64,000 nucleotides of DNA, taken from Oopsacas minuta (lineage: Eukaryota; Animalia; Porifera). Both the position numbers and the translations under genes were made by a program. Location: assembly GCA_024704765.1 (NCBI GenBank), contig JAKMXF010000255.1, forward strand, positions 310,001-374,000, in the 5' to 3' direction. Below are positions 1 to 64,000 of the stretch, piece by piece (within the stretch, counting starts at the first letter, position 1; each line of letters opens with the position of its first letter). The notes under the pieces are model-generated. The model made no database searches. It saw nothing but the letters and a program-made list of their open reading frames with translations, and was not told the origin of the DNA.

Positions 1-683
1 ATGGGTTTCAGATAGCAATGGAGAATGTACACTCAGAAATGTATTCCCTATTGATAGATACTTATATCCGTGATTCAGAGGAGAGACACAAACTTTTTCA
101 TGCTATAGATACACTGCCATGTGTCAAGATGAAGGCAGATTGGGCACTGCAATGGATTGGATCTGAAAAGGCGACAATAGCCGAGAGGATTGTAGCATTC
201 TCAGCAGTAGAGGGGATATTCTTCTCGGGAAGTTTCGCGGCGATATTTTGGCTAAAAAAGCGCGGACTCATGCATGGACTAACCTTCTCTAACGAGCTAA
301 TAAGTAGAGACGAGGGGCTACACACAGATTTTGCTTGTCTCATCTACAGTCATCTCAAGAACAAGCCAACTGCTGAGCAAGTCCTAGAGATTATCAGAGA
401 TGCAGTGAACATAGAAATTTCGTTTCTAACGGATGCTCTACCGGTACGATTGATCGGAATTAACGCAGTATTAATGGGGGAATATATAAAATTCGTAGCT
501 GACCGTCTACTAGTTGCTCTCGGTTATGAAAAGAATTACAAAGTAAAGAATCCATTCGATTTTATGGAAAACATTTCGCTACAAGGAAAGACTAATTTCT
601 TCGAGAAGAGAGTGGGAGAGTACCAGAAAGCTGGAGTTATGAAGAGAGAGGAACGTGTATTCAATACAGATGCAGAGTTTTAA
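1..683 (+). CDS. RRM2: Ribonucleotide reductase small subunit (R2), 5'-partial; the frame is open from the window start
   Basis: (Y)[35 protein letters not shown] and [11 protein letters not shown] iron-ligand/class Ia R2 motifs; C-terminus FNTDAEF. Confidence 0.97.
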
Positions 684-1271
684 TTTAAAGTTATCAGGAG
701 CATTATTGGATTCTATTAGTTATCACTTATTAGTAGCAGGACTTGTTAGCTTAATTTCATCAATTTACTTAATTACTTTGATTGGTTATTAAACTTATAG
801 TTGCAAACAGCTGAGCTCAAATAACACGTAGTCAGTTAGGGTGAGGAGAATAACTGAAGTGAAAACTCTTATTGTATCGATAATAAGTACGTTGGCAGAT
901 TGAGGCCATGGGGTAATCCCTTAGCTGGCCGTTAAACCAATTTCGCTCAAGTATTATTCGAGTTTACCAACTACACAAAAACATTACTACAATATAGGAT
1001 AATGAATTGAGAGCGTAATGGTGAGGGCAATTATAACGAAAATCGGTACAATTACTTCCAATTACAAATTCGAAAAGTATAGGAATATTACGTAAGAATA
1101 AATAGCTGATTAAAGTAACAAATTATTTATACAACAAAAATATTTACATGTAAAAACAATACATAGAGAGTTAGAAGACAGTGTAAATTAAAATAAGAAA
1201 ATATTCAATCTATAAGAATTAGTATAAAATGATATAAAATCTCTGATGATATCTCTATTAGATATCTGTAA

Positions 1272-4200
1272 CTATTTCGCTCCACTGTCAGTATTCTCAA
1301 TAGCTATCACTGGCTCATCTTTACCAATAGCACATTCTTGTAAAAAATCGCGAAGTGCTGGAGTTTGTTCACATAGCTCCTTTACAGTCAAGCCGTCGGA
1401 ATTGGTAATATCTACAGAAGCTTTTGAGGCTAGTAAAGTGGATGCTATATCAAGACGTTTATTGATAAGTGCTAGGTATAAAGGTGTATCCCCACTGTGT
1501 GTAGTGACATCAATATCAATATATTTAGCGTGTTTTGATAGGAGATATGAGCAGAGAGATGGCTTGTTGTTAATAACAGCGTAATGTAATAGAGTATTGC
1601 CTTCTAATTCTTCTTTTATACTCAAATCAGCTCCACCTTGTAACAGAAGATCACAGCACCGAAACGCATTTTCAGACTCTGATAGTAGATGTATTGGAGC
1701 CTTGCCTTCAAAGTTAAACACATCAGGACAAAGGTCAAACGACATCTTCGAGTCCTTATTGAAATCAGTTACGTAATTAATTAGGTATAATAGACATTCA
1801 GTATGACCTCGACTGGCTGCCAGATGGAAACTTGTATTTCCATTAACATCAAATTTGAATGGATCAGCTCCTGCATCAAGCAGATCTCGTACTGCCTCTG
1901 AATAGTTGAGAGAAACCGCGATATGTAGTGGAGTATGTCTGTAGCAGTTAGACATATTAACCACTATAGGTGCGTGTTTTCTATATACACGTAATAGATT
2001 CAGCATAACCTTTAGAGCAGCTATTTGCTCGGATACAAGAGCTGTGTGTAGTAGAGTATCACTTTGTGTATGCTCATGTATATAGAAGTAGGGGAGTAGA
2101 GGCTCTAATAGGGTTCTGACGTCACCGGTAACTGCGTATCTCTGGGCAGTTTGATACTGTCTATTCATTATACGCTTAGCTGTTTTACTAATGTCTTTCG
2201 CTATGTGTATAGGATTTCTACCGTTAGCTAGAGGTTTTTGTTCAGTTTCTGGGGTATCAGTATTATTTGTAGAATTTTCTGGAAGTTTTTTCTCCAGAGC
2301 AGCAGGAGTAGGAGCTGCAGGTCCGTCTCTCTCTGTGACGTCATTTCTCGCTCCGTCAGTCTCAGTAAATTGTCTATAATCTTCGGTCATAGTGAATATA
2401 TTGAAATCTAGATTATCAGCTTCAGAGCCTAGAGCTTGTATATTGAGTAGGTCAGGCATGCTACTATACAAAGCATCAGATTCTGATACTATTAAGTTGG
2501 TAGTCATATTATTATGATCTGTCTGTGACATGTAATTATCATTTATAGGAAGAGTTATTAGCTGTTGAAAAGCAGGGTCAAAGGTAGCTTGTTGGTAGTT
2601 ATTGACTTGTACTCCTGGTGATTTATTGACGATATATGGACTCTCTGACATACGTTTACGTTTGTTACCGATATAGCCTTTCGTCATTTCATCGGGGAGA
2701 TATCTGAATGTAATAGCATTACTTTCTTCCGCGGTAGTAGGCTTCCGTAGCTTAATACAGCAGCCTATGGATTCACTAGTTGAGGGTCCATTGTAGCTGG
2801 GGGTAGTGAACACGATAGCAACCTACAATAATAGAGTAGATTATATGAGAATATATGCTTAGTTGATAAGTAAAGGGAAATGAAATACAATCAACTCCCA
2901 TTATATCGAAGCTAATTACTTCGATATCACTGATGAAATATGTTCCTTGACGGTTTGAGACCATATTGGCACAATTTACTTGGATATACACGGATATTTC
3001 GACATATCCGTGTTCGATTCAGATTTAACGGGGATTGACTGAAGGTCAAAGGTCAAATAACATTTCCCATAAATGACAGTATGCATTAATCTGGTTATCC
3101 TTGGTTAGAGTACTAACCTGGTGATGCACTTCTGAAGGTTGAAATTCTCCCTTTCCAGTCCATACAATCACTCCATCCTTCTCCTCCTCAAATACAACCT
3201 CTATATCATCTCTTGACACCTTGTCACATAGCAGATACACACTGTCATGACCTTTGACAGATCCTACACACTTATCAATCTTACATATCTTCAGGGAGGG
3301 ACAGTTCTTGGTGTCAGTTATGGGACATGAGAAAGTTGGTCCAATCTCATGCATGGGTTGTCCCTGTTGGTCGCATAAATACCCTCTGAAACAGAGTCTT
3401 ACTGTAGTTAGAGGTTGCTGTTGATCACAAGCTTTTGTAGCTCTGTCTTTTAATGCCTTCCTATCCTCTGGTCTCAATCGTTTGAACAGAACAGCACCGT
3501 AACTCTTCTGTGATTCATCATGATCATCATCTCCCTATAAATAATGACGTCATAATAATAATACAGTCAACTCTCTCGTTATATTGAAGCTCAAGGGACC
3601 GCGATAACTACTTCAATGTATGCGAAATTCGATATAACCCGATGAAATACAATACATGATACTTTGATACTTTGATGGTTTGGGACCCTATTTAAAAAAT
3701 TTCAGATTTCAATATAAGCTGCGGGTATTTTGCTTTAACAGGAGTTGATTGTAGTTAGCAGTTAACTTACAGGAGTAGGATTTCTTTTGCTATGTGCATC
3801 ACTACTCTGTATGTATGCGTGTATTCCGTGTGCTTTTATGAACCATTCTACTGCATACTTGTGTTGTAGTGCTGTCATTACTTCTTGCTTCTTTACATGA
3901 AGTATACTCAGATCTTTCAATCTAACTTCAACTCCCTGTGTGGTTCCATCTCGTATAACACTGACAAATAATCCGTTCTGTACACCTTTCCCTGTCAAAC
4001 TGAATGGATGTGGTTCATCTGATTTAGGAGGGACCAGACTGGCTACAACCACCACATGTCCGAAGTAATTCTCCACACTAACTGATGGATATGACTTACG
4101 GCCTTTCTCAGATTTGGCACCGAGTAGAGCACCATGAGAACTTCCCTCACAGCTGTACCTAAATCTGAATGCACTTTTAGGTTGTTCATTTATCTCTAAT

Positions 4201-4562
4201 ACAGGATGACTATTCTTCATCATAACTACTGGGTTTTCTTTCATAGGAGTCACATTGTATCGGATTATGGGGGGCTCCATTGGATCGGGCATATCGGAGT
4301 GTCCCGTAGAGTGACTACCTGGCACAACCTGGTCTCGAGAAAGAGGATTGCTGTTAGGTGCGGGGCTTGGAGCGTAATAGGGTTGAGGTTGATACTCCTG
4401 TTGTGACTGTGGAAATTGCTGTTGATATGAAATTATATCGCAGTTAGGATTATTATTCATATAGATAGTAGTATTAGGCTGTTGTTGAGGGTAATTAGGA
4501 CTCACTCCTTGATATTGATGTGTCAGGAATACCTGAGCCTGAGGTTGGTTGTAATGAGACAT
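1272..4562 (-). CDS. NFKB: NF-kappaB p105/p100-like precursor (RHD + IPT + NLS + ankyrin repeats), about 919 aa; exons 4562-3771, 3534-3118, 2822-1272
   Basis: FRFRYSCEGSSHG DNA-binding loop, LCDKVSRDDIEV, VHHQ|VAIVFTTP across a splice junction, NLS NKRKR, repeated TPLH/TxLH ankyrin motifs; GT-AG junctions keep the frame. Confidence 0.95.
2886..3043. mobile_element. Tc1/pogo-type MITE family A, NF-kB intron 2
   Basis: TA-CAATCAACTCCC..TTATATCGAAG left end with a matching degenerate right end. Confidence 0.7.
3562..3753. mobile_element. MITE family A, NF-kB intron 1
   Basis: TACAGTCAACTC ... GGAGTTGATTGTA terminal inverted repeats with TA flanks. Confidence 0.8.
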
Positions 4563-4602
4563 TGGTGGATTAATTAAAGTTTGTTTTTCCAATCAGAAAT
4601 TT

Positions 4603-4612
4603 CTTTTATATA
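4603..4612 (-). promoter_or_regulatory. TATA-box-like TATATAAAAG about 40 nt upstream of the NF-kB ATG
   Basis: Matches TATAWAAR; the same decamer precedes the GPCR. Confidence 0.45.
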
Positions 4613-5610
4613 GAATTTATTTTTACAGATGATTCATTATATTGCAAAGCTATAAGGGAAATATTCTCAACGTATTAATCATACCAGTTTCAATACATAA
4701 AGTATGGCGCAACCAATTTGCAGTTATAGCATACCAGCTTTCATATAGAAGAATTTATGTAAGCATTTCTAATTTGAGTGAAAATAATATGACAGTAAAC
4801 AAAGGGGAAATGTCAATAAATGATGTAATATATTTGTTTAGAATATTATACAAACGGAAAAATCCTATCTTACTAAACATTAATCATAAAATCAATTCAA
4901 TCACTCTAAACAAATTACTTCATAAATAATTAATTGATTAGCACAACTTGCAAATTACTTATCCGAACAATTTCAGTTTGGCTGTAGGTATAATCATACA
5001 CTGACACTCCATTTCTAAGATTTAACAGTTCGATTGCAGATCAGAGGTTATTTCCTTACTTTTCCTTGGTAGGACAGAGATAAAATTTCAAAATTATGAT
5101 TCAATCATTGCGACGTTATTGCATGACTCTTATTGTAACAGATTATTAAATTGGAAAATACATTGGATAAAGTGGATTACTTTTAGAATTTTAAGCGGGG
5201 TCTCAGCAATCAGAGGCTGCAAGTAGTTTCAAAATCGAAAGTTCGATTCCATTATAAGAACACCGGATATAAGCACCATCCTCTGGAAATCTGTTCTCAA
5301 ATATTCCAGCATATTTATACCGGATATAAGAACATATTTTGTTACTCCCCGATCCCCTCCATAATTAGATATATTCGGAAAAGAAATAAATTACTTATCA
5401 GAGGATAGAACTCACAAGAATTGCAGAAAATGCGTACATAACAATTAAGTATAGTTACTACCATGTGTGTATAAATACGTGTATATACAATTCGATAGTG
5501 TCACATAAAAAGCAAAACAAAAGTTACAATAATTCATAAAAACATTAGGTATGTACTGAACCTATATGTAGCCATATTTACATAAGCAGGGGAGAGAGGT
5601 GTTAACTATT

Positions 5611-7577
5611 TCAAAGGACACAATCTTTCTTGATAAATTTCTCAATCGCATCAGCCCAAGCTTGTGCTCCGTTACTAAGATCTTCTAGATAGTATGTACG
5701 TGAGGGGGTGTGTATGAAGAAAGTACGTGGGTTTTTAACTTCAACATTGAGTGCAGTTGACCATGGAATTTCTCCTTTCATCTCGTTACCCACAGGGTCA
5801 ATATAGACCAACCTCGGGGTGTCAGTAAGGACTAATTGACGCTTTTTCGCGAATAAACCCTTTCGCTTTTCGATTTGACCGTCTTTTACTATTATTTCTG
5901 TCGGTGTATATCTACAAAAAAGAATGTATCAAACACTGTATATTTAATTAGAATCAGCAATACATTCATTATTATGTGATTACAAATATTACTATCAATT
6001 AATCTATGAGATAATTCTGTAATCTGTAATCGTCCGTGTAAGCGAATAAACAACTAGGTATAGTACGTGTGTATAATTATGCAACTAATCAGGGATTGCT
6101 AACTTATGCCATGGATTAGAGGCTGCTTGTTTGTCCAGCTGTTCCTTCTTCTCAGGTGTAATCTCTTCACAATCACTAACACTTCCTAAACACATATTCA
6201 GTGAATCCATCTGTAGTTTCATTTCTATATCCGCTTCAGACCTAGAATATCTATTAGCTCCCTTGATGTTAGCTTTACCCTCACTCGTCATAGGGAGGTA
6301 AGGCTGGATTAAAGGAGGTTCCATTTTGTGTAGTTGCTCCCAATTAATACCTATAAACAAATTGAAAATTTTTACGTCCCAAAATCTTAATTTTAATACA
6401 AATCATATGAGAAAGATTTTATAGGGGCAATTGGCTTGGTTCACAATAAACCATTGTATATGTATGCTGTAGACTCACCTTGATAGAAATCATGCATTTT
6501 GAGAGGTTCATATCCTCCAAAGTTCTCTGATCCTAATCTCTTAGTAGGATCTAGTACCAATAATTTTGTAACTAGATCAGATCCCTTCTCAGGAAATCCT
6601 CCAGGTATATTAAGATCAAGTTTTGTAATCCTCTGGAAGACTAGGTATTCTGTAGTAGCATGGAAAGGAGGCTTACCTGCTAACAGCTGATACACGATAC
6701 AGCCCAGTGCCCATATATCCGAGGCTTTACATGCTGATTTAGCTGTTAATAACTCAGGACTAACATACTCAGCAGTGCCTACGAATGAATTAGCTTTACA
6801 GTCCTTCTGACCTGAAAATATGTACAATGAATACACTCAATATAATTATTACGTAATAGTTTATTAATTGCTTATATCTCAATCCTTACCTTCATCTAAA
6901 ATTTTAGCTGTCCCAAAATCAGTTATAAGAATATGCATGTCAGCTCCTAGCAGTATATTCTCCGGTTTAAGATCCCTGTGTATCATCCCTAGGGAATGCA
7001 TGTATTCTAGAGCTACTACAATTTCTGCTGAATAGAACTGTGTAGCTAGTATGTCAAAACATCCTACTCTCTTTATGTAGTGTAAGAGTTCGCCCTTCTT
7101 TGCATAAGTAAGACCAAAGTACAGACGTTCCTTATCTTGAAAAGTGAAGAATAATCGAACGAAGAAAGGGTGGTCGAGTTTTTGTAAAACCTAAATATTA
7201 ATTGTCTTAAATAATTGAAATAAAAATTCGCATACAAATCTAACTTCTTTCTCTCTAGTGACTGTTGGCACTTTCTTGTACTTTATAATGTGTGACTTTT
7301 CGAGTATTTTGATAGCAAATTCTTTACCTGAACACTTCTCTTGTGCTAGAACAACCTCAGAATAAGAACCTGATCCTATTATTTTACCGAAATGAAAGTC
7401 TCCTGGTTTCTTCTTGGTAGCAATTGTATTAGATTGTTCCGATGTCTCTATAGCTTCTCCTGTCTCAGGATTAGCTGTAGCTTGTTGTACTGGTATATTA
7501 TCACCATTAGGATACTCTTGTTCTGGCGATAAAGGAGCTGTTTTAGATTTTACAGTCTCAATATCTGCTTCACTCAT
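5611..7577 (-). CDS. PDPK1: 3-phosphoinositide-dependent protein kinase 1; exons 7577-7245, 7190-6890, 6811-6479, 6350-6104, 5911-5611
   Basis: GSGSYSEV, HRDLKPENIL, DFG, ANSFVGTAEYVSPELL, C-terminal PH domain (KRKGLFAKKRQLVLTDTPRLVYIDP). Confidence 0.96.
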
Positions 7578-7681
7578 GGTTTGTAGATAACTACAATAAT
7601 TAATCCTATATTTTAGTTACCTTCGAATTTCAATCAAAAGCATAATAAATCTGATTTATTATATTAGAATCTAATTAGGTT

Positions 7682-7811
7682 ATAACCTCCACTAACGGGA
7701 TGCCAGGGACGCCAAAAATGAACCTGTTTGTGGAGGTTCATTCATATGGGACTAGGAATTCTGCTATTTTATCATTCTGTTTCCAGAAGTATCCCGTTGG
7801 CGGAGGTTACA
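7682..7811. mobile_element. MITE family B (AACCTCCAC..GGG TIR)
   Basis: TAACCTCCACTAACGGGAT ... ATCCCGTTGGCGGAGGTTA inverted repeat; related to the copies at 43688 and 52966. Confidence 0.6.
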
Positions 7812-8279
7812 CTCTTAATTTAAAATATCAAAATTCGTCATTCCATTGAAGCGTTACCCATAATTTTTACAGATGTATCTCCTTCAAACATATGATTTCT
7901 GCTTAAAACCAATATTGCATGAATGTCTCTTAAATTATACAAATCAGTAAACCTGAAAAAACCCAATATTTATAACCTCAAATATCCCGTTTGTAAAATT
8001 TTTTGTATTGAATTGTAATACAACATATGTACCTATACACATCTCATGGTATCATTGAGGACAACACAATACAATAAGAATCTATAGCATGATACATAAC
8101 AATACAGTGGCGTTTTACAAGATACCATAATTCAGTATATGGAATAGACATAGAAACAACATTAATACAGTACTGTGTGCTATATGGACGATGGGTTGAG
8201 AGAGAAAGAGAAGTGCTGACATGGATCACATTAAAAACAATATCATTTGAGTTTGTACATTCAAAGTAAAGCCCCCGCA

Positions 8280-9848
8280 CTATAGGTTATCCTGACTCTG
8301 TCTCACACACTTACGGACATGTCTCTTAAATTCTGCTGGAGAATCTCGTACTTCTTTCTAAAACACAAAACATAATATTTGTAAGGCAAATATACTAATT
8401 ATCATATTGTCAATTCATATTACAAATATTCAAAAATCAATTCAGTAGTGTGTAATTAGCATTAAGATATTATTCAATATCTGTATTAATGTTATGGAAA
8501 TATGAGTAATTAACTAAATGCTGTTCAGTAAACGGCCGTTCTAGCGAAGCTCAATGTGTCACGGCAATGAAACCAATATAACTGATTAAAATTTATGTCA
8601 CTTCGAAGTTTGGGACAATATTTGTACAATTATTCAGAATTCGAGATGAGCGGGCATTTAGATTTATCCGTGTTCGATACAACGGGAGTTCGTTGTGTTA
8701 AATTAAGCAATTCCCATTTCAAGTGACCTTCATATTCACGTCGATGTAAACAGAGTTCTAGAATATTCTAAATATAAATATAAATACAGTATGGCTTAAT
8801 AGAGCCCCGGCTAATCTGGAGAAAATGGTCTGGTCCTGATTTGACTCTAATAAGCGGAGTCTACTGTATATATAAGAAGGGCTTGGGCCTTCAAATTAAA
8901 GCATATTTTTAAATTCCCGATTCTGAACTTACAGCAGCTACAATGTTAGCAGCTGATTCCGGATTGGGGTCTGAGAGCATAGAAATTACAGATAAAACTA
9001 CAGATTCCACTGTATGGACAGGAGACCATCTTTCTGAAGCTTTCTCATATCCAAACTTATCTTCTCCAGGTTCATGTAGTATAGAAATACAGACTTCTCC
9101 ATCTGCATAGACTATAGAGATTTATCATAACAAATGGTTCTGTAACACAAATTACAAATTGAATTAACTAACCATTAGGATGCCATATGTTAGAGATAAA
9201 TTTCATCTTTGGTGGTTTGAGGGGAAATTCTTTTGGGAAATTTAAGTGCGCTTTAAAAAAGCCTCCTTCACTGAGATTAGTTTAGGAATACAGCAAAAGG
9301 TATATAGTAGGCACAGTAATATCTAAGCTCAAAGGAACCGCGATGATTACTTCGATTATATGCGGAGTTCCGAGTTCGATGTAACAGATGGAATTTATGT
9401 TACCTTGACGATTTGGGACCATATTTGTACAATTACAGACTTTGATACAAGCTTTCGATAGATGCGTGATCGAGTTGACTGTAGTTTTACTCATGGACTA
9501 GGGATAATAGTGTAAATTGTTCTAACAACAATTCTAACGGGTCAACTGATCAGAAAGTGTCCTATATACAAAGTTAATAAATCAAATACAAGTCAGGAGC
9601 GATATTTAAGTTAATCTCAGCGGTCTAAAAAGGATACTATAGTGTGTCTGGAGGTCCAACTATCAGTACTTCCCACACAAACAGATTATTATCATCCACT
9701 AGTCCAGCAGAGAATCCGTCTACAGAGCTTCTCTGGAGATCTATAATAATATCATAACACAAATCTCCTATATAATGTTAATACAATACTCACCTGCTAG
9801 CTGTTTCTTCAAGAGGAGAGCTCCTTGATCTAAACCTTTACTAGCCAT
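8280..9848 (-). CDS. UBE2G1: Ubiquitin-conjugating enzyme E2 G1-like; exons 9848-9794, 9740-9638, 9270-9173, 9111-8933, 8357-8280
   Basis: Manual splicing gives [76 protein letters not shown], with the active-site Cys and the acidic loop; absent from the ORF track because the exons are short. Confidence 0.93.
8524..8696. mobile_element. MITE family A (degenerate), UBE2G1 intron 4
   Basis: Shares GAAGCTCAA, TTTGGGAC-ATATTTGTACAATT and CCGTGTTCGATACAACGGGAGTT blocks. Confidence 0.65.
8785..8868. mobile_element. Short TA-CAGT MITE, UBE2G1 intron 4
   Basis: TACAGTA ... TACTGTA ends. Confidence 0.5.
9289..9483. mobile_element. MITE family A, UBE2G1 intron 2
   Basis: AAGCTCAAAGGAACCGCGAT core; GAGTTGACTGTA right TIR. 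Confidence 0.7.
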
Positions 9849-10003
9849 TGCACCAGGAATACAAATAAAGCTAATCACAAATTATACATATAATAATCAC
9901 AAATACAAAATTATTTGTATTAATACACGTATATTAAATGAATTGTCAGAATTATTTTGGGAGTTCCATTGGTTGATAAATAGAAATAATATTTGTGTCT
10001 TAA

Positions 10004-10145
10004 CCGATTACGGCCGAAGTGTTACATTCGTAACGAAAAGGACTATTATAATTTACCACTTCGTTTTAACCAATTCCCGAACCCAAATCGAGATTTTAGC
10101 ACCTTTTCGAGGTCATAAATCACACATTTTCCCGGTCGTATTCGG
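10004..10145. mobile_element. TTAA-flanked (piggyBac-like) miniature element
   Basis: TTAA|CCGATTACGGCCG ... CGGTCGTATTCGG|TTAA; a partial second copy lies at 30243-30321. Confidence 0.65.
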
Positions 10146-10353
10146 TTAATTAACACACGATAAGTGGTCTAACGATTTATCTAGAAATTGTCAAAGGGGG
10201 GAAAAGGTTATCAGGAAATGATTTCTGGAATTTAGGGAATAATATGTCAACAAAACTCCCATCAGACATATACTCAATGCATATGTCACAGAAGAAATTG
10301 AGATTTCGACTAGCTGTAAATGAGAATTCACGGATTATCAATTTCAAAATATA

Positions 10354-10511
10354 CACAGTCAACGCCCGTTATATCGAACATGGATATAGGGAAATACCTG
10401 CTTATATGGAAGTCCCCAAACCGTCAACTTAACATAACTTTTATGTGTATTTTGAATTCTTATCGAAGTATCGCGGTCTCTTGAGCTTCGATATAACGGG
10501 AGTTAACTTTA
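10354..10511. mobile_element. MITE family A, reverse orientation, UBE2G1-CHMP4 spacer
   Basis: CAGTCAACGCCCGTTATATCGAA ... TTCGATATAACGGGAGTTAAC TIRs. Confidence 0.75.
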
Positions 10512-10753
10512 CATAGCTATTCCTTATCCAGGAGTATTCCCAGTTGAATAAATAGATTAGCAAATTAACGATAGCCTCTGATAATGCTGTTTATAAGCAA
10601 TAAGAATATCCACAACAAGAATACATAGCAAGTAACAAGATAGGAGTATCACAAAGTCTCATAAAACAGAATATTATTGTATTGTGAGAAAACTCAGTAT
10701 AGATTTATATTAAATAGACAGACACAAGTTCACTGATGTTCTTTCCCTCAGTG

Positions 10754-12191
10754 TTATGAAGCCCAGTCAGCCAGGGCAGCTAGATCTCCATCATCTCCTC
10801 CAGCTGGTATCTTGGATTTCACTTTGGGTAGTGGTTTGGCTAAATAAAAGTAGTAACATTCAAATGGTATACAGTGATATGGTACTATAAATAGAAATTT
10901 ATCTTTGAAAAATAGTCTTATCCTGAAATTGTGGAATAATTGAATTCGTTCATTATTTTACCGCGGATTAGTGTCAGGATTGCTCCTGGAAGTTGATTAG
11001 GTGTTTTCACTACCTCCTGATTATACGATTGGGTCTTAGTATCAAAATGTAAAATTCTATGAAATATTGGACCTATAAGCGGACCCTGAACCAGTTTTTC
11101 AACCGGACCAAAATTCCATGACAGCTCGATTATTGCATTATTCATTGCTTCTCAATAATTTCACAAATACACAGGTTTCATCCATGGTCGTGGACGTGTT
11201 CATCTAATTACAATTGACTTACCTTCATCTAATTTGGGTACTTCTGGTAGAGCTGATGTATCTACAGTCAGTAAGTTCTCTTCTAGCTCTTCATTTAACA
11301 AGTCATCTAGTTCTGCATTCAACTCATCCTAAACAAACAATAATAATAATAATAATACCATATCGTAAACAAGTTATTTATAACAACAAATACTTACTTC
11401 ATCAATATCGTTACCAAATCCTACAGGATTAGATATACACTCTGATATCTCCTGAGCTAGCTGAGTCTGTTCATCTATGTCATCCATCATTTCATGGATA
11501 TCATCTACATCTCTATAAGATTCATACTTAAATTCAAACATGTATTTTGATATTTGCGTACAAATATCTCTATGGATATTCTAAACCAGCGCTCCCAACC
11601 TTTTTCACCCATGGTAGACCCTAATCGTACCAATTTTAACACATTCTGTGGTCCCTCCCAATCCCAGAGAGTGTAACACAAATTCTGAGATCCGGTGGGG
11701 AACCACTGGGCTAAATATATTAATGAATAGCAGAGTAACATTATATTCAGCTTACAATTGTTTGTGCGCGTTTTTCAGAGCATCAGCAGCAAATTTCATG
11801 TTCTTCAAAACCTCAGTATTAGTGTTTGCATTCTCTAGAGCTTCTCTCTGGAACTCTATCGTAGAGAGAGTACCGTCTATCTGAGTAAGTTGTTTCTCCA
11901 GTCTCTTCTTACGTTTTAGAGCTTGAATAGCTCCTACACACAATTAATGTATTAAAAATCTTAGAATTAGCACTAAGCATAGTTAATTGTACGTATGTAT
12001 ATTGAATTACCTCGCTTATTCTTTGTACCGTGTTTCCTAGCAATAGCAACCTCCTCGTTAATCTTCTTCTCAAGAAATGCAGATTTCTTCTCTAACATCT
12101 CTTCTGTAGATCTGAGCTTAGTAATAGCGTCTTCACTGGTCGGAGCAGAGCCCTTCTTTGAGCCGAATATTTTAGCCAAAGCAGAAGTCAT
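10754..12191 (-). CDS. CHMP4: ESCRT-III Snf7/CHMP4; exons 12191-12011, 11933-11756, 11512-11398, 11328-11223, 10839-10754
   Basis: ALKRKKRLEKQLTQIDGTLSTIEFQREALENANTNTEVLKNM and C-terminal DLAALADWAS (ALIX-binding-type helix). Confidence 0.94.
11587..11708. mobile_element. hAT-type MITE, CHMP4 intron 2
   Basis: CAGCGCTCCCAACC ... GGGGAACCACTG ends; degraded 8-bp flanks (ttctaaac/ggctaaat). Confidence 0.5.
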
Positions 12192-12379
12192 TTTAATATT
12201 CACTAATATTATTTAAAATAAGCTGTATAACTTCAATTTATAAATGTAATATGATTAGCTATAAGGTTCTATAAATAAGTTTCTACTATGTCAGTTTATG
12301 ACATCAATAGAAAGCAGAAAATACACAAGTTCTATGATGAAATAGCTAGTCAGGGTCCAAATCTAAAAATAGAAATTAA

Positions 12380-13642
12380 TTATGTATTTTCTGGTGTCCA
12401 CTGTCCGAATAAAGCTTCATCAGCTGAATTATCGAAATTAGGATAGAAATCAATCTCTATTACGTCATCAAACCCTTCCTGTTTGGTTGGAGCTTCAAAA
12501 TATTTATCATAGATACGGTAAGCGACAAGTGGAATGCGTCTAACCTCGCCCTGTGTTTGATTCTGTCTAAAGAAGTTGAGATGAGACGCAATTTCTGGCG
12601 AAGTTTTGAAGTAGAAACATCTAACTGGTATTTTCTTCGTTTTTGCCATTTCAATATAAACAGCTCTATCTACTACCTTAGGATTAGTATTATCAATGGA
12701 TACACTCTTTCCTTCATCGATAGCTTTCTGAGCTTCTTTCTGACATTTAGCAGGGGTTAATAGTGTATCTCTATTAATTCGGATATAACCTTCAGGCACT
12801 AAATAACGCTTAGTGAAGGTAGATTTACCAGACGCAGGTCTACCTACCATGATTACCATCTCTTGTGTAGTTGTGGGATGTTCCGCGAAATTCGGTATAT
12901 TCTTTCCGTTAAAATTAGCTATCAGCTGAGTGGGGTCTAAAGTACGCCAATCGAACACAGTACACTTTTCAGATAAGAAAAACTCCTCTGGAGTGTAGAA
13001 ATTGACTCCTATATTAACCCCGAACTTACGATCGTCACAAGAGAAATCTTTAACCTTCCCAGGGCTCCAATCCTTAGCTCTCCCTGCAGCATCTCCACAG
13101 AAGAATGACTTACTAAGATCTACCTTTATTCCCCCATTAAACTTTTCCACGATTAAATTCCATATTGCAGAGTTAGGTTTACGATAATGATTGTATCCAG
13201 TGAGTATATATACTTGTACGGGAGCTCCAATCTCATCTATCATACGACAGAATTTGTGTTTCAGCTCACTTATGTCAGTCCTACCCTTCTCTATACCGCC
13301 CTGATTTGTTATAAACACTAATTTAATTCCTTCATCGAAAAGAGATTTCAGTTTCTTAGGAACTTCTTCATAAAGGAAAACCCAGTCATCTTTATTCGCA
13401 CTGAATTTCTTACCAGATTTAGGCTTTACTATTGTATGATCTATATCGAAAGCAGCTATCTTATCAGATGGCATACAATCTGGTCCATCTAAATACACAA
13501 TAGGTTTAACCCCCTTAGTAAGAGCATCTCCATACTCACGCCATTGCATGTCAAACTTGAAATCTCCTCCACTCGCCCCTTCAACTTTCTTGCGAGACTT
13601 AGTAGCTGCGCCACCTTGTGTAGTTTTACCTCGTTTAGACAT
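12380..13642 (-). CDS. PNKP: Bifunctional polynucleotide 3'-phosphatase/5'-kinase, intronless, no FHA domain
   Basis: HAD motif AFDIDHTIV, RKP, GDAAGR, DFSCDDRKF; P-loop GRPASGKST; IDNTNP. Confidence 0.93.
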   Translation of the reverse strand: MSKRGKTTQGGAATKSRKKVEGASGGDFKFDMQWREYGDALTKGVKPIVYLDGPDCMPSDKIAAFDIDHTIVKPKSGKKFSANKDDWVFLYEEVPKKLKSLFDEGIKLVFITNQGGIEKGRTDISELKHKFCRMIDEIGAPVQVYILTGYNHYRKPNSAIWNLIVEKFNGGIKVDLSKSFFCGDAAGRAKDWSPGKVKDFSCDDRKFGVNIGVNFYTPEEFFLSEKCTVFDWRTLDPTQLIANFNGKNIPNFAEHPTTTQEMVIMVGRPASGKSTFTKRYLVPEGYIRINRDTLLTPAKCQKEAQKAIDEGKSVSIDNTNPKVVDRAVYIEMAKTKKIPVRCFYFKTSPEIASHLNFFRQNQTQGEVRRIPLVAYRIYDKYFEAPTKQEGFDDVIEIDFYPNFDNSADEALFGQWTPENT

Positions 13643-14104
13643 TATAATGCTCAATGAGTACTGAACAACCTTTTTCCTATTTATATCATCTAATTATTGT
13701 ATGTAATATTATCTCATTGAGTGATTAATAAGCTCTGATACTTAAAATAGTACTGTTAGTTACTAAAATTAGATCATAAATATTAATATTAAACATGGCA
13801 GTATTTGGTTACTAATTAAAATAGAGATATTAAATGGAGCTTCCTTTATTTAATTAAATATAACTGAGTAGACCCAGTAATGTCTTAAGAAAACGGTTAT
13901 TAAACAGCCCAGTTTTCTTGTGTGCAAACTCTCCGATTTAAATATCAGAGCTTACGAGTAATACCCAACGGGTCTAATACTTTAATCATTTACTGGCTCT
14001 GCGCGATTACCACAAATTCGTCCGTTTTCGATAAATAGCAATGCATTACATCACACTCAAACTAATCATTAAGATCGCAAAAAAGACAAATATTAGTTCA
14101 GACA

Positions 14105-15010
14105 TTAGTTAGGTGTAGCACCGGTATCCTCTACTTCTTCAGACTCAAATAGTAGCTTACTGTAATGAGGATTATACGGAGCTCCGCCAGTAGTAGTAGC
14201 AGCTGTCTCTAATCCCTCCAAAGCGTAGGTCTGTATATCGTTAAATTTCGCGTCAGGAAGACTCTGTATTTTAAAGAGATAAGCCCTGCTCCCATCTGTG
14301 TTTTTAGAGATTGTTACTTGAATATAAATCTTCATATATTCCCCCATTTTAAGTTTCATATTAATCTCTTTCTGCTTGTCAGAAAATGCATTATTAGGAA
14401 TCTCCATTGATATAATCTTACCGAAATAATTACATACACCGCTAGAAATACACACAATTCCACCATCTTTCCTACGTTTTGTCATTTTAGTAACTTCCTT
14501 AGCGAAAACTTCTTCACTGCAAAACTTAAGATTTCCATTCACAGCATCTTCTATTTCTAACCAATTTTTTTGTGGATATTTGATGATTATTTCTTGATGT
14601 TTTTTGCAAAATTCGAGAAATCGTAAACGGAAACGAAGATCTTTGTTCTTGGAATCAACTTTCAATCCCTGGTCGAAAGTTCGTGTGGCTTCTTCTAATG
14701 AATTCAGATATATTTCTGACATTGCTTTCCAGAAATAGCCACGTACATATGTTGTATCTATTTCTATACATTTAGATGCACATTCCTTACAATCTCCATA
14801 GTTACCAAGTTTGGAATGAGCTATAGCCATGTTTGTGTAGACAGAGAGAGCGAGTTTAGGTGATATATCAAGTTGTGTAGCTTTTGTATAGGTTTCAATA
14901 GCAAATCTATAGTTACCGGCTTTAAATTGTCTATCTGCGTCTATTCTCAGTTCTTTCCCTTGCTTCTCTACTTCCCCCAGCTGTTCTTTAGTGGACACAG
15001 CTTCCGCCAT
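14105..15010 (-). CDS. TPR-repeat protein with an unrecognised C-terminal region, intronless
   Basis: About three TPR-like units (ADRQFKAGNYRFAIETYTKA; VYTNMAIAHSKLGNY; GYFWKAMSEIYL..FDQGLKVDSKN). Confidence 0.75.
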   Translation of the reverse strand: MAEAVSTKEQLGEVEKQGKELRIDADRQFKAGNYRFAIETYTKATQLDISPKLALSVYTNMAIAHSKLGNYGDCKECASKCIEIDTTYVRGYFWKAMSEIYLNSLEEATRTFDQGLKVDSKNKDLRFRLRFLEFCKKHQEIIIKYPQKNWLEIEDAVNGNLKFCSEEVFAKEVTKMTKRRKDGGIVCISSGVCNYFGKIISMEIPNNAFSDKQKEINMKLKMGEYMKIYIQVTISKNTDGSRAYLFKIQSLPDAKFNDIQTYALEGLETAATTTGGAPYNPHYSKLLFESEEVEDTGATPN

Positions 15011-15314
15011 TTGAAACAACACCTATTTATTGTTTGATATATGATAAATTGAATAAGATAACGTCCAGTTATTATTCAGGGAAATCCCGGGAAAAATTAG
15101 TGAGAGGGGTTGGTAAGCATCCAGTGTATGCATGTAAACGATCAAAGTATTTTCAAATATTAATATGATTCAACTAAAATAACAACAATATTAAGAAATA
15201 CAAATTAATATTTAATTGATCAAAAATGAGAAAACGCATTTAGTTAGTAGAAATTAACACAATTCTTTCCTTTTATTACTTTTGGTGCATTTCCATACCA
15301 TCTATATATATTTA

Positions 15315-18158
15315 TTAGTCAATTGATATTTGCGAATCTTTACTTTTCCAATCTTTGGTGGAATCATTGCTTGGTGAGGACATTCTCAGAGGAGCTGAAA
15401 ATGTGGGTCGGCTGGTTTTTGATAAAAGTCCTATCCATTTCTTCGCTTCTACTTCAGTATCAGCATGTAGATTATAAGTACGAGTTAATGGGTGATACAA
15501 ACAGAAGGAATATTTCTTCTTGATTTCGTTATCAATATCTACTGCATATTTGGGTATGTAAATCTTCCCGAGAGCGTAAAAATCAAAGGAAGATTTATAA
15601 TAGTATAGATTATCGCCTTTTAGGACAAACCAACGTTTCCTCCAGTTCTTAGGTGTAAGTCCAGAACCTCCCTGTTTTGTTAGCCAGCCTGCACAGTCTG
15701 GGTTACGAATAGTACTGCAAGGAATCTTTAATTCTTCTGGAACATTCTCGAATAAAATCGTGTCTAGCGTTTCATTTATTTCCGAGATTAATTCTACTTC
15801 TACTTCTCCATTACATGTCATTCTCTGGACAAATCTGCCTTGTAATCGAGGAGAGTTTGCTCTCTCAGGACTCAAAATGTCTGAGTTAGTAATCGAAGCT
15901 GTCTGCTTCGGTTTTAAATGATGTTCTGAATATCCATTGTGTGTTTGGGGGAATTCCTGTACTGTTTGGAAAGACTCTAGAGAATGAGATACATGAAAAT
16001 TGTTTGTATTGTTAGCTTTGAGGTTTTTAATTTTCTTCTGTCTCTGAGTTTGTTTCTCCTTCATTTTAGCATCATCATATACTCTAGCAGGAAACTTATG
16101 AACTGTTCCGTTTATTATTTTAATTTGATAACTCTCTGTTAATGAGGGCTCTTTAGGTTTCTGTAGCATGCCATCAGCTGTTAGATCCTTACTAGATCTA
16201 CGGAAACTAATTGATTTCCATAATCTGCCTCGCGGTTTCTTAGGAGCTGAATTTTTCTTTTCTTGCTCGGACTTTATTGGCATTCTAGTGACCACACCCC
16301 CGATAATAAGAGTTCTATAAGCCTGTGGAGTAGGCTGACGAGTAGGAGAATCTATGGTCAAATCAGGGACCTCGTTTTCATCAGCATACCCTGCCCCACT
16401 AAACTTTCGTCTAGTCCTACTCTCACTATAAACTCTCTTCCTAGTCTCTTGTGGTAAGCTCAAACGACGAGTAAAAGGTGGTGGAGTACGGAAATCATTT
16501 ATATCTGTGTTATTACGTAGTATTGCAGTGCTATTTGAATAATAAGTAGAATCTGAGTGTACTACGATAGATTGCAAATTGTTCAAAGAACATGATCTGT
16601 TATGTATTGCTGAAAATACATCTATATCTTCTCCAGAATAGTTTAAAACAGGATTGGACAAACTTGATTTTAATGTGAGTGATAGACTACTCTGATTCTC
16701 ACTGAATAGACATATGATAGATGTTAACCCCCAGGCTACTATCATCTGATCTCTAACTCGTATGACCTCATCTCCTACGTTTATTAGTTTTGACCTGAGA
16801 GAATAATTAAATAATTAATGACGCTGTAATAATACACTCAGCCATTACAGGACTAGGCCATTTTAGCCAGAATAAGTGTACTTATGCTATGGCCCCCGAT
16901 TGAAGATATTTAACCATATTTGTACATTACCTACTTTGATTTAAGCAGGTTCGTGTTTCGATATAACCGTGTTCGATTTAAGAGTATTGTATATTTATTC
17001 TACTCACTTTGCTGCTGGAGAGTTTGGTACAACTTCTGATACCCTTATCTTCCCATCTCTATAAGTCTTCAAGTTGAAACCGAGCTTAGAACCAGGGATT
17101 GGTATTAGAGGGATAACAAAGTAAGTAGATTTGTAGTTAGAGAGAGGAGGGTGATGGAAACTATTGAATAGTATAGCTAATGTATCAGATAATGCTGAAC
17201 AAGCTTTCAGAGCACTAGTAACTCTATCACGTGTATCTATACTCTCAGTAGATAGGAGATTCAATAGCATCTTAGCATCTGAGAGGAGTTTTGATTTATT
17301 TTCTTTCCAGGAACTGACGTAGCTCTCAGTTTGTTCAGGCGGTATATCAGATTGTTTGCATTGTTCTATCACACAAATAAGATTGTGTATATCTTCTAAG
17401 ACTGAGAAGATTGATTCAAATACTTCAACTGAGAGGTTAGGAGGAGCTATCTCATCAGTTTCTAAGGGATGGGAGATATCAGAACATTCTAGACCTAAAG
17501 TGATAAATAGAAATAACAAACAATAAATTGCTGTATATTATCTTATAATTATAATAATGATCAACATGCATTGTAACGTATAATGGAGTTTGCGGTTATT
17601 AGCATAGCAAATCGAATTTCCTTGCTCATATGCGAGAGCGCTATTATGCAAACAATCAATCATGTCATAATGTACAGTGATGTTCGCTTATTAACAAATT
17701 AGTGCAAAACTCGACTTGCTTATACGCGAACTTCACTGTACTTCATATCCACCAAAAAGTTATTTAGAGATTATCTAACCTTCACACAAATACTGCATAA
17801 GTACACTAATATGTACAGACAGTGATTTACTGATTACGAGTATACTCTCATTGCCAACGCCTGTTATATTTCGCATCAATTCCAACGCCAGTAGGATAAT
17901 CTCTTGATGAGATATGTTGCTAATTCCTAGAGCAAACAGTCTATCCACACCTATATGTAATAACTCATCGCCTGTAATCTTTTGAAGATAGAATTCAGAA
18001 GCAATTGAATGAAATTCAGCTCCAAGTCCCAGGATCCAATTCCTGACCTGAGCGGGAGACCAATCTTGAATATCTCTCCGAGGGTTGTATACAAGAGGCA
18101 CATGACATCTGGATTTTAGAGGGGAGGGACAATTGATTCCATTATAATAATTCGACAT
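15315..18158 (-). CDS. CNKSR: Connector enhancer of KSR (CNK)-like scaffold (SAM, CRIC-like, PDZ, PH); exons 18158-17780, 17494-17008, 16794-15315
   Basis: SAM WSPAQVRNWILGL..ITGDELL; PDZ LGFNLKTYRDGKIRVSEVVPNSPAAK|SKLINVGDEVIRV; PH CAGWLTKQGG..KNWRKRWFVLKGDNLYYY. Confidence 0.85.
17673..17740. mobile_element. MITE family C, CNK intron 1
   Basis: TACAGTGATGTTCGC ... GCGAACTTCACTGTA. Confidence 0.65.
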
Positions 18159-19670
18159 ATTTGTTTCTAGACTCTATAATTACAATCTAAATTCGCTAAA
18201 GACAGACCAGCACTTAAATAGCACAAGAATTGGGATAACTTATATTAGCTAGTACAGTTCAATTCCCGAAAATGTAGACACACTTTAAGTCACAGGTATA
18301 TTCCAATTGAAAGTACAAATAAATCACCAAGAAAATATTCTATTTATATCATGGGAATACTCAGATTATGGGATTAGTGGTTAGAAGAGAATAGTTAATT
18401 TTACCGGGGGAACGTATATTGGCTTCAAAGACTATAAGTGTGTTTATTAACTGCCATGATAGGAGTACGTGTATTAAAAGCCAACGGATAAATGTTCTAT
18501 GGAACTCTTTCTTGTAAGGAAACTTGTATGTTCGCTTACGCTTATGTTTTGATTTGATTTGATTAGTTAATTATTGAATTACTTATTGTAGATGTAACTG
18601 GAGAATATACTGTATACTCCACCACTTAATGGGGTTACAACGGGGCCAGGACATTTTGAATCGGTTAGGCGGAATAAATGTGTTGCCCAGATTAATCGGA
18701 GTTGTTTATATGGTGCCTGATTATGTACCAGGTCTTGTAGTTAAGCAGTTACTAATTTTACAATTCTGGTAGGTAAAAGCCTATGAAATATTTTCTCACT
18801 TTATCTGGTAAATAACCTATTTTCTATGATTATTTAACATTGGGTAACATTTAAATGTGCATACTTAGATGATATCAACATTAGTAAAGTTTTGTTCAAA
18901 ATTCCATATTTAGTCCCTATAGAAGCTATGAATCCCAACATTTCAATGTAACTAGGATACTAGGGAATAGTAAGTTAGAAATTTATAATGTATAATCTAG
19001 AACTACGCTGTATACGTGATCTCTTGTTTCCCATACGTTGTTAGAATAGTTATGCGAATTCGGAAATTCGTATTCAGCATACTTTGTTACCACATTGTAG
19101 CCGTTAAGAGTAAGTCTCGACGAAGAATTAAAGATTTCAACTATTTGTTTACTTTATGTTCATAAAAACAACAATAAATTTACATTTGAGAAACTTGTAG
19201 ATGTTTTGAAACGTTTCAAAATGATGCTAGAATTTTCGTTTCAACTGCGAGTTAGGGGTAACCGATTATATAATTTCGAATTATATGACATTTCCAGATA
19301 TAGCTATATCTACACGATCTATCATATGATTAATAATATTTTCACACCTTTTGCTCAATACATAAGAAACATGACCCACATTCCCGAGCTGCACCACCAG
19401 TCTGCCTGTTGAGCATTTTGAAATAAAGTTAATTTTGAATGCACAATATAATTGTTAGTTAGCTATATTCACGATGTACACAATTAGCTATATCTCGGCT
19501 GAAAGTGTGTTGATAAGGATTTTGTTCAAAATTTCTTTGAATTGTATTCAAAAGAGTTCGATAAAATACACTGAGTGAATGAAAGGAATTAAACTCAAAA
19601 ATTAGCAAGCATTAGAACGAACAAATACATTAAAGTGTATGCATGCACGTGTTGAGAAATACAAGTCAGG

Positions 19671-22124
19671 TTACAGATCAAAGTCCATAATAACTAGTCG
19701 AGTCTCTTCAGTGCCGTGTCTACTACCCACGGCTGCTACCAGTCGCTTCTGATCTGCGAAAATTCTCCAAACAACTCCACCTGATCCCTGACTCTTCAAT
19801 TGTATTAAATTCCTAACGAACTCACCGGTTGTTAAGTCCCATAGCTTAACAGTGCCATCATCAGATGATGTCACTATAAATGGATCTACCAGCTGCACAC
19901 ACGTAACAGCACTCTTATGCATATCTTTGCCTTGTAATCCTAGTTTTAGTTCACCCCTTCCTGTATCCCAAATCTTGACAGTACTATCTGCATTACCTGA
20001 CACTAGTATCTTGTCTCTTAGAGACATGCTACTGGTAAGACTCCTGTGACCCACCAAGTCATGAAGCAGGTTTCCTGTTCTTACATCCCATACCTAAATA
20101 TTAAATTCAATATTCAGAGGTCCAATTATAGTGTATTAATGGTAGGGTGAATTGTCCTGAGACATAATTTTCGGTAAGAGGGCATCTTTCCTACATTTTT
20201 TACAATTTTGAGTATATAAATGGACTTATAGTTTTCAAGATAAATTTATATATCATATTGAGTTTCTGTATTCATTGATTCCGTTCTAATCCTGACAGTA
20301 TATTAATCAACCCACCTTTATAATAGTATCAAGAGATCCTGATATAATATGCTCCCCGTCAAACTCTAGAGAATACACTCTGTTTGCATGTCCCTGTAGA
20401 GTATGTAAGCACTCAGCTGATTTAGGAGACCACACTTTAACAGTCCAATCATATCCTCCACTAACTACAAACTCTCCATTGTACTTTACACATCTTACTG
20501 CAGCAGTATGTCCGTTTAGCACGTGGACGCATTTTCCTAGAAAGTATTTAATTAACAAGTATTGGGAAACCTCGTTAATATGAATACGGTTAATACGAAT
20601 TTACGGAAAATACGAACTAATATTTACAAGTTCCAATAACGGTTATTCTATTGATATTACTCTGGTTAATAGGAAATTCGATAAAGCGAACAAATTTTGA
20701 CGGTCCGCTGGTGTTGGTATTAACGACTGTATATCTCTTAAAATGTTTCAAATCAAATTCTTACCTGATTTTACATTCCAAATTCTAATAGAAGAATCCC
20801 TAGACCCTGACACTACAGTATTCCCGCATAGACTAACGCATCTAACGGTTGAAGTATGACCTTCTAGCACATGAACACAATTCCCATTTCTAGCATCCCA
20901 CACCCTCAAATTCCTATCAGTACTCCCTGACACCACGATACTGCCATCGAATTCTGAGCACCATACACCTCCTGTATGTCCGTTAAGTATATGTACACAT
21001 TTGAGAGAGGAGATTGACCATAGTTTCAGAGTGTTGTCATCAGATCCACTCACTATAAGGTCCTTCTTAACCTGTAGGCAGGTTATAACACTATCATCGT
21101 GTCCCTTAAGGATCTTAGGCGGTTTATCAGAGTTCCTCCAGTTATTCTGAATAGATTTCTTAGCAAGAAACAGCTGTTTAAATTTATTCTGAGGTCCAAA
21201 GTGTGAACTGTAATTACATACATTAAATAATGTATTTTCAATTCTAAACGAATATTCATTGAAAAGTTAGAATATTCAAGCAATTCTGTCTAGAAAACTA
21301 ATATTTGTAATTACAAATATGTGATTTGATAGGAGAAATAATCATAACACAATACCTGAGCTTACTTGTTGAAGATATAACTTTCCTCAAAGCATTTGAG
21401 TCTGTAATAGCTTCGTATTGAGAGAGATAATTACATTTATTTTTCCATAACAAGAGATCACTACACATAATGTACCATTGTCTAGATGTTAAAGATATTA
21501 TTAATAAATCTTCTGGAGCTAAATAGGAGAGGATCTTGAGAGATAATTCTCTAGGGAGATTAGTAATAAAGTCTCTACATAACTGAGGATTAATGAGTTC
21601 TACGAGTTCTAGTATTCGTACTGGTTGACACCTAGAGGAATAGTATATCATAAACGTTAAAGCTTTCGGAATAATTAAGAAAATTACCTAGGTACTAGCA
21701 TACTAAGTGCTAAAGATTGTTTAGAGTTTGAAAACTGTTCGAATGAACGAACCCAATCTTCTACCTCAGGTATAATCTTTATTTCTTCTCTAGTCACTAC
21801 CAATTCTGTTTTAGCCTCAATAACTGGTATAAATGTTCTCTTATCCTCCCGTCTCTTCTTAGCTCTACCAAGCTGGGAGGGAGTATCTGTACCCCTACAT
21901 GTGTCTCGTCTCTTTGATCGTGCAGGTTTAATACAAGGACTAAGTATCGGCGTAGATATACAGCATGGTGTTGTAGGACATTCTAGCTTTATATCAATAT
22001 CATTACAAGATATTAATGATGTATCAGACGCTTGTTTAGAAAGATCAGCAAGTTCTTGCCTCAGTTGTCTGTTCTTGAAACGTTCACTTCGAGGAGAAAT
22101 AAACTCGGTAGATTTTGCTTTCAT
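19671..22124 (-). CDS. FBXW7: F-box/WD40 protein 7-like; exons 22124-21688, 21631-21356, 21207-20765, 20536-20316, 20093-19671
   Basis: [20 protein letters not shown]-box; [12 protein letters not shown]; GHTGGVW; GHTSTVRC; [25 protein letters not shown]-terminus. Confidence 0.93.
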
Positions 22125-22328
22125 TTTGTAAATATAGAGATTCTGGTTGCAATTACAATAAATAGCTATAATCTAAATTCGTGAAAATATTAAGTATCTA
22201 TATTTCAAGCTAAAGAAAACCTCGAAGTATTCAATGCTCTGTTAAGTATCAATAAGAAAGCATTCTCCTCCTCCATCAGTTATAGGTATTAATTTTCTCA
22301 TTCAAATCTTTAAATATATTCACAATTT

Positions 22329-23258
22329 TTACGATTTATCATTACTCAATTCAAGCAGTTCCTGCCTCCAATCAGCTGCCAACATTAATCTCCTAATACT
22401 CTCAATAATATCTGCTTTTAAGATATAATCATTATCTCTATCTCTTTTCATGTAAGAAAATGGGTAGACGAGATCTCTGTTAATTAACACCCGTGGAACA
22501 TGTTCTGCAGGAGAATGCACTAATCCTCCAAACGGCTGAACTATTAGAGAAGTTCCTGCAACCAGTAACAAATCACATTCGCTAAAATCCTCAGGTTGAA
22601 GTGTGAAAAACCGCGATGGAAGATTCTCTCCAAACATTACAATATCCGGCTTGACATATCCTTGACATAATTTCTGTTCACATACAATAGGGAATTGATC
22701 ACTTAATATTTTACCCTTAACAATCTCAATATCATGAGCCTGACCACAATAAGAACATGAAGCTGAACTGAACCCTCCATGTGCCTCTATTACTCTTTCC
22801 GGACTAAGGCCAGCTAATAATTCTAACCCATCAATATTCTGTGTGTATACTCGTAGAAGAATATTTTTATCTTCAAGTAACTTCAGAAATTTGTGTGCTA
22901 AACAAGGCATATGCTTCCCAGGATAAATATCTTTACAGAATTGGTAAAACGGAGTTGGATTTTGTAGAAAATAGTTCAGTTCAAAAATCGCCTCGGGATA
23001 TGGTAGATTATACTTCTGGAGATTATCATAAATGCCTGAACCAGGAGTTCTAAAGTCAGGTATACCAGATGCAGTGCTGAGACCAGCACCAACGAGACAA
23101 ACAATCTTCTTATATCTGAGTTCTCCCAATCGTTTCAATATTTGTAAGAGGGTTGTAGGAACATTATCATGAGTGTGCTTATTATTGAACTGTTGATTTG
23201 TGTAGACAAGGTCTCGTATGTATAAATTATGTTTTAAATATTTTAGAATTCTAATCAT
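22329..23258 (-). CDS. SIRT3: Class I sirtuin, SIRT3/SIRT2-like, intronless; preferred start 23258 (an upstream in-frame ATG lies at 23360)
   Basis: GAGLSTASGIPDFRTPGSG, LPYPEAIF, TQNIDGLE, AHG, two CxxC-type Zn pairs, KPDIVMFGE, GTSL. Confidence 0.85.
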   Translation of the reverse strand: MIRILKYLKHNLYIRDLVYTNQQFNNKHTHDNVPTTLLQILKRLGELRYKKIVCLVGAGLSTASGIPDFRTPGSGIYDNLQKYNLPYPEAIFELNYFLQNPTPFYQFCKDIYPGKHMPCLAHKFLKLLEDKNILLRVYTQNIDGLELLAGLSPERVIEAHGGFSSASCSYCGQAHDIEIVKGKILSDQFPIVCEQKLCQGYVKPDIVMFGENLPSRFFTLQPEDFSECDLLLVAGTSLIVQPFGGLVHSPAEHVPRVLINRDLVYPFSYMKRDRDNDYILKADIIESIRRLMLAADWRQELLELSNDKS

Positions 23259-23962
23259 ACTAAAGTTCATAATTATAATTATTAGAGATAGTATCTCTCC
23301 TAAAATTGTTAGAATTCTACAAAGAACAGATTTTGGGAATTTGCTTCCCTCTTGGGCCATTATCAGCCTTTGCTAACTGCCGCACTGGGATATTCCTAGA
23401 AGCAAAAATTATTGAAGAAATGCCTCAAGTAACTTACGAACCTTTGCAAGAGATAATAGCAAACTCTAAAATACAAAATGAACGAACACTTAGCTGAAAC
23501 AAATATACACAAATATATAAGCTATTGTGTTGTGAGTATGCTCGATGTGAATGATCACAATTTGTTGACAAAGTCTGTGAGAAAATAAGAAACTAAATAA
23601 GTGCGAATAAGGTGAGTAAGAGAAAGGAAATACGCGCTGAGTTTATGATAAATTCATGATATAGTGACTCTGAAATAGTGATCCTATATGAAAATAGAAT
23701 TATGAAGGCTCCCGTAAGTATAAAGAATCTCAACCAATTTTGTTATAATATCAGTGGACAAATTAAAATCAAGGAATACTAGCAAAAGGACTAAATACCA
23801 AGGTTGAAACCGATCGAACTGAATATCAGTATCCATGAATAGTTGCTTAACCGAATACTGAAATTCGCTTGGTAACCAAATATGAACTATTCGGTTGCAA
23901 CCTTGCTAAATAGTAAATACCAATAATATATAATTGTTTACTTTTAGACATAGTATAACAAA

Positions 23963-25108
23963 TTAGAATATTTGTAGTGAATAGAACACTTTCTGATCAC
24001 ACACAACAACTCTATTACCAGTGCTAATAGCTACTCCAGTAGGTTCAGACAGTGTACCAGGTAGTGAAGTAGTACAGCACATTACACCTATATCATGTAG
24101 ATATTGTCCTTCCTCTGAAAACACTTTAATCTTACTCTCAGCTCCATCAGATATCAAGAAATACTTACTACTCCAATCCATACAGAAACAGTTACCTCGT
24201 ACAATATTTGATTGCTCTACAAGGCCTTTAATAAGCTCACCGGTCATGCTAAACATCTGTAGATGATAAGTACTGTTTTGGAATAAACAACATATTTGTT
24301 CTTTTAATATTTTGATATCATTAATCCTTGTATTATGGGTAAAATATCTTGAATGTAGCACAATCTTCTTTTCTAACACTAGCCCTTTTGTATATACACA
24401 AATAGATCTTGTTTCAAACTCACATCCATACACACGATTACTATTATCATCCACAGTGACACCTGTCATAAAATCTGACAGATTGACACAAGCTAATACC
24501 AATCCAGTTATCTTGTCAATTTTAAGCAAAGTATGGCTGCTACAAGCTACATACAGATTCATGTCATCTAAACATAGACTCCACGGACCACACAAATCAG
24601 TATTCCGAATAGTTTTCAACAAATCACAGTTTATATCGAGTACTACAATACTATCTGCTCCGTGATTAGCTAGGTATATTTCCTGTGTTATTCTGTCCAC
24701 AGCGAGACCACGAGGTTCTGAAAATCTCACGGAATCTTGGTTTACTCCAGTTCTCAAAGGGAACTTCTTGTGAATGAAAGGAGAATACACAGATTCTAAT
24801 TTACAAATTTTGTAAAGCTTAGCTCTCCATTCATCAATATTCCACGATATTTTAAACTCAGGAATTATATGCGGATGTGTTTTAACCCCGTTATGTAGTT
24901 TATACTCTTTAGGACTGTACTTATCCAGAATTATATTCAAATCTTTGATAAGCTCTTCTTCTTTGTAATCAAGATCATCACGTAGTTGTTTAAATTTCTC
25001 CCTAACCTCAAGTTTACGTTCCTCTATAATAAATCTTAAGGAGGAATAGGGGTCCTCTCCAAAAGACACTGTCTTACTAAATCTCCGTGAACGATGCAAT
25101 AAAGTCAT
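23963..25108 (-). CDS. Coiled-coil plus NHL/beta-propeller repeat protein, intronless
   Basis: N-terminal heptads (VREKFKQLRDDLDYKEEELIKDL) and NHL-like repeats (FSEPRGLAVD, LSEPTGVAISTGNRVVVCD). Confidence 0.75.
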   Translation of the reverse strand: MTLLHRSRRFSKTVSFGEDPYSSLRFIIEERKLEVREKFKQLRDDLDYKEEELIKDLNIILDKYSPKEYKLHNGVKTHPHIIPEFKISWNIDEWRAKLYKICKLESVYSPFIHKKFPLRTGVNQDSVRFSEPRGLAVDRITQEIYLANHGADSIVVLDINCDLLKTIRNTDLCGPWSLCLDDMNLYVACSSHTLLKIDKITGLVLACVNLSDFMTGVTVDDNSNRVYGCEFETRSICVYTKGLVLEKKIVLHSRYFTHNTRINDIKILKEQICCLFQNSTYHLQMFSMTGELIKGLVEQSNIVRGNCFCMDWSSKYFLISDGAESKIKVFSEEGQYLHDIGVMCCTTSLPGTLSEPTGVAISTGNRVVVCDQKVFYSLQIF

Positions 25109-25712
25109 TAAAATTCTGATTATACATCAAACGAATTCTATTACTTATACTCAACCATGTGGATAATTGCGTTGCAAATCAACCTCGAAATAGAATTGCT
25201 AATGCATAAATACTGAGTGGTGAATGTGGTATACCTACTAATGGAGTTGCACAATTAGCTTTTAGGTTGTGATAGAGAGTGTGTTGTTGATTTAGAAAAT
25301 GGCACAGCTAGTTCGGTTTAATAAAATATTTGTATTATTGTAAATTTGTTATGGTAGATATGGTCTTAGTTGCAGAGTTTGAATACTAGTCTGTCAGCAT
25401 TTTGAAATATCGAAATTAGATGTTGCATATTAGTTAGTAATTGAATTGCCAACTACTAAATAACCAACAGATTATTCACACATATTTTGCTAAGACAGCA
25501 ATTTCTGTATAGTAAACGCAACTCCATACTCTTTACACATTTTAATCCGTGGACACATATTTGTATGATTAGACACAAATACGTATTATATTTTACATAT
25601 TATGAATTAATTAAGTGGAAAGTAGAAATCGTTGGTATAACCGACATTCTGCATATGAATCTATCAATTTTTATTAATTTGAAATCTAATATAATATGAC
25701 ATAGAATGTGAA

Positions 25713-27122
25713 CTAATGGTTGCAGGACTTGTAAAATCTAGGGAAAGGAATAGTATCTCGAATATCCATTCCTGTCATAGCTTGTAACAACCTTTCAAAA
25801 CCCAATCCAAATCCTCCCATAGGAACACCCCCATATCTCCTCACATCTAAGTACCAATCAAGAGATGATTCAGAGGAAGGAGAAGTGTTAAATTTCGCAG
25901 ACATAGCACCCTCCAGTCTCCTCACCCTATGCTCTCTCAAACTACCCCCTGCTAATTCACCTAGTCCAGGCCATAGCAAGTCAAAGCAGGATACAGTTTT
26001 TCTATTGTCATTGCTGACGTCATCTTGTAACATATAGAACGGTTTCAAACCAGCTGGGTAGTTAGTTACGAATATGGGGCAATTGAAATGTGATGTTAGA
26101 GCATGTTCTGCCTCGGAGTGTAGATCATCTCCCCATTTAATATCTATATTTAAACTATCCAGCAGGTCTAATGTATCTGAATATGATATTGCTATGAATG
26201 GATTCTGTAATATTCTTTTCAACTGCTCTCTCTTCTCTCTGTCCAGACAATTTCCTTCTGTAAATAATTGTTGTAATGAATCCCATTTATTCAATACTAT
26301 GTTTATAACATATTTGCATAACTCCTCAGTAACCATGGTAACATCCTGTATGGTATCACAAAACGCTACCTCAGCCTCCACCATGTAGAACTCTGCAAGG
26401 TGTCTACGCGTGTGTGACTTATCTGCTCGGAAAGTTGGGCCGAAACTGTAAACTTTAGAATTACCACATGCAATAGCCTCAAGATGGAATTGTCCAGACA
26501 CAGTCAAATGCTTCACTTCTCTGAAGAAACTATCTTCACTATTAGCCTGAGATACCCTGAAGAGATCTCCTGCTCCTTCACAATCCATAGAAGTTATTAT
26601 AGGAGGATGTGTTAGTAGAAATCTGTTCTTCTGGAAGTAAGTATGTATAGCATAGCTAGTTTCACTACGTAGAGTATTCATAGAGCGAAATAAATCAGTT
26701 CTTCCTCTCAAGTGTAGATATTTCCTCAAATAATCATTAGAGTATATAGTAGCGTGACGTAGGGGGTAGGTATCTTGTGAACATTTTCCGATTAGTTTTA
26801 TTTCTTTTGGGTGGATATCTCTCTTATTTGTCTTGCCAATTGTATTTGAATGTGTTCCAATTACTTGTATTGAAGAGCCAGGCGTTATATTTCGCAAATC
26901 TTCTGGCGTAAACCCATTTTTAGGGACAACAACTTGAAATATTTGTGGAGTAAGACTATCAACAAGATCAATGAAGACAAAAGATTTCAGTTTCCGAATA
27001 TTCTTCACCCACCCTTGATATTTTGATAAGTTATCTCCAGAATTGAACCTCAAATAATAAACACCCTTTTTCGTTGCACTGTAAAACACAAATTTTCTTA
27101 GCTTTAAAATTGAATTAAACAT
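25713..27122 (-). CDS. NARS2: Mitochondrial asparaginyl-tRNA synthetase, intronless
   Basis: OB fold QGWVKNIRK, LTVSGQFHLE, motif 2 FRADKSHTRRHLAEFYMVEAE, motif 3 GGFGLGFERLL; basic N-terminal presequence. Confidence 0.93.
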   Translation of the reverse strand: MFNSILKLRKFVFYSATKKGVYYLRFNSGDNLSKYQGWVKNIRKLKSFVFIDLVDSLTPQIFQVVVPKNGFTPEDLRNITPGSSIQVIGTHSNTIGKTNKRDIHPKEIKLIGKCSQDTYPLRHATIYSNDYLRKYLHLRGRTDLFRSMNTLRSETSYAIHTYFQKNRFLLTHPPIITSMDCEGAGDLFRVSQANSEDSFFREVKHLTVSGQFHLEAIACGNSKVYSFGPTFRADKSHTRRHLAEFYMVEAEVAFCDTIQDVTMVTEELCKYVINIVLNKWDSLQQLFTEGNCLDREKREQLKRILQNPFIAISYSDTLDLLDSLNIDIKWGDDLHSEAEHALTSHFNCPIFVTNYPAGLKPFYMLQDDVSNDNRKTVSCFDLLWPGLGELAGGSLREHRVRRLEGAMSAKFNTSPSSESSLDWYLDVRRYGGVPMGGFGLGFERLLQAMTGMDIRDTIPFPRFYKSCNH

Positions 27123-27594
27123 CACTTATTCACGAATTGTATAAATTAGCGCATGACTACAATTTGTTGCGTATCAACAAATAGAAAGGGTGAATTACAA
27201 TATCCTGGGGTTAGAAAATGTTCAAGTGGCCTAGGGATATTTGCTAAAATATTGAATCAATGTTTCTGTATTATTTCGAAGTTTGAATCTGCTAGATAAA
27301 CTCACTGTAGATATCCAGATTCTAGAAGAATTAACATTTGAGTTTATCTTTACAATATCTCTGAGAGCCTTGTAGATGGTAGAGTCAACAACATTATCAA
27401 ATGCCATAAAAATATAACACAACCAAGAAATGACTTTCAAAACTAAACCTTGAGTGATTTAATATAATTTACATTGTATTTATTAGAAAATTAACTGTTC
27501 ATAAGATCTCAAATAAGAAATAATTTACCGCAAATTTAACACTAATCAAGCAAATTGATTAAATCTACATAATCAGGATAAAACTAAGCTAGAG

Positions 27595-27595
<1 letters not shown>

Positions 27596-27636
<41 letters not shown>

Positions 27637-27637
27637 G
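27596..27637. repeat. (TTG)14 microsatellite just downstream of the POLD1 stop codon
   Basis: Perfect trinucleotide run. Confidence 0.95.
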
Positions 27638-27645
27638 AGAATATT

Positions 27646-30600
27646 CTACCAATCAACTTGCTGTTCAAACCGACCAATAATTCTACTCTTCTCTTCCAGA
27701 TCTTTAATAACTTTAGTCCGCATATAAAATATAGTACAATCTCGATTAGTACAGATAACCTCTTCATGTAGGCTCTCTTGACAAGTTTGACACTGTGTCC
27801 AGAGGCGAGAGAACTTCTCTTCAAAATTACGTAGTTGTTCCACTTCTCTCTGATATAACTCAGAGATACGCTCTATACAATGCGAACAAACTGCTTCATT
27901 GCCCTTCAGTACAGATTTACATCCAATACAAGTCTCACTACGTTTTGCAAACATTGTCAAACCGCCAGCCTAAACGTTCGTAATACAGTTAGGATCGTTA
28001 TTGTAAACATTCTAAGATTATGAACCAAATCGATGTCCAAAATAAATTATTCCAATAGGATTCGTAATAATTAAATTTCTTGGTCTAGTGGGAATTTACA
28101 ATATGCGACCCTGACTGTAGTCCAAATAACTTAAATAGAATATGCAAAATACAAATCTAGAAAACATACCTTCGACGAGACAATAGTACGAGAGAGAGTG
28201 TGATCTCCATGGAATAATTCCCTCTCAGCCTTGTCTCCCATTATCGGCTCAAATATCCTCAGAAGCGGTTTACTAAGCTGTTGCTCTAGGTAGTACTTAA
28301 CATCAATAGGAATATTATTCTCCAGCACATAGATAGGATCTTCAGCCTTTTCATAAGCAGCCTGTTTCTTAGTACCAGCTATTATAACATAGGGTACACG
28401 ATCTCCTAGAGAAGGTGCAGATCCTGCATCTCTCTCCTTCATACGACCAGCCAGCACAACATGTGCTTGTCTAGCAGAATAATCCTTATCACTCTTAGTT
28501 AATTCTTTAGTTATAACTAGCTGGGATATATCGACACGATTACACATGAGATCTGATATCGTTCGTTTAACATACTCTATAGCATCACCTGGATCTCTCT
28601 CTATCAATATCTTCTTTAGACACGTGTTTATAAGGTTAGCTACTAGTGTACAGTTATCTCTACGAACTGTTTCAATACCTTTACAGTCCATTTTATCGTA
28701 TTTATCTGGTTGTGTATAGTAGAGACCAGCGTAACGCTTCTTATTAATAAGTAAGTAAGGGAAATATACCTAAAGAGTAATTGTCATTTATTCAGTGTAC
28801 AGTACAGCACTTTTACCCAATTAACCGAAAATATACACAAAACTCCCATTCTAACGAAATTCCCGAAACAAAATTATTAAACCTAATTCAATATCATATT
28901 TTCAAGACAGTTGAATTACCTTTTCAAACTCTAACTTTATAGGATGTGGGAAATTAGCAGTAACCAGCTCAGCTGCCTTTTTACCAAGATCAATAGACTC
29001 CTTAACAGTAGCAACATGGAACAGCACCATAACAGAATCTGTATCTCCATATATGACGTCAGCATTATGCGCATACCCATTAACAATTGAGAATTTCTCT
29101 TCTACATAGTCCTTTACTTGTCCTATCATTTCTCTTCCGTAAGCAGTAACACTACCACTTATCTCAATACAAGGTAGCTTACCTATACTAGCTCCTGTGA
29201 ATCCGTACACTGAATTAGCGCTCATCTTCAGGGCTAGTTGTCTACCGTCTAATACCTAGAAGATAGATTAAGTTATTTATTATAGTGAACTCCCGTTATG
29301 TCGAAGTTTAAGGGACCATATTTGTACAATTTAAGACATAGATATAAGCGGGTATTTTGAGATAACGGGAGTTAACTCTATTATACAGTCTACTCCGAAA
29401 ATTGAGACCAATATGGATTCAGACTGTATTAACCTTTTTCTTAAAAGGATCTTGTTCCATCTTCAAATCAGCTTTTGCTTTCCTCCTCGCCTTAAGTAAT
29501 TCCTCCAATATCACAGGCAGTAATCCCTTCCTCACATCAGCTTTAACAAAATAATTACCAGAAGGAGTTCTAATGTACTGTTCAGGCTGTAATTCGCTTC
29601 TATCTCCTGGTCCTAATAGAGATGTATAACACAGATTATGAGCCATCATAATGCTAGGATATAGAGATGAGAAATCCAGCACACTGACTGGATCTTTATA
29701 GAAAGCACGACGAGGCTCTATAACAGTAGCTCCAGCATACTCCTCTTCTCCATGTATTTTACGTGCAGGCATTAGTAGCTCTTGTTCTCTAGCCTTGCGT
29801 AACAGCTGAGATATTACCTGTGATATTATGGAATTCAGTTGGCTGTACGCACTGTTGTATCAAGTTATTCTCTATTCGTATATCTAACCTTAATCTGCTG
29901 GCCTCGAGTAGACAGATATGAAATAGGTACTCCAGTAACTCGAGCCATCTCAATATAGTTAATAAGACACATAAGCTTATCCAGTAGTCTAAGAGGGAGC
30001 ACTGCATCCCTAAGACAGTATATAGCCAGTCTTCTACGCGTTAGCTTATCTCCTTCCTGTAGCTCTGTTATCTTACTGTGATGAACATCCTCCTTCTGTT
30101 GACCCAGGAACAGATAACTCACGGAGTTGAGTGAGTAGGAACGTAATTTCTGATCTCGGAACAATATCTATACAGGTTGTAATCAAGTTATGATAGAGTT
30201 CAGTTCTAACCATATATGTTACCTTACAAATAAATGACCTACAATTCCCGCACCAAAAACGAGATTTTAGCACCTTTTTGACGTCATAAAATTACACCAT
30301 TTCCAGGCCGTATTCGGTTAAACAATTCTTATAATTATAAGCCCACTTCAATGTTATTCACTGGAAGTTACTTTGGTTAAGAGTTACAATTGATACGGAT
30401 ATGGATGACGTAATACAGCCCTGTATTAACGAGAGGTCAATACTGCTTAAATAACCATATTTAGCTATCTACGCACCTGTAACACATCAAACTGTACTCT
30501 TCCAGCCATTTTAGTACTCTTATTCTCTCTCTTACCATAAGCTTTAGACTGAAAAGTAGTATTAGACATAGTAGTCTTCTCATGAGTTCTACCCAGATAA

Positions 30601-33600
30601 GGGAATGAAATAAGGTTCAAAGCAGCAGCTCTGTTCATGAGGTAAGGAATATCAAAGTTAATAATATTGTAGCCAGTTAGGATATCAGGATCTGTTTCTC
30701 GTATCAGAGAAGACCAGTCTTTCAGCATCTCTGATTCATGTTCATAGCAAAGAATCTGGGTACATGGAATGTGTACAGATTAATAAGATGATAATGGGTG
30801 TAATAAATTATAAGAAATTCAAATAACATTAAATTTTAACATATTTATTCCTGTTTACGAACAGGCAAAACTTATTGTAATCTAACCTCAGCACCAGGGA
30901 TAGAAGCAGTTTCCTTGAGTGTGAATACGACTTTAAATAAGTAATCAGGCTGTCCTTGTATCTGCATAACATTAGCAATCTGTATGACTCTATCTTTATC
31001 AGCTTCTGGGAATATTCCTTTCCTGGCAGCACATTCAATATCAAAACTCAAAATCCTAAGAGGGCCTATAGCTTGCCATTCTTCCTCAGGAGCAAAACAA
31101 ACTAGATTATTATATTTCACATCAAGCTCTATCTGACAACGAGAAGACCTGTCTCTACGTACTTCATACTCACCACCCTTTAAAGATACCCAACCACACC
31201 CTACTAGTCCTGTGTCTACCATGAAGCGAACTACGAACTCTATGTTACTCTCATATGTGCTATATCTGTAACGAATAATTACTAATTACTGTGATTTATA
31301 AGTCACTAATATACAGGAAAATCCCAGGCTTCGATATAAAAGGGAGTTAACTGTATTGTGAATATGGATTAAAGTTAATTATAACCAATGAAGTTATACT
31401 ATTAATAGCTTACTGTTTCTGAGGATAATCTCCAAATTTAAAGTCTCCCTCTTCCAGTATCCTCCTGACAGTAGGCACTAGTCTAGGAGATGCTACTGTT
31501 ATACGAAAGAAAGGTCTCTTCCCTTTGCTATAGAAATACATAGACTGTTTTTCTTCAATAGCTACATCCAGGACACATAGTGTAAAGTTTTTAGCTGTAT
31601 TCTCTGATTTCAAAGCTTTATTCAAATCCTGTTTAAATTCCTCACATGCAACTACCTATAAGAATTAGACAATGGATGCGGGTTTTATGCACCATCAAAC
31701 TGTTCTTACATATTCCTGTATATTTTATAACAGTTATAAGAACATGTGTTCCAACTCCAAAGGGTGCTCTTATAACCAGCATCCACTGTATTCGGGAAAT
31801 AATGTAACGAAATAATAATGAAGTAAGACATGATTGTATAGAAATTGATAATCATATTAAGGAAGACAAGACAATAGTTCAGTGACGAGATTTATGCTTC
31901 CTATTAGACTTGCTGTAAGGAGATCTAGACCTGCTTCTATAAGATTTAGAATTATCAGTCTGTTTTCTTGACCTAGAAGATGAGGTTTCACTTCTCCTGT
32001 GGTGTCTACTGCTCTTAGATTTGTGTTTAGATCTCCTGGATGAGTGTCGATCAGCTGGTGAGCTACTATGTGAAGATTTACGCGCCCTCTGTCCATTTAT
32101 TGACGATACCTTTCTCTCATCTCTAAGTTCATCTTCATGAAGTGAAGACTCAGTAGAAGATTCATAGCTAACCATTGGTTTAGCTCTAGACTGTCTAACC
32201 TCAGCAAGAGCATTAGAACATACATTCTCTATCTCTGCTGACGTCATTTCTAATAAGAATTCTGTTACAGACATCTGCAGTACTTCAAGTAAGAACTTAT
32301 CACGTGAATCCTCACTTGTGAAAAACCGCACTTTATCAGTTGTATTTTGGGGTATAGTAGGCCCAATCATTTCTGTACCATCATAAGATTCCTTCCAGGG
32401 TTTCCCTGCTCGTGCATTTTTCTCCATAGTTTCTTTCTCGATTTGTTTCTGTCTGTTTCTTTCAAGTTTTTTGAGATCATCTCTTAACCAAGCAGGTATA
32501 ACACGTCTGCTAGCTGCCCAGTCCTCTTCCCCTTGCGTGTAGTCAGCAGCAGGAGCAGGACTGTACTCAGTGGAAGGGAAGTAAGAGGCTGCTGGAGGCT
32601 GTGAGGAGGTGTGGTAGCGAACAGGGGGAGGGAATCCGTGTCCGTAATCAAATGACTGAGGAGGTTGTTCCTCAGGAGCAGGAAGAGGTACAGGGGGAGC
32701 TTGCTGTGTAAGAGCAGGAGAGGTATCACTCCATTGAGGGAGACGTGACACTTGTTCAGAGGGATTATTAGCATACACGTGATTAGGATCATACACTCTC
32801 CTGGTTAGAAGAGAATCTTCCTCACTCACTCTCTTCCTACGATTGTTTGAGTTATAATTATCAGAGTCACTATCACTGTCATCTCCCAGTAGACGTTTGG
32901 CAGCTAGCTCTATCTCCTTGTTATCAAGTTGAAGGGGAGGAGATGTCCTCTCTTCTGACCTGTCTCTTCCGTAGGGCTGCTGGTAGTGATGTCTGGGTAC
33001 ATATCTGTAAGTATACTCGTGAGGAGGTGGAGGGGAGGGGGGAGGTTCTGAAGGAGGACTGTACTCATGAGGAGGTTCCTCTATATGCTCCCAGTGTGAC
33101 TGCTGAGGGAGGTGAGGGGGATGATGATACTCGTCAGGAGATTCAAATTGTCCTGTCTGAGGGTTAGATTGTGTGTGTGAGTCTTGAAATGGAGGGTGTT
33201 GATGTTGTGGATGTGGTGGTTGTCTGTGATCATGTGAATAATTACTATAAGGGACAGGAGAGTACTGACGATAGTGGGGGTCCTGGTTATTCGGGGGGTA
33301 GTTAGGAGGGGGAGGGGGCCGCATGTACTCTGTCTGAGCTCCAGGAGGACCTGGAGGAGGAGGAGGGGATATCGTCTCCCCAGGAGGTCCAGTAGGGTAA
33401 GGAGGCTGTTGAGGGTATACTGTATTATGTACACGGCGTTGTTGAGCCCATTGCTGAGCTCTCATCCTCCAGGAATCAGCTGATTGATCATGAGGAGGCT
33501 GTGGAACTACAAGGTTCTGATTTTGTGGAGGCATTCCATGGGGTAACATTGGTTGTTGCCACATATGTGTTCGCTAGTAGTGAAATGTATGTATTGTGTA

Positions 33601-34093
33601 AAGCACTGTATGAATATAAATTGATAAATAGATTAGTACTCTGTAATATGTAATTAACCTGATTAGCAACTGATATAGGAGGACAGTCTGAATACAAGTA
33701 TGGCATAAAACCATGGACATGAGTCATAACACTATTTCCTTCCTTCGTAATACCAAACAGACGTATGTGAGGTGCTTCATTCGGATCTGACCCTCTTGCC
33801 ATAGTCGCATGAGGTTTTCCTGAACTAACATCAATCTCAATTTGCTGGAATATGAAATCATCCTCTAGACAAAACTCTAGACAAACTTTTCTCTTCCAAT
33901 CATTAGGAAAACTAGCATCTTCTTGTATTTGCAATAAAGGTAGTGTAGATGATGGTATCTCCTCCTCATTTTCAATATCATCAAAATATTCTTCTATCTC
34001 ATCATCATCGTCATCATCTGCTGCTTTAGTGCGCTTTATGTTACTGCTGTTTATCTCAGGGGCTCCTCGCTTAGAGGCACCTCTCGAGGACAT
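27646..34093 (-). CDS. POLD1: DNA polymerase delta catalytic subunit; exons 34093-33659, 31655-31414, 31265-30887, 30755-30477, 30167-29889, 29817-29434, 29255-28920, 28769-28171, 27969-27646
   Basis: [14 protein letters not shown] (ExoI), [46 protein letters not shown]-terminal CysA/CysB clusters. Confidence 0.97.
29281..29380. mobile_element. MITE family A (internally deleted), POLD1 intron 6
   Basis: TAGTGAACTCCCGTTAT ... ATAACGGGAGTTAACTCTA. Confidence 0.75.
31879..33564 (-). CDS. PNISR: PNN-interacting Ser/Arg-rich protein-like, intronless, nested on the same strand in POLD1 intron 1
   Basis: [18 protein letters not shown]-terminus, [35 protein letters not shown] and an RS-rich tail resemble PNISR/SFRS18 as I recall it. 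Confidence 0.8.
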   Translation of the reverse strand: MWQQPMLPHGMPPQNQNLVVPQPPHDQSADSWRMRAQQWAQQRRVHNTVYPQQPPYPTGPPGETISPPPPPGPPGAQTEYMRPPPPPNYPPNNQDPHYRQYSPVPYSNYSHDHRQPPHPQHQHPPFQDSHTQSNPQTGQFESPDEYHHPPHLPQQSHWEHIEEPPHEYSPPSEPPPSPPPPHEYTYRYVPRHHYQQPYGRDRSEERTSPPLQLDNKEIELAAKRLLGDDSDSDSDNYNSNNRRKRVSEEDSLLTRRVYDPNHVYANNPSEQVSRLPQWSDTSPALTQQAPPVPLPAPEEQPPQSFDYGHGFPPPVRYHTSSQPPAASYFPSTEYSPAPAADYTQGEEDWAASRRVIPAWLRDDLKKLERNRQKQIEKETMEKNARAGKPWKESYDGTEMIGPTIPQNTTDKVRFFTSEDSRDKFLLEVLQMSVTEFLLEMTSAEIENVCSNALAEVRQSRAKPMVSYESSTESSLHEDELRDERKVSSINGQRARKSSHSSSPADRHSSRRSKHKSKSSRHHRRSETSSSRSRKQTDNSKSYRSRSRSPYSKSNRKHKSRH

Positions 34094-34403
34094 TATAACT
34101 ACAAAGTTATAAGCACAGATATATACACACACAAAAACAAAAAATTAGAAACCAAACATTTTACACATTATTTGCAAGAAAAATTTGTTATAAATATCCG
34201 GTTTCTACTGTATGATGTTGTTGGGTAGTCGACCTGCAATTTATGGGGAGTTGGAGCAGTGGCGGTCCTGGGTATGCCAAATCTTTGGACCGCCCCCTTG
34301 GCGTTAAGACCGATGAAATAAATAGAATTATCACAATATATAACTAGTACGTCATCAAACAATTATCAAACTAAAAACTAATTCAACACTATATCTATAC
34401 ATG

Positions 34404-37400
34404 TCAATCGCTGATGTCACTAGAATCCTCTTGTATATCTCCCAGCTCCTCACCCAGATGGAATACTTCCACATTATCTACAAGATCCAATTCACAATTT
34501 AACCCAATCAAATCAGCCTTCACTTGTTCAACTTTAGCAGGATTAGCTACTACAGCACTACGTGTTATACTATTATCAAATATCAATGGTAGATACTTAT
34601 TAGCAGCTGATTCAATATCACTGAGTGTAAGTTCAGAAATTTGCTTCAGACATACTGCAGAATCAGTACAACCAGGCAGTAGCTCTGCATCCCATGCATT
34701 ATTTGCCATACATGCAAATGTACTCAGACTAGCTACATAATCATATACTTTTGTGTTTTTACCAGCAAGGAACTCTTCTTGTGTTATTTTACGTTCTCCT
34801 GTTGCATACCCCATTATGATATCTCTGGTAACTTTATAAGCTTCTGCTAGCTGTGCTGAGCGTTGTAGTGTGAGGTATATGTAACCTGTTATACGACTGT
34901 AGAACAGTCCATAGCTATACGAGAGACCTGATCCTCTAATCTCGCACCAGAGGGGACCCTCAAGCATAGAGAGACATGAGAACAACACGTCTAATGCACA
35001 TACAGCCATAGACCCCTCCTCGAGGTCTACCATTGTTTCCTGTAGAAAGAAACTACTATCAATACCTGCTACTCCTGCTATAAGACCCAACGTTTTTGAG
35101 GGAGGGGATAGTCTATATTCCTTGAGAGTTGTAATTACAGGACGTTCAATTTTATAGGATGAATCAAGTGTGTTTAATTCCTCCTTGAAGATGTTATTAA
35201 ATGTTGCGAGAGGATTAGATTTCAAACGTAGGAAATTAGTGAAGATATTAATAGATGTGTTTTTGATTTGAAACAGAGAATTTCTGATTCTATCAATTTC
35301 AACGAGAACCTTGTCAGAATCTTCATCTAGCTTTTTCAATAGTCCACTCAAGAATTTCTTTTGTTGAAGAGAGTTGCCAGCATTATGAAGTATATCATGT
35401 GAGTATAACAGAGTATTAAGTAGCTCTCTCATGACCTTAGAACCTGATCTATTGAAATCAGGGATAGAACTCAACATTCTCTTAATCAGGACTCTAGTAC
35501 GAGCTTCGGTCAGCTGTGTTTTGTAGCATAACTCATGTACCCATTGAACACCTAGCTCAAAATCTGCAATCGGTAAATTGACCTTTAATAATATACAATT
35601 TACAGCACTGCTGTATTTAAAACGTGAGCTATAACTAGTACCAATACCAAAGTTGTATTCAACTAGATCTTCATTGAGTTGTTGTGTTACCTGCTCATAG
35701 GGAATTACTATACCATTTCGTAAGATAGGAGATTCTAATAGAAGTTCTATCATTAGAGGAAGGTATAGGTTATCTTGTAGAGACAAGCTGGCAGAATCGA
35801 ACAGAAATTCTATAGAACAGAATTGAGACTTGACATGTGATACAATTATAGGAAGTTTGAAATCATTTATCTTTATATCAACAGGGAAATCTGACTGTTT
35901 TGTAGATAGTTTCTTTGAAGGAAAGTTCTGAGTAGTTATACATGTGTGCATAGATATCTTACTAGGATCAGGGGTGGGTAGTGATTTTAAGAATTCTGAA
36001 GGGACTTCTGCTTCGTGTTCAAGCTTAGCCTTTTCTAACTCAGTCTCTTTCAATTTGAGACCGTCTTCTCCAAGTTGAGCTTGTTGTAGCTCAATTCTAT
36101 CTTTCTCTTCTTTCTCAGTTTTCTTAGCATACTCTTTGCTCGGTACAGCCACACACGATACATGTGGACCATCATTGAAATATTTATTAAGAAGTCCTAG
36201 CCAATATTCAACAGGTTCTTTCTCCAATTTATCATAGTTATTCAAAACATCCAAATCTTTCAATAACAATTTCTTATCATAGTAATACAATGAATCTACA
36301 ATACAAGGCCCACAGAGAAGTCCATGAGCATTCTCTTCGAGTGAATATATATGTGCTTTTTTCTGCTGACGGACAATTCCATATAATCTCTCTAAATTAA
36401 ATAATTTACCCTCTGTAGAGTTCTCACCCAACTGTTTCAATAAACAGTAACACTCGTGAGGCAACAATTCTAATTTTGCATTAGGAACAGATGTAAAGTT
36501 GAATGAAAACATAGATAGTGTTTGTAGACAGTAGTAGAATGATACATTATTAGCAAATGGATCTGTACAATCTATCATGAACATTTGTAGGGGAGCAGCT
36601 GATGTGGAAGTGAGATAGTCACCTGTAAGAACATGTAGCTAAGAATAACATACAGTAGAGCGACGACTAAAATATCGTACATATTATTACCTAATATTTC
36701 TAGAGCTAGAAGTTCATACAGATTATGACCTTCACAAATATTAAAGGCTATCCTAGCCATACCAGTACTTTCATCATCAGCTCCAAACTCAATACGAACA
36801 TCTTTACTCTGTTCTAGAATAGGAACAGGACTGGACCATGGAAGAGGATCAATTGGAGGAGGGAGAGGTCCATTAGCTAGCACATTATCTTCAAACTTAA
36901 ATAGAACATCTAACAACTCATCTCTTGGAATAGTACCACATACAATTAGGTATAGGTTAGAAGGTATATAGTATTTTTTATGATATTCGCGAACCTATAA
37001 TGAGAGCATACAATACATTGTGATAATGTTTGATATTATCGCTATTTGAAAAGTACCTTCAAATTAGAACAAGAACTTCTAATCTCATCTAGTCTACCTC
37101 CTGTACAACTCTTATAACCACACTTCCCAGGATACATATGGTTACAGAGTTCAAAGTCTATCATACGTGCTGGCTTAGATTGAGAGTCTTGCATTTCACA
37201 ATACACAACTCCAGCATTCTCACCTTTCCCATTAATATGATGTACTTCAGTAGTGTATGCAGCGTCAGTTAGTGTGGGATAGAGAATATGATGTAGATAT
37301 ATTGGTAGGACAGAGAGGAAACCTTCATGACCAGCTGTTACTAGTGTGTAACATGTATGATCTACATCTGTGTAAGCATTGGTTCCTTCTGATAAGCATC

Positions 37401-37958
37401 TACATAGAGCAGATAATATATTATAATCACAGCAATATACACGGTGCAACATTGTTGCCGGGAAAATAGAAAAATTTCCTATTCACATGCAACTCTTAAC
37501 CTTCATGGTATAACAGTATGTTGCATGCACTAAAAAGCATTGGGAATTTTGAAGGCAACTTTGCTGCCTCCAATTGTTGTACCATATATGTTAAGAGTGG
37601 GAAATAACAATTTGATATGATAGTAAAATAATACATTAATATAATACAAATAAAATGAGGATTTTCACCTGTTAGCTACTTTATCCAATACTCCCTTATA
37701 TGGGTATTCATGTGATCCCATAAATACCAAATGCTCTAAGGTGTGTGGTAGGCCATCATGATCATGTGTCTCTGTAGCAAGAGCAAAGTACCCCTTCACT
37801 AGAGGTCCAGACACATCACAATGATACACACGAATACCAGTACGAGTCAGTATTAATTTAGAAACTTTATAAGCTTCTTTCTCAATTTCCTCTACCATTT
37901 CATATTTTGACGGTGTGTTGTTAGAGGCAGAGATATCTGTATTAACAGTATCTGCCAT
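34404..37958 (-). CDS. M16 (insulinase-family) zinc metallopeptidase, C05D11.1/M16C-like; exons 37958-37669, 37399-37057, 36994-36691, 36622-34404
   Basis: Inverted Zn motif GLPHTLEHLVFMGS, NAYTDVDHTCY, GVVYCEMQ, LWCEIRGSGLSYSY. Confidence 0.88.
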
Positions 37959-38121
37959 CTAGTAGTATATCTGTTAAGAATACCATTGCAAGAATAAAAT
38001 ACAATTAGAAGGGAGAAACAGAACTATAAGTTAAAACATTATTTAAGATATAATTCAAATTTTAAGTAGTGTTAAATATTGCAATAATCCAGAAAGATAA
38101 GTGAAATGCGTATACGCTGTA

Positions 38122-38370
38122 CTATTCAGTGGGTGTATCAATAGGTAATAATGTCTGCACATGATTCATGAGGTCCTGATTACTTCCTTGTTCTAGAAAT
38201 TCTGCTTCCATACGAGAACGGACTTTACAAAAACTCAAAACATGAGCTAGGAACAAGAGACGCTCACATATAACAGGATTCTGAAATTTCAGTTTGTGCT
38301 TTCCGGAGAGAATACGTAAGTTGTCTGAGTTGTAGAGGGGTTTTCTCTTTGATTTTATTTTCGGTGCCAT
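38122..38370 (-). CDS. Small basic 82-aa protein, possibly a CENP-W-like histone fold
   Basis: ATG in an A-rich context; basic N-terminus (KIKSKRKP), hydrophobic central helix (ERLLFLAHVL) and a terminal NHV; the resemblance is by eye only. Confidence 0.4.
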   Translation of the reverse strand: MAPKIKSKRKPLYNSDNLRILSGKHKLKFQNPVICERLLFLAHVLSFCKVRSRMEAEFLEQGSNQDLMNHVQTLLPIDTPTE

Positions 38371-38431
38371 TTTTGTAATATATTTGTGTAATACAATAAT
38401 AAACAAATAGTCTAATTTCAATTGATATTTC

Positions 38432-38501
38432 TTTGAATATTCCTTATCTTGAGTATGAACTCCAGTATAATGAGTTCATACTCAGGATAAGGAATATCAA
38501 A
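38432..38501. repeat. Near-perfect inverted repeat (26-bp core stem with one mismatch, 9-nt loop)
   Basis: ATATTCCTTATCTTGAGTATGAACTC-cagtataat-GAGTTCATACTCAGGATAAGGAATAT. Confidence 0.9.
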
Positions 38502-38776
38502 TTTGATGAACTCAGCCCCAAAAACCGGACTTGAAAACGTACAATATTCGCAAGTTTTTTCAGGGACTTAGATTCCATTTTGTATTGGAAAAATTCTTCT
38601 AATAGTTCACGTATTAGCAAAGGAAATTCGTGTAAAATACTCTTGCTAATAGGCGATCTCCACGGTATAATTCATCAAAATCAACATATATAAATGCAAT
38701 GGATAACTACAATAGCGATAAAATAACAACAAACAAAATTCCAATAAATACAAATCCTATCTACTGACAGTTGATA

Positions 38777-39466
38777 TTACGACTTAACAACAAACTTATT
38801 AACACAACTACGTAGTAATTCTATAACAACTTTAGGATCATCAGCCTTAACAACAGCAGTACCAGCTACTATAAGATTAGCTCCTGAAGCAGCAGCTATC
38901 TCTATCGTATCTTTATTAATCCCACCATCTACCTCTATATTTAATGCTTTATTACTCTTACGCAGCTGTTCTATTTTAGGCATCATTTTATGTATAAAGC
39001 TCTGTCCACCAAATCCTGGATACACTGTCATGATTAGTATCAGATCTACTTGTTCAAGAAAGGGGAGTACTTTATCTATAGGAGTATCAGGCGATACACC
39101 TATACCTACTTCCATGCCCTTAGCTCTTATGAGTTTTATCAATTCTACCGGGTTCTTAGCAGCTTCTATATGGAATACATAACTATTAGCTCCAGCATCA
39201 CACATGTCATCTACCCATTTCTCAGGCTCTGATACCATCATGTGCATATCAAAGTATACATTAGGTAGTCTAGAACGTAAACATTTCACTACAGGAGCCC
39301 CGAAGGTTAGATTAGGTACAAAGTGTCCATCCATAACATCTAGATGTAAGTAGTCAGCTCCAGCTGCTACTAATTTCTCACATTCTTGAGCTAGACAGGA
39401 GAGATCTGAGTTCAAGATAGAGGGTCCTATTTGACAACTGGCACACCCTGATGACTTCAATGCCAT
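38777..39466 (-). CDS. RPE: Ribulose-phosphate 3-epimerase, intronless
   Basis: IGPSIL, LHLDVMDGHFVPNLTFG, DMHMMV, MTVYPGFGGQ, EVDGGI. Confidence 0.97.
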   Translation of the reverse strand: MALKSSGCASCQIGPSILNSDLSCLAQECEKLVAAGADYLHLDVMDGHFVPNLTFGAPVVKCLRSRLPNVYFDMHMMVSEPEKWVDDMCDAGANSYVFHIEAAKNPVELIKLIRAKGMEVGIGVSPDTPIDKVLPFLEQVDLILIMTVYPGFGGQSFIHKMMPKIEQLRKSNKALNIEVDGGINKDTIEIAAASGANLIVAGTAVVKADDPKVVIELLRSCVNKFVVKS

Positions 39467-39535
39467 TTCTATATTGTAGCAGGTAGCTAGCAACCTAGTA
39501 CACATATTATTATATTCCCTAACTGCGTATGAAGG

Positions 39536-39685
39536 TACAGTCCACTCCCGTTATATCGAACACGGTTATATCGAAGTCTTGCACAAATATGGCCCCAAAC
39601 CGCCAAAAATAGAATAAATCTCATCGGTGATGTTATATCGAAGTAATTATCGCGCTTGCATGTGCTCGATATAACATGCATTGTA
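39536..39685. mobile_element. MITE family A, reverse orientation, RPE-SDF2 spacer
   Basis: TACAGTCCACTCCCGTTATATCGAAC left TIR; degenerate right end. Confidence 0.7.
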
Positions 39686-39781
39686 TTGACTAAATCAAGT
39701 AAATCAATTCAATTCCCTAGATAACTAAAACAGCGTATAAACAGAATCAAATTCCTACAAATAATAATTATCTAATATAAA

Positions 39782-40429
39782 CTATAAATCATCATGGATA
39801 TGAAATTCTGACTCTTCATCATATGTTATCATCACTCCCTCTTCTACACTCCATTGGTTGTCCTTCTGTTTCTTGGCGTATCCACACACCTCCTTCTGTC
39901 CTGCTATAGGTCTACCGTACGTATCCCCAGGTACATGAAGATACATTTCAGTCAAGGCGTGTTTGAGTCTGATCTTATCTTTCTTCTTCCAGAATTTTCC
40001 AGAACATTCTAGAATCCAGTAGTCACCATTATCTCCTTCACTATTCTCTCCGAAGCAACTGACTTCCTGATTATGACTGAGTGGAGACGTAAAGTAGTGA
40101 CTATGTAGAAATAGCTTAGTAGCACTGTGCTGTAGTACTACCTTCTCACCACAGGATAAACGGGATCCTCTGATACACTGTTTATCATGAGGAGCTCTCA
40201 GGATCCAGTAGCTGTTGACGTCATCCATAGCACTGATAGCTGTAACAGTTTGTTGTCCACTGCCACTACCGCCACCGTATTTAACTTCGTGTGAATGAAG
40301 TCTTACGTTATGTCCGTAGTTGAGCAGCTTTATGAGAGAGCCACACGTCACGAAACTATCAGCTGACAAACTCAGCTTTATTTGTGTGAATATTAAGCAA
40401 AGCAAAATGAAGTATATGCTAAGCCTCAT
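39782..40429 (-). CDS. SDF2: Stromal cell-derived factor 2 / SDF2L1-like MIR-domain ER protein
   Basis: Signal peptide, VTCGSLIKL, RLHSHEVKYGGGSGSGQQTVT, LHSHYFTSPLSHNQEVSCFG, C-terminal HDDL. Confidence 0.93.
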   Translation of the reverse strand: MRLSIYFILLCLIFTQIKLSLSADSFVTCGSLIKLLNYGHNVRLHSHEVKYGGGSGSGQQTVTAISAMDDVNSYWILRAPHDKQCIRGSRLSCGEKVVLQHSATKLFLHSHYFTSPLSHNQEVSCFGENSEGDNGDYWILECSGKFWKKKDKIRLKHALTEMYLHVPGDTYGRPIAGQKEVCGYAKKQKDNQWSVEEGVMITYDEESEFHIHDDL

Positions 40430-40734
40430 TCTTTGAGTTATACTGTAAGTCAAGTAGCTGGAATTTAGATGTGAATTAACTTGGAAAGGGGCTAGTATGT
40501 AGAATCAAGTAAAGTGAAAAGATTACGAATTATTGAAACTTTCGTACATAGAAATATGTTATTCTGATTTTGGATACAGTAAAATTTTCGTGGTCAACTA
40601 ATATATAATTTGAATAATGTATCCTTTACCACACTATTCAATGGATGAGTTAAATTGAAATATTCTAAAATATCTTTTTCAACATAATGACATCAGCAAC
40701 TTATACTTGATTGATTTTTACCAAATTTAGAAAT

Positions 40735-42990
40735 CTAAGAATCCCATCTCTTCTTCTTCTTAGGAGGAGGTTTGATGAATGTTTCGTTGTTTAGTGTTGT
40801 TTCTCTACTAGGAGGTATGTTTGATTCCTGTTTTGATTCTAAATCGAATCTAGATTTTCTCTGTGGAGGTTTATCTGTATTATTAGGAATAGTAGTTGTA
40901 TTATGTTTTATTGTAGAAGTAGAAGCTAGATCTGATCCAGCAGATGCCTTAATAAACTTAGTCTTGTATTGTGCTTGGTACATTTCCATTCTACTGGTGA
41001 GAGGACCGCTTGGTTTATCAGGTGGGGTAGGAGTAAAATCAGTATCAGTAGACCCCAGTCCAGGACGTACCCTCTTCCTATCTTGCATTTTCTTACCTTT
41101 CCCATACCCCCATACACGCCTACTTTTCCTGAATTTAGAGATTTGCATAGCTAGCTGCATCAAGGGAGGAGGAACATCTTGGTTAACCCCCTCTAGATTC
41201 CTGACTAGACCCCCAGCAAATACCTTATCCTTCCCAGTTATCAGGGTGTACGCATCTCCCTTTTCACCAGCTCTACCTGTACGACCTATCCTGTGTGTAT
41301 GAGTATCAATAGTTTTAGCTACGTCATAATTAATTACAGTTCTAACATGTGGTATGTCAAGACCACGAGAAGCTACATCAGTAGCGACTAGTAACGGCTC
41401 TTCTTTCCTCTTAAACTTTCCAATAACTCCATCCCTTGATCCCTGGTCCATATCACCGTGTAGTAGTAGAGCAGTGATGTCACGAGTTTTGAGTTTACTA
41501 ACCAATATCTCAGAATCTGCCTTCTTTGTTACAAACACAATTACACTGCCAATAGAACATAGACTGATAATTTGTTTAGTTAACCAGCTCCACTTGTCTT
41601 CATCTCTCTCTAACATAATCACATGCTGAGTAACATCCTCATTGGCTTCTCCTCCCACACCAACACATATACGTATAGGATCTGTGAGTGCTTCTCTTGC
41701 CAGGGCTTCAACACGTTTGCGGAAAGTAGCGCTGAACATTAGAGCTTGTCTGTCTGGACGTATATTGAATACAATGCTTCTAACCTGGCCCTCAAATCCC
41801 ATATCAAACATCCGATCTGCTTCATCTACAACTAGAAATGTAGTTCTTAAAAGATTTGTGCATTTAGACTTTACAAAATCAATCATTCTTCCTGGTGTAG
41901 CTATCACTATTTCCGGTGCCTGCTTCAGGGCCTTAGTCTGTTCCCATCTACTCACACCCCCGTATATAGGACAACAGCTGATATTATAAGGCTTACAGAA
42001 CTTCTTAGTCTCATGATAGATCTGCTGACATAGCTCACGAGTAGGTGCTAGAATTAAACCAATAGGACCATCTCCTTCCTTCATCTCTTCCTGATCCAAT
42101 ACGTGCACAATAAGAGGTATCACATAACCTAGTGTCTTACCAGATCCAGTCTGTGCTATGCCTATAAGGTCACGTCCCTCTAGAGCAGCAGGTAACGCCT
42201 GCATCTGTATAGGGGTAGGCTGTGAGTACTGACTCTTAGTTAGAACAGAGGTCAGCTCATCACTAAGACCCAGATACCCGAATGAAATACAGGGGTGACA
42301 CGGTTTGGCGCCAGAAACTCTAAGTCCGTAGCACTCTCTAAGTGCATATACTTCCTTATTAGTGAGATTAGTGACGTCATCGTGTATCTGATAGAAATTC
42401 TTCTCAAATGGTTTGTAGTCTATATCCTCATGATTAACTCTAGGCAGAGGTTCTACCAGTTTAGGTTTCTCAGGAGTAATAGGAAATCCGTCGGAATCAT
42501 AATCAATCTCTTCATCATCTGAACATACAGGAGGTAGTCTGCTAGCTTGTTCCTCTAGAAATTGGAAGTATGTCTCTTGGTCGTCAGCTTGTTCTATGTC
42601 TTCGCGTACTGCTTTGTGTGATTTGCTGCTGTTCTCTACTCCAGCTTGTTTTGTTACCTGATCCTGTATTGAAGTCATGAATGCATCCAGAGGATCTTCC
42701 TCTTGACTGTCATCTGATCGCTTTTCCGATTTTTCACCCTCTCCTCCTGGTTCAGAATCACTGCTAGAGTGATTGAAGTATTCTTCTTCTGTTTGAAAAC
42801 GAGGCTGTTTCCCTGGCATAGGAGTAGTAGGGTGTACATATGTAGTAGTGTTCCTATCTCGTGTGTACTGTGGAGGAGGGGGATACTTCCTCTTACCGGT
42901 ATCAGAGAGAGGATTTGAACACAATTTGCTTTCTTTAGCAGAAGGGAAAGAGAATCCTGAAAACCCCATACCACGTCGTGCACCAGACAT
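40735..42990 (-). CDS. DDX42: DEAD-box helicase DDX42, intronless
   Basis: EDPLDAFM, AQTGSGKT, PTREL, DEADRMFDMGF, SATF, HRIGRTGRAG; C-terminal KKKRWD. Confidence 0.92.
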   Translation of the reverse strand: MSGARRGMGFSGFSFPSAKESKLCSNPLSDTGKRKYPPPPQYTRDRNTTTYVHPTTPMPGKQPRFQTEEEYFNHSSSDSEPGGEGEKSEKRSDDSQEEDPLDAFMTSIQDQVTKQAGVENSSKSHKAVREDIEQADDQETYFQFLEEQASRLPPVCSDDEEIDYDSDGFPITPEKPKLVEPLPRVNHEDIDYKPFEKNFYQIHDDVTNLTNKEVYALRECYGLRVSGAKPCHPCISFGYLGLSDELTSVLTKSQYSQPTPIQMQALPAALEGRDLIGIAQTGSGKTLGYVIPLIVHVLDQEEMKEGDGPIGLILAPTRELCQQIYHETKKFCKPYNISCCPIYGGVSRWEQTKALKQAPEIVIATPGRMIDFVKSKCTNLLRTTFLVVDEADRMFDMGFEGQVRSIVFNIRPDRQALMFSATFRKRVEALAREALTDPIRICVGVGGEANEDVTQHVIMLERDEDKWSWLTKQIISLCSIGSVIVFVTKKADSEILVSKLKTRDITALLLHGDMDQGSRDGVIGKFKRKEEPLLVATDVASRGLDIPHVRTVINYDVAKTIDTHTHRIGRTGRAGEKGDAYTLITGKDKVFAGGLVRNLEGVNQDVPPPLMQLAMQISKFRKSRRVWGYGKGKKMQDRKRVRPGLGSTDTDFTPTPPDKPSGPLTSRMEMYQAQYKTKFIKASAGSDLASTSTIKHNTTTIPNNTDKPPQRKSRFDLESKQESNIPPSRETTLNNETFIKPPPKKKKRWDS

Positions 42991-43305
42991 TAATAATATT
43001 TCTAGAATTAATATTACAAAATAGACGTATAAATATATTTCTGTATTACCGCATTAGTTACAGTAAATAGCCGATACGGGAACATTTCTCTAAATATTCA
43101 AAAAGATCACACACTTAACTACATCTTTACAACTTTGATAATGCCAACAACAGAAAGAATATTTTCAGATATAGCCATGTAAAATGGTTGAGCCACAAAA
43201 ATTGTGATAATTAATTAGATTTGTGGTAAAAGTACAGAGTAGTCCATTGATGAAAAGCATTACTAAAATCAACTAGAAGCAATATTGAATATAGTATAAT
43301 ATATA

Positions 43306-45196
43306 TCATGAAGTTTCTTGATGGGGTAAGTCCTGCTTAGCAGCAGTTAAACCAGTTTGGAATGCAGGATTAATAGGTGCAGGTATGAAGGAATCATGTG
43401 ATGCTACTAATTCTTTGACAATTTCAAAATTATTAGGACCAGCTTGTTTCCAAATAGTTACCCGTCTCTCATTGGTAGAAGCTATCAACATGTCTCCTGT
43501 AATGTTCCAATGTACTCTCCATACTTCTACTACTTGTTTGTCAACCTCACGTAAGGGGATATGTTGGAAAGTATAATGAAAATCTAAAATAAATTAGAAA
43601 TTTGTAAAGAGTTGATCTAGAGACTGATGAACTATAGACTAGGTATTACTAAAGGAAAAAGATCAATCTGTATTCATAAGAGAAATGTACAGAGGAACCT
43701 CAACACACGGAGTGCCAGTGACGCCGAAATATGCCATCCTATTTTCCCGATTATGAAGGTTCATTTAATGGGACAAAAAAATTATCACTCGTTTCCACAG
43801 ACCCCTTTGTGGAGGTTTCACGGTACACTTAATTACCAGATTCCGCAGAACTGCTATTTTCAAGAGGCTTAATCTTGACAACATAGAGTCCTATACCTCC
43901 TACAGCTAGAGAATGGTAGCTACGTCCCATCCAGTTAGCGAAACTAATATCGTTAACTTTACGGAACACATTCTCAGTCTGTTCATCTAATATAGATCTC
44001 CATTTATTGCTGGGTCTAAGAAGTATTACAGAACTAACTACAGATTATATTTATCCAAATAATGCTCTTATCATCAATGTATAGTAAATAGGAGACAAAG
44101 TTAAATAGCAGAATATTCAAGTGAAATATTAAAGTATTAAAGATTATTGTAGTAAATTAATGGTCAAATATGTGGAACGGCATTATTCTATTAAGGAAAT
44201 TCAGATGATAAATAGAGTTTTCTCTTTGTATTCCGAGCATATGCAACGGCAAATTTTTATTGAATTCCCTGAAATTGTTAGCTGTAATTACAGTTCTCCA
44301 AAAGGGATTATCATTTGTACCAAATTCATTATATGAAATCAAAGAATATTTGGATAAAGTCTTAAAGAAGTACATCAGCCAGTATGTACTACAGACGTCT
44401 TATCTGAGTTATATTGTACAACATAGATAAGAAACTAACACGTGTAGCTGATATATTCCGATGTGTTTAGCTGCAGCATTTGGGTCATCTGATCCTACAG
44501 CCAGGAGCATATGGAATAGACTAGACTGAGACCAGCAGATAGAGGAAGCTCCATTTAAACTCTGAAACTCATGAGATAGAGTCCAGTCATTCAATCGCAT
44601 AATATCCTTAGCTTCATATATACGTACATACCCATTATAAGAACATGATGCAAACTTTAAGCCATAATAATGTGGAGCAAATCTGACGTCACTCACACTT
44701 GATTGACTGTCAAGTCGTGTTATCTCTTTATCCCATTGAAGAGTATGCTTTCCTAAACAAAGATTAACTTAAACATCCAAACGTGTTAAATTTCGCGTTT
44801 GCCACCTGCAGAATCAATTCTAGTATTCTCCTGCCATATGCTGACACAACAGTCAAATGAACAGGTTACCAGCAGTTGTCCAAACTGTGGGTGTGCCCAG
44901 TCAATCCTCCAGATAGGACCCTTGTGTGCTGGGAATTTAGTAGTACACTCCCACTGACCATCAGCCTTTGTGTCCCAAACACAGACATGTTGATCAGCTG
45001 AACATGTCGCTAATCTCTGACCTGTTAAATATTTTATAAATCTCCCAAAGTGCATGTAACAGTTGGTTATTCAAATATGTAACTAACCACTAAAGTCAAA
45101 AGTAGCGTCGTGTATGGTATCTACATGAGATGTTGGGATAACTGTCTTTGTAGTACCAGACTTTTTAGGTTCTAAAATCGGGGTTTCCTCTGCCAT
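43306..45196 (-). CDS. SEH1L: Nucleoporin/GATOR2 subunit SEH1; exons approximately 45196-45088, 45021-44806, 44752-44440, 44015-43837, 43583-43306
   Basis: GQRLATCSADQHVCVWD, WAHPQFGQLL, DVRFAPHYYGLKFASCS, VWRVHWNITGDML WD40 pattern. Confidence 0.88.
43688..43825. mobile_element. MITE family B, SEH1L intron
   Basis: TACAGAGGAACCTC ... GGAGGTTTCACGGTA. Confidence 0.6.
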
Positions 45197-45556
45197 ACTA
45201 ATCAATACACAATAATGATAATATATGTAAATGTAAATACAGTAAATAACTCATATTATAACCAAGTAGGATATAACGAAACTCCCATTATAAATAAGTG
45301 ATACTATATCCCCTATAGCTAGAAAATAAGAGATTTTACTCAGCTTAGAACGAATTAAACCAAGGAATTCTTATTACGAAAGTTTCCTTGTAAATGCAAA
45401 CTGTATAATTAAACGCGAATAAATAAAGCTTCTGCATATGTTATTCAATTCAACAACAGGGCCGAACTTCGAAAGGAAAAAGTAAAACTTCGAAGGGAAA
45501 AGTCTTCTCGGCTAGGCCCAATCAAACTAATCAAACAAAATTGAAAATAAACATAA

Positions 45557-48500
45557 TCAAGGGTCTCCATCAGGCCAGTTAGAACCCTTCCATAGCTTAA
45601 CATTTCCTACACTCCCAGCTGAGAGAAGACATGAATGTTCATCAAAGAAATCTATAGCATACACAACACTCTTATCAGTACCGTGTTGTAATGACGTCAC
45701 TATTTCTTGTGTCATTAAATCCCAAAAGTATATCTTACCCTCTTCAGAACCACTAACAACGTATGCGTCTGTAGGACTGAGAGCTATACCAACTTTATAA
45801 TCTTTGTTCTTGTGACCTAAAATAGTTAATGTGTGTAGAGATGTACACTGCACAATTATAACAACAAATATTATATCGTGAGATTTACATGACATGGATA
45901 ATGTAAGTGGTAGACATCGGAATTCCACAACTCTCATTCATTGGAATTTTATCACAGACATAAAATTTGATATTTGCGTGTATTTTGGTGACTGATGTAA
46001 CAAATGGGATAAACAACCTATATACGTATAACTAAAACTTAAAACCTAATTACAATATCTAGAAAGGAACATCTGTTCACTATAAGTCACAGGCCAAAGC
46101 AGTACATATCAGAAAGTTGTTGATACAGTTTCATCTTTTGCATAGAATGTCGGTATATCTTCTATTGGAGAGGTATTGATATCGAAATACAGTCGGAATA
46201 TTAGATCCTCATCTGACGTTTCAACATATGTTTCTCCAAAACATTCACTTTGAACGCCTATTTTCAAATTATAATCCAATGAGAAAACTGTAACATCAGA
46301 ATTGTTTGGTTTATTCTTGTTAATCGAAAGAATACGACATTCTGTAATAGTAGATCTGTTACATAATTTTCCATCATAATCACCTGGTATCCTCGTTATT
46401 TTGAATGATATGATCCGTTCGATGCAATCTACACAAGCAAATACCTGTAGTTTGTAACCTTGGACATAGAAATCGGGACCTATGATATCTAAATCAGATT
46501 GAGAATAAAATGGTTTATACAAATGCACTTCACAACCATCTAGGTCTTTCTTGCATTTAAGTTTCAGCTCCATTTCATCAAGTCTCATTCCTAGAAGTTC
46601 TACCTGCTCACGTAACATGTTAATATGCATTATATGCTGATCCTTGTTATGTTCTGGTAATTCCTCTCGTTTGATATAAGAGTCACTACATTCTGAATAT
46701 GAATTTCGAATAAAATGGCAGAATAGACGAAATTTCGGACACTCCTCGTTATGCTCTTCAATAATTTCTCTTTCCATAACTTCACCACATTCATTAGGAC
46801 AGTCTACCAAGAAATTTGGACATTCATCCAAATGTGTAGCTAAATCTCTTGCTAATCCAGTGCGTTGGCAATATTCACAAGATATGTTTCGCATTGAACA
46901 ATAGTAGGTTTCATGCATAGCAACATCTCCTCTTTCATTAACTTGGTTACATTCTAGACAAAGTTCGAGAAAATATTGGCATTCATGTAAGTGCATTTCA
47001 GCTTCAGACAAACTTCCCTTCCACTCACAACCTCTCAATAAAGGACATCGTATTTGCAGTTTGGAAATAGAGTCCCTGATTTTTACAAGAGAATTAGGAT
47101 TGGTCGATTTGGAACACCCTTTACAAGTTATGTTTGAAGAATCTAGTACAGCTTCTCGTATAATACCCTCATATATGGGACATATTACATAACTCCTCTC
47201 CAATTCTGTTAAGTTTACAATCAAATAATCTTCTTTATACCCACAGTACCTCAGAAAAGGTTTAACTACATAGAGTAGGTCATTGCTACTATCCGGTATT
47301 TCCTCATTAGACAATAAACATTTCGCCATATTTTAGAATTTTATGAAAACAGTAATTTGAATTAATATGATATCTGAGCATATTTAATCCACTAATAAAA
47401 GTGATGCCAAATGTCAGGCTGTTTAAATAGAGGCTATACATACTTGTAGGTGTTTGGTTACAGTTTAAAGTAGACTTCCAGAGGATCGTAAAGACACACA
47501 GCGTTATCAAATGTGTTCCAAACAAGGAATGTTTAAGAACACATAAATTTGGAAGGTAAATAAAACTCCCTCGATTCCTCCTATCAGGAATTCACCTAAC
47601 CTACAATACATTCTATCTCACCTTTGTACACACATAGTGTATCTCCATTAGTTTTATCCAAAAGTCTTATATTGCTGTCTAGAGCTGCTGCTAGAATACA
47701 GTGTCTATCATGAGAATGTTTAGCATGTGGTACAGGGTGGTTAATATTAAAGAGAGATAATTCTCCTGCTCTTATGTCATAGCAACGTATTGTACCGTCA
47801 ATACTTGAAGTTAGAATCTCATGATCTGTGATGTCTATGCTAGATACACTGTCTGTTGCTTCATCTAGTACCTAAACGATCAATTCCATAAAATTAATCA
47901 AGGGACCAGTACAACAAATTGGATGGTACAGAGAAATTCGGCAACGGGCATTTTTCTCCAAATACGTACAGTCGAAATCGGGTTATTTCGTCGTTTGGGA
48001 AGTGCAATCAAATGGATAAAACAACCGATTTCGACTGTACTTGTATTCAGAAAAGGTCACACCCTGGACAACTAAATTTTTTAAAATTTTGAGCACACAT
48101 CAGCTGGACGAATATTCTTTGAGATATAGCAATGCAAAGTGCTGATCCACAAATAATCGCGGTTAAATAATTCCTAAGAACACAATCTCGTTATATTCGA
48201 CTGTTCGCAATAATCTATAAGATTGCTGTTTATATATGAGACACTTTAACCACCAATTATATAATGAATAACAAGTAGTACAATATGATTAGTACACTAA
48301 AGAATTTATAGAACAAGTATCGTATAAAAATTATTAGATGAAACAAGATATACCTGTATGGGATCAATCGCCTTTGATCTACAATCCCAGATTCTAACTG
48401 TCTTATCATAAGAACCAGATATAGCTATAGAAGAGTCACTATTGAATAATACACAATTAACACGATGCTCATGACCTCTGAATTTGCGTAGAGGTTTTCC

Positions 48501-48779
48501 AGTAGATACGTCTGTAAGTAGAACAAGTTTATCAATTCCACAGCTGATTAGGGTAGCATTATCGTGTGAAGCTGCGGCACCTAACACCTCTTGGGTATGT
48601 CCGGAATATTTCTTAATAAGTTTAAGTTTATGTGGATTCCATAATGCCACCATTTTATCAGCTCCACACGTGAGACAGTAGTGTCCGTCTTTGTTGAAGG
48701 ATACAGCCCGCACTGGACCTTCATGTGCCCCGCTTAACTCTCCATGTAGACGAGATGGTATTTTGTCCTTGAATAGCAT
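45557..48779 (-). CDS. WDR83: WD repeat protein 83 (MORG1); exons 48779-48354, 47871-47622, 45816-45557
   Basis: HEGPVRAVSFNKDGHYCLTCGADK, SGSYDKTVRIWDCRSKAIDPIQ|VLDEATDSVSS, YK|GHKNKDYK join in frame. Confidence 0.92.
46109..47329 (-). CDS. TRAF-type zinc-finger protein (degenerate RING, TRAF fingers, coiled coil, divergent C-terminus), intronless, nested on the same strand in WDR83 intron 2
   Basis: CPLLRGCEWKG..HLHEC, CEYC..HLDECP, CPNECG..HNEECP finger repeats. Confidence 0.8.
   Translation of the reverse strand: MAKCLLSNEEIPDSSNDLLYVVKPFLRYCGYKEDYLIVNLTELERSYVICPIYEGIIREAVLDSSNITCKGCSKSTNPNSLVKIRDSISKLQIRCPLLRGCEWKGSLSEAEMHLHECQYFLELCLECNQVNERGDVAMHETYYCSMRNISCEYCQRTGLARDLATHLDECPNFLVDCPNECGEVMEREIIEEHNEECPKFRLFCHFIRNSYSECSDSYIKREELPEHNKDQHIMHINMLREQVELLGMRLDEMELKLKCKKDLDGCEVHLYKPFYSQSDLDIIGPDFYVQGYKLQVFACVDCIERIISFKITRIPGDYDGKLCNRSTITECRILSINKNKPNNSDVTVFSLDYNLKIGVQSECFGETYVETSDEDLIFRLYFDINTSPIEDIPTFYAKDETVSTTF
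47967..48039. mobile_element. Short TA-CAGT MITE, WDR83 intron 1
   Basis: TACAGTCGAAATCGG ... CCGATTTCGACTGTA perfect 15-bp TIR. Confidence 0.75.
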
Positions 48780-49310
48780 TCCCTTTTACCGTTACATACA
48801 TATACTTGGAACCTTTACAACAATACTTTGGAATTCAATGCTGATAATATAACTATTAGCTTGTAATACAAACCTCATTAGAACTACAAGTAATAGTATT
48901 CATAAAGATTCATAACAGTACGTACCAGTGTTCTTCTTGAAAGAAAGTAGATAATTACTACAATTACGACCAATATTTCATATTACACTACTTACTCTTT
49001 ACCAATGTCTATTAATATAATAAATAATTACAGCTGATACATCCAATTAAACAGAATACTCCTGCTATTTAGTAAAGTATTGAACACCACAGATCAATGA
49101 GTTTCAGATTTATTGTCTTTGCTTTCCACTAACCGTACAGGGTTCACGTTTGAAGAGACAGGACAGAGAAAACTTCAAAGGATCTCATTTACCAAACTCT
49201 TCTTTAATTGGTAGATAATCAAATGTAAATGATCAGATCCTCAATTTGCAATTATAACATAAGGACCTAGAACAATAATATATTAGGCACTATACGCCAC
49301 TTTATAGAGC

Positions 49311-49320
49311 TATATAAAAG
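49311..49320 (+). promoter_or_regulatory. TATA-box-like TATATAAAAG about 32 nt upstream of the GPCR ATG
   Basis: TATAWAAR match within the divergent WDR83/GPCR spacer. Confidence 0.45.
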
Positions 49321-49352
49321 AGCTATCGTTAATATATTCAAAAATAAACAAA

Positions 49353-52300
49353 ATGAATTGGATATATTTTGCGTGTGTTTGTTTAGCATATATTTCTGTT
49401 ACACAAGGAGGAAGTTCTAATTGTAGCAATAATGGCAATAAAACTGATATATTTTCAAGTTTCACTAGTGGAGTATCTGGTCATGTTATTTTCGCCACAC
49501 TTGTAATTCTAAATATTCTAATTCTGATCGGAAATCCAACTACAATTCTTGTAATTTTATTCAAAGAAAAGAAACCCTATGACATTCTAATTCTAGGGCT
49601 GGCAATGTTTGATACTCTAACCGGATTAATACCGTTACCAATCACAAACTATAACTATTTCTATTATTTGTATGTTAACAAGACTGTGGTAGACCAGTCA
49701 TACTTCATCAGTGGGGGTGAAGTGGGGTGTGCTCTGTATGGTTGGTCTGCTCTCACATTCAAATCTGGTGCTATGCTAATATTGACTATTATTCCATTTG
49801 AGAGGTAAGTGGAATCTAATATAATAATTCATGAAATAATGACACAATTAAATATATATATTAGCTAGAAATGTCTTATTTAAAATATTTCTTACAATGC
49901 AGTTTGCTCCTGAATCTTCAAATTAGCATTTGCAATTCTCTACACGCAAAAAGAAGTAGGAAATATTTGTAGATTTCTTAAGTGGAAATAACACAGTATA
50001 TATTTTATAAAAGAGATACAAAACAAGAAAAGGCGTGTATTGGTGTAACAACGTATAACGAAGCACACTATTATATCTTATTAATAAGACACATTGCCTT
50101 TTAAAAGTTTGCACATTGCATATTATTGCTAACCAAAATACTATTACGCTACGCCTGTAACCGTACACTGCCAGATAATGATATAATTGTTTAAGCACTT
50201 TGATAAATAGCAACCTATAATGCTAATTTCGAGTAGACTATATGTTGCTGAAACATAACTAGCGTAACATACGATGCTGGTTATTAAATTGCTAGTCTTT
50301 ATAGAAACGTTCGTTTAATATCTTTGTTCTCTACAGATTGTTAGCTATCAATTTTCCGTTTTGGTATAAAAAGAGTGTAAAGCTATGGAAGATCAGTTTG
50401 GTGCTAGTGGCTGCAATAATATTCTCAGCGTTCCACTCCCTACTACCTGCTATTCCTGGTATATCTGTTATGAAGCCTTACGGCACTCAGAAGTCTTACT
50501 GCCATTTTGAATATGATGAGCCAAATAATATTGGGTGAGTATTTTAGAATTTTTGGGAATTATAAATAATAGTAGAGTATATTTAACTTTTATCAATATA
50601 CTACCCTAGCTGATGTTCATGTAACAAAATGTAAATATGGGATATCAATGACATAATGAGTTTAATATCTCAAACATTGTATTGAAATCAATTTTATTGA
50701 TTACTATAGTAAGGACAAATTACGAGTATATAACTTCATTATGTTAATTAGAAGGCGTTCTGAGGTTGTATCGCAATCATTATGTTTCCCAATCACATCT
50801 AAGCTATATATATATATATACACATGATGTAATACAATTTATATTAAGAATTTACATACACCTGCCAGCCAAGTACATAGCTACAGTATAATACTAAGCA
50901 CTCGTGTAATATAAAATTACTACTGATTTGCTTAGATGGATATATGTTAAGGGTTTGATGTGGCCAGTTGTTAGTAGCAATTTACAGATGCAGACTAATT
51001 CTCTAATGTAGAGCTATCCCTTAGGGAGAATTAATATTTGATTAGTTATCTAACCTCAACATTACCATCTATAGCTCCACTAGGCATCCACTGGCTACTG
51101 TGTGTAACCACGTGCATTAGTTCAAAAGAAGTTGGAAATACACAATTTTAAGGATCGCTATATACCTGGAATAACAAATTTGTTGTGCCACTCAATTCAT
51201 GAGTGTATGATCTTGAGAATACAGTTAACTCCAGTTATATCGAAGCTCAAGGAACTGTGATAATTACTGCGATATAATGTATGTTGCTTTGGCAGTTTGG
51301 GTCCATATTTGTACAATTTCATATTTCGATATATCCGTGTTCGATATAGCGGGAGTTGACTGTAGTGACAATAACTGTCAATAAATGCGTATAGATAATA
51401 CAACCAAACTTGAGTAAAATAGTTATTTATAAGCTATATATCTTCAGGTCTGTTATCTACACATACTTCATACAAATATATGGATATGGCATGGTTCTAA
51501 CAGCTAGCTTCTGCTACACACTACTCATATGTAGTATCATACAGTTCTTAATAAGACGTAGACAATACACTACAAATAATAGTTCAAATAACAGCGAATG
51601 GGGAGTGACGAAGAAAAAAGAATTTTTATTATCGCTCAAGTTCATGTTGATACTCGTACTATTTAACATAGGATGGCTACCCTTTCTGGTAAGAATAATA
51701 TATTCATAAAATAGTTTCTAACCGAAATGAGTGATTTCAGATGGGGGATATTGCCAATTGACGTATCGGTTAATGAAAGGCTATTTTGACATACACATAC
51801 ACATGGTTATTCCCTCTTAATGTACAGTAGAGCTAGCTTATTAGCAACTCACTTAGTAGCAATATTTATTTATTTATTTATTTATTTATTAGCTCTCTGC
51901 TAATTGTGTTCACTTATTAGCAACTTCTCATAAACATAAGTTGCTAATAAGCAAACTTCACTGTAGTTGCCATCATCATCAAGGTATTTTAGAGTTGTGG
52001 TGTGTAGGCAATGTTTAGCAATTTGTTGATGGTTAAGTAGGAAGAGGGAGCAGCTACGTATAAGTTAATTATCTTCAATTCTAATGTAACCAGAAATTAT
52101 TATGTAAAATATCATTGTGGCTGAGTGAGAATTGACCACAGCAAATAATGAATTATTAATAGACAATAAATTTCTGTATTTAGGTCTCTCTAACCTTCAG
52201 AACAGTCCTACCTCGTTGTTCTGCGCATGAGGATGTACAATCTATTCTAGAATTCTTAGGTGTACGTATTGCTGTACTTAACTCTGTCATAAACCCAATA

Positions 52301-52965
52301 GTATATGTGCTATTGATGCAGAGTTATAGACAAGGTTACAAGGTATTATTCGGCACTTGTTGTCATTGGATAACCTGTAGGAAGTTCGCACTATTCAAAC
52401 CGAACAAAAACAATAAAGGTAAGAATTTGTTTAAAACTCGTAATTATTGAAATAATCACATGTTTTCAAATCAAATGATCAAATATGATATTATTAAATA
52501 TGAGCTTGAGATTGTGTAGTATTCAGCTGTAAATGTATGTGCTTGATCAACAAAGAAAAGTTCTGGGAATTTTAATTAAAATCAATTGCTAAATCTAGCA
52601 CAAATATTGAAACAATCAACACGCATGAATCAACTGACTGCTGACTTACCCAAGGCCAATGTAGTGGCGGCGGAAGCAATAGCTCATGACATGGCTTGAA
52701 TATTTAGAAAATGTTACAATATTTACCTATCCCTTTAGAGGAATATCTCTCTAAGGCGTTATACCAAAAGAGCAAAGAAGTAAGTCATACATATAGTTTC
52801 TATTCTGAATACAGAACTAGACAGAGGAGCCTGAACAACTCGAGAGAGAACGTATCTATCTTCAGGCAAGATTCTCTCCTCGCATCTCCCAGATATGTAG
52901 AGACAGGGTATAATTCAGGGAAAAACTCTGTCACATCAATTCCTCAAACAGACGTGAGTTTATGA
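49353..52965 (+). CDS. Rhodopsin-class GPCR; exons 49353-49804, 50337-50534, 51448-51688, 52184-52418, 52739-52965
   Basis: GN in TM1, LAxxD in TM2, FERL at the DRY position across a junction, GWLPF in TM6, NPIVY in TM7; N-terminal signal-like segment and NxS/T sites. Confidence 0.9.
51220..51364. mobile_element. MITE family A, GPCR intron 2
   Basis: TACAGTTAACTCCAGTTATATCGAA ... TTCGATATAGCGGGAGTTGACTGTA. Confidence 0.8.
51823..51965. mobile_element. MITE family C containing (TTTA)n, GPCR intron 3
   Basis: TACAGTAGAGCTAGCTTATTAGCAACT ... AGTTGCTAATAAGCAAACTTCACTGTA. Confidence 0.7.
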
Positions 52966-53037
52966 TACAGTGGAACCTCCACAAACTGGGTTCTCGGGAC
53001 ATCGAAGACGTTACCCTGTTTGTAGAGTTTCACTCTA
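52966..53037. mobile_element. MITE family B abutting the GPCR stop codon
   Basis: TACAGTGGAACCTCCACAAAC ... GTTTGTAGAGTTTCACTCTA. Confidence 0.65.
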
Positions 53038-53228
53038 ACTTACAGTTTTCATGAATTTTCTGAATCAATAGAAAATAAAATTACCCGAAGATCTAGTTAA
53101 TTTCCAAAAGCATACAGTATACAACTCATAATGGTAGTAGCCAACAAACATGAATATACAATTGTGTTCTTTCAAATAAGAATGCTTCTGATACATTTAA
53201 GTTAATCATACTACAAGTAAAATACAAC

Positions 53229-54161
53229 TTAATTAGCCACGAAGATAGTATTATTGTGTTGTATTTCGTATTTAGCGCATTTCTCTTTATACAATGCATT
53301 ATCTTTGGTACCAACTCTCATTTGATATTTGGTGTCTCTAAAATCCACATATGACAGAAATATAAGAGCAGTGAAGCAGATTATAAATATCCACTCTCCA
53401 GTAGCATCTGAGTTCATAGCTTCATTCCGCATTATTTGTTCACCTCCCATGAGTAACACATCTGTCTCAGATGCTTGCATTTTCCTCCAAATAGGTGTAG
53501 ATATTACCCTCACCAATAATCCAATAAGTGATATTACGATAAAGCAACATCGCATGAGTATGAACACAATCCTGACAATGGAAACCTTCTCTCTAGGTCG
53601 TTTCAGTACAACCATTGTAGCAATAATAACCTGTACCCCAAAGAATATACCAGTTAGTATCTGCATTGCAAAACTACCTCCGTGTCTTAAAAAATCAGCA
53701 GTTCGTACATGAGTTCTGTCTAGAAACGAAAAATGCACCATCATAGCTAGGAGCAGGATGAGTCCTATTATAAACTCGAAATAATTGAGTAGAATAAACA
53801 CATATTTCAACCAGGTGTATTTCCTGAACGGTAAGCTAGTCTTCTCATTTTGCTTGAACTTAATATACATAGTAAAGAAGATAGAGAATACTAAGGGATA
53901 AGATAGTACTTTAAATAATCCTCTCTCAGGATTTCTCTCTAGCAAATCTGATGGAGATAGGAATTTTCCATCCTCAAAATGTCCCATGTATCCTCCCAAT
54001 AAGAAGCAAATAGAATAATTACTGATATACAGGAGAGAAGCGAATATTGGATACAGTGCTATGTCTGATTTAGGTTGTAACCATTTCCAGCCATGTTTCA
54101 CTCTCGTTTTGAAATCCATGTCTGTAGCTACATCGAATAATTTCTTAGCTGGAACAGTCAT
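53229..54161 (-). CDS. Frag1/DRAM/TMEM150-family six-TM protein, intronless
   Basis: About six hydrophobic segments; HGG..FAM and ATGEWIFIICFTALIFLSYVDFR resemble the conserved last helices of this family. Confidence 0.6.
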   Translation of the reverse strand: MTVPAKKLFDVATDMDFKTRVKHGWKWLQPKSDIALYPIFASLLYISNYSICFLLGGYMGHFEDGKFLSPSDLLERNPERGLFKVLSYPLVFSIFFTMYIKFKQNEKTSLPFRKYTWLKYVFILLNYFEFIIGLILLLAMMVHFSFLDRTHVRTADFLRHGGSFAMQILTGIFFGVQVIIATMVVLKRPREKVSIVRIVFILMRCCFIVISLIGLLVRVISTPIWRKMQASETDVLLMGGEQIMRNEAMNSDATGEWIFIICFTALIFLSYVDFRDTKYQMRVGTKDNALYKEKCAKYEIQHNNTIFVAN

Positions 54162-54590
54162 TTGTGTTAGAAAAATTATTTTATGTTTGATTCGGTCAGA
54201 ACAGTTATAAGATATATTCAGCATAAAATGTAGGCAAGAAATAGCAACCAATAGGATTGAGGTATTATATCCAGACAGCTGTGATTATTATCACGAATAT
54301 TGTAATTTATTTGTTAGAATATTTTTGGTGTTAAGTCAGACGAACTTTGCGTAAATATTGTATGTGTTCAATAGCCCAGTATTGTCAACATCTGTTTACA
54401 TACCAAGGTTGGTAAATAAACATTTCTGAGTTCAATATTGGTTAGGATTCTTTGTAAATGACAGAAATTAAACTGTAAATGATTATACTTCTCGGCTCCA
54501 TAGAAATTAAATGTATGTCCTTCAAAACCAAAAGAATGTGTATGAATTTTGTAAAAATAACTATTCATTATATTTTTATAGACTTTTGGG

Positions 54591-57500
54591 ATGTTCCAGT
54601 TTATCCCAGGAGGTCGTAGAGATGTTACATCATACACCATAAGAGAGATGGATGAGCAAGCTATAGGAGAGCACCCAGCCGTTATGATGCCTGAGTCCCT
54701 CTCAGCATTCACCATTGCTTCTGAGTCTACTCTCAACTCAACACTACCAAGGGATGTCAATAGAGATGAAGTTGTTACCCCATTAAGGTGAGGGAATATC
54801 ACATACGTACTACTATAATATTTGAGATATCTAAGTAATACAGTCAACTGCTATCAGGCTTGAGGTCAATTACAATTGCACTATAATTGTAATTTGATTG
54901 TAATTGAAAATTTCAAGAGTCTTATAGTCGTAATCGATTTCCAATTTGGTGTAATGGTTCAATTATATTTCAATTACATTTTTGGTTTTTCATGGGTGTG
55001 AAATGTTCCAGTGAATTATAACATTCTGTGTGTTCGGGAACACACAATTCCAAACTTTGTGTATTCACGAACACACTAAGTTTGGAATTGTGTGTTCGTA
55101 AACACAAAGTTCCTGTAAATATCTACAGTGTAATTGGAGGGAAAAAATTGAAATGTAATTGTAATTGAACATTTTACCTGTCTTGTAATTGATTCGTAAT
55201 TGTAATTGAACAAATGTAATTGACCCCAACCCCGACTGCTATATCAAAGCTCAAGAGACAGCGAAAATTACCTCGATATAGCCCACGAAATTTATGTTAC
55301 TTTGACGGTTGGGGACCATATTGGTACTATTTAAGACTTTGATATAGGCGGTTATTTGGATATACCAGTGTTTGGTATAACGGGAGTTGACTGTACACAA
55401 ACTCTTAAAATTAAGAAGCCCCGAGTAATACACTTCACGCATACTTATACATACACCAAATTACCAATGAATTTCGGGAATTTTCATATCATTATCTACA
55501 TTGAATGGCAAAATACAATTCTATCATTATAGTGGTAATCACTGGTCCTACTTGTTTTACGTGAACGAAGCGGCACACGAAGAGCCTTCAGAAGGAACAT
55601 CAGACAGAGATAGTGTATACAGTGGTATTCCTGGATATAGTTACGTAGACTACGAAAAGAACACAGAATTGACAGCTATCACTTCACGATCAGAATCAGG
55701 ATACTTGACAATATCAAATGAAAATTATTCTAACCACAATAACGATCAGCTGTTAGAGCTAGGTAACATGGGAATAGATAAGGAATTAGCTGTAGAGATG
55801 TTTGCAAATCAATCGGTAGAACAACAAGATAGACCGTGTAGGATATCCAATACTGTTCCACACAGGTAAGGGTTAATAACAAATGTATTAGTTTGAGTCA
55901 ATTATACCCAAATAATACTGGAGAGTTTTGGACTTTAAACTTTACACAACTACACAATAACAATACTGTTTAGGACGAGTTTACCATTGGGTTTGTAACA
56001 TGAAATTGTGAAGAATGAATCAATAAAATATTTGTGTTATCATTTTAGTTATAAACCACAATGTATGCAGTCAGGGAATTTAGAAATGTATCCAAAGAGG
56101 AAACTAATAAGAACAACAGCTCATGAGCTGAGAGGAGAGATCAGAACTCCTCCACATCTTAGGATATTACAGCTGGAGGGCAGGCCTTATAGGAAGCCAG
56201 TTATTAGAGGACAATCAAATCCACTTGAGTAAGATACTTATTATACTTTACATAATGCGTGATTAAAATTCAAGCAAATAATTGTCGGCTGTCAAAAATT
56301 TCTATCAAAATTGCTGGCAACGGAAGTGTCCAAATTCCCACTCTGACAATTTGAGACCTGCCTCAAAATAACATAGAACCACATCCAACGGGCCTGGTCA
56401 CTTCCATAATTATTATACGTACTAAAAGATTATAAATATATTGATCACGCTTATATGTAGCTAGCTCAATGCATAGTTCAGTTACTTGGAGATTTTTAGG
56501 ATACTACTCGAGCAATTGCTTAAGTTCTCCATTGACGTATATTTCTCTGAATAATCAAAATATAATATTATTCCGTATGTGTATTTAGACCTCTTAGAGA
56601 AGTGAGGATGTTCGGGAATCATTATTGTGAATCAAACTTGTCTAACTCTACGTCTGTCCCTCTCAAACTATCAGATTTACATTCTCTTAAATTATCACAG
56701 AGTAGTAGCCAGCTTAACAAAGCTTCTCTTTCTCCACAGAATTCTATGAATGTATTTAGTCCTACTAACTTATCAGTAACTTCAGGTGAGACAAAAATGC
56801 AACACATGATTCATAAACCTGGCGTTCTATGATTATCAATTTTCAAAGTAGTAAATCGTATTACACTCAAACCAGCTGCTGTATTATTATCCATGTTCCA
56901 TATCCTTTAACGCTGCCAAATACAGTGTATTACCATTTGCCAATACAGTCAGCACCCGCTTTATCGAACATATACAGTACAAATATCATCCAAATTCGTA
57001 AAAATAACATAGAATCCATCGGGTTATATGGAACTCGGCTTATGTCGAAAAATTGTCGCGGTCTCTTTAGTTTCGATATAACGGGAATTGGAAGTTTATT
57101 ACGGACATTTTCTTTTGATAATTCTAACCAATCAAAATATTCACTCATAAATATCGGTCACACATAATGATATTATTAACATTACTTACTCATAATCATC
57201 ATGATTAATGTATTTCTCAGGTGACACAGGCTACGCAAGCACTAAGGCACCAGCTTCAGGAATATCACAACATTCTAAAGTTGTTAGAAACAGTAGTCTT
57301 AGACAATCATTCAGAAGTGGTGAGTAAATATATTTATATCTTCTGTTGATAATTGAGTGCTAAACAACATTTTCCATCCAAAAGCGAGCCTCTTATAATG
57401 TGGTAAATAAGTATATAACCTAATAGAGCAACAACAACCATATGCCATATATAGATATATAAACAAACAAACTAATAAACGTACCCAAAATTCTATAGAC

Positions 57501-57688
57501 TTAGTAAAATGTGATTCATGTACGAAAATCTACACCTTTTAAGAATATAAGTAGCGAGTCGATGTTAGTGATATATTGTTTCAGCAACACATTACGTCCA
57601 TCTGAGCATGCGGGCAGGCAGAATTTCACCACAATTGTCTCATTATTTTTATGACGCGAAGTATCAGAGGCTATTCTGTTGCAGCTGA
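54591..57688 (+). CDS. Orphan protein of about 369 aa; exons 54591-54787, 55533-55865, 56049-56228, 56589-56785, 57221-57319, probably 57585-57688
   Basis: Successive exons with canonical GT/AG sites and compatible phases; Ser-rich with no recognised domain; the last exon is the least certain. Confidence 0.65.
54839..55395. mobile_element. MITE family A interrupted by a hAT-type element
   Basis: TACAGTCAACT ... AGTTGACTGTA ends; the consensus resumes after the insertion. Confidence 0.8.
54855..55234. mobile_element. hAT-type non-autonomous element (380 bp) with a perfect 8-bp TSD, ACTGCTAT
   Basis: TIRs CAGGCTTGAGGTCAATTACAATTG / CGGGGTTGGGGTCAATTACATTTG (20/24 match); TSD at 54847-54854 and 55235-55242; subterminal TGTAATTG repeats. 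Confidence 0.85.
56944..57093. mobile_element. MITE family A, reverse orientation, orphan gene intron 4
   Basis: TACAGTCAGCACCCGCTTTATCGAAC ... CGCGGTCTCTTTAGTTTCGATATAACGGGA. Confidence 0.65.
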
Positions 57689-58583
57689 CACTGAGTAATA
57701 GTGAAGTAATGACTAAAATTACTATAATGAGAAATACGTCTGGTAACCAAATCAAGGGGGGGGGAGCTGAAACAAGTTTCCAACTAACAGTGGCCTAATA
57801 GATAGATAAGTTAGAATTTCAATATGACTTTCTGAGAAATAAGGAAACTCAAATAAAACATCATGAACACGTAAGTTAATACAACATAAGTGCTAATTAT
57901 GAATTAAGAAAGTACTACATGAACACAAAGTTAGGTGGCAGTTCTTAGAGAATTGATTTAATAATCCTAACATTCTGCACTTTCAGTATAAATAAGTCAG
58001 AAAGCTCGTGAGATTACATTCCTAGTAAAAATCTCATCTGACATGAATTCTTCCTCAGGGGTCACATTTCTATATCAGCTACAGTAAGGAATCTAACCAC
58101 TCACAACGGCTGGATGCTAAGTACTAGTAAGGAGTATCTTGACAATGAATGTGAATTAGCCAACAGCTGATTATTAAGTAAATTGCTTAGTTATAAAATT
58201 ACAAGTAATAATAACCCAATAAAGCTATATAAGAAGTGTTAATAATTAATATAAAGTTCAGAGTAAGACAAGAAATTTTCAGCTGCAACTATTTGTACCG
58301 ACAATCACAATTAGAAAACATTTAATGATAGATTTAGTAATTATTTTCGAATAAATATTAATAGCTAAGAACTGTAAAACTTTAATATGTATCAACATGT
58401 GGTTTGTATAATAAATACTATACTAGCTCAAAAATAAACATCCATTACCAATGGTGAATCAAAATTATCATAAAAGTAAGGATGATAAAAAGTATTTCGT
58501 TAAGACCTGACATTTTAATGAGTCAGTAAAAGATCTGTTTGGAGAGAGATATGCGCTTAAACTCACAGAAAAGCTGTCCACAG

Positions 58584-61304
58584 TTATTTACTAGCTAAAA
58601 TATACAAGTTAGCAGGTCCATCAACATTAGTGTCTTGACGGCTCTCAATTATGATATTTCTATCTGAGCCTAGAAGTTTGAAAATCTTTCCTTCTTCAAA
58701 GACTTCTGCCGTTACTTCCTCGTCAATTAGAGACTTAGCCTGCATCCCATGGTCATGGAATATCAAAATACATTCACGTAACCTCACATAGCCTTCTAGC
58801 TTGAATGCAAAGTTAATAATGTTCTTGTATTTACCTGCGAAATTCGGTTTCAGGACTCCTTGTAAACTAACAAACTTTACAATCTTGTCATGTACAACAA
58901 TGACAGTATCAGGTTCCAGCTGGCTTATCCCTGTCAGATTCATGAATGGGTATTCTTTTACGCAGGAGAAATGATTCTCAGTAGCATTTGGGTCAAACAG
59001 ATCATACGTCACGTTATTATTACCCGCATCACGTACACTAGTTATCAATACGGGAAGAGGCATTTTCTCAGCATTTGCATATACAAATCCTTCACAGATA
59101 TTCACTGTGTAGGGAAACACGAAATCTATGAGTGATTTTAGCATGAATATCTCTCTAGGCTCAAACCATTGTAGAATAATAACACTAGTAGCAGTTATGC
59201 CACAATAGTAGTACTCTCTACTGTAAGGGTTGTGTATCACAGCACAACACAGCGTGCCTTTAGAGCCCTTTACCTTAGTTGTGTGTTGGTATTGTGAATC
59301 TTTGAGTGATCTATCGTACATGTTAAGCAGTAGTGTCATACACATATAGCGATGAGAGCTGGTTATAGATAGCATTACATTTTGGAAGATCGATAGCCAC
59401 CAGATTTTCTTAGGGTACATCTGTTCCATCTCAGCATCCAATCTGTTGGTGAGTAGGAGAGAGTATAGACCTTCTATTGATCCTACTAACACGTACTTTT
59501 CTTTGCTCTCAGGGTGTATCCAGCTTGTAGCAGCGTTTATATGTAGAGGACAGCCATGAAATATTTTAGAGAAACAAGCTTGTGAGTCTTTACCTCCAAT
59601 TTTACTGATAGAACGAGGATTCGCCTGTTGCTTGGAGGGAGCTTTTGCGATAGGCGCTTTAGGAGGGAGTGGGGGAGGCTGGAATCCTTGTATTGGAGCT
59701 GATGACGTATGAATATCTCGTTTAGGAGGAAGAATAGGAGCCTGAGTATCAGTGGAACGGGAAATGGAAGCAGCCATATTAGCTTGAAACTGTGTGTGTT
59801 TATCGGTAATTGTTTCAGGATCTACGTAGCTGTAGTCATGCTCAGGCTCAGGAAGTACGGAAGATGTAGGGACGGATCGAGAAGACTGGTCCGGAGGGAT
59901 AGAGGGTAGGGGACGATATATGATGGAAGGGGGTTCAGTTTGCTTGGCTCGGTTGGGTACATCTCTCAGTGAGACTGGCTTAGGAGGACGTGGAGGACCG
60001 CTAACTGGATCTTGATAAAGTGAGTCATCATTCATCTCATCTTGAATACTGCCATATATCGGAACCTGTCCGTTTGGTTTTGGGACTGGAGCAGAGTTTG
60101 TTTGTGACAGGTTAGCCTGCTTTGCAAAGAGCTCTCCGTCTATATATGGTGTACTAGAGTTTGGATTATCCAAATCATCCTCAGCAGCTGAAGACTCCAG
60201 TCTGTGTATAAGAGGCTTCTGTACTTCACCCGGCACACTTATCTGTGCTATTAGACTATCATCTACTACTTCGACTTTACTTATCTTGTGAGCATGTTGT
60301 GAGGGAATTCTCCTTGGTACATTAACTGTTGGCTTCTCACTACTAGGTTTTGTTTGTTGCTCTGCTTTACTGTCTTCATCATCTTCATCACTGAAATCAT
60401 CTGTGATTACCCTCTGAGGAGGTTTAGGTGCGTATTTGAGTAGAGGCTTGATGGATTCTCTACGTACAGTAGTACGGTATACGAACGGATGACAGAGTGC
60501 ATTTGTAGCTGTAGGACGTTTCGAAGGGTCTTTGACTAGAAGGTGTTTTATAAACTCTTGGAATTCTTTTGACCATTTCTTCTTATCTTTCAAATTTTCA
60601 GGTTTGAAGGATTTCTTAGTCATAGTGTATAGGGCTGTCATTGGATGTAGGTCAAATAAGGGAGGTTGTGTCTCAGCTAGCTCGATAGCAGTAATACCTA
60701 CAGCCCAGATATCACATTGGGAATTGTAGCCGCCCTTCTTCTCAACAGCTGCTACCTCGGGAGCCATCCAGTAAGGAGTTCCTATGAATGATTTCCTCTT
60801 CATTGTCATTGTGAGTGTAGCTGATATGCCAAAATCTGCCAGCTTGACGTCACCATCGTTAGTAAGTAGAAGATTGGCGCCTTTTATGTCACGATGCATC
60901 ATACTAGCTTTGTGTAGATAATCCAACCCCCGTAGAGTTTCTCTTGAAACGAATGCGATTGCATCTTCTGGTAACGACCCAAACTTCTGATAGATATCTT
61001 GAAGGGATCCACCCCCACAATATTCCATAGCAATCCACAATTTTCCGCCTTTGAAATAACTACCGTGATAACCGACAATGTTTTCGTGCTTGCATTCTGC
61101 TAGAATTGCAATCTCTTGCTGTACAATATTGAAATCATCTCCTGCTTCAATTTTAATGGATTTCAGTGCAGCTAGTTCGCCTGTACTTTTCACTTTAGCT
61201 TCAAAAACTTCTCCATATGTGCCACTACCAATCGTCTTTATAATCTCTAACTCTTTGAGCGGATCTTTCCTCGAAATCTGCGGCAATAGCTTATACTGAG
61301 TCAT
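58584..61304 (-). CDS. MAP4K3: MAP4K3/MAP4K5 (GCK-I) kinase with CNH domain, intronless
   Basis: GSGTYGEV, HRDIKGANLL, KRKSFIGTPYWMAPEV, Pro-rich linker, ACFSKIFHGCPLHINAATSWIHP at the CNH start. Confidence 0.92.
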   Translation of the reverse strand: MTQYKLLPQISRKDPLKELEIIKTIGSGTYGEVFEAKVKSTGELAALKSIKIEAGDDFNIVQQEIAILAECKHENIVGYHGSYFKGGKLWIAMEYCGGGSLQDIYQKFGSLPEDAIAFVSRETLRGLDYLHKASMMHRDIKGANLLLTNDGDVKLADFGISATLTMTMKRKSFIGTPYWMAPEVAAVEKKGGYNSQCDIWAVGITAIELAETQPPLFDLHPMTALYTMTKKSFKPENLKDKKKWSKEFQEFIKHLLVKDPSKRPTATNALCHPFVYRTTVRRESIKPLLKYAPKPPQRVITDDFSDEDDEDSKAEQQTKPSSEKPTVNVPRRIPSQHAHKISKVEVVDDSLIAQISVPGEVQKPLIHRLESSAAEDDLDNPNSSTPYIDGELFAKQANLSQTNSAPVPKPNGQVPIYGSIQDEMNDDSLYQDPVSGPPRPPKPVSLRDVPNRAKQTEPPSIIYRPLPSIPPDQSSRSVPTSSVLPEPEHDYSYVDPETITDKHTQFQANMAASISRSTDTQAPILPPKRDIHTSSAPIQGFQPPPLPPKAPIAKAPSKQQANPRSISKIGGKDSQACFSKIFHGCPLHINAATSWIHPESKEKYVLVGSIEGLYSLLLTNRLDAEMEQMYPKKIWWLSIFQNVMLSITSSHRYMCMTLLLNMYDRSLKDSQYQHTTKVKGSKGTLCCAVIHNPYSREYYYCGITATSVIILQWFEPREIFMLKSLIDFVFPYTVNICEGFVYANAEKMPLPVLITSVRDAGNNNVTYDLFDPNATENHFSCVKEYPFMNLTGISQLEPDTVIVVHDKIVKFVSLQGVLKPNFAGKYKNIINFAFKLEGYVRLRECILIFHDHGMQAKSLIDEEVTAEVFEEGKIFKLLGSDRNIIIESRQDTNVDGPANLYILASK

Positions 61305-61626
61305 TTAGAACCTCTACACTAAGAAATATATACAAATATTATATCGAATCGTATTTATATAGATGTGGTTAAGCTAATAGTTGCCTGAGGTAGGACATAA
61401 TCAGTAATTCAATGAATACAGTGTAATGATAAAGTGATTAGAGGAAGATCTAATTTCATTCTGATTAAAGCTTATGATCATTTTCAATTAGCTCCTAACA
61501 AGCTGATTCTAATAACTATTTAGAGTTTTAAGAATCTTATCTCTCTTCCTGTATATCCTGCAAAGATTGATATATCGATACAGATTAATGAGCTCTTCCG
61601 GGATTCAATGAATCCTCCTATAAAAT

Positions 61627-61669
61627 ACACGTGCTAGCTATGATACACCCTATGATAGCTAGCACGTGT
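61627..61669. repeat. Perfect 15-bp inverted repeat with a 13-nt loop
   Basis: ACACGTGCTAGCTAT-gatacaccctatg-ATAGCTAGCACGTGT. Confidence 0.9.
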
Positions 61670-63575
61670 GCATTTAATAATACACCCATTATGGTATAAT
61701 AGTCATAAAAATTTGGAGAAGGTAGTGGAAGTGGAAACAGTTGTCTGTAAGGCAAGGGACCACGATTAGACCCCTAAAATAATATATAAAGAGTGGAACT
61801 CGAAACTACATCCTGTTATATATTTGCTAATCTACGCTACGAGTGCGTGCATCAACAATTGCCATACGTCAATCGCGTATTGATTTACTTGGAAACAGAT
61901 TACAAAATGTTTAATGCGGTATTTTGCATAAGTGATTAGAATTTGATGAGATTTTTTTGTTTAGAAATCGTGAATATGAATAATATAATCTATTAGCCGA
62001 TATTGTAATATAATTGTGTTTTCATAGATTATCAGTTGTTACAATGCAAATGTAGCCATTATTGGTTTGTAATCATATAATATCTTAGAATACAAATAAA
62101 TATTTATTGTATTAAGCGATAAATTAGGAAAGGTGTAATATTCAGGTTGTTTCTATAATTACAAAATAATAAAATAATAATAATAATAATAATAATATAC
62201 ATCAGCAACATCATTTACGTAGTATTATACTAGAAATTTGTATACCGTCTATTTGTGTAGTATTGACCTAGCTAATTTCCCGGACACAGTTAAAACAATT
62301 CCACAATTTGTTGAATATGGTTCTATTAGTCTATATAATTTGTATTAGGTTCTATGGGGGTTTGTAGACAGTTTATCGAACATGTAAGATAGCTCAATAT
62401 CCTAATATGACTTAGGAAGGAGATTACAGAATTTACAGTGTATGCATTGGCGTAAATCCGTTCGAAAAAGTGGGAGGGGGATGATGTATTATACTATAAT
62501 TATCAATAAAGGTATAAATTCAAGATTTAGTAATTGTGGTGTCAGAAGTACACAAGGCTATCTCTACAACTATAAAATGAAATTTCCATATATTTTTGTA
62601 AAATGATATAAAATTATAAATATTATAGTTCCGTTACAAATACTCCAATTATAGAATTCTATTGACATAATTATGACAAAGATTTGCTTTAAAAGTACTC
62701 GGAATATACTCCTTTAGAGTATCCTGACCCAAATGGGAGGGAAATCCACCACAAAAAGTAGGGAGATATATGTATGCCGCATCCCCTCGGGATTTACACC
62801 CATGAGTGTATGAGTATATTCAACTCATTGAAGTTTGTACGCTTTAGCTTGGAAACATTTTTCTGAAATATCTCACACATTAAAACTTTCAATTAAATTT
62901 AATCGCATTAATAATATTATAATATTCCATATGGCCTAAAATAGAAATTTAGCTATAATTAATCCTTTATTGTAGTTGTGGGATTCGCTAACAACATGAA
63001 GTGGAAAGTGAGTACATCTAAAAGTACAGATTTCAAGAATTATCAAGCTGATGAAGTATAACTTAGTTACCCTTCAGTTGTTCTATCTGAATTAATCAAA
63101 CACAGCAAGAAATTATCATTGAGAATTCTGTCTTTTAAGAACGTTCCTTTTTAATTATTTTTTCTTGTACAGATGTTATATTGTATATAGTGGAAGTTAT
63201 GCTTTGTTGTTTTAATGAAAATCTTAACTTATTATTCTCCAAAAGTCAATAACAATTATTTACATTTTTATTGCCTGTGGTCAACTTCCGTCTCTCTACG
63301 AATTAGCGCTGTCCGGTTCGTTTCCATAGAATATAAGTGGGGGAAATATATATATATATATATATATGTAACTGTTCTAAGAAATATAAGTTTTCTTTCA
63401 AACACGTCAAAATGTGGACAAAAATGATAGTGTGAATTCCATAACAAATCATATAATTTCTCAAAATTAGCAAATAATTAATTAACAAAATGGTGTATGA
63501 AAATATGAAATTTATCGTAAAATATTAAAATGATAACGTCATATCTTGTCTGACTGTCTAATTGATCTTATTGTA

Positions 63576-64000
63576 TCACTTAGAGCTAAAGCTCATACAA
63601 TTAATATTCTTATCCATGGTCCGTTTAAGAAAATGACACCTAAGACAGAGAGCATTAGAATGTGGCTCTGTAGTATCCTTGGTAAGATTGTCTAGAGTTT
63701 TGAGCCTGTACGGGTAGCAGGGAGAGGATCCGATCTTACATCTACGGCATATCTGTCCCCATCCCTCCCAGGTGTAGTTAGAGGTCCAATCACAGAGACA
63801 TTCTTTACAACGGAAATATCCTTGAAATCGTCTTGGCTGCTTCAAACGTTGAGGAAATGAAGCAAAAGACAATGTGTCTCCATTTTGATAAATAGGTACA
63901 CGGAGGGGGGTAGCCTCCTGACAGAGGGGAGTGATCGGGGTGCGATGAGGATTAGGGGGTAGAGGAGGAGTAGAGGTTATAATGAGGGGAATATGTTTAG
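63576..64000 (-). CDS. ZCCHC24: 3CxxC zinc-finger protein, ZCCHC24-like, 5'-partial; the frame is open to the window end
   Basis: RFQGYFRCKECLCDWTSNYTW..GQICRRC..CYPY..PHSNALCLRC pattern. Confidence 0.7.
   Translation of the reverse strand, partial: KHIPLIITSTPPLPPNPHRTPITPLCQEATPLRVPIYQNGDTLSFASFPQRLKQPRRFQGYFRCKECLCDWTSNYTWEGWGQICRRCKIGSSPCYPYRLKTLDNLTKDTTEPHSNALCLRCHFLKRTMDKNINCMSFSSK

Follow-up and report, generated by a model that had tools for sequence, protein, structure and literature searches.

The window analyzed in this work, i.e., a 64,000-nt stretch of the Oopsacas minuta genome (GenBank assembly GCA_024704765.1, contig JAKMXF010000255.1, positions 310,001 to 374,000), contains between positions 1272 and 48779 a long run of genes lying on the same strand, and this raises the question whether these genes are transcribed together, as in operons, or are only arranged in this way. 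In our opinion, the run is a composite one, in which a few short operon-like units resolved by a spliced leader are located, and a probability of about 0.5 may be given to this explanation.

Pfam scans, comparison with four other hexactinellid assemblies and, in part of the region, NCBI gene calls revealed that the run consists of 21 real genes, all of them on the minus strand, which bears out what the initial annotation had stated for the region from the WDR83 to the NF-kB gene. No conserved plus-strand gene was found inside the run with Pfam or in the long spacers, which are without cross-species coding conservation, and the plus-strand open reading frames (ORFs) 9829–10429 and 19101–19409 had no Pfam match. 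The window as a whole gave no matches in Rfam and tRNA scans. The limits of the run had also been placed correctly. At its lower boundary, the NF-kB gene is convergent with the 3' part of RRM2 (18–683, plus strand; Pfam Ribonuc_red_sm, E-value 1e-70), and at the upper one WDR83 is divergent from a 7TM receptor gene, the first exon of which (49353–49805, plus strand) is an NCBI gene call with Pfam 7tm_1 and has an orthologue in two contigs of relatives (L001 and L002). Within the remainder of the window the strand switches at almost every gene.

In the order of transcription, the run is headed in O. minuta by a WDR83-like WD40 gene (45557–48779; Pfam WD40), whose exons are contiguous in L001 and L002 and whose intron harbors a TRAF-like gene (46109–47329; Pfam zf-TRAF), for which there was no match at the WDR83 locus of these two contigs. 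They are followed by the SEH1-like WD40 gene (43306–45196; Pfam WD40, orthologous exons), the single-exon DDX42 helicase gene (40735–42990; Pfam DEAD and Helicase_C, homologues named DDX42), the MIR-domain (SDF2-like) gene (39782–40429; Pfam MIR), the ribulose-phosphate 3-epimerase gene RPE (38777–39466; Pfam, the ATG being fixed by orthologue alignment), a small orphan gene of 82 aa (38122–38370), and the gene of an M16 (presequence-protease-like) peptidase (34404–37958; Pfam), in which a TAG acceptor abuts the ATG and the intron 37400–37668 is confirmed by spliced RNA contigs. Next comes POLD1 (27646–34093; exon 1 from 34093 to about 33655, other exons from about 31655 downwards), recognized by Pfam DNA_pol_B, by the POLD1 N-terminal motif in the exon 1 translation and by the exon 2 acceptor read; its intron 1 contains PNISR (31879–33564; Pfam PNISR) on the same strand, a nesting conserved in relatives (L001 and L002).

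The second half of the run begins with a class II aminoacyl-tRNA synthetase gene of the D/K/N type (25713–27122; Pfam tRNA-synt_2) and an NHL-repeat gene (23963–25108; Pfam NHL; 71% identity of the orthologue in L006). Then follow the sirtuin gene SIRT (22329–23360; Pfam SIR2; an exact look-up of the protein gave no record), FBXW7 (19671–22124; Pfam F-box-like and WD40), located 204 nt downstream of SIRT, a CNK-like gene (15315–18158; Pfam SAM_1 and PH, with a PDZ-like stretch), and a TPR protein gene (14105–15010; Pfam TPR_1), which is a conserved neighbor in L008–L010. The single-exon PNKP (12380–13642; Pfam PNK3P; orthologues with 70–79% identity) lies 188 nt upstream of CHMP4/Snf7 (10754–12191; Pfam Snf7), for which at least 3–4 introns were mapped with the protein of contig L014 and the stop codon was confirmed. 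The last three genes are UBE2 (8050–9848, the 3' end being approximate and the ATG at 9848), a PDK1-like kinase gene (5611–7577; Pfam Pkinase and PH_3 on four exon ORFs), and the NF-kB p100-like gene (1272–4562; Pfam RHD_DNA_bind and Ank, i.e., RHD and ankyrin repeats), which is also terminal in the corresponding block of L008.

Some of these gene models were corrected in the course of the analysis. The SAM and PH ORFs form one CNK-like gene joined by a GT..AG intron, inferred from a three-species alignment by which their reading as two genes is ruled out: in each of the three species compared, the supposed 258-nt spacer has GT as its first letters, and about 49 nt ahead of the supposed ATG there is an AG acceptor followed by conserved sequence. 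The gap at about 8050–9848 is filled by UBE2, a multi-exon gene of a ubiquitin-conjugating enzyme, found by tblastn with the ORFs of a relative (L008) and by Pfam UQ_con. In the case of the small ORF at 38122, it had been left open whether the run has 21 genes or, should this ORF be unreal, 20. It is a real gene: it is conserved in three relatives (38–55% identity; L001, L002, and L011) and its RNA is among the most abundant ones of the 5.9-kb stretch with RNA data. Searches of family and atlas collections gave no match for it.

The comparison with the related glass sponges showed that the run is built of two older blocks, i.e., block A (from SEH1 to NHL, the latter being the last gene of this block that O. 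minuta shares) and block B (from SIRT, which also heads it in L008, to NF-kB). In O. minuta the blocks adjoin each other. One relative has both on a single contig with about 33 kb between them, and another has them on different contigs; among the species compared, their fusion is found in O. minuta only. Gene order and strand are conserved in both blocks in ERZ25072730 and ERZ25072740, and from SEH1 to M16 also in ERZ23487945. This conservation is, however, weak evidence for operons, because microsynteny among glass sponges is generally extensive (PMC10282587). In the relatives, opposite-strand genes occur between and inside the blocks (e.g., an actin gene located within an intron of M16 and, between WDR83 and SEH1, a membrane-protein gene), WDR83 is absent from the head in one species, and a thioredoxin gene follows NHL in one of the relatives. 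Judging by these sequence comparisons, the 21 genes are not conserved together as one unit.

All 12 stop-to-ATG spacers listed in the initial annotation were reproduced (163, 188, 204, 304, 305, 310, 315, 315, 360, 406, 462, and 523 nt), and further ones measure about 470, 602, 604, 905, 1048, and 1512 nt; 10 co-oriented pairs of O. minuta are separated by 163–406 nt. The tightest spacers remain short, 80–230 nt, in four or five species. In the relatives they amount to 129–177 nt for SEH1-DDX42, 90–166 nt for DDX42-MIR, 110–147 nt for MIR-RPE, 80–158 nt for small ORF-M16, and 212–229 nt for PNKP-CHMP4, i.e., they fall inside the range of known operons, for which median intercistronic distances from about 30 to about 1000 nt are given (PMC7986045). 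The O. minuta spacers have taken up repeat insertions, roughly doubling in length without obvious harm. Of 49 spacers, 63% have a YAG no more than 15 nt from the ATG, compared with 35% at control positions, and the pyrimidine content before this YAG is not enriched. A search of three- to five-species alignments of the short spacers for promoter-like conserved blocks found only a block just after the stop codons and scattered short matches. Nevertheless, this says nothing on promoters, because conservation is equally lacking in that half of the divergent spacer which is next to WDR83 and where a promoter must be located. Similarly, GC and TA skew, compared between spacers and introns as a footprint of transcription through the spacers, was uninformative, since the introns themselves are almost without skew.

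The RNA evidence covers 5.9 kb of the 47.5-kb run and originates from one O. minuta sample, the same as that of the genome; the sequencing run is not known to be stranded and the strand of the RNA contigs was assumed. Each gene of this stretch has a separate mature mRNA, and the levels are unequal, with depths of about 6–17 thousand for MIR, 6–12 thousand for RPE, 10–12 thousand for the small ORF, 3–4.5 thousand for M16, and 1–3 thousand for DDX42. MIR thus exceeds its upstream neighbor DDX42 about 5-fold, and the largest difference between adjacent genes is about 10-fold. MIR, RPE, and the small ORF are alike in depth, which is only suggestive of a shared promoter; DDX42 lies upstream of a part of the DDX42-MIR spacer (40506–40646) that is free of RNA (depth 0 at five of five sampled places).

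At DDX42, an AG acceptor (43002–43003, minus strand) is located 11 nt before the ATG, and the RNA contig continues there into 11 non-genomic letters, AAAAAACTTAC (RNA strand). Upstream of this acceptor the depth drops about 100-fold, from about 1500 to 14.7. The search of the window with these letters, either as a cis 5' exon or as a leader gene, gave no relevant match, and the junction indicates spliced-leader trans-splicing. The initial annotation, which had pointed to a basal animal and to the spliced leader reported in hexactinellids, proved apt in these two points: the animal is a hexactinellid sponge, and a leader is seen at DDX42. Among the loose contig ends listed, this is the one gene of the run with a directly observed junction; contig ends and bin depths suggest that the leader is added to MIR, M16, and the small ORF as well, the mRNA of the last probably starting at the AG acceptor 38431/38430.

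The RPE mRNA has a 3' UTR of only about 16–17 nt, as the depth steps between 38767 and 38759, and the distance from the poly(A) site to the next acceptor is about 330 nt for RPE-small ORF and about 110 nt for small ORF-M16. A low-level RNA contig (38403–38789, minus strand assumed; depth 78) extends from the RPE poly(A) site over the entire RPE-small ORF spacer to the acceptor of the small ORF, its ends having been fitted to these two sites in a way that we infer at k = 31. Contamination with genomic DNA is excluded for this contig, because the depth at 40506–40646 is 0. The contig is a candidate polycistronic precursor, but the bridging RNA is at only about 1% of the level of mature mRNA, and leaky termination would explain this just as well. 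Furthermore, a contig of another glass sponge (L014) carries PNKP and, after a spacer of 212 nt, a CHMP4 ORF without introns, and it must be RNA-derived, since introns are present at those CHMP4 positions in the genomes of three species. RNA continuity across a complete spacer was therefore observed for two pairs, i.e., RPE-small ORF in O. minuta and PNKP-CHMP4, with CHMP4 already spliced, in another species. Assembled contigs can join separate RNAs, and no read or molecule extending over two genes was observed; the RNA data only hint that some neighbors may share one RNA which is later cut apart.

According to the composite explanation, two older co-oriented blocks would have become adjacent in the compact O. 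minuta genome. Trans-splicing at an AG near the start codon makes the 5' end of the DDX42 mRNA and would also make those of the small ORF, MIR, and M16, and the 3' end of RPE lies tens of bases past the stop codon. In the shortest spacers the polymerase appears not to stop, because RNA is continuous over the full spacer length in the contigs described above. A run-on polymerase would then enter the next gene, and the leader would cap and rescue the downstream RNA, so that the tightest sub-clusters would act, at least partly, as small operons of the tunicate or nematode type. Candidate sub-clusters are MIR-RPE-small ORF-M16 and PNKP-CHMP4, perhaps also SEH1-DDX42 and SIRT-FBXW7. Ordinary promoters are most likely located in the spacers of 0.5–1.5 kb and in the RNA-free gap upstream of MIR, and the whole run would therefore not be one transcription unit. 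The initial proposal of one or several operons is partly supported in its plural form by the leader at DDX42 and the spacer-spanning RNA in two pairs, and the RNA-free DDX42-MIR gap, the several spacers of 0.5–1.5 kb and the split in the relatives speak against its singular form.

Nearly as likely as short operon units is the view that the run has independent promoters with leaky termination and no functional operons. Each gene would have a compact promoter, which may overlap the upstream 3' end, the leader would only trim the 5' ends, and the spacer RNA would represent leaky termination or a long outron; co-orientation would persist owing to the rarity of inversions and to the disadvantage that head-on or shared-promoter layouts have with tiny spacers. 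In very compact genomes, leaky termination and long outron RNA are usual, and transcript assemblies often fuse neighbors. The RNA-free gap, the excess of MIR over DDX42 and the low level of the bridging RNA all agree with this view, as do the many spacers of 300–1500 nt and the repeats inserted into them, the gain and loss of genes within the run (including opposite-strand insertions in relatives), and the general microsynteny of glass sponges (PMC10282587). However, in the relatives, spacers of 80–130 nt must accommodate a 3' end, any promoter and an acceptor, and uncleaved, un-trans-spliced RNA extends across a complete spacer in two species. Moreover, read-through RNA with a working acceptor would be expected to give some downstream mRNA anyway.

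It is improbable that the run is merely an extreme of chance, in which two moderate same-strand blocks were joined in O. minuta and the longest run was picked out, the window being one chosen from many. Assuming independent orientation and about 16,400 genes, about 0.008 runs of at least 21 genes are expected per genome; the 21-gene run is hence rare under random orientation, but the figure of once in 2^20 given in the initial annotation overstates the case, as the run consists of two blocks in the relatives. These blocks have at least 12 and at least 9 genes, and such runs are expected about 4 and 32 times per genome, respectively, with the O. minuta-specific fusion adding to the plausibility of a chance origin. 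Against it speak the retention of order and strand in both blocks although orthologous proteins are only 70–79% identical, other same-strand runs nearby in a relative, and the conserved shortness of the shortest spacers. Same-strand runs look common in these genomes.

A single kinetoplastid-style polycistronic unit, reaching from the WDR83/receptor strand switch to the convergent RRM2 boundary, would fit a run of 21 genes bounded by one divergent and one convergent spacer in an animal with trans-splicing, but it is highly improbable, given that transcription is not continuous (depth 0 at 40506–40646 and about 1% of the DDX42 level upstream of this gene), that RNA levels of neighbors are up to about 10-fold unequal, that in the relatives the run falls into two blocks separated by about 33 kb, that genes of the opposite strand lie between and within these blocks, that one species lacks WDR83 at the head, and that the strand switches at almost every gene in the rest of the window.

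Known systems resemble this locus to various degrees. Kinetoplastid units contain from tens to hundreds of genes and take up almost all of the genome. They share with the run a long same-strand array between strand-switch regions and trans-splicing coupled to upstream 3'-end formation, but here the flanking genes alternate in strand, one spacer is free of RNA and conservation does not extend to the array as a unit. Nematode operons typically contain 2–8 genes, compared with 21 here. In both the C. elegans SL2-type and the longer-spaced Trichuris and Pristionchus operons, as here, the mature mRNAs are separate from one another and precursor RNA (here a candidate one) is scarce, and the distances of about 110 and about 330 nt between poly(A) site and acceptor lie within the nematode intercistronic medians (about 100, 517, and 785–981 nt; PMC7986045). 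In contrast to nematodes, neither a dedicated downstream leader nor a U-rich Ur element is in evidence here, and internal promoters are suggested by the RNA-free gap and by the unequal levels of RNA. Tunicate operons are similar in the compactness of the genome, the co-orientation of functionally unrelated housekeeping genes and the use, as far as seen, of one kind of leader, attached at an AG immediately ahead of the start codon, with no specialized SL2 evident. Their intercistronic regions are, however, mostly below 60–100 nt and often absent (PMC7986045), whereas stop-to-ATG spacers here measure 163–1512 nt in O. minuta and 80–230 nt at best in relatives, and polycistronic precursors are only candidates. 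Finally, Aphrocallistes vastus, a hexactinellid and thus a member of the same animal class, likewise carries a leader (about 37 nt) at mRNA 5' ends, which was present on only about 4% of long cDNA reads (PMC10282587), a share that speaks against the operon explanation.

A broader reading, rather unlikely and proposed here only tentatively, is that directional clusters are conserved across glass sponge genomes, with tight neighbors co-transcribed and then split by trans-splicing, to which an unusual 3'-end signal would be coupled. Such units would represent the first operons of Porifera, kept across deeply diverged hexactinellids. Operons resolved by trans-splicing are known from nematodes, tunicates, flatworms, chaetognaths, Hydra, and kinetoplastids. 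The presence of operons in glass sponges would support their origin wherever trans-splicing meets genome compaction, would change the annotation of hexactinellid genomes and would provide a peculiarity of gene expression to study in a syncytial animal. A review from 2021 states that none had been reported in sponges (PMC7986045), and none were found in the literature searched, in which the genome papers on A. vastus (PMC10282587) and O. minuta contain no operon analysis.

As a separate observation on the locus, three genes of the run are fused, split or truncated in the public annotation.

The run of co-oriented genes was delimited by Pfam scans of ORFs, tblastn searches against the orthologous loci in four other hexactinellid assemblies, direct reading of the sequence and, for part of the region, NCBI gene calls. 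The window is AT-rich (~35% GC), and its long ORFs are densely packed and mostly located on the minus strand. Between positions 1272 and 48779, 21 minus-strand genes were found, the number given in the initial annotation, and these are, in order of transcription: WDR83, TRAF (nested in a WDR83 intron), SEH1, DDX42, MIR/SDF2-like, RPE, an 82-aa orphan (hereafter the small ORF), M16 peptidase, POLD1, PNISR (nested in POLD1 intron 1), class II aaRS, NHL, sirtuin (SIRT), FBXW7, CNK-like, TPR, PNKP, CHMP4, UBE2, PDK1, and NF-kB. The boundaries are also as claimed, i.e., divergent from a 7TM receptor gene and convergent with RRM2. No plus-strand gene was found inside the run, where candidate plus-strand ORFs lacked a family match, and neither strand of the long spacers showed coding conservation. 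It is worth mentioning that the paper describing the O. minuta genome (61 Mb, 16,413 genes, mean intergenic distance of 2 kb) makes no mention of trans-splicing, operons, or gene orientation (PMC10280926).

Several gene models required revision. Both nestings hold and, since POLD1 exon 1 bears the N-terminal motif of the POLD1 family, PNISR is placed within POLD1; in the NCBI annotation (locus L003, window 30735-52204) this exon and PNISR are merged into one 709-aa product, WDR83 is divided into two genes flanking the nested TRAF, DDX42 is shortened to 489 of 751 aa by a start at an internal methionine, and the 82-aa gene is missing. The latter (38122-38370, minus strand), whose reality had been left in doubt, is a true gene, as it is conserved in three relatives and strongly expressed. 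Its lysine-rich product (38-55% identity) is conserved only among hexactinellids, no relative of it was found in Pfam or the Atlas, and its RNA is among the most abundant in the examined stretch (37300-43200). The apparent gap at ~8050-9848 is occupied by the multi-exon UBE2 gene. The treatment of the SAM and PH ORFs as two genes was rejected: the 258-nt “spacer” between them starts with GT in three species and has an AG acceptor followed by ~49 nt with coding-like conservation, and, judging from the alignments, both ORFs form a single CNK-like gene.

All twelve stop-to-ATG spacer lengths listed in the initial annotation were reproduced, and six other spacers measure ~470, 602, 604, 905, 1048, and 1512 nt. 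In the relatives, the SEH1 to DDX42 spacer is 129-177 nt (315 nt in O. minuta), DDX42 to MIR 90-166 nt (305 nt), MIR to RPE 110-147 nt (315 nt), small ORF to M16 80-158 nt (163 nt), and PNKP to CHMP4 212-229 nt (188 nt); the first three are thus about twice as long in O. minuta, in the case of MIR-RPE at least partly because of the insertion of a multi-copy repeat. This short, MITE-like element, with the core TTCGATATAACCGTGTTCGA, occurs in spacers and introns (39536-39654 and 38550-38592, with further core copies at 2998-3017, 8658-8677, 16957-16976, and 51325-51344); at its sites the DNA depth is up to 17-fold higher, and many contigs with variable internal deletions are present. A second repeated element, GGCGTCCCTGGCATCCCGT-like, was found at 7695-7713 (upstream of PDK1) and 43707-43725 (in a SEH1 intron).

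Four of the five public sequencing runs matching the window DNA were examined over 37300-43200 (5.9 kb of the gene run). Runs X1 and X2, which show flat depth, contain DNA from which the assembly was probably made, and over 15 kb one X1 contig matches the window without a difference. X5 also contains DNA, at low coverage and from a close relative. Run X4, of the same sample, is RNA, with depth ranging from 0 to ~16,800 and with the GT..AG intron of M16 (37400-37668) removed from its contigs. Within this stretch the mature RNAs are discrete, each gene being represented separately, with approximate depths (in thousands) of 3-4.5 for M16, 10-12 for the small ORF, 6-12 for RPE, 6-17 for MIR, and 1-3 for DDX42. 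Between DDX42 and MIR, the X4 depth was 0 at all five sampled places (40506-40646); MIR, RPE, and the small ORF, downstream of this RNA-free gap, have similar levels, and DDX42, upstream of it, is ~5-fold lower. Site 41359 is heterozygous, with both alleles expressed: an A/T difference there reaches about half of the depth both in the DNA runs and in the same-sample RNA run.

Among the loose contig ends listed, one X4 contig departs from the genomic sequence at 43003, with 11 further letters that are foreign to the genome there and absent from the whole window. This is the spliced-leader junction of DDX42, with a rare unspliced outron; it is an AG after ttct, 11 nt before the ATG, and the depth is 14.7 upstream versus ~1500 downstream. 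From bin arithmetic, the 5' end of MIR falls close to an acceptor located 62 nt upstream of the MIR ATG. An X4 contig of depth 78 (38403-38789) bridges RPE to the small ORF. With the depth dropping from ~1950 at 38767 to 78 at 38759, the RPE poly(A) site falls 16-17 nt beyond the stop codon, and we infer that the contig ends reflect branching at this site (~38760) and at an AG acceptor (38431/38430), a reading which relies on 31-letter words, the ends being where unique words would end. If so, this RNA would be uncleaved at the RPE 3' end, un-trans-spliced at the small ORF, and continuous over the spacer; it is not DNA contamination, because another spacer has zero depth. A second case comes from L014, a contig of a Logan assembly of run SRR29297746 from a fifth hexactinellid. 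In this contig PNKP is followed, after a spacer of 212 nt, by a CHMP4 ORF of 223 aa without interruption. As the genomic copies of CHMP4 (in O. minuta and two other genomes) have introns at the same three positions, L014 derives from RNA, and it links PNKP to an already spliced CHMP4 across the full spacer.

The initial annotation had proposed one or several eukaryotic operons. The leader at DDX42 and the bridging contigs favor several small units within the run that resemble operons, to which we assign a probability of roughly one half, and not one 21-gene unit. The candidate units are MIR-RPE-small ORF-M16 and PNKP-CHMP4, and perhaps also SEH1-DDX42 and SIRT-FBXW7. The observations agree with an arrangement in which each gene gives rise to its own mature mRNA, with the 5' end set by leader trans-splicing and a very short 3' UTR, and in which the polymerase traverses some or all of the shortest spacers; a functional acceptor in the read-through RNA would then allow the leader to cap the downstream message and rescue it, which is how known operons work. 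The RNA-free gap before MIR and the spacers of 0.5-1.5 kb would contain ordinary promoters. Two features of operons, namely co-orientation with tight spacing and conservation, were found, and leader addition was seen at one gene only (DDX42). The data suggest, but do not prove, a polycistronic precursor, and the units are candidate operons resolved by a spliced leader.

The main competing explanation, to which we give a smaller though substantial weight, is that a compact promoter of its own drives each gene and that the bridging RNA is leakage. Its abundance, only ~1% of the mature level, agrees with this; moreover, bridging contigs are joined overlapping reads, not molecules, and assemblies of compact genomes often fuse neighboring genes. 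On the other hand, a spacer of 80 nt must house both the upstream 3' end and an acceptor abutting the ATG, so that a separate promoter would hardly fit, unless it lies inside the upstream gene. A YAG within 15 nt before the ATG is present in 63% of 49 spacers of all species versus 35% at control positions, these spacers being orthologues and hence not independent observations. Missing conservation is not evidence against promoters, since the WDR83-adjoining half of the divergent spacer, which must contain one, is conserved no better than other spacers.

Pure chance is an improbable source of the arrangement. The initial annotation had estimated it at about 1 in 2^20 and, with independent orientation, ~0.008 runs of at least 21 genes are expected per 16,413-gene genome (0.03 with the 19 non-nested genes only); this figure is weakened by the relatives, in which two separate blocks occur. 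In ERZ25072730, they lie on one strand of one contig, ~33 kb apart. The first comprises SEH1, DDX42, MIR, RPE, the small ORF, M16, POLD1 with PNISR, an extra gene for a 408-aa multi-pass membrane protein (between POLD1 and aaRS), aaRS, NHL, and a thioredoxin gene, and the second SIRT, FBXW7, CNK, TPR, PNKP, CHMP4, UBE2, PDK1, and NF-kB. In the part of the gap that was read (~10 of ~33 kb), an ABC transporter gene on the opposite strand is followed by four genes on the same strand and then by six or more on the opposite one. In ERZ25072740 the blocks are on different contigs. The run of 21 genes in O. minuta therefore consists of two conserved blocks that lie side by side specifically in this lineage, and by chance ~4 blocks of at least 12 genes and ~32 of at least nine are expected per genome; same-strand runs look frequent in these genomes. 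Within the blocks, gene order and strand are conserved, though orthologous proteins are only 70-79% identical.

Further differences were found among the relatives. In two of them an opposite-strand gene encoding a membrane protein with a signal peptide lies between WDR83 and SEH1, and TRAF is missing there; in one relative an M16 intron contains an actin gene on the opposite strand, and in a fourth species WDR83 is absent between the receptor gene and SEH1. Genes present only in the relatives' run were located in contigs L001 (15544-16692, minus strand), L002 (6484-7791, minus strand), and L006 (5074-6300, plus strand). A single 21-gene transcription unit, which the unbroken run in O. minuta might suggest, is very unlikely given the RNA-free gap between DDX42 and MIR, the unequal RNA levels, and these comparative breaks.

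Among known systems, tunicate operons with a single leader and nematode operons come closest. Median intercistronic distances are ~100 nt in C. elegans, 517 nt in Trichuris, and 785-981 nt in Pristionchus, and distance cut-offs of <100 nt were used for Ciona and Oikopleura (PMC7986045); the inferred poly(A)-to-acceptor distances here, ~110 and ~330 nt, fall inside the range of known operons (PMC7986045). Spliced-leader addition has been reported in hexactinellids, as the initial annotation stated: the leader published for Aphrocallistes vastus is ~37 nt long and was found on ~4% of long cDNA reads, with no operon analysis (PMC10282587). According to a 2021 paper, operons had not been reported in hexactinellids (PMC7986045), and no later reports were found in the literature searched. 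If confirmed, small units of this type would add glass sponges to the animals with an already known kind of operon, previously unreported in this group.

Little is conserved in the spacers, and the sole clearly alignable part of several of them is a block 17-45 nt downstream of the stop codon, consisting in the alignments of TAG, 0-4 bases, and TTTG(A/T)T. It was found at WDR83, SEH1, MIR, RPE, M16, TPR, and PNKP (e.g., 43275-43264 and 34373-34365), as well as in contigs L001, L002, L008, L009, and L011 of other hexactinellids. No AATAAA was seen in the 3' regions bearing it and, at RPE, it closely follows the inferred cleavage site; in hexactinellids the block may act as a 3'-end (downstream) signal. 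Rfam and tRNA scans gave no match for two other non-coding blocks. One of these, of 52 nt (5469-5517, ~94-142 nt after the PDK1 stop), is 92% identical to the orthologous place in contig L008, far above the coding identity, and the other (~4811-4889, upstream of NF-kB) is 74% identical. Finally, a (CAA)n microsatellite directly follows the POLD1 stop codon (~27590-27635), with similar tracts in L001 and L009.

Follow-up and report, generated by a model that had tools for sequence, protein, structure and literature searches.

Hexactinellid sponges are listed as having spliced-leader (SL) trans-splicing (PMC7986045), an assignment attributed to Douris et al. (2010) as cited in PMC5619915 and PMC7986045; in glass sponges the mechanism is already known rather than new. 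In Aphrocallistes vastus, a 2023 study described a leader of about 37 bp in long cDNA reads, present on only 4% of these reads (PMC10282587). No operons are reported in sponges (PMC7986045). The genome preprint of Oopsacas minuta contains no mention of splicing, leaders or operons. The window analyzed here, a stretch of 64,000 nucleotides of the O. minuta assembly GCA_024704765.1 (contig JAKMXF010000255.1, positions 310001–374000), confirms SL trans-splicing in a glass sponge, and points to its use by most genes, with an acceptor that nearly touches the start codon.

The 25 gene starts were taken from the deposited NCBI annotation, and three of the models were corrected with homology and RNA. 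The deposited DDX42 model has its 5' end cut short, a model of 709 amino acids joins the first exon of POLD1 to the nested PNISR gene, and the WDR83 model is split around the nested TRAF-like gene. By homology, POLD1 exon 1 corresponds to positions 34093–33659, which align with residues 91–154 of human POLD1, and the next conserved exon begins at 31655; the PNISR-like gene sits in intron 1 and has the same orientation. The initial annotation had already placed POLD1 exon 1 at 34093 with PNISR nested in its intron, and the TRAF-like gene within WDR83, and both arrangements are better than the deposited ones. The deposited POLD1 start at 31782, which has a CAG 3 nt upstream, was dropped from the count because of this homology-based position of exon 1, and a 112-residue WD "gene" (45895) was not counted as a start, since its sequence corresponds to the C-terminal region of WDR83. 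The small ORF of 82 amino acids has no match in Pfam or the protein atlas. Acceptors and RNA thus help to mend three wrong deposited models in this window.

A YAG trinucleotide lies within 22 nt of the ATG at 18–19 of the 25 gene starts, and within 13 nt at 15–16 of them, leaving six or seven genes outside the wider limit (Table 1). Fifteen of the proximal sites are TAG and four are CAG, the same YAG form that is displayed by the inferred cis acceptors. The 18 distances given in the initial annotation were all reproduced, as was its figure of 18 genes apart from the one start on which the count depends, and the genes that it set aside were recovered with the same values for NARS2, the small ORF, the TRAF-like gene and WDR83, and beyond 22 nt for NF-kB and the TMEM150-like gene. 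Its listing of the GPCR as an exception stands when the distance is taken from the first ATG and falls when it is taken from the annotated one; the site is ambiguous because the ORF also contains this first ATG (49353), which has its nearest YAG at a distance of 45 nt.

Table 1. Sites upstream of the start codons and related features of the window. Distances are from the YAG to the ATG.
Gene or feature	Element	Positions	Strand	Distance (nt)	ATG	Remarks
PDPK1	TAG, candidate acceptor	7591..7593	minus	13	7577	
UBE2G1	TAG, candidate acceptor	9871..9873	minus	22	9848	upstream AG-free zone 126 nt
CHMP4/Snf7	TAG, candidate acceptor	12203..12205	minus	11	12191	
PNKP	CAG, candidate acceptor	13661..13663	minus	18	13642	
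TPR	TAG, candidate acceptor	15023..15025	minus	12	15010	in-frame; upstream AG-free zone 149 nt
CNK (SAM-PDZ-PH)	TAG, candidate acceptor	18167..18169	minus	8	18158	
FBXW7	CAG, candidate acceptor	22143..22145	minus	18	22124	
Sirtuin (SIRT)	TAG, candidate acceptor	23260..23262	minus	1	23258	annotated ATG
NHL-repeat gene	CAG, candidate acceptor	25116..25118	minus	7	25108	
PNISR-like gene	TAG, acceptor	33574..33576	minus	9	33564	
POLD1	TAG, candidate acceptor	34099..34101	minus	5	34093	upstream T-rich tract; AG-free zone 104 nt
M16 peptidase	TAG and CAG	37959..37973	minus	0 (TAG), 12 (CAG)	37958	TAG adjoins the ATG
RPE	TAG, candidate acceptor	39469..39471	minus	2	39466	annotated ATG
SDF2 (MIR domain)	CAG, candidate acceptor	40443..40445	minus	13	40429	
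DDX42	TAG, trans-splice acceptor	43002..43004	minus	11	42990	RNA junction
SEH1L-like WD gene	TAG, candidate acceptor	45198..45200	minus	1	45196	
GPCR	TAG	49594..49596	plus	8	49605	annotated ATG; ambiguous
Orphan gene (337 aa)	TAG, candidate acceptor	54579..54581	plus	9	54591	top acceptor score of the set
MAP4K	TAG, candidate acceptor	61314..61316	minus	9	61304	second TAG at 14 nt
NF-kB	nearest YAG (exception)			87		
Frag1/TMEM150-like	nearest YAG (exception)			117		54 nt from an earlier ATG
NARS2	nearest YAG (exception)			34		
Small ORF	nearest YAG (exception)			41		
TRAF-like	nearest YAG (exception)			44		
WDR83	nearest YAG (exception)			61		
M16 peptidase	ordinary cis intron, GT...TAG	37400..37668	minus			reference for a real acceptor
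NF-kB to WDR83	21 consecutive genes	1272..48779	minus			

The use of one of these sites is visible in RNA. A 173-nt RNA contig from the same sample (X4 record 32) is colinear with DDX42 over 42842–43003 and, past the predicted AG (43003–43002), continues into 11 non-genomic letters that read AAAAAACTTAC on the minus strand. The visible leader end at DDX42 is therefore ...AAAAAACTTAC(AG), that is, 11 letters, or 13 with the AG, joined exactly at the AG where the initial annotation had expected a non-genomic leader to be clipped. The depth of this record is about 960, compared with about 1,100–1,450 in the body of the gene; X4 depth is 0 at 43101–43300, just upstream of the junction. The acceptor TAG (43004–43002) is preceded by six T in 12 nt and by an AG-free zone of 37 nt. 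DDX42 is the only one of the 18–19 sites at which a trans junction is visible, among the 24 of 167 RNA-contig loose ends that were listed. At an ordinary intron of M16 that is spliced in cis, by comparison, the loose end of an X4 contig at 37669 coincides with the start of the next exon. A search with the 13-nt leader end revealed no copy with up to two mismatches in the 28 kb upstream of DDX42, which argues against a nearby cis exon. The only hit, with one mismatch at 2279–2291, falls within coding sequence of NF-kB, 40 kb downstream, and was rejected as a source. Neither the leader-end search nor Rfam, which returned no RNA family, found an SL RNA gene in the window; the empty Rfam result indicates that the window harbors no SL RNA or snRNA gene.

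Taken together with the mechanism known in hexactinellids, the DDX42 junction supports the proposal of the initial annotation, and most of the YAGs just before start codons are likely to be SL trans-splice acceptors. According to this model, the YAGs near the start codons would be 3' splice sites that lack a matching donor, and a capped 5' exon would be supplied to them by a small SL RNA whose gene lies elsewhere in the O. minuta genome. The SL RNA would carry a GT donor and an Sm site (AAUUUUGG-like), and its leader would either end in ...AAAAAACTTAC followed by AG or be joined directly to the AG of the acceptor. The outron upstream of the acceptor would be thrown away, and the mature mRNA would consist of the leader and 0–22 nt of gene-specific 5' UTR, with the first AUG past the junction as the start codon. 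We infer that the other 17–18 sites are used like that of DDX42, with a common leader; for these, the YAG excess and the resemblance to acceptors were computed here.

The quality of the sites as acceptors was scored with a matrix built from the cis acceptors of 29 canonical-looking introns only, since the AAG/GAG solutions obtained for FBXW7, SEH1L, UBE2G1, the orphan and the GPCR are probably wrong. The models from the intron search agree with the annotated protein lengths. Proximal YAGs have a median score of -1.8 versus -3.7 for other intergenic YAGs (p 0.017), a longer AG-free zone (21 versus 15 nt; p 0.018) and a higher T content (p 0.03), and are thus modestly more acceptor-like than the other intergenic YAGs, with p of about 0.02. 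In ordinary cis acceptors of the same genome, too, the YAG is mostly TAG and follows a T-rich stretch and a zone free of AG. The candidates differ in lacking a donor further upstream in their own gene and in having, on average, a weaker tract, and the cis acceptors reach a median score of 0.66 in a leave-one-out calculation, as opposed to -1.8 for the candidates.

This resemblance to cis acceptors would also be expected if the sites closed short introns within the 5' UTR, each gene having a non-coding first exon further upstream. The deposited annotation contains such a join, as its 709-aa model connects the donor of POLD1 exon 1 at 33658 to the AG located 9 nt before the PNISR ATG, so at least one acceptor is plausibly used in cis; the PNISR acceptor may be usable both in cis and in trans. 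By contrast, the sequence joined at the DDX42 AG has no copy in the 28 kb upstream, and the RNA contigs give zero depth directly upstream of this gene. Moreover, the neighboring gene upstream is often just 200–315 nt away, and once 96 nt, so that a promoter, a non-coding first exon and its intron could hardly be accommodated. Short cis-spliced introns in the 5' UTR are consequently a very unlikely origin of the pattern.

Base composition could also generate YAGs before start codons, with no function attached to them, because TAG occurs frequently in non-coding DNA that is AT-rich, and because the choice of the first ATG after a stop favors an in-frame TAG. The count was compared with 2000 dinucleotide-preserving shuffles of the 120-nt stretch upstream of each gene. 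Within 22 nt, 19 of the 25 starts have a YAG, against 11.3 +/- 2.3 after shuffling, and 3 of the 2000 shuffles reach 19; within 13 nt, the figures are 16 of 25 and 7.7 +/- 2.2, with a single shuffle reaching 16. Of the intergenic ATGs on the same strand, 38% are preceded by a YAG at no more than 22 nt (binomial p 1.5e-4). The proper non-coding controls thus lie at 38–45%, which bears out the rough chance level of 40–50% put forward in the initial annotation, and 0–10 of 2000 shuffles reach the observed count, so that the control with shuffled sequence that it had suggested places the real starts above nearly all local shuffles. The chance explanation gains from two broader controls, since a YAG is found within 22 nt of 57% of all ATGs of the window and of 61% of the first ATGs of spurious ORFs, against which the observed 76% yields only p 0.04 and p 0.09, respectively. 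However, in-frame TAG stops account for only 5 of the 19 proximal YAGs, so the definition of the ORFs does not explain the pattern, and the scatter of distances over 0–22 nt shows that there is no fixed start-codon context. In the final 16 nt, TAG also shows the strongest enrichment among all 64 trinucleotides (13 genes versus 5.0 expected), and one site, that of DDX42, is used in RNA. These data confirm that the YAG excess before start codons is real, though only moderate on 25 genes, and that it is weak when measured against window-wide ATGs; as an account of the whole, chance is highly improbable. Least probable of all is that the sites are initiator-like motifs of compact promoters, at whose YA(G) the mRNAs would begin a few bases before the ATG, since, although the 5' UTRs are evidently very short and a start site near the ATG would fit the roughly 1800-fold fall in X4 depth from about 11,500 in the RPE gene to 6.3 at 39560, the DDX42 RNA does not begin at its site but runs on into foreign sequence, and an initiator has no need for an upstream T-rich tract or AG-free zone.

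The trans-splicing reading raises the question of whether neighboring genes are transcribed together. The 21 genes that follow one another on the minus strand are separated by stop-to-ATG gaps of 96–1512 nt (median about 310 nt), and two genes of the run are nested in introns of hosts on the same strand, PNISR in POLD1 and the TRAF-like gene in WDR83. Of the four gaps inspected, two are not covered by RNA contigs, which cannot prove absence, and X4 depth is 0 in 40501–40700, on the upstream side of SDF2. A contig of low depth (78) at 38403–38789 spans the interval between the 3' end of RPE and the 5' side of the transcript that follows. It is conceivable, but rather doubtful, that the 47-kb, 21-gene run represents one or a few polycistronic units cut by SL trans-splicing before each ATG. 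If true, the run would constitute operons in a sponge, a group for which none are reported according to PMC7986045.

A comparison with described systems reveals that the arrangement is closest to the SL trans-splicing of hexactinellids, which concerns the same animal class and likewise joins a short foreign leader at an acceptor upstream of the coding region, in a compact genome with many nested genes. In A. vastus, by contrast, the leader was found on 4% of reads and the paper gives no acceptor geometry (PMC10282587), whereas about three quarters of the genes examined here have an acceptor within 22 nt of the ATG. Acceptors near the start codon, short 5' UTRs and runs of co-oriented genes in a compact genome are also shared with the SL1/SL2 system of Caenorhabditis elegans and with Oikopleura and Ciona. 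The operons of nematodes, Oikopleura and Ciona have gaps of about 100 nt, unlike the O. minuta gaps of mostly 200–700 nt and, in contrast to the SL2-type splicing of C. elegans, the O. minuta window contains no evidence of a second, operon-specific leader.

Most YAGs lying just upstream of start codons in the window are likely 3' splice sites lacking a partner donor, which take up a leader from a spliced leader (SL) RNA. A capped leader, donated by an SL RNA encoded elsewhere, would be joined to the YAG, and the resulting mRNA would consist of the leader followed by 0-22 nt of the gene's own 5' UTR. This acceptor reading, put forward in the initial annotation, gained support from RNA at one site, DDX42, where foreign letters are joined exactly at the predicted AG.

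Four sequencing runs of one sample contain the window and were compared with positions 37501-43500. Runs X1-X3 behave as DNA and X4 as RNA, with adapter ends and a gene-dependent depth that is 0 at 40501-40700 and 43101-43300, and 6.3 at 39560 versus ~11,500 in RPE. An RNA contig of 173 nt (X4 record 32), with a depth of ~960 that is near that of the DDX42 body (1,100-1,450), matches the genome at 42842-43003 and then carries 11 non-fitting letters, AAAAAACTTAC on the coding strand, which precede AG 43003-43002. The genome reads ...taattcTAG at this junction, so the break falls precisely at the predicted acceptor, 11 nt upstream of the DDX42 ATG; AG may also be the last two letters of the leader. 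No match to the leader 13-mer at up to 2 mismatches lies in the preceding 28 kb, made up of window positions 43004-64000 and the locus L003. That the YAGs are acceptors of cis-spliced 5' UTR introns, which would account for their acceptor-like character, is accordingly judged unlikely. Because the contig is unbranched through the junction and nothing is assembled just upstream, the data suggest that most DDX42 mRNA bears the leader. The junction is the only one seen among the 24 listed of 167 loose ends, i.e., contig letters that do not fit the genome. Of the leader, this contig shows no more than 11 (+2) letters, whereas a unitig has room for up to 30, which may mean that the leader comes in several variants that part ~14 nt before its 3' end, for instance through A-runs of unequal length.

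Gene starts were those of the deposited annotation, in which start codons were chosen without trans-splicing in mind, and three models were corrected. Homology searches were run on unjoined exons, and introns were inferred by dynamic programming from annotated protein lengths; the M16 intron obtained in this way is consistent with an RNA loose end. The deposited DDX42 model is 5'-truncated. The DEAD domain begins at residue 259 of the longer ORF, so the shorter model would lose part of it, and RNA contig coverage extends over 42111-43003, up to the leader joint. The first 145 aa of the deposited 'PNISR-like' gene match residues 91-154 of human POLD1 (E 3e-9), and a further ORF piece aligns to residues 165-230. 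Both alignments locate POLD1 exon 1 and intron 1, and the deposited POLD1 start is consequently spurious, its model being devoid of the true first exon. The deposited 709-aa gene is thus a chimera of POLD1 exon 1 and a nested PNISR-like gene. The initial annotation had placed the latter within POLD1 intron 1, which is borne out by the POLD1 alignments on either side. The deposited 112-aa WD 'gene' matches WDR83 residues 230-306 and is, therefore, the final part of WDR83, with a TRAF-like gene nested in the intron between the two pieces.

Coordinates of the features in the window and their deposited counterparts
Feature	Position (strand)	Deposited annotation or remark
DDX42, 751-aa ORF	40735-42990 (-)	489 aa from ATG 42204
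Leader-bearing contig end	43002-43014 (-)	RNA only
POLD1/PNISR-like chimera	31656-34093 (-)	709 aa, start 34093
POLD1 exon 1	34093-33659 (-)	
POLD1 intron 1	33658-31656 (-)	
POLD1 ORF piece	31655-31413 (-)	POLD1 deposited as 963 aa from 31782
PNISR-like gene, ATG to stop	33564-31879 (-)	
WDR83	45557-48779 (-)	two genes, 233 aa and 112 aa
WDR83 final part	45895-45557 (-)	112-aa WD 'gene'
TRAF-like gene	47329-46109 (-)	
M16 intron	37668-37400	
Run of 21 consecutive genes	1272-48779 (-)	
Low-depth X4 contig	38403-38789 (-)	
Unannotated transcript	38101-38500 (-)	absent
82-aa ORF, ATG to stop	38370-38122 (-)	
Dispersed repeats	38550-38591; 39535-39653	
68-bp deletion allele	39566-39633	
A>G variant	39560	

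With the corrected starts, a YAG lies within 22 nt of the ATG in 18 of the 25 genes, or in 19 if the annotated GPCR start (ATG 49605) is taken rather than the first ATG (49353), and within 13 nt in 15-16 of 25. All the YAG-ATG distances listed initially were reproduced with the start codons used here. The accompanying chance estimate of 40-50% was fair: a YAG is found within 22 nt of 38% of the ATGs in same-strand intergenic DNA (p 1.5e-4), and the geometric expectation at the intergenic density of 0.023 YAG per nt is 42%. The strength of the surprise varies with the control chosen. The value is 57% for all ATGs in the window (p 0.04) and 61% for the first ATGs of spurious ORFs (p 0.09), both inflated because coding sequence is rich in CAG. 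Dinucleotide shuffles of each gene's own upstream 120 nt gave 11.3 +/- 2.3 genes within 22 nt, with 19 reached in 3 of 2000, and 7.7 +/- 2.2 genes within 13 nt, with 16 reached in 1 of 2000. Among the 64 trinucleotides, TAG is the most enriched in the last 16 nt before the ATG (13 genes versus 5.0 expected); in-frame TAGs make up only 5 of the 19 start-proximal YAGs. The pattern before start codons is real, and chance is an improbable explanation. NF-kB, NARS2, the small 82-aa ORF, the TRAF-like gene, WDR83, the Frag1-like gene and perhaps GPCR lack a near YAG, and may have longer 5' UTRs, non-YAG acceptors or no trans-splicing. At the small ORF, a junction at AAG 38432-38431 would be compatible with X4 record 25 ending at 38403, judging from how unitigs break and provided that the last letters of the leader are AG.

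The YAGs nearest start codons were scored against other intergenic YAGs with a position matrix built from 29 canonical cis acceptors. The start-proximal YAGs have a higher median score (-1.8 versus -3.7; p 0.017), a longer median AG-free zone upstream (21 versus 15 nt; p 0.018) and a larger T fraction over the preceding 12 nt (0.42 versus 0.33; p 0.03). The cis acceptors themselves reach a leave-one-out median of 0.66, and the candidates are thus weaker on average. These properties back the acceptor reading, if modestly; that the YAG is an initiator motif at the transcription start, which would equally place it close to the ATG, is the least probable of the alternatives. Under SL trans-splicing, the remaining sites would be used like that of DDX42, with a common leader encoded by an SL RNA gene.

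The window has ~35% G+C and is dense in animal genes (Pfam). Exact protein matches assign it to contig JAKMXF010000255.1 of NCBI assembly GCA_024704765.1, whose coordinates equal those of the window plus 310000; PMC10282587 names JAKMXF01 as the Oopsacas minuta assembly. The gaps within the minus-strand gene run measure 96-1512 nt (median ~310 nt), and most lack AATAAA and ATTAAA, so the sponge may use a polyadenylation signal other than the canonical one. No X4 contigs bridge WD364-DDX42 or DDX42-SDF2. The low-depth contig (depth 78) starts within the last part of the RPE coding sequence, crosses the gap and stops shortly before the small ORF transcript; it represents read-through or a precursor RNA, at ~1% of the expression of the genes on either side. 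Polycistronic transcription of the run is doubtful. The unannotated transcript is strongly expressed (X4 depth ~11,000), and its 82-aa ORF has no match in Pfam, the protein atlas or Rfam; the transcript may encode a small protein or be non-coding. DNA contigs branch abundantly at two places, which indicates dispersed repeats; the one immediately upstream of RPE holds copies of a ttcgatataac motif. The deletion allele and the A>G variant occur in DNA runs X1 and X2.

SL trans-splicing is already known for glass sponges. What makes these observations useful is that they help to repair the annotation and bear on the operon question. ESTs of O. minuta reportedly formed part of the data of Douris et al. 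2010. A word search of the O. minuta genome preprint returned no mention of splicing, leaders, operons or nested genes. Hexactinellid sponges are listed as having SL trans-splicing, with operons unreported (PMC7986045), and PMC5619915 gives Douris et al. 2010 as its source for the mechanism in this group. In Aphrocallistes vastus, a leader of ~37 bp was found on 4% of long cDNA reads; the same paper describes many nested genes in that genome and points out that very few are annotated in O. minuta (PMC10282587).

Follow-up and report, generated by a model that had tools for sequence, protein, structure and literature searches.

The 64,000-nt stretch of DNA analysed here (the window) comes from the glass sponge Oopsacas minuta and, as read from its sequence, carries POLD1 and a PNISR gene, both on the minus strand. 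POLD1 coding exon 1 (33659..34093, minus strand) opens with an ATG at 34093-34091, comprises 435 nt or 145 codons, and ends in phase 0 with a CAG at 33659, followed by GTTAAT (donor GT at 33658-33657). Intron 1 (31656..33658, minus strand) is 2003 nt long, and exon 2 (31414..31655, minus strand), which encodes the POL3_N domain (Pfam PF24055), starts after TATAG. All coordinates that a preliminary description had proposed for the locus hold on reading the sequence. In searches made one exon at a time, exon 1 pairs with human POLD1 residues 91-154 and exon 2 with residues 165-230, in colinear order; the latter match and the POL3_N domain bear out the resemblance of exon 2 to the POLD1 N-terminal region that had been suggested. 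Exon 1 shares 65% identity with its orthologue in another assembly (L011), where the domains DNA_pol_B_exo1, DNA_pol_B and zf-C4pol follow in the POLD1 locus.

The in-frame passage from exon 1 to exon 2, likewise claimed beforehand, is seen in RNA. One contig of the RNA-like run X4 joins 33659 to 31655, skipping 2003 nt with GT..AG borders on the minus strand and flanked on either side by 42 nt or more (raw joint 31653>33657, cut +2, ends CT..AC). Four further GT..AG introns of POLD1, including the joint 31265/31414, appear in contigs of the same run.

Wholly within this intron, whose removal the RNA contigs show, lies the PNISR coding sequence (31879..33564, minus strand), a single exon of 561 aa ending in TGA. 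Its product passes the gathering threshold of Pfam PF15996 (31.7 bits against a cutoff of 27, in two stretches), the best stretch pairing residues 350-388, which include a 16-residue block, with profile positions 4-42 at the start of the profile. A precomputed PF15996 match is also present on the GenBank protein KAI6653791.1 (P0001), discussed below, and on the protein P0002. Among the 100 nearest named clusters in the Atlas, which are language-model clusters, 18 are PNISR, the top three included (best score 0.93). Like the PNISR family (PNN-interacting serine/arginine-rich protein), the O. minuta protein has the block at the profile start and an Arg/Ser/Lys-rich C-terminal tail: S, R, K and H predominate from about residue 485 to residue 561 in the translation read directly, and this tail is conserved in P0002. 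Unlike the family, it is short and has a proline-rich N-terminal half, and word searches recovered sponge relatives only, both the whole protein and residues 335-480 returning just KAI6653791.1 and one relative. An exact look-up of the 561-aa protein on the contigs gave no match. The 61-Mb O. minuta genome holds a single copy of PNISR.

Three contigs of run X4 lie over PNISR, at 31722-31991, 32274-32621 and 32693-33192. They belong to a separate RNA body whose 5' limit falls between about 33573 and 33589 and which extends in the 3' direction at least to 31722. The open reading frame (ORF), the Pfam score and the RNA contigs agree on an intact, same-strand, 561-aa PNISR-like gene in POLD1 intron 1, as had been described. 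The contig depths of PNISR and POLD1 look similar, though contig depth cannot rank genes.

The preliminary description had pointed to synteny in related species as informative, and the nesting was indeed found in four other ENA assemblies (L011, L024, L025 and L026) as well as in a relative of about 96% identity. In these four assemblies, exon 1, an intact PNISR ORF and exon 2 follow in the same order and on the same strand; the PNISR ORFs encode 584-613 aa, start MWQQPMW and are 43-65% identical to that of O. minuta. Because the nesting is common to relatives, it must be old and is no assembly artefact. Between O. minuta and organism B, the 36 listed differences in PNISR divide into 19 synonymous and 17 non-synonymous, and indels within the ORF are multiples of 3 nt, a pattern consistent with purifying selection; the 85-nt spacer that precedes the gene shows indels of -1, +2, +1 and -2.

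These data bear directly on the alternative that the arrangement is an assembly artefact, or that PNISR is a dead retrocopy dropped into the intron, which we regard as extremely unlikely. The ORF is intronless and its first half has about 50% G+C against about 35% in the surroundings, features that a retrocopy might display, but the high G+C is due to proline codons, and transcripts with a single exon make up some 60% of the O. minuta set in any case, according to a table in PMC10282587. Nor does the assembly give way at this point: the stretch is supported by an X1 DNA contig that spans 30316-34800 unbroken, by four overlapping X2 contigs and by a contig from a second study, the contig of organism B spans 31913-34058, and four other assemblies show the nesting as well. 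The ORF is, moreover, intact in five assemblies, present in RNA and enriched in synonymous changes, while neither a second PNISR copy in the genome nor an A-tract after the 3' UTR was found.

Between the POLD1 donor and PNISR lies a non-coding, poorly conserved spacer of 85 nt (33574..33658, minus strand). It ends in a TAG (33574..33576, minus strand) situated 9 nt before the PNISR ATG, which is a candidate spliced-leader acceptor. The bases after TAG 33576-33574, CGAACACAT, precede the ATG and read R-T-H-M in frame with the 145 codons of POLD1, whereas a second acceptor, CAG at 33608-33606, leaves 41 nt before the ATG and is out of frame; on both points the sequence reads as had been claimed. 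The same spacer serves as the intron of a GenBank fusion model. KAI6653791.1, recorded as 'DNA polymerase delta catalytic subunit', has 709 aa, which is exactly 145 + 3 + 561 aa, and consists of POLD1 exon 1, RTH and PNISR joined via the TAG acceptor. The O. minuta annotation was made with BRAKER 1.9 and Augustus 3.2.3. Since Augustus by default predicts no nested genes, and so places no gene inside an intron, we infer that the 709-aa protein is an annotation artefact.

A chimeric splice of this kind had been put forward as a possible product of the locus, and a regulated mRNA encoding the 709-aa POLD1(1-145)-RTH-PNISR as a minor or condition-specific isoform would be compatible with the open frame, with the length of the spacer (85 nt, where the POLD1 introns observed in RNA measure 71-178 nt) and with the existence of the GenBank model. 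We nevertheless consider it very improbable. That sole record is the work of an automatic predictor, and the 33659>33573 joint is missing from the joints in the X4 RNA contigs. The contig joining exon 1 to exon 2 extends beyond the donor by 42 nt or more and shows no fork; in these 31-mer contigs a fork would allow k-1 = 30 nt, and contigs drop rare variants and precursors. When the fusion junction itself (P0001:96-215) was used as a query, no fusion fragments were returned, only the exon-1 products of four relatives. It also counts against the chimera that by alignment POLD1 residues 77-145 are only a fragment of the N-terminal domain, and that PNISR homology begins exactly at the conserved ATG.

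A tolerated fusion would need an acceptor in frame, and an open in-frame AG does lie 6-9 nt before the PNISR ATG in five of five assemblies. Proximity of an AG to an ATG was, however, rejected as evidence because it occurs at chance level: an AG stands at most 9 nt upstream of 50% of all ATGs in the window, and an open in-frame AG at -3, -6 or -9 precedes 18.5% of them. The five-of-five count was also set aside, L011 and L025 being close relatives and the comparison offering a single informative 3-nt length change; it is not significant. The aligned TTAG of L024, found 35 nt upstream, does not keep the frame, and across the assemblies the distance from donor to ATG ranges between 94 and 861 nt.

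The 5' end of the POLD1 mRNA places the locus in a further context. Its body begins at 34098, with 5 nt ahead of the ATG, immediately after an AG acceptor at 34099..34100 (minus strand), and the loose end of an X4 contig beyond 34100 reads AAAAAACTTAC on the minus strand (11 nt). The same bases directly precede AG|GTAAGT in nine copies of the SL RNA gene. The string is found nowhere in the 64,000-nt window, so the leader is not a local 5' UTR exon. The POLD1 mRNA carries a spliced leader and the organism trans-splices, in keeping with published accounts in which glass sponges employ spliced-leader trans-splicing (PMC7986045 and the searchable text of PMC10282587). For PNISR, no leader was seen among the X4 loose ends listed; the end of its RNA coverage, between 33573 and 33589, is consistent with use of the TAG acceptor at the resolution of contig-level data.

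Trans-splicing raises the prospect of an intronic operon, in which PNISR would have no promoter of its own and one POLD1 pre-mRNA would meet either of two fates: cis-splicing across the guest, yielding POLD1, or receipt of the leader at 33573 together with polyadenylation before exon 2, yielding PNISR. Any one transcript would then give just one of the two outputs, and the two would be regulated together. We hold this reading tentatively and think it rather unlikely. Its appeal is that the organism trans-splices, that POLD1 itself carries the leader and that an AG acceptor stands 9 nt ahead of the PNISR ATG. The gap between donor and acceptor is just 85 nt, and no conserved block, promoter-like or otherwise, was found upstream of PNISR across five assemblies. 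The spacer from the PNISR stop to POLD1 exon 2 resembles intercistronic spacers in its length (223 nt here and 107-287 nt in the relatives), the minus strand holds 21 of the 24 window ORFs that reach 150 aa, and the 18 genes called in L011 all lie on one strand.

Against such a common precursor, PNISR is not connected to exon 1 or to the 85-nt spacer by any RNA contig of X4, the four spacer positions checked (33590, 33617, 33619 and 33639) have a depth of 0, and the leader is missing from PNISR among the loose ends listed. In nematodes, trans-splicing tends to give way to cis-splicing when a donor lies close upstream. By that token, were PNISR transcribed through exon 1, with a donor 85 nt upstream on the same precursor, some cis-spliced fusion would be expected, and none is seen. 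Operons had not been reported in hexactinellids as of 2021 (PMC7986045).

At its 3' end, the PNISR mRNA has a UTR covering at minimum 31722..31878 (minus strand), where the X4 contig 31722-31991 runs on unbroken from the coding sequence and shows no differences. This UTR contains a 45-nt hairpin (31733..31777, minus strand) with arms of about 13 nt that starts GGTTATAAGA and is a member of a dispersed repeat family. L011 has a hairpin at the matching place (9910-9955), with a folding z-score of -3.9, and the hairpin is absent in L024, L025 and L026. A role as a 3'-end signal was considered and rejected on account of this absence in three of the four relatives and of the inconsistent position and orientation of ten other copies with respect to open frames. 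A search of 31300-34500 against Rfam gave no RNA family match.

In our judgement, PNISR, lying on the same strand in POLD1 intron 1, is very probably a nested gene of the kind that is ordinary in glass sponges. The specific PNISR-in-POLD1 locus is new, yet it is of an already known type, the conserved nested genes of glass sponges. Of the two messengers, that of POLD1 is made by joining exon 1 straight to exon 2 across the guest, with the leader attached 5 nt ahead of the ATG, as the RNA contigs show. For PNISR, the mRNA probably starts at the TAG acceptor that lies 9 nt ahead of the ATG, or receives the leader there; polyadenylation would take place in the 223 nt between the PNISR stop and POLD1 exon 2, and translation presumably begins at the conserved MWQQPM.

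The closest parallels come from Aphrocallistes vastus, for which the searchable text of PMC10282587 gives 2432 nested genes against 83 annotated in O. minuta, attributing low counts of nested genes to the method of annotation. As in the present case, these are single-exon guests in host introns, conserved between A. vastus and O. minuta; unlike it, they are treated in that searchable text without PNISR-in-POLD1, the strands of guest and host, or a link to trans-splicing. The legend to the glassin locus in the same text describes a nested gene that the O. minuta annotation turns into the first exon of a different gene. With about 12% of genes nested in the glass-sponge lineage according to this source (PMC10282587, searchable text), the premise that same-strand nesting is unusual, from which the preliminary description had argued, carries no weight.

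Comparison with other animals is instructive in part. The operons of nematodes, Ciona and Oikopleura share with this locus dense genes on the same strand, a leader a few nt before the ATG and short spacers to the next acceptor, but in O. minuta the guest sits inside an intron of the host, whose exons are joined across it, and no polycistronic precursor linking the two is displayed by the contigs. Same-strand nested genes of Drosophila and vertebrates resemble it in being complete genes, with their own mRNA, in the same orientation inside a host intron; they differ in lacking a spliced leader and in that their guests have their own promoter. In humans, PNISR and POLD1 are on different chromosomes.

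The main practical value of these results is the correction of a database record, KAI6653791.1. Because this entry fuses POLD1 exon 1 to the whole of PNISR, O. minuta seems to be without a separate PNISR and its POLD1 seems broken. The genome paper of O. minuta argues for the loss of core genes, and merged nested genes therefore matter for such counts. That the locus couples a replicative polymerase to splicing is speculation. As a broader proposal, which we likewise rate as doubtful, same-strand guests of glass sponges such as PNISR could be matured from the host pre-mRNA by leader trans-splicing and intronic polyadenylation, with no promoter of their own, an arrangement kept in at least five lineages. 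If this were true, every POLD1 transcript would give either polymerase mRNA or PNISR mRNA, and the 3' end of PNISR would be kept only about 100-290 nt from the next acceptor of its host. As an instance of same-strand nesting the locus is clear-cut and deeply conserved, and it may provide a test bed for the maturation of guests from host transcripts in glass sponges.

On the minus strand of the window, the first exon of POLD1, the gene for the catalytic subunit of DNA polymerase delta, runs from its ATG at 34093 to 33659 (145 codons, ending in CAG and followed by GTTAAT), and the second exon starts at 31655, after TATAG, with the reading frame kept. The intervening intron 1, 2003 nt long by sequence reading and by a joint in run X4, contains one long ORF of 561 amino acids on the same strand (33564-31879). 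The coordinates in the preliminary description are all correct when the minus strand is read. The POLD1 exons were searched singly, each by reference, without a joined spliced model. Exon 1 aligns with residues 91-154 of the human subunit and exon 2, which includes the Pfam domain POL3_N, with residues 165-230; therefore, no coding exon is absent between the two pieces.

Pfam, the protein atlas and tail composition agree that the guest ORF is PNISR: it scores 31.7 bits against a Pfam threshold of 27, PNISR accounts for 18 of its 100 closest named atlas clusters and takes the first three places (best score 0.93), and its C-terminal tail is abundant in Arg and Ser. Because the genome of this glass sponge, or hexactinellid (a 61.46-Mb assembly of 365 contigs), holds only this PNISR match, the guest is the orthologue rather than a spare retrocopy. 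In organism B, a relative about 96% identical to O. minuta and represented by a contig of run X5, the two indels within the PNISR ORF are +3 and -3; the 85 nt upstream contain four, of -1, +2, +1 and -2, and 19 of the 36 listed ORF substitutions are synonymous. This substitution pattern fits purifying selection acting on a partly disordered protein, and the comparison points to a working gene. The proposal of an intact PNISR ORF within intron 1, on the strand of its host, is thus borne out by sequence reading, by Pfam and by indels in threes. X5, a DNA run from another study and filed under a different organism label, matches window 28963-34799 at approximately 95-97% identity, with numerous small indels in the non-coding parts; organism B represents a sister species or a divergent O. 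minuta population.

An assembly artefact was ruled out: a contig from DNA run X1 spans 30316-34800 unbroken with one difference only, and four overlapping contigs from DNA run X2 cover 30268-34800. The assembly is therefore sound here. Run X4 behaves as RNA, with five joints that have GT..AG ends on the minus strand and lie precisely at POLD1 exon borders. The predicted POLD1 splice, 33659 to 31655, is carried by an X4 contig that reaches at least 42 nt on either side of the joint and removes 2003 nt; since strong alternative use of one donor would break a contig within 30 nt in 31-mer graphs, the exon 1-exon 2 form is dominant. X4 contigs also cover PNISR at 31722-31991, 32274-32621 and 32693-33192, and onward to at least 33427, while depth is zero at 33590, 33617, 33619 and 33639, the four positions checked between donor and acceptor. 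The PNISR RNA is consequently a separate body and not a retained intron. Its 5' limit, at or below 33589 in X4, agrees with the TAG acceptor at 33576-33574, nine bases from the PNISR ATG, and speaks against the CAG acceptor at 33608-33606, which lies 41 bases away and is out of frame.

The TAG acceptor is in frame with exon 1 (R-T-H-M), and the chimeric splice that had been envisaged, joining POLD1 residues 1-145 to PNISR, already stands as a database model, since GenBank KAI6653791.1 ('DNA polymerase delta catalytic subunit', 709 aa; UniRef100_A0AAV7JYN1; window 31879-34093) consists of exactly exon 1, RTH and PNISR. The RNA did not support the chimera: the X4 RNA contigs contain no 33659>33573 joint, and its sole record is this predictor model. 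The underlying annotation was made by BRAKER 1.9 / Augustus 3.2.3 with TopHat hints. Published work records 2432 nested genes in Aphrocallistes vastus versus 83 annotated in O. minuta, blames such gaps on predictors that disallow nested genes, and describes one nested gene that the O. minuta annotation turns into the first exon of a different gene (PMC10282587). Given this predictor history, the published merging of nested genes and the missing RNA joint, the fusion model is best read as an annotation artefact. With exon 1 merged into KAI6653791.1, the remainder of POLD1 must be annotated separately or truncated. POLD1 residues 1-145 break off partway through the N-terminal domain, so a fusion protein would carry a domain fragment, and PNISR homology begins precisely at the conserved ATG.

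Statistically, an in-frame acceptor near the PNISR ATG carries little weight: of the ATGs in the window, half are preceded by an AG no more than 9 nt upstream, and 18.5% have an open, in-frame AG at -3, -6 or -9. An open in-frame AG precedes the PNISR ATG in five of five assemblies, two of which are close relatives, with one informative 3-nt length change; in L024, a locus from another ENA assembly, the aligned TTAG lies 35 nt upstream and out of frame. A 406-aa same-strand ORF at window 46109-47329, unlike PNISR, lacks any AG in the 44 nt preceding its ATG.

The nesting is common to five assemblies in all and to organism B. A protein 53% identical to PNISR (P0002) is encoded on the ENA contig L011, where one strand carries the orthologue of the upstream gene (724 aa, 74% identical), POLD1 exon 1 (65%), PNISR and POLD1 exon 2 (78%). 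A query with the part of KAI6653791.1 that spans its junction retrieved exon 1 products in three more ENA assemblies, each with PNISR between exons 1 and 2 on the same strand. The synteny put forward as a check extends, in order and strand, to four other assemblies, which judging from synteny and identity are probably from other glass sponges. In all five, intron 1 has the same position and the PNISR ORF is intact (561-613 aa, MWQQPM start, TGA stop); the spacer from POLD1 donor to PNISR ATG varies (94-861 nt), and that from PNISR stop to exon 2 is always short (107-287 nt). Directly 5' of the ATG lies TTAGCCAG, at L011 7990-8003 and at 6570-6583 and 6566-6582 of the relatives' loci L025 and L026, supplying two AGs 4 nt apart; the O. 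minuta counterpart is CTAGCGAA. This motif is possibly a conserved trans-splice acceptor.

The POLD1 mRNA is itself trans-spliced. An X4 contig continues beyond the AG at 34100-34099, which lies 5 nt before the POLD1 ATG, and there reads 11 bases of foreign sequence, AAAAAACTTAC (minus strand), not found anywhere in the window. Followed by AG/GT, it occurs at nine genome sites versus two for a reversed control. These sites (L002-L010; C10:47280, C10:77418, C10:92154, C16:67145, C19:67062, C41:92623, C133:200365, C348:25636 and C348:29468 of the O. minuta assembly G000) make up a conserved gene family: each has a conserved block upstream, then a leader exon with a CTTACAG end that closes with CATAAAAAACTTACAG, the donor GTAAGTTGG and, downstream, a small hairpin (GGTGTC..GACACC). 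The family comprises at least three sequence variants. They are candidate SL RNA genes; trans-splicing in hexactinellids has been published before (PMC10282587, PMC7986045).

In the mechanism that we propose, a POLD1 transcript observed to be spliced across its guest and to bear the leader accompanies a PNISR RNA seen as a separate body, whose mRNA would start at the TAG acceptor, through leader addition or a start just upstream, and would end inside the 223-nt stretch that precedes exon 2. The PNISR precursor may derive from the POLD1 promoter, as a nested operon, or from a promoter of its own. The tiny spacers around PNISR, the packing of the whole neighbourhood on one strand and the lack of any conserved block upstream of PNISR in the aligned assemblies favour the shared promoter, but a donor 85 nt upstream on one precursor should cis-splice, and among the X4 contigs neither such a splice nor any RNA joining exon 1 to PNISR was seen. 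As to packing, the minus strand carries 21 of the 24 ORFs that reach 150 aa or more in window 1-64000, and all 18 genes called in L011 1-17794 share one strand, a pattern consistent with glass sponges having long arrays of co-oriented genes.

The PNISR 3' UTR holds a copy (31733-31777, minus strand) of a dispersed 45-nt hairpin with arms of approximately 13 nt that begin GGTTATAAGA, and two loop types; the family occupies some 50 or more places in G000. L011 has a copy in the matching place (9910-9955; about 80% identical, flanks unalignable), and the hairpin is missing in L026, the closer relative, L024 and L025; this distribution may reflect independent insertion, repeated loss or a function. 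POLD1 introns also contain multi-copy repeat pieces at 29288-29373 and 30242-30322, with numerous loose ends and 10-20 times baseline depth in the DNA runs. The former looks like a MITE, having a perfect 12-nt inverted repeat at its flanks (AACTCCCGTTAT / ATAACGGGAGTT).

Nested genes, many of them conserved, and trans-splicing are published hallmarks of glass sponge genomes (PMC10282587). PNISR within POLD1 is a new, well-conserved example of such nesting and not a new kind of system; its value lies in correcting the mis-merged GenBank model KAI6653791.1 and in offering a compact place for testing the nested-operon idea.
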